Shown here one piece after another: positions 1-64,000 of a stretch of DNA of 64,000 bases (its first letter is position 1; every line of letters starts with the position of its first letter). The translations under genes were made by a program, and so were the position numbers. The stretch lies in the NCBI RefSeq assembly GCF_023055435.1, contig NW_025963857.1, forward strand, positions 23,498,001-23,562,000, in the 5' to 3' direction. Under the pieces are notes generated by a model. It saw only the letters and a program-made list of their open reading frames with translations. It was not told where the DNA came from and made no database searches. Origin of the DNA: Haliotis rufescens (taxonomy: Eukaryota).

Positions 1-2254
1 TCCAGTGATTAAAATCATTAGCATCGATCCACCCAATTGGGATCGATGACATGCATCAACCAAGTCAGCGAGCCTGACCACCCGATCCCGTTAGTCGCCT
101 TTTACGACAAGCATAGTCACCTTTTACGGCAAGCATGGGTTGCTGAAGACCTATATATTCTACCCCGGAATCCACTATCTGATAGTCATTCATACGCACA
201 TGCTTGTGATCATTATAGTCGGAATCGTACAATGGCCTCTGCTTCGAGCAGAGCTTTCGAATGATTCTGAAAAGGGTTTTGTGGCGTTTATTTGCAACTG
301 CGTTTCTTGAGAGAACTCTCTTATCTTCAACATATCATCTTGATAATTGTACACTTCATTATCAAGGAATTTGTGATTATACGAGCATCACTAAATTTGA
401 TATCTCAACTTTTATAGATAACGCCTGAATATTGATATAATAATCATTCAATGATGACCCTTTAACTACATAAATCGTCAACGACAGAGAATATTCAGGC
501 TCGATTATCTGTTGAAACAGATTTCATTGGGTGTAAAAGGCAAGATTGTGCTAAAATGTATACTGAATATCAGTGATGTCACCAGGTGTTAGTGAATAGT
601 TCATATTTGTTGGATGTTTCATGAGCTCCTCCGTCCGTTCCATCGTGTGCCAAATTGGGAGAATGTTGTCTTTTGACAATGTCTCAGCCATTCATACTTT
701 TGCATATATACTTAATCACTGTTGCAAATAACTCACGTTAACGTGTTTTAATCTTCGGCTGAGTCTTATGTCGTAAACATTAGAAGAAAGTATATAAATC
801 GTCTCTACCCTTTATGTATGCCCTTGACATGATGAAGCAGTAGTGATAGTGATGATTGTGTTCTTTTAAGTCGTGTTTAGACCAAAACTCTTACCAAGAA
901 TAAAACACGCGCAAATCAGTTTGACAATGTGTAACTATATAAGGGTTGCCCAGAAAAACCGTACATCTAAAAGTAAAGACGTGTGTTTTCAGAAGAAAAT
1001 GCTCTTAAAGTATAACACAAAGGTGTTTTCAAAGATAGACATGATCAAACGACTTGTTTTTACAGTCTGGTTGTTGTTATAAAGACTTATGACACGCTTT
1101 AAAGTTGGACCATTTATTCCGCTGAATTTCACTCTCTACAGTTACCAAATGCAATCTCCTTTGTATTGATAAATGATTGTCACTTCTGCTTTGTAATCAA
1201 ACAATAGGGATATATTAGCTATTTGTTTGTTCATTGTAATCTTCAATCCTACCAATCCAGTTCGGAATCTTCAAATTCGCGCTCTGATTTAATCAATATG
1301 TATTTTACAAATAGCGCCTACAGGGAAGGTGGTTAGTAAACACACAACTAAATATCTATATAGATATTTCTCCTATTAATTACATAAGCAGTATGCAAAA
1401 TGTTAAATTGCATCATCAAATCAAGAAGTACATGTTTGATGGAAATTACAAATAATTCGTAGTTTGATAAGCTATACCCGGACAAGCGTATTTAATAGAT
1501 ACTTTTGAATTCAATCGTTTTGTTTGTGTAATTGATAAACTGTAAAGATATGTTATTGTCATGGAAATTCCAACTGTATGCATTCCCTTCTAACCAAAGC
1601 AGTAAGAATCTTGCAACATTTGTTTTGATGCTCTACATCACTATGGCTTTCGGGTTTGTTTTATTGCAGCAGCTCAGATATTATTTATACAAAGCGCCAT
1701 AACAACATGTAGATTGTATTCTGAATACAACTTTCGCTCATTTTCAAGGACAGCGCACACATTTGCATTTCAATACAGTGCACACTGTCTACCCCTTGAT
1801 ACCGTCAATGACTGCTTTGACAAAAATTGACACGCCTGCTTATTTGTTTCGCTGCATGTTTTTAAAATGCAAATTGAAATACAGACAGCCAATTCCAGAT
1901 ATTATGGTACTTCAAATGGCCATCAAACCCTTTCCTGGCAGCCCAAATGATACATTCCCGTGAAACATGAACTCGGGTAAGTGACATTTGGTGGGAGATA
2001 TATCAAGCATAAAATCCCTCCTCTTATCATCATGTCCGGTTTCCTCAGGAACTTAATAGCACATTTCAGTAGTTGATATCTTAGCTAGCAGTAAAACGCA
2101 ATATCATTGAAGTGTGCTTGGATATTGGTCGACAACACGTACTATGTCCAGAGTTTACAATATGGAGAAACATAGATCACTCTTCCATTGTGAACATTCA
2201 ATTCAGATTAAGATTTTCAAACAAATTTCAAGGCGTAAATAAATATGACAAGAT

Positions 2255-2260
2255 TTTATT
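2255..2260 (-). terminator. Polyadenylation signal AATAAA of the Gly/Tyr gene (present in each copy)
   Basis: tttatt on the + strand ~65 nt past the stop codon, followed by T-rich sequence on the minus strand. Confidence 0.7.
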
Positions 2261-2325
2261 GAACCAATTCCATTGGTTTGAGAAAATACATAAATAGCCA
2301 GCATCACACTGCAGGTGATAATAAC

Positions 2326-2933
2326 TCAATAATAGCCGATACCTGAAACAAAAAAATAGTAGAATAAAGTTGGGATGTATGGATAAGTCACAACGAAGTC
2401 TTGAAACTAGCTGCGTGATAAACTATACCAAATATTAGAGAAAGCAGAGAATAGTTTTAAAGATGTTTTGTAAATGTCATCAGCTTTGTCGCTGAAAATA
2501 GTAATACCACATAGGTAAATTATGCAATTTTACAAACGAGACTGGAGGTATATTCAAGGATACGATAAACAAATGATATCATATTTTGTGAAATACCTTT
2601 TCCCAATCCAATTCCGTATCCTCCCATTCCGTAGAGACCACCATAGCCCCCGAGTCCTCCGTACAGACCTCCCATGCCGTATCCGTATTTGCCTCCGTAT
2701 AGACCTCCCATGCCTCCGTATATACCTCCCATGCCTCCGTATAGACCTCCCATGCCTCCGTATAGACCTCCATAGCCTCCAAGACCTCCAAGGCCTCCGT
2801 ACAATCCACCCATTCCGTAGCCAATTCCGCCCAGTCCTCCTTTCAACCCGCCAATTCCACCATACAGACCGGTAGGCTCGGCAAAGGCGGTAACAGCCAG
2901 GCAGGCAACAAGAGCGGCGACTATCTTCATCAT
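2326..2933 (-). CDS. Secreted Gly/Tyr-rich repeat protein, copy 1 (117 aa); coding exons 2933-2597 and 2342-2326
   Basis: Signal peptide MMKIVAALVACLAVTAFA followed by GGLY/GGMGGLY repeats. Donor AAAG|GTATTT and acceptor ttttttgtttcag|GT give ...GLGKGIGYY-stop. AATAAA lies on the minus strand at 2255-2260. Upstream acceptor ttactcaatag at 2943-2944. Confidence 0.9.
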
Positions 2934-3221
2934 TTTGAGTATCTATTGAGTAACGGGAAAATTATTGTCAAGAAAGGTAAAATAGCATGTTATCGTTACT
3001 CATCTGGTAAATTCAGTTCACACCACTCATTGTGAATTATGTTATCAGTTTTGCTTTCACCCGCATTCATATATTTCTCAATTTACAAGAACGTCTTATG
3101 TTACATATTCGGACTTTTATGAATTGGCTCAACATAAAGATTGAAAACAGCCTGATGCGCAGCAGATGAATCAAAAATTAAAAGTATACATATATATCAC
3201 AAGCAAAATTTAAATTAGTAC

Positions 3222-3309
3222 TTGCAGTTTGGTCTTTACTCGTATCTGTGTCTCAACGGCAGGTGAAGATAAGAGATGATGGAACAGTTTCCCCCGTCCT
3301 TTATATATA
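3222..3309 (-). promoter_or_regulatory. TATA box, initiator and short non-coding exon 1 of the Gly/Tyr gene (repeated in every intact unit)
   Basis: Minus-strand TATATAAA at 3300-3307, with Inr-like TCATCT ~30 nt downstream. Candidate donors are GTAAAG (3238-3239) or GTACTA (3220-3221), matched to the acceptor just above the ATG. Confidence 0.65.
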
Positions 3310-3582
3310 CCATTTGTGAATAATACGTGATTGATTTACCTTGGGCTGACCACTTCCAGGTAAGTAACGCACCTCAGCTTAATGGTGTAAAGTAAGCATT
3401 CTTTTCGCATCAAAGGGCCCGAGGTTATCACCCTACGGGTACACATGCGAGCTGGTATCCATGAACATCGATTAAGGAAGTACAAGACAACGTATATAAA
3501 GGTGGCAAACAGACACACTCTCTCTGGCATCGTCGAACTGCATTTCAAACAGTCCTCGATACTCAATGTTTAACCTATATTA

Positions 3583-3752
3583 TTTAGGGGCGGTCGGGTA
3601 GCCTAGTGGTTAAAGCGTTCGCTCGTTACGCCGAAGACACGGGTTCGATTTCCGACATGGGTACAATGTGTGTAGCCCATTGCTGGTGTCCCCCGCCGTG
3701 ATATTGCTGGAATATTGCTAAAAGTGGCGTAAAACCATACTCACTCACTCAC
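3583..3752 (+). mobile_element. tRNA-derived SINE (family A) with 14-bp TSD; orthologous copies start at ~8044, 12504, 16963, 21422, 25880, 37526 and 42092
   Basis: A box TAGCCTAGTGG, B box GGTTCGATTTC and (ACTC)n tail. TSD tttaacctatatta at 3569-3582 and 3753-3766. Confidence 0.92.
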
Positions 3753-4360
3753 TTTAACCTATATTAAGTAAATATTCGATAATGGTCTGAAAAGTGTGTA
3801 TCCAGTAAATATATGATGTGGGAGCAACATACATCAGACATTATAATGCATCTGTGTGATACGACATAACATGAGACCAGAAAACTGATGCAACATACAA
3901 GTACAGCCTCGCCACAGTACAGCAGTAGCACTGTACCACACGAGGTCAACTATGCTAACCGTCTCCGTGTAATACAGCAGCCTGCTCACAAGAAAATAGC
4001 TTCTGCTGAATATACTGCAGAAGTCCCCAGATACTACATTATTCTCCCCGAATTTTATTTATCTTACTGCACAATAACTATAAACTACAACAGCTTTATT
4101 TCCTAACTGAAAGGGACATATATTGGTTTCTTCTCACAAAGGGACTGTCACTATGAATACTCACAACACCTTTATATGTGTGTAGTATCTGTTAAAAGCC
4201 GAAAGTACACCAGTGTCTTCTGAAAACATGATTGACATATGAACAACAGCTTGTTTTCTCGTCTTTGTTGACTTGTCTTTGTATGTGTTTGTGACGGTAG
4301 AACCGATGGGGCAGGATACGCTTACTTTTTGGCAACCGCCAGGTATCATCACTATCTGAT

Positions 4361-4624
4361 TGGTTAGTTGGTTGGTTGGTTGTTTAACGCTGCACTCAGC
4401 AATATATTACTGCTATATGACGGCGGTCTGTAAATAATCGAGTCTGGACCAGACAATCCAGTGATTAAAATCATTAGCATCGATCCACCCAATTGGGATC
4501 GATGACATGCATCAACCAAGTCAGCGAGCCTGACCACCCGATCCCGTTAGTCGCCTTTTACGACAAGCATAGTCACCTTTTACGGCAAGCATGGGTTGCT
4601 GAAGACCTATTCTACCCCGGAATC
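4361..4624 (-). mobile_element. SINE-like element (family B, non-tRNA head) with 11-bp TSD; orthologous copies at 1-172, ~8822, 13282, 17741, 22200, 26658, 33710, 38291 and 42858
   Basis: (CAAC)n tail. TSD cactatctgat at 4350-4360 and 4625-4635. At least 7 more dispersed copies lie outside the array. Confidence 0.88.
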
Positions 4625-6777
4625 CACTATCTGATAGTCATTCATACGCACATGCTTGTGATCATTATAGTCGGAATCGTACAATGGCCTCTGCTTCGAG
4701 CAGAGCTTTCGAATGATTCTGAAAAGGGTTTTGTGGCGTTTATTTGCAACTGCGTTTCTTGAGAGAACTCTCTTACCTTCAACATATCATCTTGGTAATT
4801 GTACACTTCATTATCAAGGAATTTGTGATAATACGAGCATCACTAAATTTGATATCTCAATTTTTATAGATAACGCCTGAATATTGATATAATAATCATT
4901 CAATGATGACCCTTTAACTACATAAATCGTCAACGACAGAGAATATTCAGGCTCGATTATCTGTTGAAACAGATTTCATTGGGTGTAAAAGGCAAGATTG
5001 TGCTAAAATGTATACTGAATATCAGTGATGTCACCAGGTGTTAGTGAATAGTTCATATTTGTTGGATGTTTCATGAGCTCCTCCGTCCGTTCCATCGTGT
5101 GCCAAATTGGGAGAATGTTGTCTTTTGACAATGTCTCAGCCATTCATACTTTTGCATATATACTTAATCACTGTTGCAAATAACTCACGTTAACGTGTTT
5201 TAATCTTCGGCTGAGTCTTATGTCGTAAACATTAGAAGAAAGTATATAAATCGTCTCTACCCTTTATGTATGCCCTTGACATGATGAAGCAGTAGTGATA
5301 GTGATGATTGTGTTCTTTTAAGTCGTGTTTAGACCAAAACTCTTACCAAGAATAAAACACGCGCAAATCAGTTTGACAATGTGTAACTATATAAGGGTTG
5401 CCCAGAAAAACCGTACATCTAAAAGTAAAGACGTGTGTTTTCAGAAGAAAATGCTCTTAAAGTATAACACAAAGGTGTTTTCAAAGATAGACATGATCAA
5501 ACGACTTGTTTTTACAGTCTGGTTGTTGTTATAAAGACTTATGACACGCTTTAAAGTTGGACCATTTATTCCGCTGAATTTCACTCTCTACAGTTACCAA
5601 ATGCAATCTCCTTTGTATTGATAAATGATTGTCACTTCTGCTTTGTAATCAAACAATAGGGATATATTAGCTATTTGTTTGTTCATTGTAATCTTCAATC
5701 CTACCAATCCAGTTCGGAATCTTCAAATTCGCGCTCTGATTTAATCAATATGTATTTTACAAATAGCGCCTACAGGGAAGGTGGTTAGTAAACACACAAC
5801 TAAATATCTATATAGATATTTCTCCTATTAATTACATAAGCAGTATGCAAAATGTTAAATTGCATCATCAAATCAAGAAGTACATGTTTGATGGAAATTA
5901 CAAATAATTCGTAGTTTGATAAGCTATACCCGGACAAGCGTATTTAATAGATATTTTTGAATTCAATCGTTTTGTTTGTGTAATTGATAAACTGTAAAGA
6001 TATGTTATTGTCATGGAAATTCCAACTGTATGCATTCCCTTCTAACCAAAGCAGTAAGAATCTTGCAACATTTGTTTTGATGCTCTACATCACTATGGCT
6101 TTCGGGTTTGTTTTATTGCAGCAGCTCAGATATTATTTATACAAAGCGCCATAACAACATGTAGATTGTATTCTGAATACAACTTTCGCTCATTTTCAAG
6201 GACAGCGCACACATTTGCATTTCAATACAGTGCACACTGTCTACCCCTTGATACCGTCAATGACTGCTTTGACAAAAATTGACACGCCTGCTTATTTGTT
6301 TCGCTGCATGTTTTTAAAATGCAAATTGAAATACAGACAGCCAATTCCAGATATTATGGTACTTCAAATGGCCATCAAACCCTTTCCTGGCAGCCCAAAT
6401 GATACATTCCCGTGAAACATGAACTCGGGTAAGTGACATTTGGTGGGAGATATATCAAGCATAAAATCCCTCCTCTTATCATCATGTCCGGTTTCCTCAG
6501 GAACTTAATAGCACATTTCAGTAGTTGATATCTTAGCTAGCAGTAAAACGCAATATCATTGAAGTGTGCTTGGATATTGGTCGACAACACGTACTATGTC
6601 CAGAGTTTACAATATGGAGAAACATAGATCACTCTTCCATTGTGAACATTCAATTCAGATTAAGATTTTCAAACAAATTTCAAGGCGTAAATAAATATGA
6701 CAAGATTTTATTGAACCAATTCCATTGGTTTGAGAAAATACATAAATAGCCAGCATCACACTGCAGGTGATAATAAC

Positions 6778-7394
6778 TCAATAATAGCCGATACCTGAAA
6801 CAAAAAAATAGTAGAATAAAGTTGGGATGTATGGATAAGTCACAACGAAGTCTTGAAACTAGCTGCATGATAAACTATACCAAATATTAGAGAAAGCAGA
6901 GAATAGTTTTAAAGATGTTTTGTAAATGTCATCAGCTTTGTCGCTGAAAATAGTAATACCACATAGGTAAATTATGCAATTTTACAAACGAGACTGGAGG
7001 TATATTTAAGGATACGATAAACAAATGATATCATATTTTGTGAAATACCTTTTCCCAATCCAATTCCGTATCCTCCCATTCCGTAGAGACCACCATAGCC
7101 CCCGAGTCCTCCGTACAGACCTCCCATGCCGTATCCGTATTTGCCTCCGTATAGACCTCCCATGCCTCCGTATATACCTCCCATGCCTCCGTATAGACCT
7201 CCCATGCCTCCGTATAGACCTCCATAGCCTCCAAGACCTCCAAGACCTCCAAGGCCTCCGTACAATCCACCCATTCCGTAGCCAATTCCGCCCAGTCCTC
7301 CTTTCAACCCGCCAATTCCACCATACAGACCGGTAGGCTCGGCAAAGGCGGTAACAGCCAGGCAGGCAACAAGAGCGGCGACTATCTTCATCAT
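6778..7394 (-). CDS. Secreted Gly/Tyr-rich protein, copy 2 (120 aa); coding exons 7394-7049 and 6794-6778
   Basis: Same structure as copy 1, with one extra 9-bp GGL unit. Confidence 0.9.
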
Positions 7395-10300
7395 TTTGAG
7401 TATCTATTGAGTAACGGGAAAATTATTGTCAAGAAAGGTAAAATAGCATGTTATCGTTACTCATCTGGTAAATTCAGTTCACACCACTCATTGTGAATTA
7501 TGTTATCAGTTTTGCTTTCACCCGCATTCATATATTTCTCAATTTACAAGAACGTCTTATGTTACATATTCGGACTTTTATGAATTGGCTCAATATAAAG
7601 ATTGAAAACAGCCTGATGCGCAGCAGATGAATCAAAAATTAAAAGTATACATATATATCACAAGCAAAATTTAAATTAGTACTTGCAGTTTGGTCTTTAC
7701 TCGTATCTGTGTCTCAACGGCAGGTGAAGATAAGAGATGATGGAACAGTTTCCCCCGTCCTTTATATATACCATTTGTGAATTATACGTGATTGATTTAC
7801 CTTGGGCTGGCCACTTCCAGGTAAGTAACGCACCTCAGCTTAATGGTGTAAAGTAAGCATTCTTTTCGCATCAAAGGGCCCGAGGTTATCACCCTACGGG
7901 TACACATGCGAGCTGGTATCCATGAACATCGATTAAGGAAGTACAAGACAACGTATATAAAGGTGGCAGACAGACACACTCTCTCTGGCATCGTCGAACT
8001 GCATTTCAAACAGTCCTCGATACTCAATGTTTAACCTATATTATTTAGGGGCGGTCGGGTAGCCTAGTGGTTAAAGCGTTCGCTCGTTACGCCGAAGACA
8101 CGGGTTCGATTTCCGACATGGGTACAATGTGTGTAGCCCATTGCTGGTGTCCCCCGCCGTGATATTGCTGGAATATTGCTAAAAGTGGCGTAAAACCATA
8201 CTCACTCACTCACTTTAACCTATATTAAGTAAATATTCGATAATGGTCTGAAAAGTGTGTATCCAGTAAATATATGATGTGGGAGCAACATACATCAGAC
8301 ATTATAATGCATCTGTGTGATACGACATAACATGAGACCAGAAAACTGATGCAACATACAAGTACAGCCTCGCCACAGTACAGCAGTAGCACTGTACCAC
8401 ACGAGGTCAACTATGCTAACCGTCTCCGTGTAATACAGCAGCCTGCTCACAAGAAAATAGCTTCTGCTGAATATACTGCAGAAGTCCCCAGATACTACAT
8501 TATTCTCCCCGAATTTTATTTATCTTACTGCACAATAACTATAAACTACAACAGCTTTATTTCCTAACTGAAAGGGACATATATTGGTTTCTTCTCACAA
8601 AGGGACTGTCACTATGAATACTCACAACACCTTTATATGTGTGTAGTATCTGTTAAAAGCCGAAAGTACACCAGTGTCTTCTGAAAACATGATTGACATA
8701 TGAACAACAGCTTGTTTTCTCGTCTTTGTTGACTTGTCTTTGTATGTGTTTGTGACGGTAGAACCGATGGGGCAGGATACGCTTACTTTTTGGCAACCGC
8801 CAGGTATCATCACTATCTGATTGGTTAGTTGGTTGGTTGGTTGTTTAACGCTGCACTCAGCAATATATTACTGCTATATGACGGCGGTCTGTAAATAATC
8901 GAGTCTGGACCAGACAATCCAGTGATTAAAATCATTAGCATCGATCCACCCAATTGGGATCGATGACATGCATCAACCAAGTCAGCGAGCCTGACCACCC
9001 GATCCCGTTAGTCGCCTTTTACGACAAGCATAGTCACCTTTTACGGCAAGCATGGGTTGCTGAAGACCTATTCTACCCCGGAATCCACTATCTGATAGTC
9101 ATTCATACGCACATGCTGTGATCATTATAGTCGGAATCGTACAATGGCCTCTGCTTCGAGCAGAGCTTTCGAATGATTCTGAAAAGGGTTTTGTGGCGTT
9201 TATTTGCAACTGCGTTTCTTGAGAGAACTCTCTTACCTTCAACATATCATCTTGGTAATTGTACACTTCATTATCAAGGAATTTGTGATAATACGAGCAT
9301 CACTAAATTTGATATCTCAATTTTTATAGATAACGCCTGAATATTGATATAATAATCATTCAATGATGACCCTTTAACTACATAAATCGTCAACGACAGA
9401 GAATATTCAGGCTCGATTATCTGTTGAAACAGATTTCATTGGGTGTAAAAGGCAAGATTGTGCTAAAATGTATACTGAATATCAGTGATGTCACCAGTTG
9501 TTAGTGAATAGTTCATATTTGTTGGATGTTTCATGAGCTCCTCCGTCCGTTCCATCGTGTGCCAAATTGGGAGAATGTTGTCTTTTGACAATGTCTCAGC
9601 CATTCATACTTTTGCATATATACTTAATCACTGTTGCAAATAACTCACGTTAACGTGTTTTAATCTTCGGCTGAGTCTTATGTCGTAAACATTAGAAGAA
9701 AGTATATAAATCGTCTCTACCCTTTACGTATGCCCTTGACATGATGAAGCAGTAGTGATAGTGATGATTGTGTTCTTTTAAGTCGTGTTTAGACCAAAAC
9801 TCTTACCAAGAATAAAACACGCGCAAATCAGTTTGACAATGTGTAACTATATAAGGGTTGCCCAGAAAAACCGTACATCTAAAAGTAAAGACGTGTGTTT
9901 TCAGAAGAAAATGCTCTTAAAGTATAACACAAAGGTGTTTTCAAAGATAGACATGATCAAACGACTTGTTTTTACAGTCTGGTTGTTGTTATAAAGACTT
10001 ATGACACGCTTTAAAGATGGACCATTTATTCCGCTGAATTTCACTCTCTACAGTTACCAAATGCAATCTCCTTTGTATTGATAAATGATTGTCACTTCTG
10101 CTTTGTAATCAAACAATAGGGATATATTAGCTATTTGTTTGTTCATTGTAATCTTCAATCCTACCAATCCAGTTCGGAATCTTCAAATTCGCGCTCCGAT
10201 TTAATCAATATGTATTTTACAAATAGCGCCTACAGGGAAGGTGGTTAGTAAACACACAACTAAATATCTATATAGATATTTCTCCTATTAATTACATAAG

Positions 10301-11237
10301 CAGTATGCAAAATGTTAAATTGCATCATCAAATCAAGAAGTACATGTTTGATGGAAATTACAAATAATTCGTAGTTTGATAAGCTATACCCGGACAAGCG
10401 TATTTAATAGATATTTTTGAATTCAATCGTTTTGTTTGTGTAATTGATAAACTGTAAAGATATGTTATTGTCATGGAAATTCCAACTGTATGCATTCCCT
10501 TCTAACCAAAGCAGTAAGAATCTTGCAACATTTGTTTTGATGCTCTACATCACTATGGCTTTCGGGTTTGTTTTATTGCAGCAGCTCAGATATTATTTAT
10601 ACAAAGCGCCATAACAACATGTAGATTGTATTCTGAATACAACTTTCGCTCATTTTCAAGGACAGCGCACACATTTGCATTTCAATACAGTGCACACTGT
10701 CTACCCCTTGATACCGTCAATGACTGCTTTGACAAAAATTGACACGCCTGCTTATTTGTTTCGCTGCATGTTTTTAAAATGCAAATTGAAATACAGACAG
10801 CCAATTCCAGATATTATGGTACTTCAAATGGCCATCAAACCCTTTCCTGGCAGCCCAAATGATACATTCCCGTGAAACATGAACTCGGGTAAGTGACATT
10901 TGGTGGGAGATATATCAAGCATAAAATCCCTCCTCTTATCATCATGTCCGGTTTCCTCAGGAACTTAATAGCACATTTCAGTAGTTGATATCTTAGCTAG
11001 CAGTAAAACGCAATATCATTGAAGTGTGCTTGGATATTGGTCGACAACACGTACTATGTCCAGAGTTTACAATATGGAGAAACATAGATCACTCTTCCAT
11101 TGTGAACATTCAATTCAGATTAAGATTTTCAAACAAATTTCAAGGCGTAAATAAATATGACAAGATTTTATTGAACCAATTCCATTGGTTTGAGAAAATA
11201 CATAAATAGCCAGCATCACACTGCAGGTGATAATAAC

Positions 11238-11854
11238 TCAATAATAGCCGATACCTGAAACAAAAAAATAGTAGAATAAAGTTGGGATGTATGGATAAGT
11301 CACAACGAAGTCTTGAAACTAGCTGCATGATAAACTATACCAAATATTAGAGAAAGCAGAGAATAGTTTTAAAGATGTTTTGTAAATGTCATCAGCTTTG
11401 TCGCTGAAAATAGTAATACCACATAGGTAAATTATGCAATTTTACAAACGAGACTGGAGGTATATTCAAGGATACGATAAACAAATGATATCATATTTTG
11501 TGAAATACCTTTTCCCAATCCAATTCCGTATCCTCCCATTCCGTAGAGACCACCATAGCCCCCGAGTCCTCCGTACAGACCTCCCATGCCGTATCCGTAT
11601 TTGCCTCCGTATAGACCTCCCATGCCTCCGTATATACCTCCCATGCCTCCGTATAGACCTCCCATGCCTCCGTATAGACCTCCATAGCCTCCAAGACCTC
11701 CAAGACCTCCAAGGCCTCCGTACAATCCACCCATTCCGTAGCCAATTCCGCCCAGTCCTCCTTTCAACCCGCCAATTCCACCATACAGACCGGTAGGCTC
11801 GGCAAAGGCGGTAACAGCCAGGCAGGCAACAAGAGCGGCGACTATCTTCATCAT
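11238..11854 (-). CDS. Secreted Gly/Tyr-rich protein, copy 3 (120 aa); coding exons 11854-11509 and 11254-11238
   Basis: Spliced protein is identical to copy 2. The TATA box carries a substitution at 12224. Confidence 0.88.
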
Positions 11855-14800
11855 TTTGAGTATCTATTGAGTAACGGGAAAATTATTGTCAAGAAAGGTA
11901 AAATAGCATGTTATCGTTACTCATCTGGTAAATTCAGTTCACACCACTCATTGTGAATTATGTTATCAGTTTTGCTTTCACCCGCATTCATATATTTCTC
12001 AATTTACAAGAACGTCTTATGTTACATATTCGGACTTTTATGAATTGGCTCAACATAAAGATTGAAAACAGCCTGATGCGCAGCAGATGAATCAAAAATT
12101 AAAAGTATACATATATATCACAAGCAAAATTTAAATTAGTACTTGCAGTTTGGTCTTTACTCGTATCTGTGTCTCAACGGCAGGTGAAGATAAGAGATGA
12201 TGGAACAGTTTCCCCCGTCCTTTGTATATACCATTTGTGAATTATACGTGATTGATTTACCTTGGGCTGACCACTTCCAGGTAAGTAACGCACCTCAGCT
12301 TAATGGTGTAAAGTAAGCATTCTTTTCGCATCAAAGGGCCCGAGGTTATCACCCTACGGGTACACATGCGAGCTGGTATCCATGAACATCGATTAAGGAA
12401 GTACAAGACAACGTATATAAAGGTGGCAAACAGACACACTCTCTCTGGCATCGTCGAACTGCATTTCAAACAGTCCTCGATACTCAATGTTTAACCTATA
12501 TTATTTAGGGTTTGTCGGGTAGCCTAGTGGTTAAAGCGTTCGCTCGTTACGCCGAAGACACGGGTTCGATTTCCGACATGGGTACAATGTGTGTAGCCCA
12601 TTGCTGGTGTCCCCCGCCGTGATATTGCTGGAATATTGCTAAAAGTGGCGTAAAACCATACTCACTCACTCACTTTAACCTATATTAAGTAAATATTCGA
12701 TAATGGTCTGAAAAGTGTGTATCCAGTAAATATATGATGTGGGAGCAACATACATCAGACATTATAATGCATCTGTGTGATACGACATAACATGAGACCA
12801 GAAAACTGATGCAACATACAAGTACAGCCTCGCCACAGTACAGCAGTAGCATTGTACCACACGAGGTCAACTATGCTAACCGTCTCCGTGTAATACAGCA
12901 GCCTGCTCACAAGAAAATAGCTTCTGCTGAATATACTGCAGAAGTCCCCAGATACTACATTATTCTCCCCGAATTTTATTTATCTTACTGCACAATAACT
13001 ATAAACTACAACAGCTTTATTTCCTAACTGAAAGGGACATATATTGGTTTCTTCTCACAAAGGGACTGTCACTATGAATACTCACAACACCTTTATATGT
13101 GTGTAGTATCTGTTAAAAGCCGAAAGTACACCAGTGTCTTCTGAAAACATGATTGACATATGAACAACAGCTTGTTTTCTCGTCTTTGTTGACTTGTCTT
13201 TGTATGTGTTTGTGACGGTAGAACCGATGGGGCAGGATACGCTTACTTTTTGGCAACCGCCAGGTATCATCACTATCTGATTGGTTAGTTGGTTGGTTGG
13301 TTGTTTAACGCTGCACTCAGCAATATATTACTGCTATATGACGGCGGTCTGTAAATAATCGAGTCTGGACCAGACAATCCAGTGATTAAAATCATTAGCA
13401 TCGATCCACCCAATTGGGATCGATGACATGCATCAACCAAGTCAGCGAGCCTGACCACCCGATCCCGTTAGTCGCCTTTTACGACAAGCATAGTCACCTT
13501 TTACGGCAAGCATGGGTTGCTGAAGACCTATTCTACCCCGGAATCCACTATCTGATAGTCATTCATACGCACATGCTGTGATCATTATAGTCGGAATCGT
13601 ACAATGGCCTCTGCTTCGAGCAGAGCTTTCGAATGATTCTGAAAAGGGTTTTGTGGCGTTTATTTGCAACTGCGTTTCTTGAGAGAACTCTCTTACCTTC
13701 AACATATCATCTTGGTAATTGTACACTTCATTATCAAGGAATTTGTGATAATACGAGCATCACTAAATTTGATATCTCAATTTTTATAGATAACGCCTGA
13801 ATATTGATATAATAATCATTCAATGATGACCCTTTAACTACATAAATCGTCAACGACAGAGAATATTCAGGCTCGATTATCTGTTGAAACAGATTTCATT
13901 GGGTGTAAAAGGCAAGATTGTGCTAAAATGTATACTGAATATCAGTGATGTCACCAGGTGTTAGTGAATAGTTCATATTTGTTGGATGTTTCATGAGCTC
14001 CTCCGTCCGTTCCATCGTGTGCCAAATTGGGAGAATGTTGTCTTTTGACAATGTCTCAGCCATTCATACTTTTGCATATATACTTAATCACTGTTGCAAA
14101 TAACTCACTTTAACGTGTTTTAATCTTCGGCTGAGTCTTAGGTCGTAAACATTAGAAGAAAGTATATAAATCGTCTCTACCCTTTACGTATGCCCTTGAC
14201 ATGATGAAGCAGTAGTGATAGTGATGATTGTGTTCTTTTAAGTCGTGTTTAGACCAAAACTCTTACCAAGAATAAAACACGCGCAAATCAGTTTGACAAT
14301 GTGTAACTATATAAGGGTTGCCCAGAAAAACCGTACATCTAAAAGTAAAGACGTGTGTTTTCAGAAGAAAATGCTCTTAAAGTATAACACAAAGGTGTTT
14401 TCAAAGATAGACATGATCAAACGACTTGTTTTTACAGTCTGGTTGTTGTTATAAAGACTTATGACACGCTTTAAAGTTGGACCATTTATTCCGCTGAATT
14501 TCACTCTCTACAGTTACCAAATGCAATCTCCTTTGTATTGATAAATGATTGTCACTTCTGCTTTGTAATCAAACAAAAGGGATATATTAGCTATTTGTTT
14601 GTTCATTGTAATCTTCAATCCTACCAATCCAGTTCGGAATCTTCAAATTCGCGCTCTGATTTAATCAATATGTATTTTACAAATAGCGCCTACAGGGAAG
14701 GTGGTTAGTAAACACACAACTAAATATCTATATGATACTTCTCCTATTAATTACATAAGCAGTATGCAAAATGTTAAATTGCATCATCAAATCAAGAAGT

Positions 14801-15696
14801 ACATGTTTGATGGAAATTACAAATAATTCGTAGTTTGATAAGCTATACCCGGACAAGCGTATTTAATAGATATTTTTGAATTCAATCGTTTTGTTTGTGT
14901 AATTGATAAACTGTAAAGATATGTTATTGTCATGGAAATTCCAACTGTATGCATTCCCTTCTAACCAAAGCAGTAAGAATCTTGCAACATTTGTTTTGAT
15001 GCTCTACATCACTATGGCTTTCGGGTTTGTTTTATTGCAGCAGCTCAGATATTATTTATACAAAGCGCCATAACAACATGTAGATTGTATTCTGAATACA
15101 ACTTTCGCTCATTTTCAAGGACAGCGCACACATTTGCATTTCAATACAGTGCACACTGTCTACCCCTTGATACCGTCAATGACTGCTTTGACAAAAATTG
15201 ACACGCCTGCTTATTTGTTTCGCTGCATGTTTTTAAAATGCAAATTGAAATACAGACAGCCAATTCCAGATATTATGGTACTTCAAATGGCCATCAAACC
15301 CTTTCCTGGCAGCCCAAATGATACATTCCCGTGAAACATGAACTCGGGTAAGTGATATTTGGTGGGAGATATATCAAGCATAAAATCCCTCCTCTTATCA
15401 TCATGTCCGGTTTCTTCAGGAACTTAATAGCACATTTCAGTAGTTGATATCTTAGCTAGCAGTAAAACGCAATATCATTGAAGTGTGCTTGGATATTGGT
15501 CGACAACACGTACTATGTCCAGAGTTTACAATATGGAGAAACATAGATCACTCTTCCATTGTGAACATTCAATTCAGATTAAGATTTTCAAACAAATTTC
15601 AAGGCGTAAATAAATATGACAAGATTTTATTGAACCAATTCCATTGGTTTGAGAAAATACATAAATAGCCAGCATCACACTGCAGGTGATAATAAC

Positions 15697-16313
15697 TCAA
15701 TAATAGCCGATACCTGAAACAAAAAAATAGTAGAATAAAGTTGGGATGTATGGATAAGTCACAACGAAGTCTTGAAACTAGCTGCATGATAAACTATACC
15801 AAATATTAGAGAAAGCAGAGAATAGTTTTAAAGATGTTTTGTAAATGTCATCAGCTTTGTCGCTGAAAATAGTAATACCACATAGGTAAATTATGCAATT
15901 TTACAAACGAGACTGGAGGTATATTTAAGGATACGATAAACAAATGATATCATATTTTGTGAAATACCTTTTCCCAATCCAATTCCGTATCCTCCCATTC
16001 CGTAGAGACCACCATAGCCCCCGAGTCCTCCGTACAGACCTCCCATGCCGTATCCGTATTTGCCTCCGTATAGACCTCCCATGCCTCCGTATATACCTCC
16101 CATGCCTCCGTATAGACCTCCCATGCCTCCGTATAGACCTCCATAGCCTCCAAGACCTCCAAGACCTCCAAGGCCTCCGTACAATCCACCCATTCCGTAG
16201 CCAATTCCGCCCAGTCCTCCTTTCAACCCGCCAATTCCACCATACAGACCGGTAGGCTCGGCAAAGGCGGTAACAGCCAGGCAGGCAACAAGAGCGGCGA
16301 CTATCTTCATCAT
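15697..16313 (-). CDS. Secreted Gly/Tyr-rich protein, copy 4 (120 aa); coding exons 16313-15968 and 15713-15697
   Basis: Spliced protein is identical to copy 2; splice sites are intact. Confidence 0.9.
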
Positions 16314-19300
16314 TTTGAGTATCTATTGAGTAACGGGAAAATTATTGTCAAGAAAGGTAAAATAGCATGTTATCGTTACTCATCTGGTAAATTCAGTTCA
16401 CACCACTCATTGTGAATTATGTTATCAGTTTTGCTTTCACCCGCATTCATATATTTCTCAATTTACAAGAACGTCTTATGTTACATATTCGGACTTTTAT
16501 GAATTGGCTCAATATAAAGATTGAAAACAGCCTGATGCGCAGCAGATGAATCAAAAATTAAAAGTATACATATATATCACAAGCAAAATTTAAATTAGTA
16601 CTTGCAGTTTGGTCTTTACTCGTATCTGTGTCTCAACGGCAGGTGAAGATAAGAGATGATGGAACAGTTTCCCCCGTCCTTTATATATACCATTTGTGAA
16701 TTATACGTGATTGATTTACCTTGGGCTGGCCACTTCCAGGTAAGTAACGCACCTCAGCTTAATGGTGTAAAGTAAGCATTCTTTTCGCATCAAAGGGCCC
16801 GAGGTTATCACCCTACGGGTACACATGCGAGCTGGTATCCATGAACATCGATTAAGGAAGTACAAGACAACGTATATAAAGGTGGCAGACAGACACACTC
16901 TCTCTGGCATCGTCGAACTGCATTTCAAACAGTCCTCGATACTCAATGTTTAACCTATATTATTTAGGGGCGGTCGGGTAGCCTAGTGGTTAAAGCGTTC
17001 GCTCGTTACGCCGAAGACACGGGTTCGATTTCCGACATGGGTACAATGTGTGTAGCCCATTGCTGGTGTCCGCCGCCGTGATATTGCTGGAATATTGCTA
17101 AAAGCGGCGTAAAACCATACTCACTCACTCACTTTAACCTATATTAAGTAAATATTCGATAATGGTCTGAAAAGTGTGTATCCAGTAAATATATGATGTG
17201 GGAGCAACATACATCAGACATTTTCATGCATCTGTGTGATACGACATAACATGAGACCAGAAAACTGATGCAACACACCAGTACAGCCTCGCCACAATAC
17301 AGCAGTAGCACTGTACCACACGAGGTCAACTATGCTAACCGTCTCCGTGTAATACAGCAGCCTGCTCACAAGAAAATAGCTTCTGCTGAATATACTGCAG
17401 AAGTCCCCAGATACTACATTATTCTCCCCGAATTTTATTTATCTTACTGCACAATAACTATAAACTACAACAGCTTTATTTCCTAACTGAAAGGGACATA
17501 TATTGGTTTCTTCTCACAAAGGGACTGTCACTATGAATACTCACAACACCTTTATATGTGTGTAGTATCTGTTAAAAGCCGAAAGTACACCAGTGTCTTC
17601 TGAAAACATGATTGACATATGAACAACAGCTTGTTTTCTCGTCTTTGTTGACTTGTCTTTGTATGTGTTTGTGACGGTAGAACCGATGGGGCAGGATACG
17701 CTTACTTTTTGGCAACCGCCAGGTATCATCACTATCTGATTAATTAGTCGGTTGGTTGGTTGTTTAACGCTGCACTCAGCAATATATTACTGCTATATGA
17801 CGGCGGTCTGTAAATAATCGAGTCTGGACCAGACAATCCAGTGATTAAAATCATTAGCATCGATCCACCCAATTGGGATCGATGACATGCATCAACCAAG
17901 TCAGCGAGCCTGACCACCCGATCCCGTTAGTCGCCTTTTACGACAAGCATAGTCACCTTTTACGGCAAGCATGGGTTGCTGAAGACCTATTCTACCCCGG
18001 AATCCACTATCTGATAGTCATTCATACGCACATGCTGTGATCATTATAGTCGGAATCGTACAATGGCCTCTGCTTCGAGCAGAGCTTTCGAATGATTCTG
18101 AAAAGGGTTTTGTGGCGTTTATTTGCAACTGCGTTTCTTGAGAGAACTCTCTTACCTTCAACATATCATCTTGGTAATTGTACACTTCATTATCAAGGAA
18201 TTTGTGATAATACGAGCATCACTAAATTTGATATCTCAATTTTTATAGATAACGCCTGAATATTGATATAATAATCATTCAATGATGACCCTTTAACTAC
18301 ATAAATCGTCAACGACAGAGAATATTCAGGCTCGATTATCTGTTGAAACAGATTTCATTGGGTGTAAAAGGCAAGATTGTGCTAAAATGTATACTGAATA
18401 TCAGTGATGTCACCAGGTGTTAGTGAATAGTTCATATTTGTTGGATGTTTCATGAGCTCCTCCGTCCGTTCCATCGTGTGCCAAATTGGGAGAATGTTGT
18501 CTTTTGACAATGTCTCAGCCATTCATACTTTTGCATATATACTTAATCACTGTTGCAAATAACTCACTTTAACGTGTTTTAATCTTCGGCTGAGTCTTAG
18601 GTCGTAAACATTAGAAGAAAGTATATAAATCGTCTCTACCCTTTACGTATGCCCTTGACATGATGAAGCAGTAGTGATAGTGATGATTGTGTTCTTTTAA
18701 GTCGTGTTTAGACCAAAACTCTTACCAAGAATAAAACACGCGCAAATCAGTTTGACAATGTGTAACTATATAAGGGTTGCCCAGAAAAACCGTACATCTA
18801 AAAGTAAAGACGTGTGTTTTCAGAAGAAAATGCTCTTAAAGTATAACACAAAGGTGTTTTCAAAGATAGACATGATCAAACGACTTGTTTTTACAGTCTG
18901 GTTGTTGTTATAAAGACTTATGACACGCTTTAAAGTTGGACCATTTATTCCGCTGAATTTCACTCTCTACAGTTACCAAATGCAATCTCCTTTGTATTGA
19001 TAAATGATTGTCACTTCTGCTTTGTAATCAAACAAAAGGGATATATTAGCTATTTGTTTGTTCATTGTAATCTTCAATCCTACCAATCCAGTTCGGAATC
19101 TTCAAATTCGCGCTCTGATTTAATCAATATGTATTTTACAAATAGCGCCTACAGGGAAGGTGGTTAGTAAACACACAACTAAATATCTATATGATACTTC
19201 TCCTATTAATTACATAAGCAGTATGCAAAATGTTAAATTGCATCATCAAATCAAGAAGTACATGTTTGATGGAAATTACAAATAATTCGTAGTTTGATAA

Positions 19301-20155
19301 GCTATACCCGGACAAGCGTATTTAATAGATATTTTTGAATTCAATCGTTTTGTTTGTGTAATTGATAAACTGTAAAGATATGTTATTGTCATGGAAATTC
19401 CAACTGTATGCATTCCCTTCTAACCAAAGCAGTAAGAATCTTGCAACATTTGTTTTGATGCTCTACATCACTATGGCTTTCGGGTTTGTTTTATTGCAGC
19501 AGCTCAGATATTATTTATACAAAGCGCCATAACAACATGTAGATTGTATTCTGAATACAACTTTCGCTCATTTTCAAGGACAGCGCACACATTTGCATTT
19601 CAATACAGTGCACACTGTCTACCCCTTGATACCGTCAATGACTGCTTTGACAAAAATTGACACGCCTGCTTATTTGTTTCGCTGCATGTTTTTAAAATGC
19701 AAATTGAAATACAGACAGCCAATTCCAGATATTATGGTACTTCAAATGGCCATCAAACCCTTTCCTGGCAGCCCAAATGATACATTCCCGTGAAACATGA
19801 ACTCGGGTAAGTGATATTTGGTGGGAGATATATCAAGCATAAAATCCCTCCTCTTATCATCATGTCCGGTTTCTTCAGGAACTTAATAGCACATTTCAGT
19901 AGTTGATATCTTAGCTAGCAGTAAAACGCAATATCATTGAAGTGTGCTTGGATATTGGTCGACAACACGTACTATGTCCAGAGTTTACAATATGGAGAAA
20001 CATAGATCACTCTTCCATTGTGAACATTCAATTCAGATTAAGATTTTCAAACAAATTTCAAGGCGTAAATAAATATGACAAGATTTTATTGAACCAATTC
20101 CATTGGTTTGAGAAAATACATAAATAGCCAGCATCACACTGCAGGTGATAATAAC

Positions 20156-20772
20156 TCAATAATAGCCGATACCTGAAACAAAAAAATAGTAGAATAAAGT
20201 TGGGATGTATGGATAAGTCACAACGAAGTCTTGAAACTAGCTGCATGATAAACTATACCAAATATTAGAGAAAGCAGAGAATAGTTTTAAAGATGTTTTG
20301 TAAATGTCATCAGCTTTGTCGCTGAAAATAGTAATACCACATAGGTAAATTATGCAATTTTACAAACGAGACTGGAGGTATATTTAAGGATACGATAAAC
20401 AAATGATATCATATTTTGTGAAATACCTTTTCCCAATCCAATTCCGTATCCTCCCATTCCGTAGAGACCACCATAGCCCCCGAGTCCTCCGTACAGACCT
20501 CCCATGCCGTATCCGTATTTGCCTCCGTATAGACCTCCCATGCCTCCGTATATACCTCCCATGCCTCCGTATAGACCTCCCATGCCTCCGTATAGACCTC
20601 CATAGCCTCCAAGACCTCCAAGACCTCCAAGGCCTCCGTACAATCCACCCATTCCGTAGCCAATTCCGCCCAGTCCTCCTTTCAACCCGCCAATTCCACC
20701 ATACAGACCGGTAGGCTCGGCAAAGGCGGTAACAGCCAGGCAGGCAACAAGAGCGGCGACTATCTTCATCAT
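20156..20772 (-). CDS. Secreted Gly/Tyr-rich protein, copy 5 (120 aa); coding exons 20772-20427 and 20172-20156
   Basis: Spliced protein is identical to copy 2; splice sites are intact. Confidence 0.9.
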
Positions 20773-23700
20773 TTTGAGTATCTATTGAGTAACGGGCAAA
20801 TTATTGTCAAGAAAGGTAAAATAGCATGTTATCGTTACTCATCTGGTAAATTCAGTTCACACCACTCATTGTGAATTATGTTATCAGTTTTGCTTTCACC
20901 CGCATTCATATATTTCTCAATTTACAAGAACGTCTCATGTTACATATTCGGACTTTTATGAATTGGCTCAATATAAAGATTGAAAACAGCCTGATGCGCA
21001 GCAGATGAATCAAAAATTAAAAGTATACATATATATCACAAGCAAAATTTAAATTAGTACTTGCAGTTTGGTCTTTACTCGTATCTGTGTCTCAACGGCA
21101 GGTGAAGATAAGAGATGATGGAACAGTTTCCCCCGTCCTTTATATATACCATTTGTGAATTATACGTGATTGATTTACCTTGGGCTGGCCACTTCCAGGT
21201 AAGTAACGCACCTCAGCTTAATGGTGTAAAGTAAGCATTCTTTTCGCATCAAAGGGCCCGAGGTTATCACCCTACGGGTACACATGCGAGCTGGTATCCA
21301 TGAACATCGATTAAGGAAGTACAAGACAACGTATATAAAGGTGGCAGACAGACACACTCTCTCTGGCATCGTCGAACTGCATTTCAAACAGTCCTCGATA
21401 CTCAATGTTTAACCTATATTATTTAGGGGCGGTCGGGTAGCCTAGTGGTTAAAGCGTTCGCTCGTTACGCCGAAGACACGGGTTCGATTTCCGACATGGG
21501 TACAATGTGTGTAGCCCATTGCTGGTGTCCGCCGCCGTGATATTGCTGGAATATTGCTAAAAGCGGCGTAAAACCATACTCACTCACTCACTTTAACCTA
21601 TATTAAGTAAATATTCGATAATGGTCTGAAAAGTGTGTATCCAGTAAATATATGATGTGGGAGCAACATACATCAGACATTTTCATGCATCTGTGTGATA
21701 CGACATAACATGAGACCAGAAAACTGATGCAACACACCAGTACAGCCTCGCCACAATACAGCAGTAGCACTGTACCACACGAGGTCAACTATGCTAACTG
21801 TCTCCGTGTAATACAGCAGCCTGCTCACAAGAAAATAGCTTCTGCTGAATATACTGCAGAAGTCCCCAGATACTACATTATTCTCCCCGAATTTTATTTA
21901 TCTTACTGCACAATAACTATAAACTACAACAGCTTTATTTCCTAACTGAAAGGGACATATATTGGTTTCTTCTCACAAAGGGACTGTCACTATGAATACT
22001 CACAACACCTTTATATGTGTGTAGTATCTGTTAAAAGCCGAAAGTACACCAGTGTCTTCTGAAAACATGATTGACATATGAACAACAGCTTGTTTTCTCG
22101 TCTTTGTTGACTTGTCTTTGTATGTGTTTGTGACGGTAGAACCGATGGGGCAGGATACGCTTACTTTTTGGCAACCGCCAGGTATCATCACTATCTGATT
22201 GGTTAGTTGGTTGGTTGGTTGTTTAACGCTGCACTCAGCAATATATTACTGCTATATGACGGCGGTCTGTAAATAATCGAGTCTGGACCAGACAATCCAG
22301 TGATTAAAATCATTAGCATCGATCCACCCAATTGGGATCGATGACATGCATCAACCAAGTCAGCGAGCCTGACCACCCGATCCCGTTAGTCGCCTTTTAC
22401 GACAAGCATAGTCACCTTTTACGGCAAGCATGGGTTGCTGAAGACCTATTCTACCCCGGAATCCACTATCTGATAGTCATTCATACGCACATGCTGTGAT
22501 CATTATAGTCGGAATCGTACAATGGCCTCTGCTTCGAGCAGAGCTTTCGAATGATTCTGAAAAGGGTTTTGTGGCGTTTATTTGCAACTGCGTTTCTTGA
22601 GAGAACTCTCTTATCTTCAACATATCATCTTGGTAATTGTACACTTCATTATCAAGGAATTTGTGATAATACGAGCATCACTAAATTTGATATCTCAATT
22701 TTTATAGATAACGCCTGAATATTGATATAATAATCATTCAATGATGACCCTTTAACTACATAAATCGTCAACGACAGAGAATATTCAGGCTCGATTATCT
22801 GTTGAAACAGATTTCATTGGGTGTAAAAGGCAAGATTGTGCTAAAATGTATACTGAATATCAGTGATGTCACCAGGTGTTAGTGAATAGTTCATATTTGT
22901 TGGATGTTTCATGAGCTCCTCCGTCCGTTCCATCGTGTGCCAAATTGGGAGAATGTTGTCTTTTGACAATGTCTCAGCCATTCATACTTTTGCATATATA
23001 CTTAATCACTGTTGCAAATAACTCACTTTAACGTGTTTTAATCTTCGGCTGAGTCTTAGGTCGTAAACATTAGAAGAAAGTATATAAATCGTCTCTACCC
23101 TTTACGTATGCCCTTGACATGATGAAGCAGTAGTGATAGTGATGATTGTGTTCTTTTAAGGCGTGTTTAGACCAAAACTCTTACCAAGAATAAAACACGC
23201 GCAAATCAGTTTGACAATGTGTAACTATATAAGGGTTGCCCAGAAAAACCGTACATCTAAAAGTAAAGACGTGTGTTTTCAGAAGAAAATGCTCTTAAAG
23301 TATAACACAAAGGTGTTTTCAAAGATAGACATGATTAAACGACTTGTTTTTACAGTCTGGTTGTTGTTATAAAGACTTATGACACGCTTTAAAGTTGGAC
23401 CATTTATTCCGCTGAATTTCACTCTCTACAGTTACCAAATGCAATCTCCTTTGTATTGATAAATGATTGTCACTTCTGCTTTGTGATCAAACAAAAGGGA
23501 TATATTAGCTATTTGTTTGTTCATTGTAATCTTCAATCCTACCAATCCAGTTCGGAATCTTCAAATTCGCGCTCTGATTTAATCAATATGTATTTTACAA
23601 ATAGCGCCTACAGGGAGATGGTTAGTAAACACACAACTAACTATCTATATGATACTTCTCCTATTAATTACATAAGCAGTATGCAAAATGTTAAATTGCA

Positions 23701-24613
23701 TCATCAAATCAAGAAGTACATGTTTGATGGAAATTACAAATAATTCGTAGTTTGATAAGCTATACCCGGAAAAGCGTATTTAATAGATATTTTTGAATTC
23801 AATCGTTTTGTTTGTGTAATTGATAAACTGTAAAGATATGTTATTGTCATGGAAATTCCAACTGTATGCATTCCCTTCTAACCAAAGCAGTAAGAATCTT
23901 GCAACATTTGTTTTGATGCTCTACATCACTATGGCTTTCGGGTTTGTTTTATTGCAGCAGCTCAGATATTATTTATACAAAGCGCCATAACAACATGTAG
24001 ATTGTATTCTGAATACAACTTTCGCTCATTTTCAAGGACAGCGCACACATTTGCATTTCAATACAGTGCACACTGTCTACCCCTTGATACCGTCAATGAC
24101 TGCTTTGACAAAAATTGACACGCCTGCTTATTTGTTTCGCTGCATGTTTTTAAAATGCAAATTGAAATACAGACAGCCAATTCCAGATATTATGGTACTT
24201 CAAATGGCCATCAAACCCTTTCCTGGCAGCCCAAATGATACATTCCCGTGAAACATGAACTCGGGTAAGTGATATTTGGTGGGAGATATATCAAGCATAA
24301 AATCCCTCCTCTTATCATCATGTCCGGTTTCTTCAGGAACTTAATAGCACATTTCAGTAGTTGATATCTTAGCTAGCAGTAAAACGCAATATCATTGAAG
24401 TGTGCTTGGATATTGGTCGATAACACGTACTATGTCCAGAGTTTACAATATGGAGAAACATAGATCACTCTTCCATTGTGAACATTCAATTCAGATTAAG
24501 ATTTTCAAACAAATTTCAAGGCGTAAATAAATATGACAAGATTTTATTGAACCAATTCCATTGGTTTGAGAAAATACATAAATAGCCAGCATCACACTGC
24601 AGGTGATAATAAC

Positions 24614-25230
24614 TCAATAATAGCCGATACCTGAAACAAAAAAATAGTAGAATAAAGTTGGGATGTATGGATAAGTCACAACGAAGTCTTGAAACTAGCT
24701 GCATGATAAACTATACCAAATATTAGAGAAAGCAGAGAATAGTTTTAAAGATGTTTTGTAAATGTCATCAGCTTTGTCGCTGAAAATAGTAATACCACAT
24801 AGGTAAATTATGCAATTTTGCAAACGAGACTGGAGGTATATTTACGGATACGATAAACAAATGATATCATATTTTGTGAAATACCTTTTCCCAATCCAAT
24901 TCCGTATCCTCCCATTCCGTAGAGACCACCATAGCCCCCGAGTCCTCCGTACAGACCTCCCATGCCGTATCCGTATTTGCCTCCGTATAGACCTCCCATG
25001 CCTCCGTATATACCTCCCATGCCTCCGTATAGACCTCCCATGCCTCCGTATAGACCTCCATAGCCTCCAAGACCTCCAAGACCTCCAAGGCCTCCGTACA
25101 ATCCACCCATTCCGTAGCCAATTCCGCCCAGTCCTCCTTTCAACCCGCCAATTCCACCATACAGACCGGTAGGCTCGGCAAAGGCGGTAACAGCCAGGCA
25201 GGCAACAAGAGCGGCGACTATCTTCATCAT
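24614..25230 (-). CDS. Secreted Gly/Tyr-rich protein, copy 6 (120 aa); coding exons 25230-24885 and 24630-24614
   Basis: Spliced protein is identical to copy 2; splice sites are intact. Confidence 0.9.
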
Positions 25231-27890
25231 TTTGAGTATCTATTGAGTAACGGGAAAATTATTGTCAAGAAAGGTAAAATAGCATGTTATCGTTACTCAT
25301 CTGGTAAATTCAGTTCACACCACTCATTGTGAATTATGTTATCAGTTTTGCTTTCACCCGCATTCATATATTTCTCAATTTACAAGAACGTCTTATGTTA
25401 CATATTCGGACTTTTATGAATTGGCTCAACATAAAGATTGAAAACAGCCTGATGCGCAGCAGATGAATCAAAAATTAAAAGTATACATATATATCACAAG
25501 CAAAATTTAAATTAGTACTTGCAGTTTGGTCTTTACTCGTATCTGTGTCTCAACGGCAGGTGAAGATAAGAGATGATGGAACAGTTTCCCCCGTCCTTTA
25601 TATATACCATTTGTGAATTATACGTGATTGATTTACCTTGGGCTGACCACTTCCAGGTAAGTAACGCACCTCAGCTTAATGGTGTTAAGTAAGCATTCTT
25701 TTCGCATCAAAGGGCCCGAGGTTATCACCCTACGGGTACACATGCGAGCTGGTATCCATGAACATCGATTAAGGAAGTACAAGACAACGTATATAAAGGT
25801 GGCAAACAGACACACTCTCTCTGGCATCGTCGAGCTGCATTTCAAACAGTCCTCGATACTCAATGTTTAACCTATATTATTTAGGGGCGGTCGGGTAGCC
25901 TAGTGGTTAAAGCGTTCGCTCGTTACGCCGAAGACACGGGTTCGATTTCCGACATGGGGACAATGTGTGCAGCCCATTGCTGGTGTCCCCCGCCGTGATA
26001 TTGCTGGAATATTGCTAAAAGCGGCGTAAAACCATACTCACTCACTCACTTTAACCTATATTAAGTAAATATTCGATAATGGTCTGAAAAGTGTGTATCC
26101 AGTAAATATATGATGTGGGAGCAACATACATCAGACATTTTAATGCATCTGTGTGATACGACATAACATGAGACCAGAAAACTGATGCAACACACCAGTA
26201 CAGCCTCGCCACAATACAGCAGTAGCACTGTACCACACGAGGTCAACTATGCTAACCGTCTCCGTGTAATACAGCAGCCTGCTCACAAGAAAATAGCTTC
26301 TGCTGAATATACTGCAGAAGTCCCCAGATACTACATTATTCTCCCCGAATTTTATTTATCTTACTGCACAATAACTATAAACTACAACAGCTTTATTTCC
26401 TAACTGAAAGGGACATATATTGGTTTCTTCTCACAAAGGGACTGTCGCTATGAATACTCACAACACCTTTATATGTGTGTAGTATCTGTTAAAAGCCGAA
26501 AGAACACCAGTGTCTTCTGAAAACATGATATACATATGAACAACAGCTTGTTTTTTCGTCTTTGTTGACTTGTCTTTGTATGTGTTTGTGACGGTAGAAC
26601 CGATGGGGCAGGATACGCTTACTTTTTGGCAACCGCCAGGTATCATCACTATCTGATTGGTTAGTTGGTTGGTTGGTTGTTTAACGCTGCACTCAGCAAT
26701 ATATTACTGCTATGTGACGGCGGTCTGTAAATAATCGAGTCTGGACCAGACAATCCATTGATTAAAATTATTAGCATCGATCCACCCAATTGGGATCGAT
26801 GACATGCATCAACCAAGTCAGCGAGCCTGACCACCCGATCCCGTTAGTCGCCTTTTACGACAAGCATAGTCACCTTTTACGGCAAGCATGGGTTGCTGAA
26901 GACCTATTCTACCCAGGTGTTAGTGAATAGTTCATATTTGTTGGATGTTTCATGAGCTCCTCCGTCCGTTCCATCGTGTGCCAAATTGGGAGAATGTTGT
27001 CTTTTGACAATGTCTCAGCCATTCATACTTTTGCATATATACTTAATCACTGTTGCAAATAACTCACTTTAACGTGTTTTAATCTTCTGCTGAGTCTTAG
27101 GTCGTAAACATTAGAAGAAAGTATATAAATCGTCTCTACCCTTTACGTATGCCCTTGACATGATGAAGCAGTAGTGATAGTGATGATTGTGTTCTTTCAA
27201 GGCGTGTTTAGACCAAAACTGTTACCAAGAATAAAACACGCGCAAATCAGTTTGACAATGTGTAACTATATAAGGGTTGCCCAGAAAAACCGTACATCTA
27301 AAAGTAAAGACGTGTGTTTTCAGAAGAAAATGCTCTTAAAGTATAACACAAAGGTGTTTTCAAAGATAGACATGATCAAACGACTTGTTTTTACAGTCTG
27401 GTTGTTGTTATAAAGACTTATGACACGCTTTAAAGTTGAACTATTTATTCCGCTGAATTTCACTCTCTACAGTTACCAAATGCAATCTCCTTTGTATTGA
27501 TAAATGATTGTCACTTCTGCTTTGTAATCAAACAATAGGGATATATTAGCTATTTGTTTGTTCATTGTAATCTTCAATCCTACCAATGCAGTTTGGAATC
27601 TTCAAATTCGCGCTCTGATTTAATCAATATGTATTTTACAAATAGCGCCTACAGGGAAGGTGGTTAGTAAACACACAACTAAATATCTATAATGAATGAA
27701 TGAATTTCTTTATTTCCTCCAGAGTTGAATCCGAAGATTTTACATGGGCAAGTACATTATTTACAAAACATCAATGAAATTACTTGAATATATACAAAGA
27801 AATCATGTTATACACTACTATGAATAAACAATTTACAATGTACATTTTGAGAGCAGTAAGGTATCTAGTAGATATACATAAGGTATTTCT

Positions 27891-30800
27891 TTAAATTCCA
27901 TATGAAGTGGCAGAAGACATTATGATGCTTTGCCAAGTATCGTAATCAAGTTCGTTTGTCAAGTCATGGACATCTGCACCGAGAAAGAAAGAAAGCATAT
28001 CATCATCGTCAAGCATATCTATTTTCACGTATACATCTACATCAAGTTTATCAATTAGGCATGAGAAGAAATTATTTCTGTCAGGCATAAACATTTCACA
28101 GTGCAAAATAATATGGCAATCATAGTCATAGCAATGTCTATTGCAATGGTTACATTCTTTCGACACTTTTGCTCTTGATCCGATTTTAATACAAAGTTGC
28201 AGGGGTTGTCTTAGATGTGGATAGAGATACACTACATTATAAAGAACATGCATTTGTAACCGTTTATGAATTTTATGGTATCGTGAAAGATCCGGTCTCT
28301 GTGCTAGTCTCTCTCTCCAGATGTACTGTTCATTCTCTGATAGACGTCTGATTACGAGAGCTCGCCAAGCCGATTTTGTTGGGAACGAACCGCTATCAGT
28401 ATATCCCTTTATATAGTTATCCAAATGGTATTTTTTAGCAGTATATAGAAGGATGTTGCATATGCTTACTGGACGGCTAATATTGACAAAAGCGTTGGTA
28501 GCAATGTGAGCACAAAATAGGTCTTTTGTTATTGAGTTACAATCGTTATTGCAGAGCCTTCCTAATAATTGTAGTCTACATTTATCAATGTAGCCATTCA
28601 TTGACCACATTCCCAAGTTAGAAATAGACGAATCGGTTGGATGTCTTTTACCAAATCCTTGTATATGACGAGCAAAGTAACTTTGTGTACATTCAATCAT
28701 TTCAAGTTCTTTACCGAAAAGGCTGGTAACAATTCACATCCATAAAAGCTTGTAGATAAAATCATTCTTTTCCATATATTGACATATGCAACTGGGTGGA
28801 GGTCTGAGTCGTTGAGGCCGAGTGATCGTAGTGAATTAACACTTTTTCTTGCTTTTGAGCAACATGTCATGATTCTTTCTTTACAGGATAAATTATTGTT
28901 TATGATTATTCCGCCATATTTGACGGAGTCGGAAGTGTCAATTATTGCATCGCCAAATTTGTAGGTTACTTTATTATGACGCTGGCGTGTTTTGCAGAAT
29001 ACAAGTGATTTACTCTTGGAGGCATTATAGGTGAGTCTCCATTTGTTGGCATATAAACGAACTGAATCAAGGGAAGACTGTAAGCCCCGTGGGGTTGTAG
29101 ACAAGAGCGTTGTGTCATCGGCCAATAACACACTGGGTATATAGATGCCATAAACAGAGAGGCCATCGTTTGCTTTCCTTAGTTCTATGAAAACGAGAAA
29201 GAACCATGCTGACATAACTCGACCTTGCCCAACACCTTGTTTAATGGGAAACACATCAGTTCTTTCTCCATTGTAGGATATCAAAGCACAGCTGTCTGTA
29301 TAGCTATCGAAAAGTAAGTTCCATAATTTACCTTTCACACCAAGGTCATGTAATTTGACAAAAAGACCGTCGTGCCAAATACGATCGAAAGCTTTTTCAT
29401 TATCTAAAAATGCAGCAAACACTTGTGATTCTCTTTCTAGGTAAAAATTAACACATTCTAAAACGGTGAATACAGACATGATTGCTCCATGTTCCTTTCT
29501 GAAACCAAATTGTAAAGCATCGGGGAATGATTGGAGATTACTGGGTGTATATTTTTCTATTCTACTTAAAATGATTTTCTCAAGGAGTTTAGATAGACAC
29601 GATGTAAGAGTTATGCCCCTGTAGTAACGTGGATCATGTTTGTCGTTTTTGCCTTTATAAATAGGTATTATCATGCCTTTTCTGAAGGCACATGGATAAT
29701 ACTGGGATGCAAGTATTTGATTGAATAGGTGTTTGAGGGTTACTACAAGCATCTCTCCTCCAAATATCAGGTGTTCATTTGTGATACCATCAGGTCCTGG
29801 AGATTTGTTTCTTTTAAGGTTGTGTATATGTGATCTGATTTCTGGGACTTGGATTTCTGTATACAGGATATCATCTAGTGGATCATGATTATGACGATTT
29901 TGTTCCATGATATAATGAAGTTTTGATACAACGGTGAGTTTAAAGTTTTCGTCAAAATCATCAGACTGGTGAGGTTTTGCCAAGTCTGAATAATAGTCAC
30001 CCCACAGTTTACATATATCAGCTGAAGAAACAGCACTACGTCCATTGTAAACTAATTTATCAATAACCGGACTCTTGCGTCTCAACTGACGAACATGTTT
30101 ATAGAATGTATTTATATCGGCTTCACATGTCTTTTCTAGTTCTGTACTTATTTCTTTGCGCTGTTTACGTTTTGATTTTCGGTGTAAACGTCTAAATTCC
30201 CTTTTTGCATTTTTATAGGATTTGTATAATCTAGAGTTTCCTCCCCGTGGTCTATTATCTGCTATCCATTCTCGTCTGGCCGACCTCATTTCATAGTGGG
30301 ACTGATTTAACCCATCATTTTTCCAATAGGGCTTCAAATGTGATCTATATACACTTTGGGGGATATTGTTAGAGCTGGCCTTCATAAGACATTTACTTAG
30401 CTCTTCGTTAAATTGCTCTATGACATCAGGTTGAACGTGGTCAGATGCTATACATACAGAGGAGAGAAGTGTGTCAACTTCTTTTGTATACATATTTATG
30501 TGTATTTCGTCTGCCTTGGGCCACTTTGGAACATGTGTTGTTTCCACATTGGGTGGGGTTTGATGTGTACATTGTATGCAGACAAGGCAAGGCAAGTGGT
30601 CCGAAGTATCGTACTGACATTGATCAAGTATGCTGCACTGGATGATGCAGTTACGCATGTTGGATGGTATGAGGGCATAGTCAATAAGTGATGTATTAAC
30701 ATTGTCTTTACTTCTGTACGTATACCCGGGACCTGTGTTGCATAGGTTATGCGTTACACTAACTAGGTGCCTATGATCTATTACCTTTTGTAGTAGCTTA

Positions 30801-31288
30801 TCGCGAGGAGACATGTTTATTCTGTGGATATCAGAATTTAAATCACCTAATATGACAGTGTCACCTTTGGCACTTAAAGTATCATACATGTCAATGACTT
30901 CATCTAATGCGTTGACATACACTGAATGTAAGACGTTAGTTGAGGGAAGACGGCAACATATGACGGAGACATCATTATAACCCTTAGCATAAATAGTAGC
31001 AGCTACAAAGAAATGAGAGTTAGTATGTAGCGACTTGGCACTCCACATGGATGTATCATTACATAGAATAGCCGTGCCACCAGAGCCTCTAGCAGAAAGT
31101 AATTGTGAATTACATGAATAGGTACTAACTGAAAAACCAGACAAGTCATTAAATCTATACTCACAATCCGGCGAAAGCCAGTGTTCCTGAATAGCCAGTA
31201 TGTCCACTGAGTTTGGAATTACACTATTTATACCACGTGTACCATATAACAGACCACGCACATTCCATGTAAGAAGACTAAGGGTCAT
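27891..31288 (-). pseudogene. LINE ORF2 (endonuclease-reverse transcriptase-zinc knuckle) with one frameshift near 28712-28720
   Basis: EN motifs LLTWNVRGL, AIQEHWL, ILGDLNS, IDY and SDHLP. RT motifs KSPGPDGI, YRGITL, QFGFR, FLDNEKAFD, GVGQG and LLADD. C-terminal CxxC...HIILHC. The two track ORFs join as YGCELLPAFS/KELEMIECTQ. Confidence 0.92.
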
Positions 31289-31349
31289 AATTGAAGACAC
31301 AAGAGACATGATTGAGTGGGACACTGGTTTCAGCACTAATGCATGTTTT

Positions 31350-32983
31350 CTACTGACGTCTTTGGTTGTTATCACTGTACTGACCGTGCTTTTCATAGTT
31401 CCTGAAGCGCGGAACGTAGTCACGACATTGTATATCTTCAGGCCAGAACTTTTTGTCATTAATGACATAATCATAATCGTCACACGACATATTGACTTGA
31501 ACTGTGTATGTCTCTGTATTGTCGTAGTGGACACGTTTCTTCAGCAGGCGTGCATGAGTAACACGTACGTGGCGTTCATGTGCGTAGTCAAAGATTAACT
31601 GTTTGACATCATCAAAAGATTTGTCTGCCCTGATATTAGAGAGGACAACTCTTTTGGTCCGGACTCTTGAAACCCCTTCAAGTGTGTTGTAGGATTTAGC
31701 CAGTGACTTGATCTTGTAGGTGCTTGAAGGTTTATCAGAGTGACTTCCTGTGTGAGGATGGACAGGTTGAGAGTTGTCACCATCTTCCATGCCGGAAAAC
31801 ACTAGACCATGGACGTTATCATTGTAGATGTTCCACAGAAGATCAGTGTTCGTCAAATCTACCATACGTGGTTTCTCCTTTGGTTTTGAAGTCGTTGTTT
31901 CTGATGTTGTATTTTGTGAGATTCTCTCCTTGTATGATGTGCTCTGTTTCTCAGTCTTTCGTTGTCATGACTGTTTGCGTTCGTTGAAGGTTGTGTGGGT
32001 GTGGGTTGGCACTGGGAAGTGTCAGGGGTGATCGTTGTTGATGCAGTTTGAGTCTGTTCAGTGGGTACATCAGTTGATTTTGGGGGCGATTTTACTGCAC
32101 TGGCATACGAGAGCTTCATCTTGGAAGTGACGTTGCCTATCTTATTATCAATAGTCTTTAGTTTGGTGTCTATTTGATAATAAAGACGAAGTAGTTCATG
32201 CTCAAGCTCCTGAACTCTTTCCTTGAGAGTTTTAATTTCTTGTGAGTCGAGTTTGAGTTGTGCTCTTAATTCCGATCGTCTTAGTTCTGAATCTTCCAGC
32301 CTTTTAGCAAGGTCGTCAATTGTCTTCCTCTTGTGGCCGATTTCAAGATCTTTTTGTGACAGGTCTTCATTAAGTTTCAACTCGATATCCGAGAGCTTCT
32401 TGTCAGTGGATTTTGTAGCCTGTGAGACACACTGTTTAAGTTGCACGATATGACTCAGTATGAGCCCAATGGCATCAGTATCACCTGTTAGTTTTCGATC
32501 TGATTCAATGTAAGCGTCATTTTCATCGTTGTCGTACGAAGGTACAACTGACAGGGACATATTCCTGACACTCGCCCTACTGAGTACTTTAGACTGGAGT
32601 ACATGATCTGGTACACCTCCTTCTATGAAGTGGAAAAGATAGTATACATCTTGTGCACATTTATCGAGGGCATTGTGAACACCGCCATTTGTATTTCGTC
32701 GTTTGACAAGCGATCCTGGTGGAAAGTTGTCACAATTATCCTTCGCATAATCGTATAAGCTCTCTCTGACGTGATTGATTTCCTTCATGCTTTTGTCGTA
32801 GATACCAAGTAAGTTTTCCATGAATGATCGCTTTTCTTTGTGTCCAAGTTTTTTCTTAATCTCCAGATACATGGCTTTATCCTGTTCATCGCTGGGCTGT
32901 GTACTGTAGACCTCGTCGGATTCTTCTATTGTTGGCCCATCAGTACCCGAGCGCTCACTGTGCGTCTCTGGTGGAGACTCCAT
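31350..32983 (-). pseudogene. LINE ORF1 (coiled coil + S/T linker + RRM-like C-terminal domain) with one frameshift near 31965
   Basis: Heptad-rich helix KDLEIG...ELEHELL. The S/T-rich linker continues in the other frame (QRKTEKQSTS...KPRMVDL) into a domain ending FWPEDIQCRDY. Confidence 0.8.
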
Positions 32984-35167
32984 TGTTGGGCAGGCTTGGG
33001 TTGTTAACACATGCGTGGCGAGATAGTTTTGTTATTGCAAATAGTTTTACAGATTTTAACCAAAAACAACATTAAACTCAGTTTCCGAGAAACATCGTTT
33101 TCACGGCATTGTTTTCCTGTAATGCTCAGCTGTAAGTAGGTACTTTCTCAATTAGTCAGCTGTACAGATCATGAGATAAGTAGCACTTTTCTCAGAGCGA
33201 TATTACGTACGACCGTCTCCTTCGACGATCAACTATTATCACAAAGGGACTGTCACTATGAATACTCACAACACCTTTTTATGTGTGTAGTATCTGTTAA
33301 AAGCCGAAAGTACACCAATGTCTTCTGAAAACATGATTGACATAGATTGCTCACAAGAAAATAGCTTCTGCTGAATATACTGCAGAAGTCCCCAGATACT
33401 ACATTATTCTCTCCGAATTTTATTTATCTTACTGCACAATAACTATATTTCCTAACTGAAAGGGACATATATTGGTTTCTTCTCACAAAGGGACTGTCGC
33501 TATGAATACTCACAACACCTTTATATGTGTGTAGTATCTGTTAAAAGCCGAAAGAACACCAGTGTCTTCTGAAAACATGATTGACATATGAACAACAGCT
33601 TGTTTTCTCGTCTTTGTTGACTTGTCTTTGTATGCGTTTGTGACGGTAGAACCGATGGGGCAGGATACGCTTACTTTTTGGCAACCGCCAGGTATCATCA
33701 CTATCTGATTGGTTAGTTGGTTGGTTGGTTGTTAAACGCCGCACTCAGCAATATATTACTGCTATGTGACGGCGGTCTGTAAATAATCGAGTCTGGACCA
33801 GACAATCCAGTGATTAAAATCATTAGCATCGATCCACCCAATTGGGATCGATGACATGCATCAACAAAGTCAGCGAGCCTGACCACCCGATCCCGTTAGT
33901 CGCCTTTTACGACAAGCATAGTCACCTTTTACGGCAAGCATGGGTTGCTGAAGACCTATTCTACCCCGGAATCCACTCTCTGATAGTCATTCATACGCAC
34001 ATGCTGTGATCATTATAGTCGGAATCGTACAATGGCCTTTGCTTCGAGCAGAGCTTTCGAATGATTCTGAAAAGGGTTTTGTGGCGTTTATTTGCAACTG
34101 CGTTTCTTGAGAGAACTCTCTTATCTTCAACATATCATCTTGATAATTGTACACTTCATTATCAAGGAATTTGTGATAATACGAGCATCACTAAATTTGA
34201 TATCTCAATTTCTATAGATAACGCCTGAATATTGATATAATAATCATTCAATGATGACCCTTTAACTACATAAATCGTCAACGCCAGAGAATATTCAGGC
34301 TCGATTATCTGTTGAAACAGATTTCATTGGGTGTAAAAGGCAAGATTGTGCTAAAATGTATACTGAATATCAGTGATGTCACCAGGTGTTAGTGAATAGT
34401 TCATATTTGTTGGATGTTTCATGAGCTCCTCCGTCCGTTCCATCGTGTGCCAAATTGGGAGAATGTTGTCTTTTGACAATGTCTCAGCCATTCATACTTT
34501 GGCATATATACTTAATCACTGTTGCAAATAACTCACGTTAACGTGTTTTAATCTTCGGCTGAGTCTTAGGTCGTAAACATTAGAAGAAAGTATATAAATC
34601 GTCTCTACCCTTTACGTATGCCCTTGACATGATGAAGCAGTAGTGATAGTGATTATTGTGTTCTTTTAAGGCGTGTTTAGACCAAAACTCTTACCAAGAA
34701 TAAAACACGCGCAAATCAGTTTGACAATGTGTAACTATATAAGGTTTGCCCAGAAAAACCGTACATCTAAAAGTAAAGACGTGTGTTTTCAGAAGAAAAT
34801 GCTCTTAAAGTATAACACAAAGGTGTTTTCAAAGATAGACATGATCAAACGACTTGTTTTTACAGTCTGGTTGTTGTTATAAAGACTTATGACAAGCTTT
34901 AAAGTTGAACCATTTATTCCGCTGAATTTCACTCTCTACAGTTACCAAATGCAATCTCCTTTGTATTGATAAATGACTGTCACTTCTGCTTTTTAATCAA
35001 ACAATAGGGATATATTAGCTATTTGTTTGTTCATTGTAATCTTCAATCCTACCAATCCAGTTCGGAATCTTCAAATTCGCGCTCTGATTTAATCAATATG
35101 TATTTTACAAATAGCGCCTACAGGGAAGGTGGTTAGTAAACACACAACTAAATATCTATATAGATAC

Positions 35168-35483
35168 TTCTCCTATTAATTACATAAGCAGTATGCAAAA
35201 TGTTAAATTGCATCATCAAATCAAGAAGTACATGTTTGATGGAAATTACAAATAATTCGTAGTTTGATAAGCTATACCCGGACAAGCGTATTTAATAGTT
35301 ACTTTTGAATTCAATCGTTTTGTTTTCTCCTTTTAATTACATAAGCAGTATGCAAAATGTTAAATTGCATAATCAAATCAAGAAGTACATGTTTGATGGA
35401 AAATTACAAATAATTCGTAGTTTGATAAGCTATACCCGGACAAGCGTATTTAATAGTTACTTTTGAATTCAATCGTTTTGTTT
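35168..35483. repeat. 157-bp tandem duplication in the spacer, shared by the two right-hand units (also ~39748-40056)
   Basis: ttctcct(a/t)ttaattacataagc...aatcgttttgttt occurs twice here and once in units 1-6. Confidence 0.92.
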
Positions 35484-36283
35484 GTGTAATTGATAAACTG
35501 TAAAGATATGTTATTGTCATGGAAATTCCAACTGTATGCATTCCCTTCTAACCAAAGCAGTAAGAATCTTGCAACATTTGTTTTGATGCTCTACATCACT
35601 ATGGCAGTCGGGTTTGTTTTATTGCAGCAGCTCAGATATTATTTATACAAAGCGCCATAACAACATGTAGATTGTATTCTGAATACAACTTTCGCTCATT
35701 TTCAAGGACAGCGCACACATTTGCATTTCAATACAGTGCACACTGTCTACCCCTTGATACCGTCAATGACTGCTTTGACAAAAATTGACACGCCTGCTTA
35801 TTTGTTTCGCTGCATGTTTTTAAAATGCAAATTGAAATACAGACAGCCAATTCCAGATATTATGGTACTTCAAATGGCCATCAAACCCTTTCCTGGCAGC
35901 CCAAATGATACATTCCCGTGAAACATGAACTCGGGTAAGTGACATTTGGTGGGAGATATATCAAGCATAAAATCCCTCCTCTTATCATCATGTCCGGTTT
36001 CCTCAGGAACTTAATAGCACATTTCAGTAGTTGATATCTTAGCTAGCAGTAAAACGCAATATCATTGAAGTGTGCTTGGATATTGGTCGACAACACGTAC
36101 TATGTCCAGAGTTTACAATATGGAGAAACATAGATCACTCTTCCATTGTGAACATTCAATTCAGATTAAGATTTTCAAACAAATTTCAAGGCGTAAATAA
36201 ATATGACAAGATTTTATTGAACCAATTCCATTGGTTTGAGAAAATACATAAATAGCCAGCATCACACTGCAGGTGATAATAAC

Positions 36284-36876
36284 TCAATAATAGCCGATAC
36301 CTGAAACAAACAAATAGTAGAATAAAGTTGGGATGTATGGATAAGTCACAACGAAGTCTTGAAACTAGCTGCATGATAAACTATACCAAATATTAGAGAA
36401 AGCAGAGAATAGTTTTAAAGATGTTTTGTAAATGTCATCAGCTTTGTCGCGGAAAATAGTAATACCACATAGGTAAATTATGCAATTTTGCAAACGAGAC
36501 TGGAGGTATATTTACGGATACGATAAACAAATGATATCATATTTTGTGAAATACCTTTTCCCAATCCAATTCCGTATCCTCCCATTCCGTAGAGACCACC
36601 ATAGCTCCCGAGTCCTCCGTGCAGACCTCCCATGCCTCCGTATAGACCTCCCATGCCTCCGTATAGACCTCCCATGCCTCCGTATAGACCTCCCATGCCT
36701 CCGTATAGACCTCCATAGCCTCCAAGACCTCCAAGGCCTCCGTACAATCCACCCATTCCGTAGCCAATTCCGCCCAGTCCTCCTTTCAACCCGCCAATTC
36801 CACCATACAGACCGGTAGGCTCGGCAAAGGCGGTAACAGCCAGGCAGGCAACAAGAGCGGCGACTATCTTCATCAT
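36284..36876 (-). CDS. Secreted Gly/Tyr-rich protein, copy 7 (112 aa variant); coding exons 36876-36555 and 36300-36284
   Basis: In frame. Lacks the KYGY module and has GGLHGGLGSY in place of GGLYGGLGGY. Confidence 0.9.
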
Positions 36877-39800
36877 TTTGAGTATCTATTGAGTAACGGG
36901 AAAATCATTGTCAAGAAAGGTAAAATAGCATGTTATCGTTACTCATCTGGTAAATTCAGTTCACACCACTCATTGTGAATTATGTTATCAGTTTTACTTT
37001 CACCCGCATTCATATATTTCCCAATTTACAAGAACGTCTTATGTTACATATTCGTACTTTTATAAATTGGCTCAACATGAAGATTGAAAACAGACAGATG
37101 CGCAGCAGATGAATCAAAAATTAAAAGTATACATATATATCACAAGCAAACCTCAAAATAGTACTTGCAGTTTGGTCTTTACTCGTATCTGTGTCTCAAC
37201 GGTAGGTGAAGATAAGAGATGATGGAACAATTTCCCCCGTACTTTATATATACCATTTGTGAATTATACGTGATTGATTTACCTTGGGCTGGCCACTTCC
37301 AGGTAAGTAACGCACCTCAGCTTAATGGTGTAAAGTAAGCATTCCTTTCGCATCAAAGGGCCCGAGGTTATCACCCTACGGGTACACATGCGAGCTGGTA
37401 TTCATGAACATCGATAAAGGAAGTACAAGACAACGTATATAAAGGTGGCAAACAGACACACTCTCTCTGGCATCGTCGAACTGCATTTCAAACAGTCCTC
37501 GATACTCAATGTTTAACCTATATTATTTAGGGGCGGTCGGGTAGCCTAGTGGTTAAAGCGTTCGCTCGTTACGCCGAAGACACGGGTTCGATTTCCGACA
37601 TGGGTACAATGTGTGAAGCCCATTGCTGGTGTCCCCCGCCGTGATATTGCTGGAATATTGCTAAAAGCGGCGTAAAACCATACTCACTCACTCACTTTAA
37701 CCTATATTAAGTAAATATTCGATAATGGTCTGAAAAGTGTGTATCCAGTGAATATATCATGTGGGAGCAACATACATCAGACATTATAATGCATCGTTGT
37801 GATACGACATAACATGAGACCAGAAAACTGATGCAACACACCAGTACAGCCTCGCCACAGTACAGCAGTAGCACTGTACAACACGGGTCCGTTTCCGTGT
37901 AATACAGCAGCCTGCTCACAAGAAAATAGCTTCTGCTGAATATACTGCAGAAGTCCCCAGATACTACATTATTCTCCCCGAATTTTATTTATCTTACTGC
38001 ACAATAACTATAAACTACAACAGCTTTATTTCCTAACTGAAAGGGACATATATTGGTTTCTTCTCACAAAGGGACTGTCACTATGAATACTTTCAACAAC
38101 TTTTTATGTGTGTAGTATCTGTTAAAAGCCGAAAGTACACCAATGTCTTCTGAAAACATGATTGACATATGAACAACAGCTTGTTTTCTCGTCTTTGTTG
38201 ACTTGTCTTTGTATGTGTTTGTGACGGTGGAACCGATGGGGCAGGATACGCTTACTTTATGGCAACCGCCAGTTATCATCACTATCTGGTTGGTTAGTTG
38301 GTTAGTTGGTTGTTTAACGCCGCACTCAGCAATATTCCAGCTATATGACGGCGGTCTGTAAATAATCGAGTCTGGACCAGACAATCCAGTGATTAAAATC
38401 ATTAGCATCGATCCACGCAATTGGCATCGATGACATGCATCAACAAAGTCAGCGAGCCTGACCACCCGATCCCGTTAGTCGCCTTTTACGACAAGCATAG
38501 TCACCTTTTACGGCAAGCATGGGTTGCTGAAGACCTATTCTACCCCGGAATCCACTATCTGATAGTCATTCATACGCACATGCTTGTGATCATTATAGTC
38601 GGAATCGTACAATGGCCTTTGCTTCGAGCAGAGCTTTCGAATGATTCTGAAAAGGGTTTTGTGGCGTTTATTTGCAACTGCGTTTCTTGAGAGAACTCTC
38701 TTATCTTCAACATATCATCTTGATAATTGTACACTTCATTATCAAGGAATTTGTGATAATACGAGCATCACTAAATTTGATATCTCAATTTTTATAGATA
38801 ACGCCTGAATATTGATATAATAATCATTCAATGATGACCCTTTAACTACATAAATCGTCAACGCCAGAGAATATTCAGGCTCGATTATCTGTTGAAACAG
38901 ATTTCATTGGGTGTAAAAGGCAAGATTGTGCTAAAATGTATACTGAATATCAGTGATGTCACCAGGTGTTAGTGAATAGTTCATATTTGTTGGATGTTTC
39001 ATGAGCTCCTCCGTCCGTTCCATCGTGTGCCAAATTGGGAGAATGTTGTCTTTTGACAATGTCTCAGCCATTCATACTTTGGCATATATACTTAATCACT
39101 GTTGCAAATAACTCACGTTAACGTGTTTTAATCTTCGGCTGAGTCTTAGGTCGTAAACATTAGAAGAAAGTATATAAATCGTCTCTACCCTTTACGTATG
39201 CCCTTGACATGATGAAGCAGTAGTGATAGTGATTATTGTGTTCTTTTAAGGCGTGTTTAGACCAAAACTCTTACCAAGAATAAAACACGCGCAAATCAGT
39301 TTGACAATGTGTAACTATATAAGGTTTGCCCAGAAAAACCGTACATCTAAAAGTAAAGACGTGTGTTTTCAGAAGAAAATGCTCTTAAAGTATAACACAA
39401 AGGTGTTTTCAAAGATAGACATGATCAAACGACTTGTTTTTACAGTCTGGTTGTTGTTATAAAGACTTATGACAAGCTTTAAAGTTGAACCATTTATTCC
39501 GCTGAATTTCACTCTCTACAGTTACCAAATGCAATCTCCTTTGTATTGATAAATGATTGTCACTTCTGCTTTGTAATCAAACAATAGGGATATATTAGCT
39601 ATTTGTTTGTTCATTGTAATCTTCAATCCTACCAATCCAGTTCGGAATCTTCAAATTCGCGCTCTGATTTAATCAATATGTATTTTACAAATAGCGCCTA
39701 CAGGGAAGGTGGTTAGTAAACACACAACTAAATATCTATATAGATACTTCTCCTATTAATTACAGCATGCAAAATGTTAAATTGCATCATCAAATCAAGA

Positions 39801-40856
39801 AGTACATGTTTGATGGAAATTACAAATAATTCGTAGTTTGATAAGCTATACCCGGACAAGCGTATTTAATAGTTACTTTTGAATTCAATCGTTTTGTTTT
39901 CTCCTTTTAATTACATAAGCAGTATGCAAAATGTTAAATTGCATAATCAAATCAAGAAGTACGTGTTTGATGGAAATTACAAATAATTCGTAGTTTGATA
40001 AGCTATACCCGGACAAGCGTATTTAATAGTTACTTTTGAATTCAATCGTTTTGTTTGTGTAATTGATAAACTGTAAAGATATGTTATTGTCATGGAAATT
40101 CCAACTGTATGCATTCCCTTCTAACCAAAACAGTAAGCATCTTGCAACATTTGTTTTGATGCTCTACATCACTATGGCTTTCGGGTTTGTTTTATTGCAG
40201 CAGCTCAGATATTATTTATACAAAGCGCCATAACAACATGTAGATTGTATTCTGAATACAACTTTCGCTCATTTTCAAGGACAGCGCACACATTTGCATT
40301 TCAATACAGTGCACACTGTCTACCCCTTGATACCGTCAATGACTGCTTTGACAAAAATTGACACGCCTGCTTATTTGTTTCGCTGCATGTTTTTAAAATG
40401 CAAATTGAAATACAGACAGCCAATTCCAGATATTATGGTACTTCAAATGGCCATCAAACCCTTTCCTGGCAGCCCAAATGATACATTCCCGTGAAACATG
40501 AACTCGGGTAAGTGACATTTGGTGGGAGATATATCAAGCATAAAATCCCTCCTCTTATCATCATGTCCGGTTTCCTCAGGAACTTAATAGCACATTTCAG
40601 TAGTTGATATCTTAGCTAGCAGTAAAACGCAATATCATTGAAGTGTGCTTGGATATTGGTCGACAACACGTACTATGTCCAGAGTTTACAATATGGAGAA
40701 ACATAGATCACTCTTCCATTGTGAACATTCAATTCAGATTAAGATTTTCAAACAAATTTCAAGGCGTAAATAAATATGACAAGATTTTATTGAACCAATT
40801 CCATTGGTTTGAGAAAATACATAAATAGCCAGCATCACACTGCAGGTGATAATAAC

Positions 40857-41443
40857 TCAATAATAGCCGATACCTGAAACAAAAAAATAGTAGAATAAAG
40901 TTGGGATGTATGGATAAGTCACAACGAAGTCTTGAAACTAGCTGCATGATAAACTATACCAAATATTAGAGAAAGCAGAGAATAGTTTTAAAGATGTTTT
41001 GTAAATGTCATCAGCTTTGTCGCGGAAAATAGTAATACCACATAGGTAAATTATGCAATTTTGCAAACGAGACTGGAGGTATATTTACGGATACGATAAA
41101 CAAATGATATCATATTTTGTGAAATACCTTTTCCCAATCCAATTCCGTATCCTCCCACTCCGTAGAGACCACCATAGCCCCCGAGTCCTCCGTACAGACC
41201 TCCCATGCCGTATCCGTATTTGCCTCCGTATAGACCTCCCATGCCTCCGTATAGACCTCCCATGCCTCCGTATAGACCTCCAAGGCCTCCAAGACCTCCA
41301 AGGCCTCCGTACAATCCACCCATTCCGTAGCCAATTCCGCCCAGTCCTCCTTTCAACCCGCCAATTCCACCATACAGACCGGTAGGCTCGGCAAAGGCGG
41401 TAACAGCCAGGCAGGCAACAAGAGCGGCGACTATCTTCATCAT
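40857..41443 (-). CDS. Secreted Gly/Tyr-rich protein, copy 8 (110 aa variant); coding exons 41443-41128 and 40873-40857
   Basis: In frame. Has fewer heptad repeats and an M>V change near the C-terminus. Confidence 0.9.
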
Positions 41444-44400
41444 TTTGAGTATCTATTGAGTAACGGGAAAATCATTGTCAAGAAAGGTAAATAGCATGTT
41501 ATCGTTACTCATCTGGTAAATTCAGTTCACACCACTCATTGTGAATTATGTTATCAGTTTTGCTTTCACCCGCATTCATATATTTCTCAATTTACAAGAA
41601 CGTTTTATGTTACATATTCGGACTTTTATGAATTGGCTCAACATAAAGATTGAAAACAGACAGATGCGCAGCAGATGAATCAAAAATTAAAAGTATACAT
41701 ATATATCAAAAGCAAAATTTAAATTAGTACTTGCAGTTTGGTCTTTACTCGTATCTGTGTCTCAACGGCAGGTGAAGATAAGAGATGATGGAACAATTTC
41801 CCCCGTCCTTTATATATACCATTTGTGAATTATACGTGATTGATTTACCTTGGGCTGGCCACTTCCAGGTAAGTAACGCAGCTCAGCTTAATGGTGTAAA
41901 GTAAGCATTCCTTTCGCATCAAAGGGCCCGAGGTTATCACCCTACGGGTACACATGCGAGCTGGTATTCATGAACATCGATTAAGGAAGTACAAGACAAT
42001 GTATATAAAGGTGGCAAACAGACACACTCTCTCTGGCATCGTCTAACTGCATTTCAAACAGTCCTCGATACTCAATGTTTAACCTATATTATTTAGGGGC
42101 GGTCGGGTAGCCTAGTGGTTAAAGCGTTCGCTCGTTACGCCGAAGACACGGGTTCGATTTCCGACATGGGTACAATGTGTGTAGCCCATTGCTGGTGTCC
42201 CCCGCCGTGATATTGCTGGAATATTGCTAAAAGCGGCGTAAAACCATACTCACTCACTCACTTTAACCTATATTAAGTAAATATTCGATAATGGTCTGAA
42301 AAGTGTGTATCCAGTGAATATATCATGTGGGAGCAACATACATCAGACATTATAATGCATCGTTGTGATACGACATAACATGAGACCAGAAAACTGATGC
42401 AACACACCAGTACAGCCTCGCCACAGTACAGCAGTAGCACTGTATCACACGGGGTCCGTTTCCGTGTAATACAGCAGCCTGCTCACAAGAAAATAGCTTC
42501 TGCTGAATATACTGCAGAAGTCCCCAGATACTACATTATTCTCCCCGAATTTTATTTATCTTACTGCACAATAACTATAAACTACAACAGCTTTATTTCC
42601 TAACTGAAAGGGACATATATTGGTTTCTTCTCACAAAGGGACTGTCACTATGAATAGTCACAACACCTTTTTATGTGTGTAGTATCTGTTAAAAGCCGAA
42701 AGTACACCAATGTCTTCTGCAAACATGATTGACATATGAACAACAGCTTGTTTTCTCGTCTTTGTTGACTTGTCTTTGTATGTGTTTGTGACGGTGGAAC
42801 CGATGGGGCAGGATACGCTTACTTTATGGCAACCGCCAGGTATCATCACTATCTGGTTGGTTAGTTGGTTGGTTGGTTGTTTAACGCCGCACTCAGCAAT
42901 ATTCCAGCTATATGACGGCGGTCTGTAAATAATCGAGTCTGGACCAGACAATCCAGTGATTAAAATCATTAGCATCGATCCACGCAATTGGCATCGATGA
43001 CATGCATCAACCAAGTCAGCGAGCCTGACCACCCGATCCCGTTAGTCGCCTTTTACGACAAGCATAGTCACCTTTTACGGCAAGCATGGGTTGCTGAAGA
43101 CCTATTCTACCCCGGAATCCACTATCTGATAGTCATTCATACGCACATGCTTGTGATCATTATAGTCGGAATCGTACAATGGCCTCTGCTTCGAGCAGAG
43201 CTTTCGAATGATTCTGAAAAGGGTTTTGTGGCGTTTATTTGCAACAGTTACTGCGTTTCTTGAGAGAACTCTCTTATCTTCAACATATCATCTTGATAAT
43301 TGTACACTTCATTATCAAGGAATTTGTGATAATACGAGCATCACTAAATTTGATATCTCAATTTTTATAGATAACGCCTGAATATTGATATAATAATCAT
43401 TCAATGATGACCCTTTAACTATATAAATCGTCAACGCCAGAGAATATTCAGGCTCGATTATCTGTTGAAACAGATTTCATTGGGTGTAAAAGGCAAGATT
43501 GTGCTAAAATGTATACTGAATATCAGTGATGTCACCAGGTGTTAGTGAATAGTTCATATTTGTTGGATGTTTCATGAGCTCCTCCGTCCGTTCCATCGTG
43601 TGCCAAATTGGGAGAATGTTGTCTTTTGACAATGTCTCAGCCATTCATACTTTTGCATATATACTTAATCACTGTTGCAAATAACTCACTTTAACGTGTT
43701 TTCATCTTCGGCTGAGTCTTAGGTCGTAAACATTAGAAGAAAGTATATAAATCGTCTCTACCCTTTACGTATGCCCTTGACATGATGAAGCAGTAGTGAT
43801 AGTGATGATTGTGTTCTTTTAAGGCGTGTTTAGACCAAAACTCTTACCAAGAATAAAACACGCGCAAATCAGTTTAACAATGTGTAACTATATAAGGTTT
43901 GCCCAGAAAAACCGTACATCTAAAAGTAAAGACGTGTGTTTTCAGAAGAAATTGCTCTTAAAGTATAACACAAAGGTGTTTTCAAAGATAGACATGATCA
44001 AACGACTTGTTTTTACAGTCTGGTTGTTGTTATAAAGACTTATGACAAGCTTTAAAGTTGGACCATTTATTCCGCTGAATTTCACTCTCTACAGTTACCA
44101 AATGCAATCTCCTTTGTATTGATAAAAATGATTCTGAACAGTATCATCAAACTTGACTGAAGCAAACTTTTTTTTCCGATTATATTGGGTTATCTGTTTG
44201 TGACATCTTGAACAATAGTGAATGAGTGGGTGAGTTTGGTTTGATGCCGCTTTAAACAGTATTCCAGTTATGTCAAGGCGTGTCAGTTTAATTCAGGAGG
44301 AAAGCCGAGGTGAAACGCGTGAGCTCGGGTATGACGCCGACAAACCTAGAAACATAATCAGTATGAACCGATCCTAAACAATAGGAGACGTCATATTGCA

Positions 44401-44579
44401 TTATTCGAAAGCGTTATGCTATGGCATGACACTTAAACTGACACTGAGAATTGCTTAAATGCACATATATCAAGTTAAACTCGATTTTAAAACGTAGTAA
44501 TCAATCGATAGCAACTGACAGCAATACCGTCACTTGGATAACGTTCTAATTCCATACACAATTATTTTTATACCACACG

Positions 44580-44815
44580 GGCCCGTGAAGATCCGGGGTA
44601 GAATAGGTCTTCAAAAACCCATGCTTGGCGTAAAAGGCGACTAACGGGATTGGGTGGTCAGGCTCGCTGACTTGGTTGATGCATGTCGTCGTATCCCAAT
44701 TGCGTGGATCGATGCTCACGATGTCAATCACTTGATTGTCTGGTCCACACTCGATTAATTACAGACCACCGTCATACAGCTGAAATATTGCCGAGTGTGG
44801 CGTTAGGCAAAAAAA
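44580..44815 (+). mobile_element. SINE family B copy with complete head
   Basis: Reverse-complement match to 4361-4624; starts cccgtgaagatccggggtagaatagg. Confidence 0.85.
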
Positions 44816-45840
44816 TCAATCCTTGATCCGGACTACTTGACATGTCGGTTGAAATAATTTAAAATCATTGATAATTATAAAATTTCAACGCCAGAGAATA
44901 ATCAATCTCAATTATCTGCCGAAACAGACTCCATTGAGCGTAAAAGGCAAAATAAACTGCCAGGAAAAAGAAGATTAGAGAGATAAGATAAGACTTTATC
45001 ATCCTACAGTAAATTCATATTGCACCGTTGATGAGCACTAAAATATAAAAAAGACAATATCACATTGAAATACTGTAACGTGTGGTATGAACGGCAGGGG
45101 TTCCTGCTAATACCACAAATAACAATTACAAGAATCACACAACAATCTCTGAAGTTTAAAGCTAGATTTAATAATTAAAACAAAGATAAGTATATAACAA
45201 TTCTCAGTTACTGGGCAAGGCACTCATACACATCTATTTAGGCAAAGGAATATGGCAAATGTGCAATATAGATAATAGTCACCTCAGATTTCTTGACATC
45301 ACATTCCCAATGAATTCCATTTCACATTGTTCCAAACGTATATATCACAGTTCACAGGATAACTGGGCAACAACCGTTTCCTCCTTCGAAGCCTCGACAT
45401 GACCTTCCAACTTTGTCTCCGGACATAACGCTGGGCTGAACTGCCCTCGTTCAGTTAAACCATATTTCTCCCTCTCCAATTCTTTTTTCCTTTTTCCTTT
45501 CTATACGATAACTTGCCCTCATATAGTAAACAAATTTCAAAGTAAGCTATCTACTTCAGCACACAACAAAAGGTTGATCGGCCCATACTAATCAGTTACC
45601 AAGCCAACTCAAACTCCAATCACCACAAGCACGCTTCTCCCCCGCCAGGCAGCTTGCTTAACTCAATCAAGCATGACGCCGTCCACCCAAACTGGACCCC
45701 TTGTGAACCACACAAATATACAACGTCACTCATAACAATAAATACATAAGAAAATGAAACACTTACGCATATAACCACAAGTAAAAACATGTAGGAATTT
45801 TGACATTATCACAGTGACGATAAAGAAGCTTTTTAAAAAG

Positions 45841-45896
45841 TACACACACACACACACATACGCACACACGCACACACACACGCACACACACACACT
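45841..45896. repeat. (CA)n microsatellite
   Basis: Seen directly. Confidence 0.95.
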
Positions 45897-46129
45897 GACA
45901 TTTTGAATTAAGTATATGCCCACTTTGATTTTTAGTATCTTGAGTGCCTTTTTGACAAATTGTTGCTCATAAATATCGACGTTGTGTTGAAATTATTGTA
46001 CCTGAAATTCTGCTTGATGTATTAGCAATTTTATGTAATTTAGATGGATTTAGTTTTGTACAGGCTTCCATACCAGCTGTGGACATAACAAACTAAAGAC
46101 TAATATGCTTTCAATAAATATTCACCGAG

Positions 46130-46850
46130 ACAGTGTAGTATAAAGAAATTTAAAATACTTCAGATGCCGTAAGCAAAACGACCGCTTTTGGCCCTTGTAT
46201 AAATATGCTATGCGTTTGCATTCCAAGTAAATTCCGAATCAATAATGGTGCCAAGATACCTATATTGTCCAACTAAATCAATATTTTTGTGATCACTAAC
46301 AACAGGCAGAATTTCGGCCTCTTTTTCTAAAATCTACAATCCTTTTCTTTGTTTTTGTTTTTTTATTTAGAGTAAAACGAATTTTTCAGTTTGGGAGGGA
46401 TGATCAATTTGAGAATGCTTTGGGAATCCGAACAGTGCTGTGTCATCTGCAAACACAACGGTTAAACATTTCTTAAAGTTACTGATCATGATACATACAC
46501 AATAAATAGAACAGGAGAGAGCACACAACCCCGGAGGGCACCCGTAAATGTGAAGGTTACAGGTGATATGATACCATTTACAGTCAGAAACTGTGATCTG
46601 TTTAATAGAAAGGATTCTATCTTTTTAATAACTGTTGAATAACTTGCATGTTGGATACTTTGTGCACAGACAGATGAGGCTACATCTACACATTGTGGTA
46701 TTAAACGTAGAGGATAAACAAACAAGATTCGTACAAATGAACTGGAAATTTCAAGATGTTTGTAGATATGTATGAGTGATATCCTCTACGCCTCTTCCGG
46801 CTCTGTAGGCAAACTGAAATGGGTCAGGCCAACATGTAAATTGTCAATAA
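46130..46850 (-). mobile_element. Degenerate LINE RT fragment, Rex1/Babar-like
   Basis: Broken frames with DPFQFAYR, GRGVED, GALRGCVLSPVLFIVY, FADDTA and YLGTII. Confidence 0.75.
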
Positions 46851-47164
46851 TACGCTACCTGTTCGGCCACTGAGGCCTTATGTATTGAAGAAACAATTTA
46901 TGATCACACCATATACCACTGATGACTCGTTGTTTTCACTAGAGGAGGTTGAGTTGAGGTTTTGTTACCTACAAACAGCAGACTTTGACATATAAGGGAC
47001 GCAACTCTGCACAGAGAATTGAGGTGCCTCAGTTCACTGGGACATGTCCCTGCGATAACGCAATGTGCAGAAACAGGTACTGGATTCTTACCTCAGACTA
47101 TTTTCAGTTGGATAAGAAATCATTTTCTCTTTTTTTCTAAACATGCACCTTGTTACTGACAGAA

Positions 47165-47432
47165 GGTTTTGTTTGTTTATGTGTTGCTTGTCGCCGCACT
47201 CGGCAATATTCCACCTGTATGACGGCGGTCTGAAAATAATCGAGTCTGGACCAGAGAATCTGGTGATTGACACCATGAGCATCGATCCACGCAACTGGGA
47301 TACGATGACATGCATCAACCAAGTCAGCGAGCCTGACCACTCGATCCCGTAAGTCACCTTTTACGACAAGCATAGTCGCCTTTTACGGCAAGCATTGGTT
47401 GCTAAAGACCTATTCTATGCCGGATCTTCATT
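47165..47432 (-). mobile_element. SINE family B copy
   Basis: Matches 4361-4624. Confidence 0.85.
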
Positions 47433-48095
47433 AATTGCATAAGGACATTTCTGCGTTCATATGACAATGTCTGTTGTGATCGCAAAGTTCAACGTTTGTG
47501 TAAATTGGTTCCTGAGAAAGACACTTTTTAAAAAACAACCATGCAACCAAGTGTCGAGAAGATAAGTGTAAATTTGCTTAACTTTTTAAAATCTCAGAAA
47601 AGTACCAGGTTCATTTCTGTCAAATGGTACCTTTAATGAACCATATGTCTTCAACCAGTTCTGAGGTCTAATGGTTGGAGTGCCTGATTACTGATCAGAA
47701 GGTTGTGGGTTCGTTAACACAATTCGTGCCGTGGAAAAAGTAAAACCTCCTTAGACGCATACGATGCTATTACGGAGAAACAATTAACGTCGTCCCAAAC
47801 AGTGGTTAATATCCGTGTAGGTTTATGATAATGGCGCAGGGCGATTTTTCACTTTCGAGTAAAAATCAAGAATGATCCCTCGCCCACGCGCACGAAGGTA
47901 TTGTATTTTGCACGTGAAATGTTACGGGTGTTAGGTTTTGGTTCCGAAACTGATCCTTCCCTAGAAGTCACTGTTAACAGCTTCTTTTGACAACCGATCA
48001 TGACATTTATATTTAATGATCTCCTTCTTTCAGATATATTTCATTCTTATTTAGCATTTTTGACTGGTGTAAAATGGGGTCCCACTGATTATGAA

Positions 48096-51000
48096 CTAAA
48101 CAAATATCAATACCCCAAATACAACAGTCACAATTGTCACAGCAAAAAGAAAAACAACAAAGCATATTTTGTTCAGAAATCCAGCGACCACCGGCCAAGT
48201 AATGTGAACATTGTCACGACTTTTGTCCTTGGTACTCATGTCACTTCTGTTGAATAGTTCGGATTCCTCATTATTTGGAACATGGTTCATCAATTCAGGC
48301 GTTAAGCCCTTACGTTTGGCCGCAAGCCCCGTCATCCATCTGGGAACGCGGTGTTCGGGTGGGAGTCTGTATATGCTCAAAATGATGACGTTGCCTACTA
48401 CAGAGAGGAAGCTGATAAAGCTTTGTATGGATGCCAGTAACACTGAAACATAAACAGGTAGTATTATATACAGTTATCTTGTGTCAGTAACATGTTTTAA
48501 AAAATAAACAAAGTAATTATAATGTGTAATGCTATAACATGGCTAATCGGGACACTGTTAGTTTGGAAAGCCCGAAATCGGGTCCTCCGAAAGCGCTCGT
48601 TAAATCTTCGACATCATCATAATCATCATCATCATCAACGTACTATCCCGGACAATTTGACTGACCATGATACTCTCCGGATGAACGTTGTTTCACTGTA
48701 TGTTGGAATGTTTCATAGGTACAAAATCACACCAAGCATGACATTTTGCAGTTTGTTTCTGTGAGATATACAGGGCCTATTTGCAACGAGCTGCTGAGAT
48801 TGGGTTTCTGCTTATGGCAAAAATGATTAAACATTAACTGAGTTTCGAGTGGGTATTTGATATATCATTTTCCATCATCAATATACGAAAGACAACGAGA
48901 AAAATAGTTTTAAAATGTCAACCCTACAAAGAAACTCAACTGAAGTGAACTGAAGGGCCTCGTTCCACAAGTCGATCTTTGCGCAGAAACGATCATAACT
49001 TCACACTTCACCGTATACTCGGAGTGCTAAAACCACATTGCTTGCCAGATTACCAAGGGCAAGCTGTTTACATCCCGAATAGGCCCGTGCAGATCCGGAG
49101 GAGAATAGGTCTTCAGAACCCCATGTTCGCTGTCAAAGGCGACTATGCTTGTCGTAAGAGGCGCCTAATGGAATCGGGTGGTCAGGCTCGCTGACTTGGT
49201 TGATGCAAGTCCTCACTGGATTGTCCTGTCCAGACTAGATTTTTTCACAGACCGCCGTCAAATAGCTGGAATATTGCTGAGTTCGGCGTTATAAACAATA
49301 AACAAACAAAACATCCTGAGTAATAGTTGATGCCATATTGTTTTACTCAAAAGTGCATTGTAATGGCATGCCGCTCTACATGATTAAACTCGATTTTACA
49401 ACATATAAATTGATATGTAGTAATTGATAGCAATATCGCCATTTGGATACTATCGTAAGTATATACGTAAACATTTGTAAACCATACAAAGTTTACCCTT
49501 TGTCATTTGAGTAGATAATGTTTCCTCATCATATTTTTAATACATACTAGTATGTTGGAATACGTAGTTGTGTGGACATTTTAATAACTGCAATATATAC
49601 CAATAAGTTGGGGGACACATGACATGGCATTCAGTGTGACGAGCGAAACATTTAATTTATAACGAGTAGGCTAAGCCATCGCTTCTAAATATCAATAAAA
49701 CACAGGGGCGGTCGGGTATCCTAGTGGTTAAAACGTTCTCTCGTCACGCCGAAGACCCGGGTTCGATTCCCGACATGGGTACAATGTGCGAGACCCATTT
49801 CTGGTGTTCACCGCCGTGATATTGCTGGAATATTGCTTAAAGCGGCGTAAAACAATACTCACTCACTCAATAAAACAAAGGTGATAGAGTATACATTTGC
49901 AAACGTACGAACCGAATAGTGAGACATGGTTCGACAGCTTCGGCAACGTCTCATAGATGGACGACATGAACACAAAGACTGATAGTAGAGATGTGATGGC
50001 CAGGGTCGTCTTCTCCCCACTGTCTGCAGGAACCAGGAAACTCAGAGGACTCAGCAAGGGGAACACCAGCAGTGGTGACACCAGACACAACCAGTAGAAG
50101 GTTCTTCTCCGCTTAAGAACGAAGAAGAAATCTAATCCCTCGAGTGTTTCATTTTCAATGTGAGTCATTGCGCTCAACGTTGAATTCACCCATGCAGAGA
50201 TCATTTGAAACTCTCCATTTTCAGTATACCAACGCAAAGAAACACCCTCTATCGAAGTCGTATGTTGGTATGCGTTTGTTGTCATCCATGAAAGTATGCT
50301 AATGGAGCACACTTGTGTGTCGAAGGGGAAGTATGTGATGTCGATGTTGCAGGAAGTTGAAGCGACATATCCAGGTTCCCAAATGATAGTGCCGTTAGAT
50401 TTGACGACCACAAGGTTTCTGCCGTCTCCCATACGCTTCTTTACACTAACACTGCAACATGAAACACCATACTAGGAACACACACATCACCCAAGAAGTA
50501 TAAGCAATTAAACCCTTTCCATAGGAAATCCATTACTCCTTTATAACAAACCATCGTATGATTTCATGAGTATGTATTTATGAAACACTGTCACATTGTG
50601 ATGATACCAGGTGTACCCGAAAAGGTTAGCGTATCCTGCCCCAGTGACACCCAACACAAACACATGCACAGGCAAGTCAAATGTTTACCTGGACAAAGGC
50701 AAGAACAATTCACAAGTTAAAAAAGGGAATTGCATCGGATATCATGTTGGTCTGTTATGTGTCCCTTAAAACTTTTTGAAAGTTTGCGTGGGATACAATG
50801 CTGTAACCCTCATCAAAAACTGTTGAGCAAGATCCGTTAGTAATTAATTTAATTTATCATTTATATGCATTATCCATATTATTTCAGGTCTATGTACAAA
50901 GAATGTGGGGCCTATTGTTACATGTTGTCTGTGAGTGGATGTGAATGTCTGGCAAGGATAAGTTTGTTCTCGTTCATATTCTCTCTATGTGTGGTCAGGT

Positions 51001-54000
51001 GAAGACAGCTGCCAAACGTGCTTGCTTTACTCAACGATATCTAAGAAGACCCATTTCTCTATGAACTATGTTCTTTAGTCCCGCATGGATCCGATGATCG
51101 TGATCGTGAGTCTGAATCCCAGATTCTTCCCTCCTATATATTAAGAAAGCATCTTGGTAATGTATCAATGTGTCAACAGCACTGCTCAATGAGATCAATG
51201 CTTCTTTAAATTTCACGTTTTTCAGTGTGTATTAATTTCTTAAACATGTAGTGAATCAATCAGTTAATGAAGGCAAACCTGATTTCATTAAGTTACTTAC
51301 TCATTGTCAATAACATAATCTGGTGTCCATATCATGTTTTCAGTGACAGTGATGTATTTCACAAACCCAAAGTCCTCGGGCTTCCACACCAGGAACTCGT
51401 CTGTCCACGTCTGATGGAGAAACAAATAGTTACAGATAAGATACCGGTCATTTGATATTCGGGGGGTTGGGGGTAGGGCAGAGGATATCTAATCTCGATA
51501 CAAAATTCCATCAGTTGGTCGGTCTCTGACGTGGATAACGTAAGCGTTAGGGATGATCAGTGAGTGAGTTGGCTTCAACGCCGCTTTAACGCCGTCAGTT
51601 TAATGTGGGAGGAAAAGCCGAAGTGATGCAGGTCTTAGAAGTTTACCACTTTTGTGACTCCAGCGAGCATGGGTAAGGTGCTAACAAACCTAGAAACATA
51701 ATCGGGGCGAACCGGCATTCGAACCCAAAATCATAGGTTCCTGGCGTGCCTAAGGGACGCAACTCTGTACAGCGAATTGCGGTGCGTTAGACGATTGGGC
51801 TCAGTGTCCCGGTAAACATAAGGAAGATATAATGGTTATGGAAGTGACAAAACTGAAATAATATCAGGGGGTAGCCTAGTGGTTAAAGCGTTCGCTCGTT
51901 ACGCCGAATATCCGGGTTCGATTCCCCAATTGGGTGCAATGTGTGAAGCCCATTTCTGGTGTCCCCCGTCGTGATATTGCTGGAATATTGCAAAAGTGGC
52001 GTTAAACCAAACTCTCACTAAATAATATCAACGCGCTTAAATATAATTAAAATATAAATGATAAATATTGGGTATCTCTGGGAGCACGTCGTACCGCAGC
52101 GTCCGAATAAAGGGCAAAGTTGTCTGAAGCAAAACTATTTGGCCCGACTCTTAGTGTTCACTATTTTATACATTCGATCTAACAGAAGTATATAAATTCT
52201 ACTTACAATACTGAAAAATCCCAACGACTTCATTGTTTCTGTTTTCATGTCCTGCAAGAAACATTCATTAGATAATGAAATTCCAACTGCAAATTTAAAG
52301 CAAGTAAATTATAGATTAGAGGGGGTTAATTGAGAGACTTGGCTGTGTTTTGCTACTTTCATTGACGAAGCTGATATTTGGAGGTTATTAAAAGGCAGTT
52401 TTAAAATCATGCTCCAATATCTACCCAAGACCACTATATCAGCCCAAGCACCAAAGACCTGAGGGCATATATAGGGATAGGGGGGTTGATATTGGGTATT
52501 ATATGAAAAGAACCATTTTTTACATATAACATCTAATCCATTCATGAAACATCCCTAAATGCTGGTTTGCGCTTCTCGCCGACTGGGGGCGGTCGGGTAG
52601 CCTAGTGGTTAAAGCGTTCGCTCGTCACGCCGAAGACGGGGTTCGATTTCCGACATGGGTACAATGTGTGAAGCCCATTTATGGTGTCCCCCGCTGTGAT
52701 AGTGCTAAAATATTGCTTAAAGCGGCGTAAAACCATACTCACTCACTCATTCACTCACCGACTGATACCAAATGGTTTCTGAATAGCTTTATGTTGTTGT
52801 CAGTTTTACATACAGTATTTTTCATTTTGTTCACAAAACCTTCCGCGCCCGTTTGCTTATACAAATGTGCTCAGTTTTGTCTAAGATAGCATCTAGTTCC
52901 GTAATTCTCTTTGCAAGTAGATCGATGCTCGTGATGTCAATCACCAGACTGTCTGGTCGAGATTTGATGATTTACAGACCGTCGTCATATGACCGCAATA
53001 TTGCTAAACACGACGTTAAAAAACAAACTAGAATTAGAAGTTAATAAATCTAAATGTGAGTGAAGATTAATTGTCATGGTTTTGCAAATTACGACAAAGA
53101 GATATCTTTCCGACGTACCAGGTTCTCCATCTGTTTCATAGTAAACACAACGTTCACATTTGTTGGCTTTTCCTTGTCGTGTGAGGGCCTGACAAGAACA
53201 CTGTAGTTGTCGAACAAGGTGTTTAGTAGTTGGTGTATATCTTCTTGAGACTTCGTAACTGTAACAAAATAACATTTCGAAAAACAAGAAAATATATGTA
53301 CACATTATTTCCTTCTCTGGTATATCCGGTATCATTCTGTCTTTTTAGCTTGTTCACAATCATTATCAAACAGTGGTTTACGTACATGTATATGAGGGTT
53401 TGCAGAGGAGTTAGGAATTCTTTCGTCTCCAAAAGCATTTAATTGATTAGCAAATAGTTGTTTTGGATCAAGAACATTCTGATTGTTTGTTTGTTTGTTG
53501 TTTAACGCCGCACTCAGCAATATTTCAGCTATATGATGAGTCTGCACCAAACAATCCAGTGATTGACATCATGAGCATCGATCCACGCAATTGGAAATCG
53601 ATGACATGCATCAACCAAGTCAGCGAGCCTGAACGCCCGATCCCGTTAGTCGCCTTTTACGACAAGCATACTCGCCTTTTATGGCAAGCATGGGTTGCTG
53701 AAGACCTTTTCTACCCCGGATCTTCACGGGTCAGAGTCTTGTTAGATGTTTTCTGTACATAGTGTTTGGAACAAAGACCAACTGGCCTTTGTAAAGTTCT
53801 ACGTTGTTGAAGGTGGTTCATCAGCGGGATTGATAGGTAAAGTATATGTTAAAGTATACGTTAAAGTATATGTTAAAGTGACCTACAAAGGTCATCATGG
53901 ACCGACAATTCACATTTGTCCAAAATATTTGACAGTTTAAAATCTTAATTCACTAGTAATTTCATTAAAATTATTCGCAAGACCTCTGCAATTCCATGAT

Positions 54001-55672
54001 TGTATAATGTTTTGTGGATTCATGGTGCTTCCACAGGAGATGTATCACGCGATGTTGAGGAAGACTTTGAATTAATTACTCCTTTGTGTCACGTGGAGAT
54101 GGATGTACCTCTATGTCAAGAGAACCAAAGGAGTGGCATTTTTTGGTGTCACACCTGCTCTCGTTTCTGCTTTTGTCTTTCTTTGACGGATTGACAATGT
54201 CTGGTTCTGGTTCAGATACTGGTTTAACCGTTTTGGATTTGAGATTTAGATTTGGATTTGGATTTTGGTTTTTCTAGTTAAGAGGTTGGCATGGGTTGCA
54301 GAGACTTGACCCATGTCAGATCAGTCTGGCAGACAATAATAGAGGCAGTAGTAACAGAATGGGAGACTGCAGCAGAGTACGAAATAGTTGATGAAGTGGT
54401 TGCAGTCAGACTGGCAACCCACGTCTTAGCTTCACAGTGTAGGATTTAGAGAGGTCATATGGTTCCTATTGCAGATAACACACTTCACATCCTCCCTGGA
54501 AGCCCGTGCTCTCGTGAATGTCACCGCAGCGGTAACAAACAGCACACGCATGGCAGGATTTGGATCAATGTCCAAACGCTTGCCAGTAGTAGCAGCAAAG
54601 TGGATATGGGATGTACACCTCCACTCCAATTTTACAAAAAACAAGCTTTGATCGATTGAGGGATCGATGTTCGGGCAAAGGTGATCTTGTAGGTGTTGGT
54701 CGGTTCAACCCTACCATCCTTCTTAACAGTTAATCGTTTAACAGCTGTGTCAGACCATATGTTCACACACTTGTATGCACAGGGCATGGTTGATAGAATC
54801 GGGCCCATTCTATCACCCGTCTTGGCAAAGTTAGAGTTGAAGTGGCGTGTTGGACTAAGCAACGCTATTGCCGGCTCCGGCGCCTCAACCACCAGACTCC
54901 CTTCTCCAGGTTCCGAAACATGGACGCAACCCACGGCAAACAGGTTGCCCTTACGACCAGCAATGTGGTACAGGAGTACGCCGGGTTCATGCTTAAGAGA
55001 CGCTGTAAACATATTTGTTTGTTGCTTAACGCCGCACGACACAATATTGCCTGAAAATGACGGCCGTCTGTAAATAATCGAGTCTGGTTCAGGCAACCTA
55101 GTGACCGACTTCATGAGCATTGGCGACACGCATCAATCAAGTCTTCGAGGCCCGTTAGTCCCCTCTCTTGAGAAGCATTAGTTGCTGAAGGCCAAAACAA
55201 GAATTCTTCAGTAGGTAGGAACCTCATCATTTAAACAGTGATTTCTAGCTTACACTATCCTGAGATGAAGACATGAGGATTGATAGGATTGTGAGGATAC
55301 ACTCACCTTCTCGCAAACACCTGGTATCATCCCTATTTGATAGGGATTCATAAACAAGCTCATGATAAAGTCGGAATCGTACAATCGATTCTGCTTTTGG
55401 CAGAGATTTCCAATGAATATGAGAAAGGGTTTTGTCGCTTTTATTTAATTACATAACTGAGTTTCATTCGAAATGTCAGTTATTTGCAACACCTGTCCTT
55501 TTCCAATGTGATCTGATTTTATATTCCTATAGTTTGACAACCTGTGGGAAAAGAGACAAAGACATGGACCCTTAACGATTGGAGTTACGGTAATAATGGA
55601 ATGTGTAGGCTTACCTCCGAACTTGAACCATGTTATGAGGACGACAATCCTGGCAACAGGTCGTATGTCCAT
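48096..55672 (-). CDS. Divergent Cys-loop ligand-gated ion channel (nAChR-like, non-alpha) subunit, 412 aa; exons 55672-55615, 53258-53119, 52251-52207, 51410-51301, 50451-49913, 48442-48096
   Basis: All junctions are GT-AG and in phase (1239 nt total). Translation: MDIRPVARIVVLITWFKFG-V-TKSQEDIHQLLNTLFDNYSVLVRPS...L/DMKTETMKSLGFFSI/TWTDEFLVWKPEDFG...IWTPDY...; Cys-loop CNIDITYFPFDTQVC; M1, GEK-M2, M3, M4. The 45- and 110-nt exons are typical of nAChR genes. Exon 1 is the least certain. Confidence 0.9.
49082..49312 (+). mobile_element. SINE family B copy (internally deleted), intronic
   Basis: Family B head and (AAAC)n tail. Confidence 0.8.
49703..49866 (+). mobile_element. tRNA-derived SINE family A, intronic, 11-bp TSD
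   Basis: A/B boxes and ACTC tail. TSD tcaataaaaca at 49692-49702 and 49867-49877. Confidence 0.9.
51560..51812 (-). mobile_element. Third SINE-like family (C); fragments also at ~44220-44370, ~46990-47050 and ~63780-63885
   Basis: Shared blocks gtgggaggaaagccgaagtgatgcagg, aaacctagaaacataatc and taagggacgcaactctg. B box GGTTCGAATGCC on the minus strand; ACTC tail. Confidence 0.65.
51867..52019 (+). mobile_element. SINE family A copy with TSD aaataatatca
   Basis: A/B boxes, family A body and flanking direct repeat. Confidence 0.88.
52586..52757 (+). mobile_element. SINE family A copy with TSD ccgactg
   Basis: A/B boxes, ACTC tail and flanking direct repeat. Confidence 0.88.
53480..53731 (-). 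mobile_element. SINE family B copy with complete head
   Basis: Matches family B; (AAAC)n tail. Confidence 0.87.
53740..54990 (-). mobile_element. Degenerate I/Nimb-like LINE 5' fragment (gag-like ORF1 with zinc knuckles, start of ORF2) in intron 1 of the receptor gene
   Basis: VKRLTVKKDGRVEPTNTYKITFARTSIPQSIK, YIPYPLCC..QAFGH and VKCVICNRNH, then MNPQNIIQSWNCRGL at ~54020-53980. Many stops and frameshifts. Confidence 0.75.
55012..55200 (-). mobile_element. Old degenerate SINE family B copy
   Basis: gtctgtaaataatcgagtctgg and cccgttagtc blocks. Confidence 0.7.
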
Positions 55673-55844
55673 TATCTGTGTATCGTCTGGCTCTGGTGGA
55701 ACTGAATAGTGTAACGTTGGCTTTGTATCATACTGACGAATCATTTGAAAATCGATGCCTCAATTCTGTAGAGTATGGTGTCATGTAGTTTAGCGGCGAA
55801 GGCGTGATGATGATGGGCGGGAAATACGATGTCATTGTTAACAA

Positions 55845-55867
55845 CCCCCCCCCCCCCCCCCCCCCCC
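55845..55867. repeat. Poly-C tract (G tract on the minus strand) ~170 bp upstream of the receptor ATG
   Basis: Seen directly. Confidence 0.9.
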
Positions 55868-57459
55868 GTATATCGGGAGTGCTCCTATATGTTGCGTTAT
55901 GAAACAAATTATTCCTTTTTTATGCAAATTGTGACTGGGGAGTACCACCGGTAGGGCAGGACATGCTACCCTTTTCGCAAACACTCGATGTCATCGCTGA
56001 TTTTCAGGGATCCAATCATATAACTTTCACAGCTATGTTGCCTTTACCGTCCAATGGCATATGTTTCGGCACAAGATCGAGATTAATTCTTGCGCTGGCG
56101 ATTTATTTTATGATTATGGAAAGGGTTATGTCGTTATTTGCATTATCAGGAAATATATAACATTCTAATTCTGCATAATACAAATGATTTATTGTGATAA
56201 CGCAGTTGTGAAGAATGAAATGAAGTTCGTTCCCTCAGACTGACCATATATTCCTACCAGTCCCACTGTGACGGATCTAGGGGGCTCGAGTACCGGACGT
56301 GGCGTCACAGTATGCATATCCATCAAATAAAAACAGAACAGGATATCCTTGTCAACAATAACAGTATCAATTTATTTACATTAATTAACAAGTTGAACTC
56401 AATTCAGCCAGTATATTTATATCAATAAAGATATATAAAATTACTCCATAAATATATAGTTGCCAGACGACCAACGCCAAAGATTGGAACATTGCTGAGT
56501 GCGGCGTTAAACAACAAATAAATGAACAAAATATTTACAGACCGCCGTCATATATCTGGAAGTGCGGCATGAAACCAACAAAAAATATATATAACGTCAA
56601 CGCCAGAAATGGACAGTCTTGACAAATCCATTGGGCTTAAAAGGGAGAAAAGCAGTGAATACGATATGAAAGGGACACTGAAAATGAGAGACGACACCAG
56701 GTGTTCGGCAAGGTTAGGCATGTCCCGCCCCAGCGGTAGCACCTGTCATACAAAACACGAAACTATTTACGATAAGACTGTCACATTCCATTAGGCCATC
56801 TGTGCTTTGTTCATGACCAGGATTATTTAATCGCACGCATGACAGACTAACAGTTTACATCTGACTGCGTCCGGTTATATACCAACCGTACCATAATGTT
56901 GAACTATTCATCGAAAGCCATCAGTCATCTATTAATCATGTGTCGACCTTCTGCCACGCTTGTAGAACTCCACTATCTGTATCTCTCTGGTATTGTCCTC
57001 ATATGATAATGGAAAGGGGACCTCGAGAACAGAGACGAGGTGTCGGTAGTCATGGTCCCATGATGTTGTGCGAGCAACGCTGCCACCACCGACTGTCTGA
57101 AACACTCGTGGCACGAGTTTCATGCTGATAACAAACAATGGCACTGTGGGCGAATGGGATGAATACACCAGACATGAAATGAATCTGTGAAATATTTACC
57201 AATATCTCACTCAGCTTTTCTGGACATACGCGGGAGGCATAAAGCACGGCTATCGCCTGTGTGTACATAAAACTTTATGTACATAAAACTGTATGTACAT
57301 AAAAGTGATCAAAGATGAATAGTGTAAGCTATCATTTAATGACAGTGGCTTTTGATATCAAATATTGTTAACACATGACATTTTTAAACAATAATCGGTG
57401 TGTGCTTTTAACTTCGCCCTTTTCTGCTTTAAAAGTCATAATAAACCAGTGGTATGAAT

Positions 57460-57465
57460 CACACA

Positions 57466-57500
<35 letters not shown>

Positions 57501-57515
57501 GCACACACTCACACA
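57460..57515. repeat. (GCAC)n/(CA)n microsatellite
   Basis: Seen directly. Confidence 0.9.
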
Positions 57516-59229
57516 TACCATCAGAATCAATTAGATCTGATCGCCTACTCCCCATCATATATCATCATATCATTTCCATTTGGCAATACCATATGGATCA
57601 GAAGATATGACTTGATGATGCCCACTAACCCTACCTTTGGGGCATAGTATGTATGCACACACACCACATACACACATACTAGTATATACAGTGTCTCGAA
57701 TTCATTCCAGAGACACAGATCAAGTTGTCCGACCTTGTTACCGCATGACCTAGAATCAGACAACAGAAGGCGAACGTATAACACGTTAAAGAAGTCGGGG
57801 GTCAAATTTGCATTTTGCAGCCAACGTCACGAATATCGGATATAATCATTTCTGTTGGCCACACATGCACGAATGCTTCAGACTTTATGTTGTTCCACTC
57901 ATCAGTTCATTGAGGGTGATGGGTGGATATTTGACACTGAGGTGCAACAGGACGTGTTTAATGGTTCAGGACTGAGTGTTGGCAATGACATGACATGGGT
58001 GTTTTGCTGTTAGGGGAATTTAGTCACAACCATGAGATAAGGGACCTTATGGGTGAAAAATCACATTTTGACTACTCATTATGTCAGAAATACAGTATCT
58101 TAAGAACACAGGAACACGATGCACAACCTTCAATCCCTATTTACTAAAAAGTTACTTGGCATCAAACAGTTGGACTAATGCTCTGCAAAATCCCAGCTAA
58201 CTGTTGGATTCATTTAGATATAGTGACTGATTAATCGAAAGTAGACATGTATGCTAAAATGTTTTGAAATAATGATTTTATTACATTACGACTAAAAGGA
58301 AAAATAAGACCGCCGTCATATAGCTGGAATATTGCTGAGTGCGGCGTTAAACAACAATGCCGTTATGAACCCACCACCCAAAACAATCATGCTACACGAC
58401 GTTAACGTCTATAGAACGCTTACTATGACGTCTCCATGAGTATGACTTGATTCGGTCATGGAAGTCGAGAGTGAACTTAGATTCGTCTGAAAACATGACA
58501 TTTGTCCAACGGCAATTATCCCAGTGCTGACGTTCCCTACACCACTGACGCCTCTGATTTAAATTACATGCAATATGTTTTATGATGACACGTCGACGTC
58601 TTGCACGCTGTTGTCATCTGTACAGAGGATTTTGCACCATCTGAGCATGTACTCTTACACCAGTTGCTGCAACCGGTCCCTTATCTGAGTGACAGTAATG
58701 TTTGCAACCGATCATCGTTTTGACTAATGTGTCCTGGATAATGGAATGAACTGCTATATCAATGTGAATTAATTGGCGGCATCAATATTCCGGCAGAACA
58801 ATTCACAAGCATAAACCTGGCTCGTGTTTCTTCTTCGTTAAAAATGACAACAACACGATTGATAATCTACACTATGGGCATGTCAGAAACATAATAAACC
58901 AGAAACTTGGGGGAACATAGCTTCAAAGGTATTTCAAACGAGCTTAAAACATCCCTTATTTACTTCCATCAATGATCCATCAATAGGTGGAGCTCCTTTG
59001 ATAATGAAAGCTCGATATGATTTCAAAGATTTTGCTTTTAAAACACCACTGCTTAGACCAACCACACAACATGCCAGGTGTCTATATGGTTTGTTCGCGG
59101 CTAATATAAATCTCTTGATCAGGTTATTCGTGTCACATGGGCTACACATGTTAACATTTACAGTTTACATATGGATTTGGATATGTCTGGATTTCGCAGG
59201 AGGTTGGAGACGATGTGTTAGTGCTTAAC

Positions 59230-59730
59230 AGGTTCGGAAAACATGGTACGATAACATTTGTAAATCAAATAAGCTATTGTATAAGGAATAGAAACATAAG
59301 TTATCGTTCGATTTTATCTGTCTGAAATCCCAATCCGTGAATACAGACGTATTTTATGCCTATTAAGAATTGGTGAACTACCATTGATGGTAAATATAGG
59401 TTTGAGATGGTATCGAACGTAAAAACAGATTATGCAAGTTTTGTACTCATCAGGCTGTCAAAGATCAATATATTGGTTTTACTAACTTGTCCGTATTTTA
59501 GTTCTGTAAGAAATAAATACTTACCACGATACTATTCAGATAACGTATTCAAATACAGTCATTTGTTGGCTGTTAGGCAAAAGTGTATACGTATTAACGG
59601 TGCTAAATATGTGTTAGAAGCTCTTGCTATAAGAAAAATGTCGTGATATCACTATCTATTACTGTGTGATGTTTTCAATGATCGTTGTACGTGGGTTGTA
59701 CTGAATAAACCAACTGAATGAAATTGATGG
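59230..59730 (+). mobile_element. Degenerate LINE 3' fragment (ORF2 C-terminal zinc-knuckle region)
   Basis: ERKNRLCKFC ... LLTCPYFSSVRNKYLPRYY in shifted frames, followed by AATAAA at ~59704. Confidence 0.6.
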
Positions 59731-59989
59731 TGGCTGACTGATGTAAGAGAGAGAATCCCTTGGTTGATTGAGGCGAGGCTCATTTTCGTTGGTTTAATGC
59801 CGCTTGGAACAGTATTTCAATTATATCGCGAGGCTCATACGTCAAATATATTGAATTATGACAATGGCAGCCGTCCAATAGTCAGGATTGGCAGACACTT
59901 ATCATTAATACTACATAGCCCCCAAGAGAATGCGTTCTAAAATTACAGTAGTAATCGTTTCTGAGTAGGATTGAAATTTGGCAATGTTT

Positions 59990-60330
59990 TCCACATGTCT
60001 ATCGTTAAACCTTTTGAAACCTATATTAAGGTTTTGAATGTTGTAACCCTGAACAAACAACTTTTGTGCAAGAGTCGTATGATGGTCTTATTTTCAATTT
60101 TCGTTGAAAGAGCATACACGATTGTTCCTCAAAAGTTGTGAAACGTAGAACCCAAAGGCTGAAACTGCTGGAAAATTGCTCGACACAACGGGAACGTTGA
60201 TCTCATCCTGCTTGTCATTCAGTCTTATGGATATTCTTTCTCTCCATGAATCATTATGTGTAGATCTAAATATGAAAGAGATGAGGCGCTTAACACTGGT
60301 CGTTTTTATTTCTAGCACAGGTGGGTAAGT
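59990..60330 (-). mobile_element. Degenerate Penelope-like RT C-terminal fragment
   Basis: LEIKTT...LNDKQDEINVPVVSSNFPAVSAFGFYVSQLLR..RVCS, then LAQKLFVQGY...FKRFNDRH. This resembles the PLE thumb region from my recall of the family. Confidence 0.7.
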
Positions 60331-61177
60331 CGGTGGAAGGGTAGTGGCTATTTGACCAATTCCTGAAGCTTAGGTGTTAAAATTCTTGGCCTTGTCTCGA
60401 TTTTGCTAATCCGAACAGAAATTCTGACTAGCATACATAACGAAAACGCCGCTTTGAACAGTATATGATTTATATAAGTGAGTTTCGTTTTACGCAGCAA
60501 TATTTTACCAACATGAAATCATAAATATGCATTGTTGCAAGTAATTCAAGATGACGTCATCAGTTTATGACGTCACAGAAGATCGTCTGTTCGCAATTCA
60601 TGACGCACGTCCTTCTAACAATAGACTGACTTAGAAAACATTTTTCTGTTTTAAGCAGTGCCCATTGCACGAACGGTACTATGGCATTGCTTTTTCACCA
60701 GTACATTACCAGTGCAATACTTAAAAAGGCTCTAAATCGTTACCCCAGTGGTTATTTGACATAGCGTAGCTTGCTAAAGAGACCCACGGGAAAACGAAAA
60801 GCAATGAAGAGAGAGAGTGGTGTCAGAAAATGTCACGTTGAGGTAAACCGCACGTACATTATTGATCATTCTGTAATTACTTACTAACAAAGGCACGTGT
60901 TCAATATTTCCATGTCAACGAAGCCGCTTACCAGCTGTGTGTCTTGTCTTGGATATTTTAAAAAATTCTTTCAATGTAGTCTATTTCGGAATGTGGATAG
61001 TTGATAAAATAAATTAAAAAAACCTCATAAACCCATCACAGAGCTATAGCAGGTGTCATTACATGGTTCACGGAACATGTCACAACAAAGTCTACAGTAT
61101 ATTGATTGTGTTAAAAGTGTACGTCTCTTTAGCAAATCTTCAGCTCTATAGGGATGTTTTAATAGTTTAAAGACAGA

Positions 61178-61317
61178 GTGAGTGTATGTTGTTTAACGCC
61201 GCTTTCCTATCACCAGGAATGGGCTTCACATATTGTACCCATGTGGGCAATCGAACTCGGGGATCGTGGGCTTGTGGGAGCGCACGCATTAACCATAAGG
61301 CTACTCCACCGTCCCTC
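61178..61317 (-). mobile_element. SINE family A-related copy, duplicated at ~61881-62020
   Basis: Reverse complement of the tRNA head and atgggtacaatgtgtgaagccc body. Confidence 0.75.
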
Positions 61318-61540
61318 AAAGTGGGATCTTAGTTCATATAGATACATATTTGCCTTTGATATTATAATATTTTTTTCGTGTTATCGAAATAATATACAAA
61401 CGAATGGGACACACATCTACGTATTTTCCTGACCTGATTAAGTAAATATCTTTGTCTTTTTCTTATTCCGTTAGAACGGTTTGTGTCATGGTAATATGCA
61501 TGCAACGAAAGTGAAATCCTACTGGGACCACGCTCTCTTC

Positions 61541-61727
61541 TGTTTGTTTGTTTGTTTGTTTGTTCCTTAACGCCGCGCTCACCAATATGCCTTTTATGAG
61601 CATCGATCAACGCATTTGGTATATGATGACATGCATGAACCAAGCCAGCGAGCAAGACCTCTTGATCCCGTTAGTCGCCTCAAACGACAAGCATTAGTTA
61701 CTAAAGACCAACACTTAGCCGAATCTT
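61541..61727 (-). mobile_element. Degenerate SINE family B copy (another at ~63635-63782)
   Basis: gatcccgttagtcgcc...acgacaagca block and (AAAC)n tail. Confidence 0.7.
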
Positions 61728-62546
61728 AATTGTAAGTCTCAATCTGATTAATACAGATGACTTTTCACAACCTAGCGCATTACATTAGAGACAAATTTAA
61801 AGTACAAATTAAACAAGCCAATAAAACATTTTTAGCAAATCTTCAGCTCTATAGGGATGTTTTAATAGTTCAAAGACAGAGTGAGTGTATATTGTTTAAC
61901 GCCGCTTTCCTATCACCAGGAATGGGCTTCACACATTGTACCCATGTGGGCAATCGAACTCGGGGATCGTGGGTTTGTGGGAGCGAACGCATTAACCATA
62001 AGGCTACCCCACCGTCCCTCAAAGTGAGATCTTAGTTCATATAGAAACATAAGAACCATAATAGCCATAATAATCTTAATTGTAAGTCTCAATCTGATTA
62101 ATACAGATGACTTTTCACAACCTAGCGCATTACATTAGAGACAAATTTAAAGTACAAGTTAAACAAGCCAATAAAACATCCAGACAGTGCTCTCCATATG
62201 AATTATATCGTGAATGTATCGTTGTAGAACGGTACATAAAAATGCAATACCCCACAATTGCAAATGTGACAAAGAGCTCTTGACGTTTTCAACTGAGAGC
62301 ATCCTTGTCTGTGCCAAAAAATAACACAATATCAAATGTGACACCATTCTGTAATCCGCCACAAAACCATGTAATATCAACCTAACAACTAGTTGCGTTA
62401 AAAACTGGTTGGCACCGAAAAATTCATATGCCAATACTTCAACATGACAGAAGCAAGTCTAATTGAAACAGTCGGCCACAGTCAGGATTGGCTCCTGTCA
62501 CCAGAAGGTTCAAGCGATGGAAACGACAATGCCATTGGACGGTAGT

Positions 62547-64000
62547 TCATTGATAGATCATTAACGCTCCAAACACAATGGTGATCATAGTGGTACAAAC
62601 TAATGAGAACCCTAAACATATTTTGCCAAGGAATGCTGCAACCATCGCCCATGTCGTGTCAGCACTATCACTAATCTTCCTTGTTTCCGGAGCGGTGTCC
62701 TCACAATTTAAGTAAGTAAATGTTGGTTTGTCCCGCTGGACAATTATGTTTAGCCACTTGGGAATTTTATGGCGGGAGGTAAGCCTGTGTAGACACAAGA
62801 TGATGACGTTGCAGACCACCGTTAGCATACTGACGAAGACTTGAACAGAGGTCAGTAACACTGAAACATAATTGGAAAAGTTAAGTTCTCAAATGCAAAT
62901 ACAGTTCTATAAAATCGACCAAATCACAAGTTGAATGTGTACTTTGTTTTAGAATCTGCACATGCTTTGACAATTTACCAACCCAAAGGGTTGATTGACC
63001 TTGTCGATTGTCGGCAATATATATACCGCGACTGCACGTTGTTAGGCCCCTTTTACCTAATTTATTTGAGTATCATTTATCCAAATGTAAGCCCAGGGCT
63101 TAAAAATAAAAAGGACAAAACATGAAAGGAAGAATGAATATCCTAAGTGTAATGAAACAATCCTACCAAATGGAATGAGAGAGCAACACTTCAACATAAG
63201 ACATGAGTTGCTTTTTCAATTAGTAAAGAATACGTTCAAAATTGAAATGACAGCTGTCACAAGAAATAACAACAAACATATATCGCAGATATGCTTGTCT
63301 GTCATATGCGTTTAAAATGCCATTTTGAGTATACGGAATATCACCTACGTCAAGGGGGGTCCAATGTGTCTTGTTACACTTGTAACAGCACCTGAGATGC
63401 AGTAATAGTGAAAATTGGCCATATAGAAGCGTGCTTGAACACATGTTGAAACAAATCCGGTATGGCAGATCAATCACTTTTTCAATTTAATATAAGCCAG
63501 CCTATGGGCTTATATTTTCGTTTTTAAGCCCAGGCAAAAACGTGCAGTCCCGATAGTGGAGAAAATGAAGGTTATCCCTTACTGTAGATCAAACAATGTC
63601 ACGTTTCAGGTGATATTTATTTTGTTCCTATGATGTTTTGTTTGTTGTTTAATGCCACACTTAACAATATTCCAGCTACTTGACGATGCATCAACCAAGT
63701 CAGCCAACCTGACCACCCGATCCCGTTAGTCGACCCTTACGACAAGCATGGGTTACTGACGTCCAATTCTAACTCGGATCTGAGACCTGCATCACTTCGG
63801 GCTTTCCTCCCACATTAAGCTGACACGCCGTGATATGACTGGAATGCTGTTAAAAGCGGCGTTAAACCAGACTCACTCACTCACTCTATCTCGGATCATC
63901 ACGGATGCTCGTAAAAATTAAATCACAAGGAAGGATATAAGCCATACAGCCTTACCGAACAAGGATACATGATTAGAAAGCTTTGGCAACGTCTCATAGA
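62547..64000 (-). CDS. Second divergent Cys-loop subunit paralog, 3' part only; exons >64000-63956 and 62860-62547
   Basis: YETLPKLSNHVSLF-G|gtaag matches the same peptide in gene 1 with the same phase-1 intron. The last exon encodes M3, a short loop and M4, and aligns with 48442-48096. Confidence 0.9.

What the first reader, a model, noticed from the sequence alone, without database searches (positions are those of the whole stretch)
1..44133. Freshly amplified battery of at least 8 genes for a small secreted Gly/Tyr/Met heptad protein
Seen: every intact unit keeps the signal peptide, both coding splice sites, stop and AATAAA. Copies 2-6 encode identical 120-aa proteins. The mature 102 aa are 55 Gly and 16 Tyr, with no Cys and only one acidic residue, and are built from a 21-bp GGMGGLY repeat. 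Established: GGY/GGLY-rich secreted proteins make sclerotised or self-assembling biomaterials (shematrins, prisilkin, suckerin amorphous modules, chorion proteins). Similar Gly-rich sequences also act as antimicrobial peptides (acanthoscurrin/ctenidin type). Inference: this is dosage amplification of a bulk-secreted structural or defence protein, cross-linkable via Tyr (DOPA/dityrosine). I cannot assign it to a named family. Low-complexity masking and repeat collapse would hide it from standard annotation.
Basis: partly seen in the sequence, partly recalled or inferred. Interest (0 to 1): 0.85.

Follow-up and report, generated by a model that had tools for sequence, protein, structure and literature searches.

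The report
Abalone glycine-tyrosine secreted protein gene array
The window holds the last 8 of 39 tandem copies, out of about 124 genome-wide, of an abalone-only gene for a tiny secreted, disordered glycine/tyrosine-rich protein that is spliced as predicted and reaches enormous RNA levels in some samples, most likely raw material for a cross-linked shell-related coating.

Summary
There are eight intact three-exon genes on the minus strand, and copies 2-6 encode identical 120-aa proteins. The mature 102 aa hold 55 Gly and 16 Tyr and are built on a 21-bp GGMGGLY repeat.

The window holds only the right end of a roughly 199-kb array of 39 copies. The same signal-peptide 38-mer occurs 92 times in this genome, 50 of them on another contig. 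Two sister types with the same gene structure add 22 and 9 copies.

Public run contigs show both introns spliced out. Exon depth is 1e5-1e6, against 1e2-1e3 in introns and 20-60 in flanks, in two organisms from separate studies. Two other runs, one from the same study, are near background.

Relatives exist only in Haliotis, as unstudied RefSeq predictions. I found no paper describing the family.

The protein has no Pfam domain and is predicted disordered. It is best read as a dosage-amplified precursor of a structural, tyrosine-cross-linkable material, analogous to Has-tsfgr1, the Lymnaea glycine-rich candidates and the shematrins. The producing tissue is unknown because sample names were coded. 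Copy number was not checked by DNA read depth.

The scan had already noted the same array 122 kb upstream (s1-806691).

It is a new member of a known kind.

The parts
1..44126 (-). Right-hand 44 kb of a tandem array of 4.46-kb units. The whole array is G000:C79:23343087-23542126, about 199 kb, with 39 gene copies.
   Evidence: Searches give unit homology and its end at 44126. One search gives the 39 starts on C79. One search gives the left end in L022.
2255..3311 (-). Gene copy 1, from the TATA box to AATAAA. CDS is 2597-2933 plus 2325-2342, encoding 117 aa.
6707..7772 (-). Gene copy 2, the reference model. TATA lies within the 21-nt match at 7752-7772. Exon 1 (5'UTR) runs from about 7740 to 7687. 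Intron 1 is 7404-7686 (GC..AG). Exon 2 is 7049-7403, with ATG at 7394. Intron 2 is 6795-7048. The last exon starts at 6794, with the stop at 6777-6779 and AATAAA at 6707-6712. It encodes 120 aa.
   Evidence: Splice joints 6790>7045 and 7403>7687, and the depth steps at both gene ends, come.
11167..12232 (-). Gene copy 3, 120 aa. Its TATA box variant reads TATACAAA.
15626..16691 (-). Gene copy 4, 120 aa.
20085..21150 (-). Gene copy 5, 120 aa.
24543..25608 (-). Gene copy 6, 120 aa.
27692..33347 (-). LINE retrotransposon interrupting the array. About 2.6 kb of unit, including one whole gene, is missing across it.
   Evidence: One search lists the ORFs. One search finds RVT_1 plus Exo_endo_phos in the 945-aa ORF at 28697-31534. 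One search shows unit homology stopping at 27691 and resuming at 33348 out of register.
36213..37254 (-). Gene copy 7, 112 aa, in a diverged unit about 97.5% identical.
40786..41820 (-). Gene copy 8, 110 aa, the last gene of the array.
41444..44126 (-). Terminal partial unit. It holds the promoter, 5'UTR exon and first intron of copy 8 (to about 41820) and the spacer beyond, but no further gene. This is the array's edge.

Best explanation
**What it is (shown).** This is the end of one of three large tandem arrays of a gene family found only in abalone (Haliotis). Each 4.46-kb unit carries one TATA-driven, three-exon gene. The product is an 18-residue signal peptide followed by a roughly 9.4-kDa, mildly basic, cysteine-free, intrinsically disordered chain of GGMGGLY-type heptads ending in ..GKGIGYY.

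**How the array behaves (inferred).** The many near-identical copies are kept uniform by unequal crossing-over or gene conversion. Their purpose is output: the combined transcripts reach extreme abundance in particular samples and are almost absent in others.

**Most likely function (inferred).**
- The protein is a bulk-secreted precursor of an insoluble structural material made by shell-forming mantle epithelium, either the periostracum or the outer organic shell framework.
- After secretion, the regularly spaced Tyr/Leu/Met side chains between glycine spacers drive self-association.
- The Gly-flanked tyrosines are then cross-linked by secreted peroxidase or tyrosinase into a sclerotised sheet.

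**Status of each step.** Shown: gene structure, copy number in the assembly, splicing, very high and sample-specific RNA, restriction to Haliotis, and predicted disorder. Inferred: secretion (from the signal peptide), structural role, tissue, and cross-linking chemistry.
For: **Gene model and conservation.** Eight of eight copies are intact.

**Copy number in the assembly.** Type A has 92 copies: 39 on C79, 50 on C24 and 3 strays. The 38-nt signal-peptide coding stretch is identical in 90 of the 92. Sister types number 22 (+1) and 9. They share the signal peptide, the phase-1 intron after GKG(I) and a mini last exon ending in GYY.

**Expression.**
- In runs X1 and X3, two organisms from two studies, summed contig depth is 1e5-1.3e6 on exons, 4e2-4e3 in introns and 20-60 beyond the TATA box and poly(A) site.
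- Joints remove exactly the predicted 254-nt intron (GT..AG on the gene strand) and a 283-nt 5'UTR intron.
- Runs X2 (same study as X1) and X9 show only depth 2-14, without exon enrichment.
- About 2,000 distinct contigs at 90-100% identity were laid in X1, so many variants are expressed.

**No fold.** Pfam finds nothing. AlphaFold gives pLDDT below 50 for residues 17-115, with only the signal-peptide helix.

**Composition.** Gly is 54%, Tyr 16%, and 14 of 16 Tyr are followed by Gly.

**Analogues from the literature.**
- H. asinina Has-tsfgr1 is a 114-aa signal peptide plus Gly/Leu/Tyr repeat protein ending in Tyr. It is expressed at the larval shell-field edge and the anterior outer mantle fold (PMC2034539).
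- Lymnaea secreted basic Gly/Tyr-rich proteins are expressed next to the peroxidase zone. They are proposed peroxidase substrates for the periostracum and were missed by proteomics (PMC6007483).
- Pinctada shematrins are tandemly arranged, and the authors suggest copy number may raise transcript output (PMC4759782).
- Peroxidase and tyrosinase are abundant in the H. laevigata shell matrix (PMC6003135).
Against: - The tissue or stage of the high-expression samples is unknown, because names were coded. Nothing here ties the gene to the mantle.
- No peptide or sequence of the family appears in the H. laevigata shell-proteome supplements. The family is also not among the 14 proteins of the bleached H. 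asinina shell. That fits a periostracal, cross-linked or trypsin-poor protein, but equally fits a non-shell product.
- Coding exons are not clearly more conserved than introns between copies or arrays. Selection on the repeat sequence is therefore not demonstrated. Only the promoter, 5'UTR, signal peptide and tail stand out.
- Copy number rests on the assembly alone. Some units differ by 0-5 nt per 3.3 kb.
Confidence: 0.58

Rival explanations
1. It is the same kind of bulk structural protein, but for a different secreted material. Candidates are the radular teeth or membrane, the jaws, the egg coat, the larval operculum, or the pedal adhesive and mucus.
For: The evidence for a bulk, self-associating, cross-linkable secreted protein says nothing about tissue. 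The family is absent from both abalone shell proteome studies examined. Language-model neighbours are arthropod cuticle-type glycine-rich clusters, but the score of 0.76 is weak and is a lead only.
Against: The only characterised abalone and gastropod analogues with this build are expressed in shell-forming mantle. There is no positive evidence for any other tissue.
Confidence: 0.24
2. It is a glycine-rich antimicrobial or defence peptide of the ctenidin, acanthoscurrin or nematode NLP/CNC type, amplified for rapid mass production.
For: The protein is small, cationic, Gly/Tyr-rich and secreted. RefSeq's automatic names for relatives include 'ctenidin-1-like' and 'neuropeptide-like protein 31'. 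Expression is strongly sample-specific, which could reflect induction.
Against: - An exhaustive HMMER search finds no arthropod or nematode AMP relative. All true hits are Haliotis, so the names reflect composition only.
- Net charge is only about +2 (3 Lys, 1 Glu) at pI 8.8.
- There are no dibasic processing sites (read directly from the sequence).
- About 124 gene copies and RNA depth up to 1e6 fit a stoichiometric building material better than an effector.
Confidence: 0.08
3. The copy number is partly an assembly artefact, an over-expanded or mis-resolved near-identical repeat. True dosage would then be much lower than 39 or 92. This is not exclusive of the readings above.
For: In the 10-unit block, units differ by only 0-5 nt per 3.3 kb, and two non-adjacent units are identical. 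No DNA read depth was examined.
Against: - Window units differ by 9-31 substitutions each, with identity falling steadily with distance.
- Blocks of distinct repeat-length variants and three transposon insertions give the array internal landmarks.
- A 9-nt length variant found in other copies of the array also appears in an independent run.
- About 2,000 variant RNA contigs were laid in X1.
- H. asinina has at least 13 separately annotated copies.
Confidence: 0.1

Closest known systems
[quoted passage not shown] 2007, PMC2034539)
   Same: Same genus. It is about 114 aa with a 17-residue signal peptide. The mature part is more than 52% Gly with Leu and Tyr in short repeats, and it ends in Tyr. 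It is the only characterised abalone protein of this build, and it is expressed at the shell-field edge and outer mantle fold.
   Different: Its repeat is given as GGYGLGL and its tail as GYKGY, against GGMGGLY and KGIGYY here. A tandem GGYGLGL pattern has no match in this genome. No tandem array was described for it.
Uncharacterised RefSeq predictions in other abalone: H. asinina 'glycine-rich protein-like' / 'neuropeptide-like protein 31' (XP_067657837-49), H. cracherodii 'shematrin-like protein 2' / 'spidroin-1-like', H. rubra 'ctenidin-1-like'
   Same: These are true homologues. They share the signal peptide, the N-terminal EPTGLYG or KP.GYG start, GGLYGG-based repeats and the GLGKGIG..YY tail. 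They are multi-copy in H. asinina.
   Different: They are automatic names only, with no study found. Some models fuse two or three neighbouring genes (P0003 at 346 aa, P0011 at 979 aa). The copy number seen here, 39 + 50 + 3 of one type, is far above what those records show.
Shematrins and KRMPs of pearl oysters (Pinctada)
   Same: They are lineage-restricted, secreted, glycine-rich repetitive proteins ending in Tyr. They are very highly expressed in the mantle and tandemly duplicated, and they evolve by repeat slippage.
   Different: There is no detectable sequence homology. They are larger proteins, and only five shematrin genes on two scaffolds are reported as tandem. From my own knowledge, shematrin tails carry a basic cluster before the final Tyr. 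Here the tail is KGIGYY.
Lymnaea stagnalis glycine-rich shell-forming candidates Lstag-sfc-6/7/8 (Herlitze et al. 2018, PMC6007483)
   Same: They are secreted, basic, low-complexity Gly/Tyr/Leu-rich proteins with Tyr flanked by Gly. They are proposed peroxidase substrates in periostracum formation and were not detectable by shell proteomics.
   Different: No homology was detected. They are also Asn-rich, and no large arrays are reported.
Suckerin Gly-rich modules (squid sucker ring teeth)
   Same: The GGLYGG motif occurs in the suckerin amorphous modules (papers found). They form a cross-link-free or Tyr-rich structural biopolymer.
   Different: From my own knowledge, suckerins alternate Gly-rich modules with Ala/His-rich beta-sheet modules. 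The mature protein here has no Ala and no His. There is no homology.

Membership tests
Haliotis GGLY-repeat secreted protein family (unnamed; RefSeq 'glycine-rich protein-like' etc.) | Shared signal peptide MMK(I/V)..LVACLAV..(F/Y)A followed by (E/K)P | tested here: met
   The alignment A1 of types A, B and C with the H. asinina and H. rubra proteins has invariant M1 M2 K3 L8 V9 C11 L12 A13 V14 A18 P20.
Haliotis GGLY-repeat secreted protein family (unnamed; RefSeq 'glycine-rich protein-like' etc.) | Same gene structure: 5'UTR exon, one large coding exon, a phase-1 intron after GKG(I), and a mini last exon ending GYY-stop | tested here: met
   Seen in type A, type C and type B.
Haliotis GGLY-repeat secreted protein family (unnamed; RefSeq 'glycine-rich protein-like' etc.) | Significant sequence similarity beyond composition | tested here: met
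   phmmer against 1.84 billion representatives gives E = 7.5e-29, 7.4e-17 and 5.2e-12 to the three Haliotis clusters. The next hits are at E = 3e-6 or worse and are unrelated low-complexity proteins.
Shematrin family (Pinctada) | Sequence homology to shematrins | tested here: not met
   No bivalve shematrin appears among the hits at E <= 1e-3 in the exhaustive search. The RefSeq name 'shematrin-like' is automatic.
Shematrin family (Pinctada) | Glycine-rich repetitive secreted protein whose C-terminal motif ends in Tyr | tested here: met
   Gly is 54%, and the tail is KGIGYY. The feature is as described in PMC2034539.
Shematrin family (Pinctada) | Mantle-edge expression and presence in the prismatic layer | not testable with these tools
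   Sample names of the expressing runs are coded. The family was not found in the abalone shell proteome data examined.
Has-tsfgr1-type protein | GGYGLGL repeats and a GYKGY C-terminus | tested here: not met
   The repeat here is GGMGGLY and the tail KGIGYY. A back-translated tandem GGYGLGL pattern has no match in this genome. This is a weak test, because it crosses species and requires an exact pattern.
Ctenidin/acanthoscurrin glycine-rich antimicrobial peptides | Homology to the spider peptides | tested here: not met
   No arthropod AMP appears among the significant hits.
Ctenidin/acanthoscurrin glycine-rich antimicrobial peptides | Antimicrobial activity; haemocyte expression | not testable with these tools
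   This needs an assay and labelled expression data.
Suckerins | Alternating Ala/His-rich beta-sheet modules and Gly-rich modules | tested here: not met
   The mature protein contains no Ala and no His. It is predicted fully disordered.

The most novel reading that the evidence does not exclude
The roughly 124-gene, abalone-only family would be the main protein precursor of a tyrosine-cross-linked scleroprotein layer of the abalone shell, a gastropod 'periostracin'. It would have been missed by shell proteomics because it is insoluble, trypsin-poor and low in complexity. That would make it the largest tandem amplification of a mollusc shell-forming gene yet seen. The GGMGGLY heptad would be a new minimal self-assembling, coacervating module for protein materials.
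Probability: 0.33. Interest if true: 0.65.

Novelty: new member of a known kind. Interest (0 to 1): 0.5.

Why it matters
Lineage-specific, repetitive, glycine-rich secreted proteins in tandem clusters are a known theme of mollusc shell formation. Known clusters, however, have a handful of genes. Here one small gene is present about 90 times nearly unchanged, plus about 30 sister genes, and it yields one of the most abundant RNAs in some samples.

If it is the substrate of the peroxidase or tyrosinase tanning system, it would identify the long-elusive bulk protein of a gastropod periostracum or outer shell framework. It would also explain why proteomics misses that protein, and it would offer a very simple 9-kDa sequence for biomimetic materials.

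The arrays are also a clean natural case for studying concerted evolution and dosage amplification, and a warning for annotation. Models in other abalone genomes fuse neighbouring copies and carry misleading names such as spidroin, ctenidin and neuropeptide-like.

Tried and rejected
**Searches that gave nothing.**
- Rfam on one whole unit gave no match, and ARAGORN found no tRNA in the window. The SINE-like pieces in the spacer are therefore not recognisable RNA genes.
- No other ORF of note lies in the unit. The only other ORFs of 70 aa or more are two short spacer ORFs (76 and 72 aa) and two out-of-frame or antisense readings of the repeat.
- Pfam gave nothing for the protein.
- The ESM Atlas gave only weak scores of 0.76 to arthropod cuticle-type glycine-rich clusters, which I treat as a lead only.
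- The bacterial promoter and terminator scan is irrelevant for an animal gene and was ignored.
- The fold prediction is disordered, so no fold search was run.

**Literature.**
- The family motifs MGGLYGG, GLYGGMGG and YGGMGGLY occur in no paper. GGLYGG occurs mainly in squid suckerin and derived tandem-repeat protein papers, plus a few unrelated ones.
- Searches pairing abalone or Haliotis with 'ctenidin', 'acanthoscurrin', 'shematrin-like' and 'glycine-rich cell wall structural' found no abalone study of these genes.
- The 2026 H. iris genome paper does not mention them.
- The two silk-like H. asinina proteins of McDougall et al. are different genes.
- The H. laevigata proteome supplements hold none of the family's motifs.

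**Has-tsfgr1.** The motif pattern has no match in this genome.

The rest of the C79 array and the C24 and C1 arrays were therefore studied only through search coordinates and 27 sample loci.
- Reads were laid on RNA-type runs, so DNA depth was not tested.

**Handling of the spliced model.** The joined two-exon coding sequence was never sent to any search tool. All searches used the large coding exon by reference. The join was made only inside scripts, to count residues and compare copies.

Full report
**1. What is in the window**

Tandem Repeats Finder reports the same 21-bp repeat at regular intervals of about 4,460 bp. The repeat finder and BLAST show direct repeats of 4,458-4,461 bp from window position 1 to 44126.

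Read on the minus strand, each unit holds one gene:
- a TATA box;
- a short 5'UTR exon and an intron;
- a 346-nt coding stretch starting ATGATGAAG;
- a 254-nt intron;
- a mini last exon encoding ..IGYY and the stop, with AATAAA 82 nt after the acceptor of that last exon.

A script located eight such genes, with ATG at 2933, 7394, 11854, 16313, 20772 and 25230, then 36876 and 41443. All have an open frame, both coding splice sites, the stop and the poly(A) signal. All eight also keep the TATA box and the donor of the first intron, with one TATA variant in copy 3.

Copies 2-6 encode identical 120-aa proteins. Copies 1, 7 and 8 differ by in-frame repeat indels and a few substitutions, giving 117, 112 and 110 aa.

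After an 18-residue signal-type leader (MMK, a hydrophobic core, then AFA|E), the 102 mature residues are G55 Y16 L14 M6 I5 K3 E1 P1 T1. Mass is 9.4 kDa and pI 8.8, and 14 of 16 Tyr are followed by Gly. The commonest heptads are GMGGLYG and MGGLYGG.

**2. The array is far larger than the window shows**

The window is G000:C79:23498001-23562000 of a 1.33-Gb, 615-contig assembly. A search of the whole genome with the large coding exon gave 136 matches, which is a lower bound.

An exact count with the 38-nt start of the coding region gave 92 sites, 90 of them without a single mismatch:
- 39 on C79 between 23,344,231 and 23,539,406, in blocks of 14, 10, 13 and 2;
- 50 on C24, in blocks of 11, 28 and 11 with a period of about 4.0 kb;
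- single copies on C190, C423 and C589.

The left edge of the C79 array lies at about 23,343,087 and the right edge at window 44126. The window therefore holds the last 8 of 39 copies of a roughly 199-kb array.

The three breaks between blocks are insertions rather than unrelated genes:
- In the window, a LINE with an intact 945-aa endonuclease plus reverse-transcriptase ORF lies at 27692-33347. About 2.6 kb of unit, including one gene, is lost across it.
- One upstream break is a clean insertion of about 11 kb at a single point of the unit.
- The other upstream break contains a reverse-transcriptase ORF.

**3. A family of three types**

Other matches in the genome are sister genes.
- Type C has the leader MMKVIALVACLAVAAFA, GGYGMGGLY repeats and a tail ending GIGYGYY. 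It has 22 copies at a period of about 3.9 kb on C1, plus one on C57.
- Type B has the leader MMKIIVVLVACLAVATYA, GGMGGLY repeats and a tail ending GMGYGYY. It has 9 copies as head-to-head pairs on C190.

All three types share the leader, the large coding exon, a phase-1 intron just after GKG(I), the mini last exon ending GYY-stop, and AATAAA. Counted by gene starts, the family has about 124 members.

**4. Age and maintenance**

Window units 2-6 differ by 9-31 substitutions per 4.46 kb (99.3-99.8% identity). Identity falls steadily with distance along the array. Unit 8 is 98.2-98.3% identical to units 2-6.

In the 10-copy block upstream, units differ by 0-5 nt per 3.3 kb.

Between the C79 and C24 arrays, introns differ by about 6.5% and the coding exon by about 5%. 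The promoter-proximal 100 nt, the 5'UTR exon, the signal-peptide region and the last exon differ by 0-2%. Within C79, variable sites are no rarer in the coding exon (4.3%) than in the introns (3.9-7.1%).

These data show very recent duplication or homogenisation. They do not show purifying selection on the repeat itself.

H. asinina also has a run of at least 13 consecutively numbered gene models of type A, several with identical proteins. Old arrays kept uniform by unequal crossing-over fit at least as well as a single 'fresh' burst.

**5. It is expressed, spliced as predicted, and at extreme level**

Public runs holding the gene were found, and four were laid on window 6500-8000.

In X1 (organism A) and X3 (organism B, another study), summed contig depth is:
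- 1.2e5-1.3e6 across exon 2 and 1.2e5-2.7e5 across the last exon;
- 4e2-4e3 in both introns;
- 20-60 downstream of the poly(A) site and upstream of the TATA box.

Contig joints skip exactly 254 nt (6790>7045, CT..AC on the plus strand, which is GT..AG for the gene) and 283 nt (7403>7687, a GC..AG intron in the 5'UTR). Loose ends at 7403 carry the exon-1 sequence.

These runs are not on record as RNA. Even so, a thousand-fold exon-to-intron contrast with precise joints can only come from spliced transcripts.

X2 (same study as X1) and X9 have depth 2-14 with no exon enrichment. Expression is therefore strongly sample-specific.

About 2,000 contigs at 90-100% identity were laid in X1. A 9-nt repeat-length variant seen in other copies of the array also appears in X2. 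Many variants therefore exist outside this assembly.

The limits are these:
- Depths are summed over paralogues.
- Contigs cannot rank genes.
- Sample names are coded, so the tissue or stage is unknown.

**6. Relatives and literature**

The protein has no Pfam domain. AlphaFold with a family alignment predicts only the signal-peptide helix, with pLDDT below 50 from residue 17 on.

The word-indexed search and the exhaustive HMMER search of 1.84 billion representatives agree. The only true relatives are Haliotis proteins, namely:
- H. asinina 'glycine-rich protein-like' and 'neuropeptide-like protein 31';
- H. cracherodii 'shematrin-like protein 2' and 'spidroin-1-like', which are models fusing two or more type-C genes;
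- H. rubra 'ctenidin-1-like', which is type B.

These names are automatic and reflect composition only. No paper in the searchable library contains the family's motifs or discusses these genes.

The nearest characterised proteins are analogues:
- Has-tsfgr1 of H. asinina is 114 aa with Gly/Leu/Tyr repeats and a Tyr terminus. It is expressed at the shell-field edge and outer mantle fold and is down-regulated in large animals.
- The Lymnaea Gly/Tyr-rich candidates are expressed beside the peroxidase zone. They are proposed as peroxidase substrates for the periostracum and are invisible to proteomics.
- The Pinctada shematrins are Gly-rich, end in Tyr and are very highly expressed in the mantle. 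Five genes are in tandem, and the authors suggest copy number may raise transcript output.

The family is absent from the H. laevigata shell-proteome supplements and from the 14 proteins of bleached H. asinina shell.

**7. Interpretation**

The secure part is as follows. This is an abalone-restricted, massively amplified, actively and selectively transcribed gene for a small secreted disordered Gly/Tyr/Leu/Met repeat protein. Such a copy number and RNA level point to a stoichiometric product, a building material, rather than a signalling or catalytic one.

The inferred part is the location and the chemistry. By analogy with Has-tsfgr1, the Lymnaea candidates and the shematrins, the shell-forming mantle edge is the most likely source. 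Peroxidase and tyrosinase are abundant in abalone shell matrix. The protein would then be laid down as periostracum or outer organic framework and tanned through its Gly-flanked tyrosines.

Three rivals remain:
- the same kind of material made elsewhere, such as radula, jaw, egg coat or adhesive;
- a glycine-rich antimicrobial peptide, which is weakly supported, since there is no homology, low charge, no processing sites and an implausible dosage;
- partial inflation of copy number by the assembler, which the internal landmarks and independent variants argue against but which DNA depth has not tested.

**8. Verdict**

This is a new and unusually large member of a known kind, the tandemly amplified, lineage-specific, low-complexity secreted proteins of mollusc biomaterials. 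It is not a new kind of system.

The same array was already flagged by the scan 122 kb upstream (s1-806691).

- The joined coding sequence was used only inside scripts for counting. It was never sent to a search tool.

Noticed in passing
window 27692-33347 (minus strand): A LINE with an uninterrupted 945-aa ORF (Exo_endo_phos + RVT_1, 28697-31534) and an upstream 383-aa ORF. It sits where one array unit, gene included, is missing. The flanking unit pieces are out of register by about 2.6 kb, and there is a further 415-bp deletion at 26914.
   Followed up: partly
window 8048-8212 and 8840-9082 in every unit; also 44621-44805, 47183-47424, 52586-52749, 53538-53720: Two SINE-like elements are embedded in each unit's spacer and recur outside the array at 88-93% identity. 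One has a GTGAGTGAGTGAG head. Rfam gave no match over one whole unit, and ARAGORN found no tRNA gene in the window.
   Followed up: partly
window 7404-7686 and the same place in all 8 copies: The 5'UTR intron of type A genes uses a GC-AG donor (..AAACT|GCAAGT), confirmed by contig joints. The sister type C gene has a standard GT donor at that intron.
   Followed up: yes
window 35168-35483 and 39763-40056: A 157-158-bp segment of the spacer is duplicated in tandem in units 7 and 8 only. This marks them as a separate sub-lineage of the array.
   Followed up: no
G000:C190:6878917-6905760 (loci L014-L016): The type B sister genes are arranged as head-to-head pairs, four on the plus strand and five on the minus strand. 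Some copies carry odd substitutions (for example GRMEG) or degenerate neighbours (a 62-aa remnant at L015:7152-7337).
   Followed up: partly
G000:C79:23403690-23414653 (loci L023, L024): An insertion of about 11 kb splits one array unit at a single point, unit position 1482/1484, without loss of unit sequence. It has no ORF of 250 aa or more and no similarity to the window's LINE.
   Followed up: partly
window 48096-55672: Another first-stage note places an nAChR-like subunit gene just right of the array. I did not examine it.
   Followed up: no
same genome, another piece (note s1-814383): The scan lists a separate tandem array of at least 13 genes for a secreted Gly/Lys/His polypeptide in this genome. 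Amplified low-complexity secreted genes may be a recurrent feature here.
   Followed up: no
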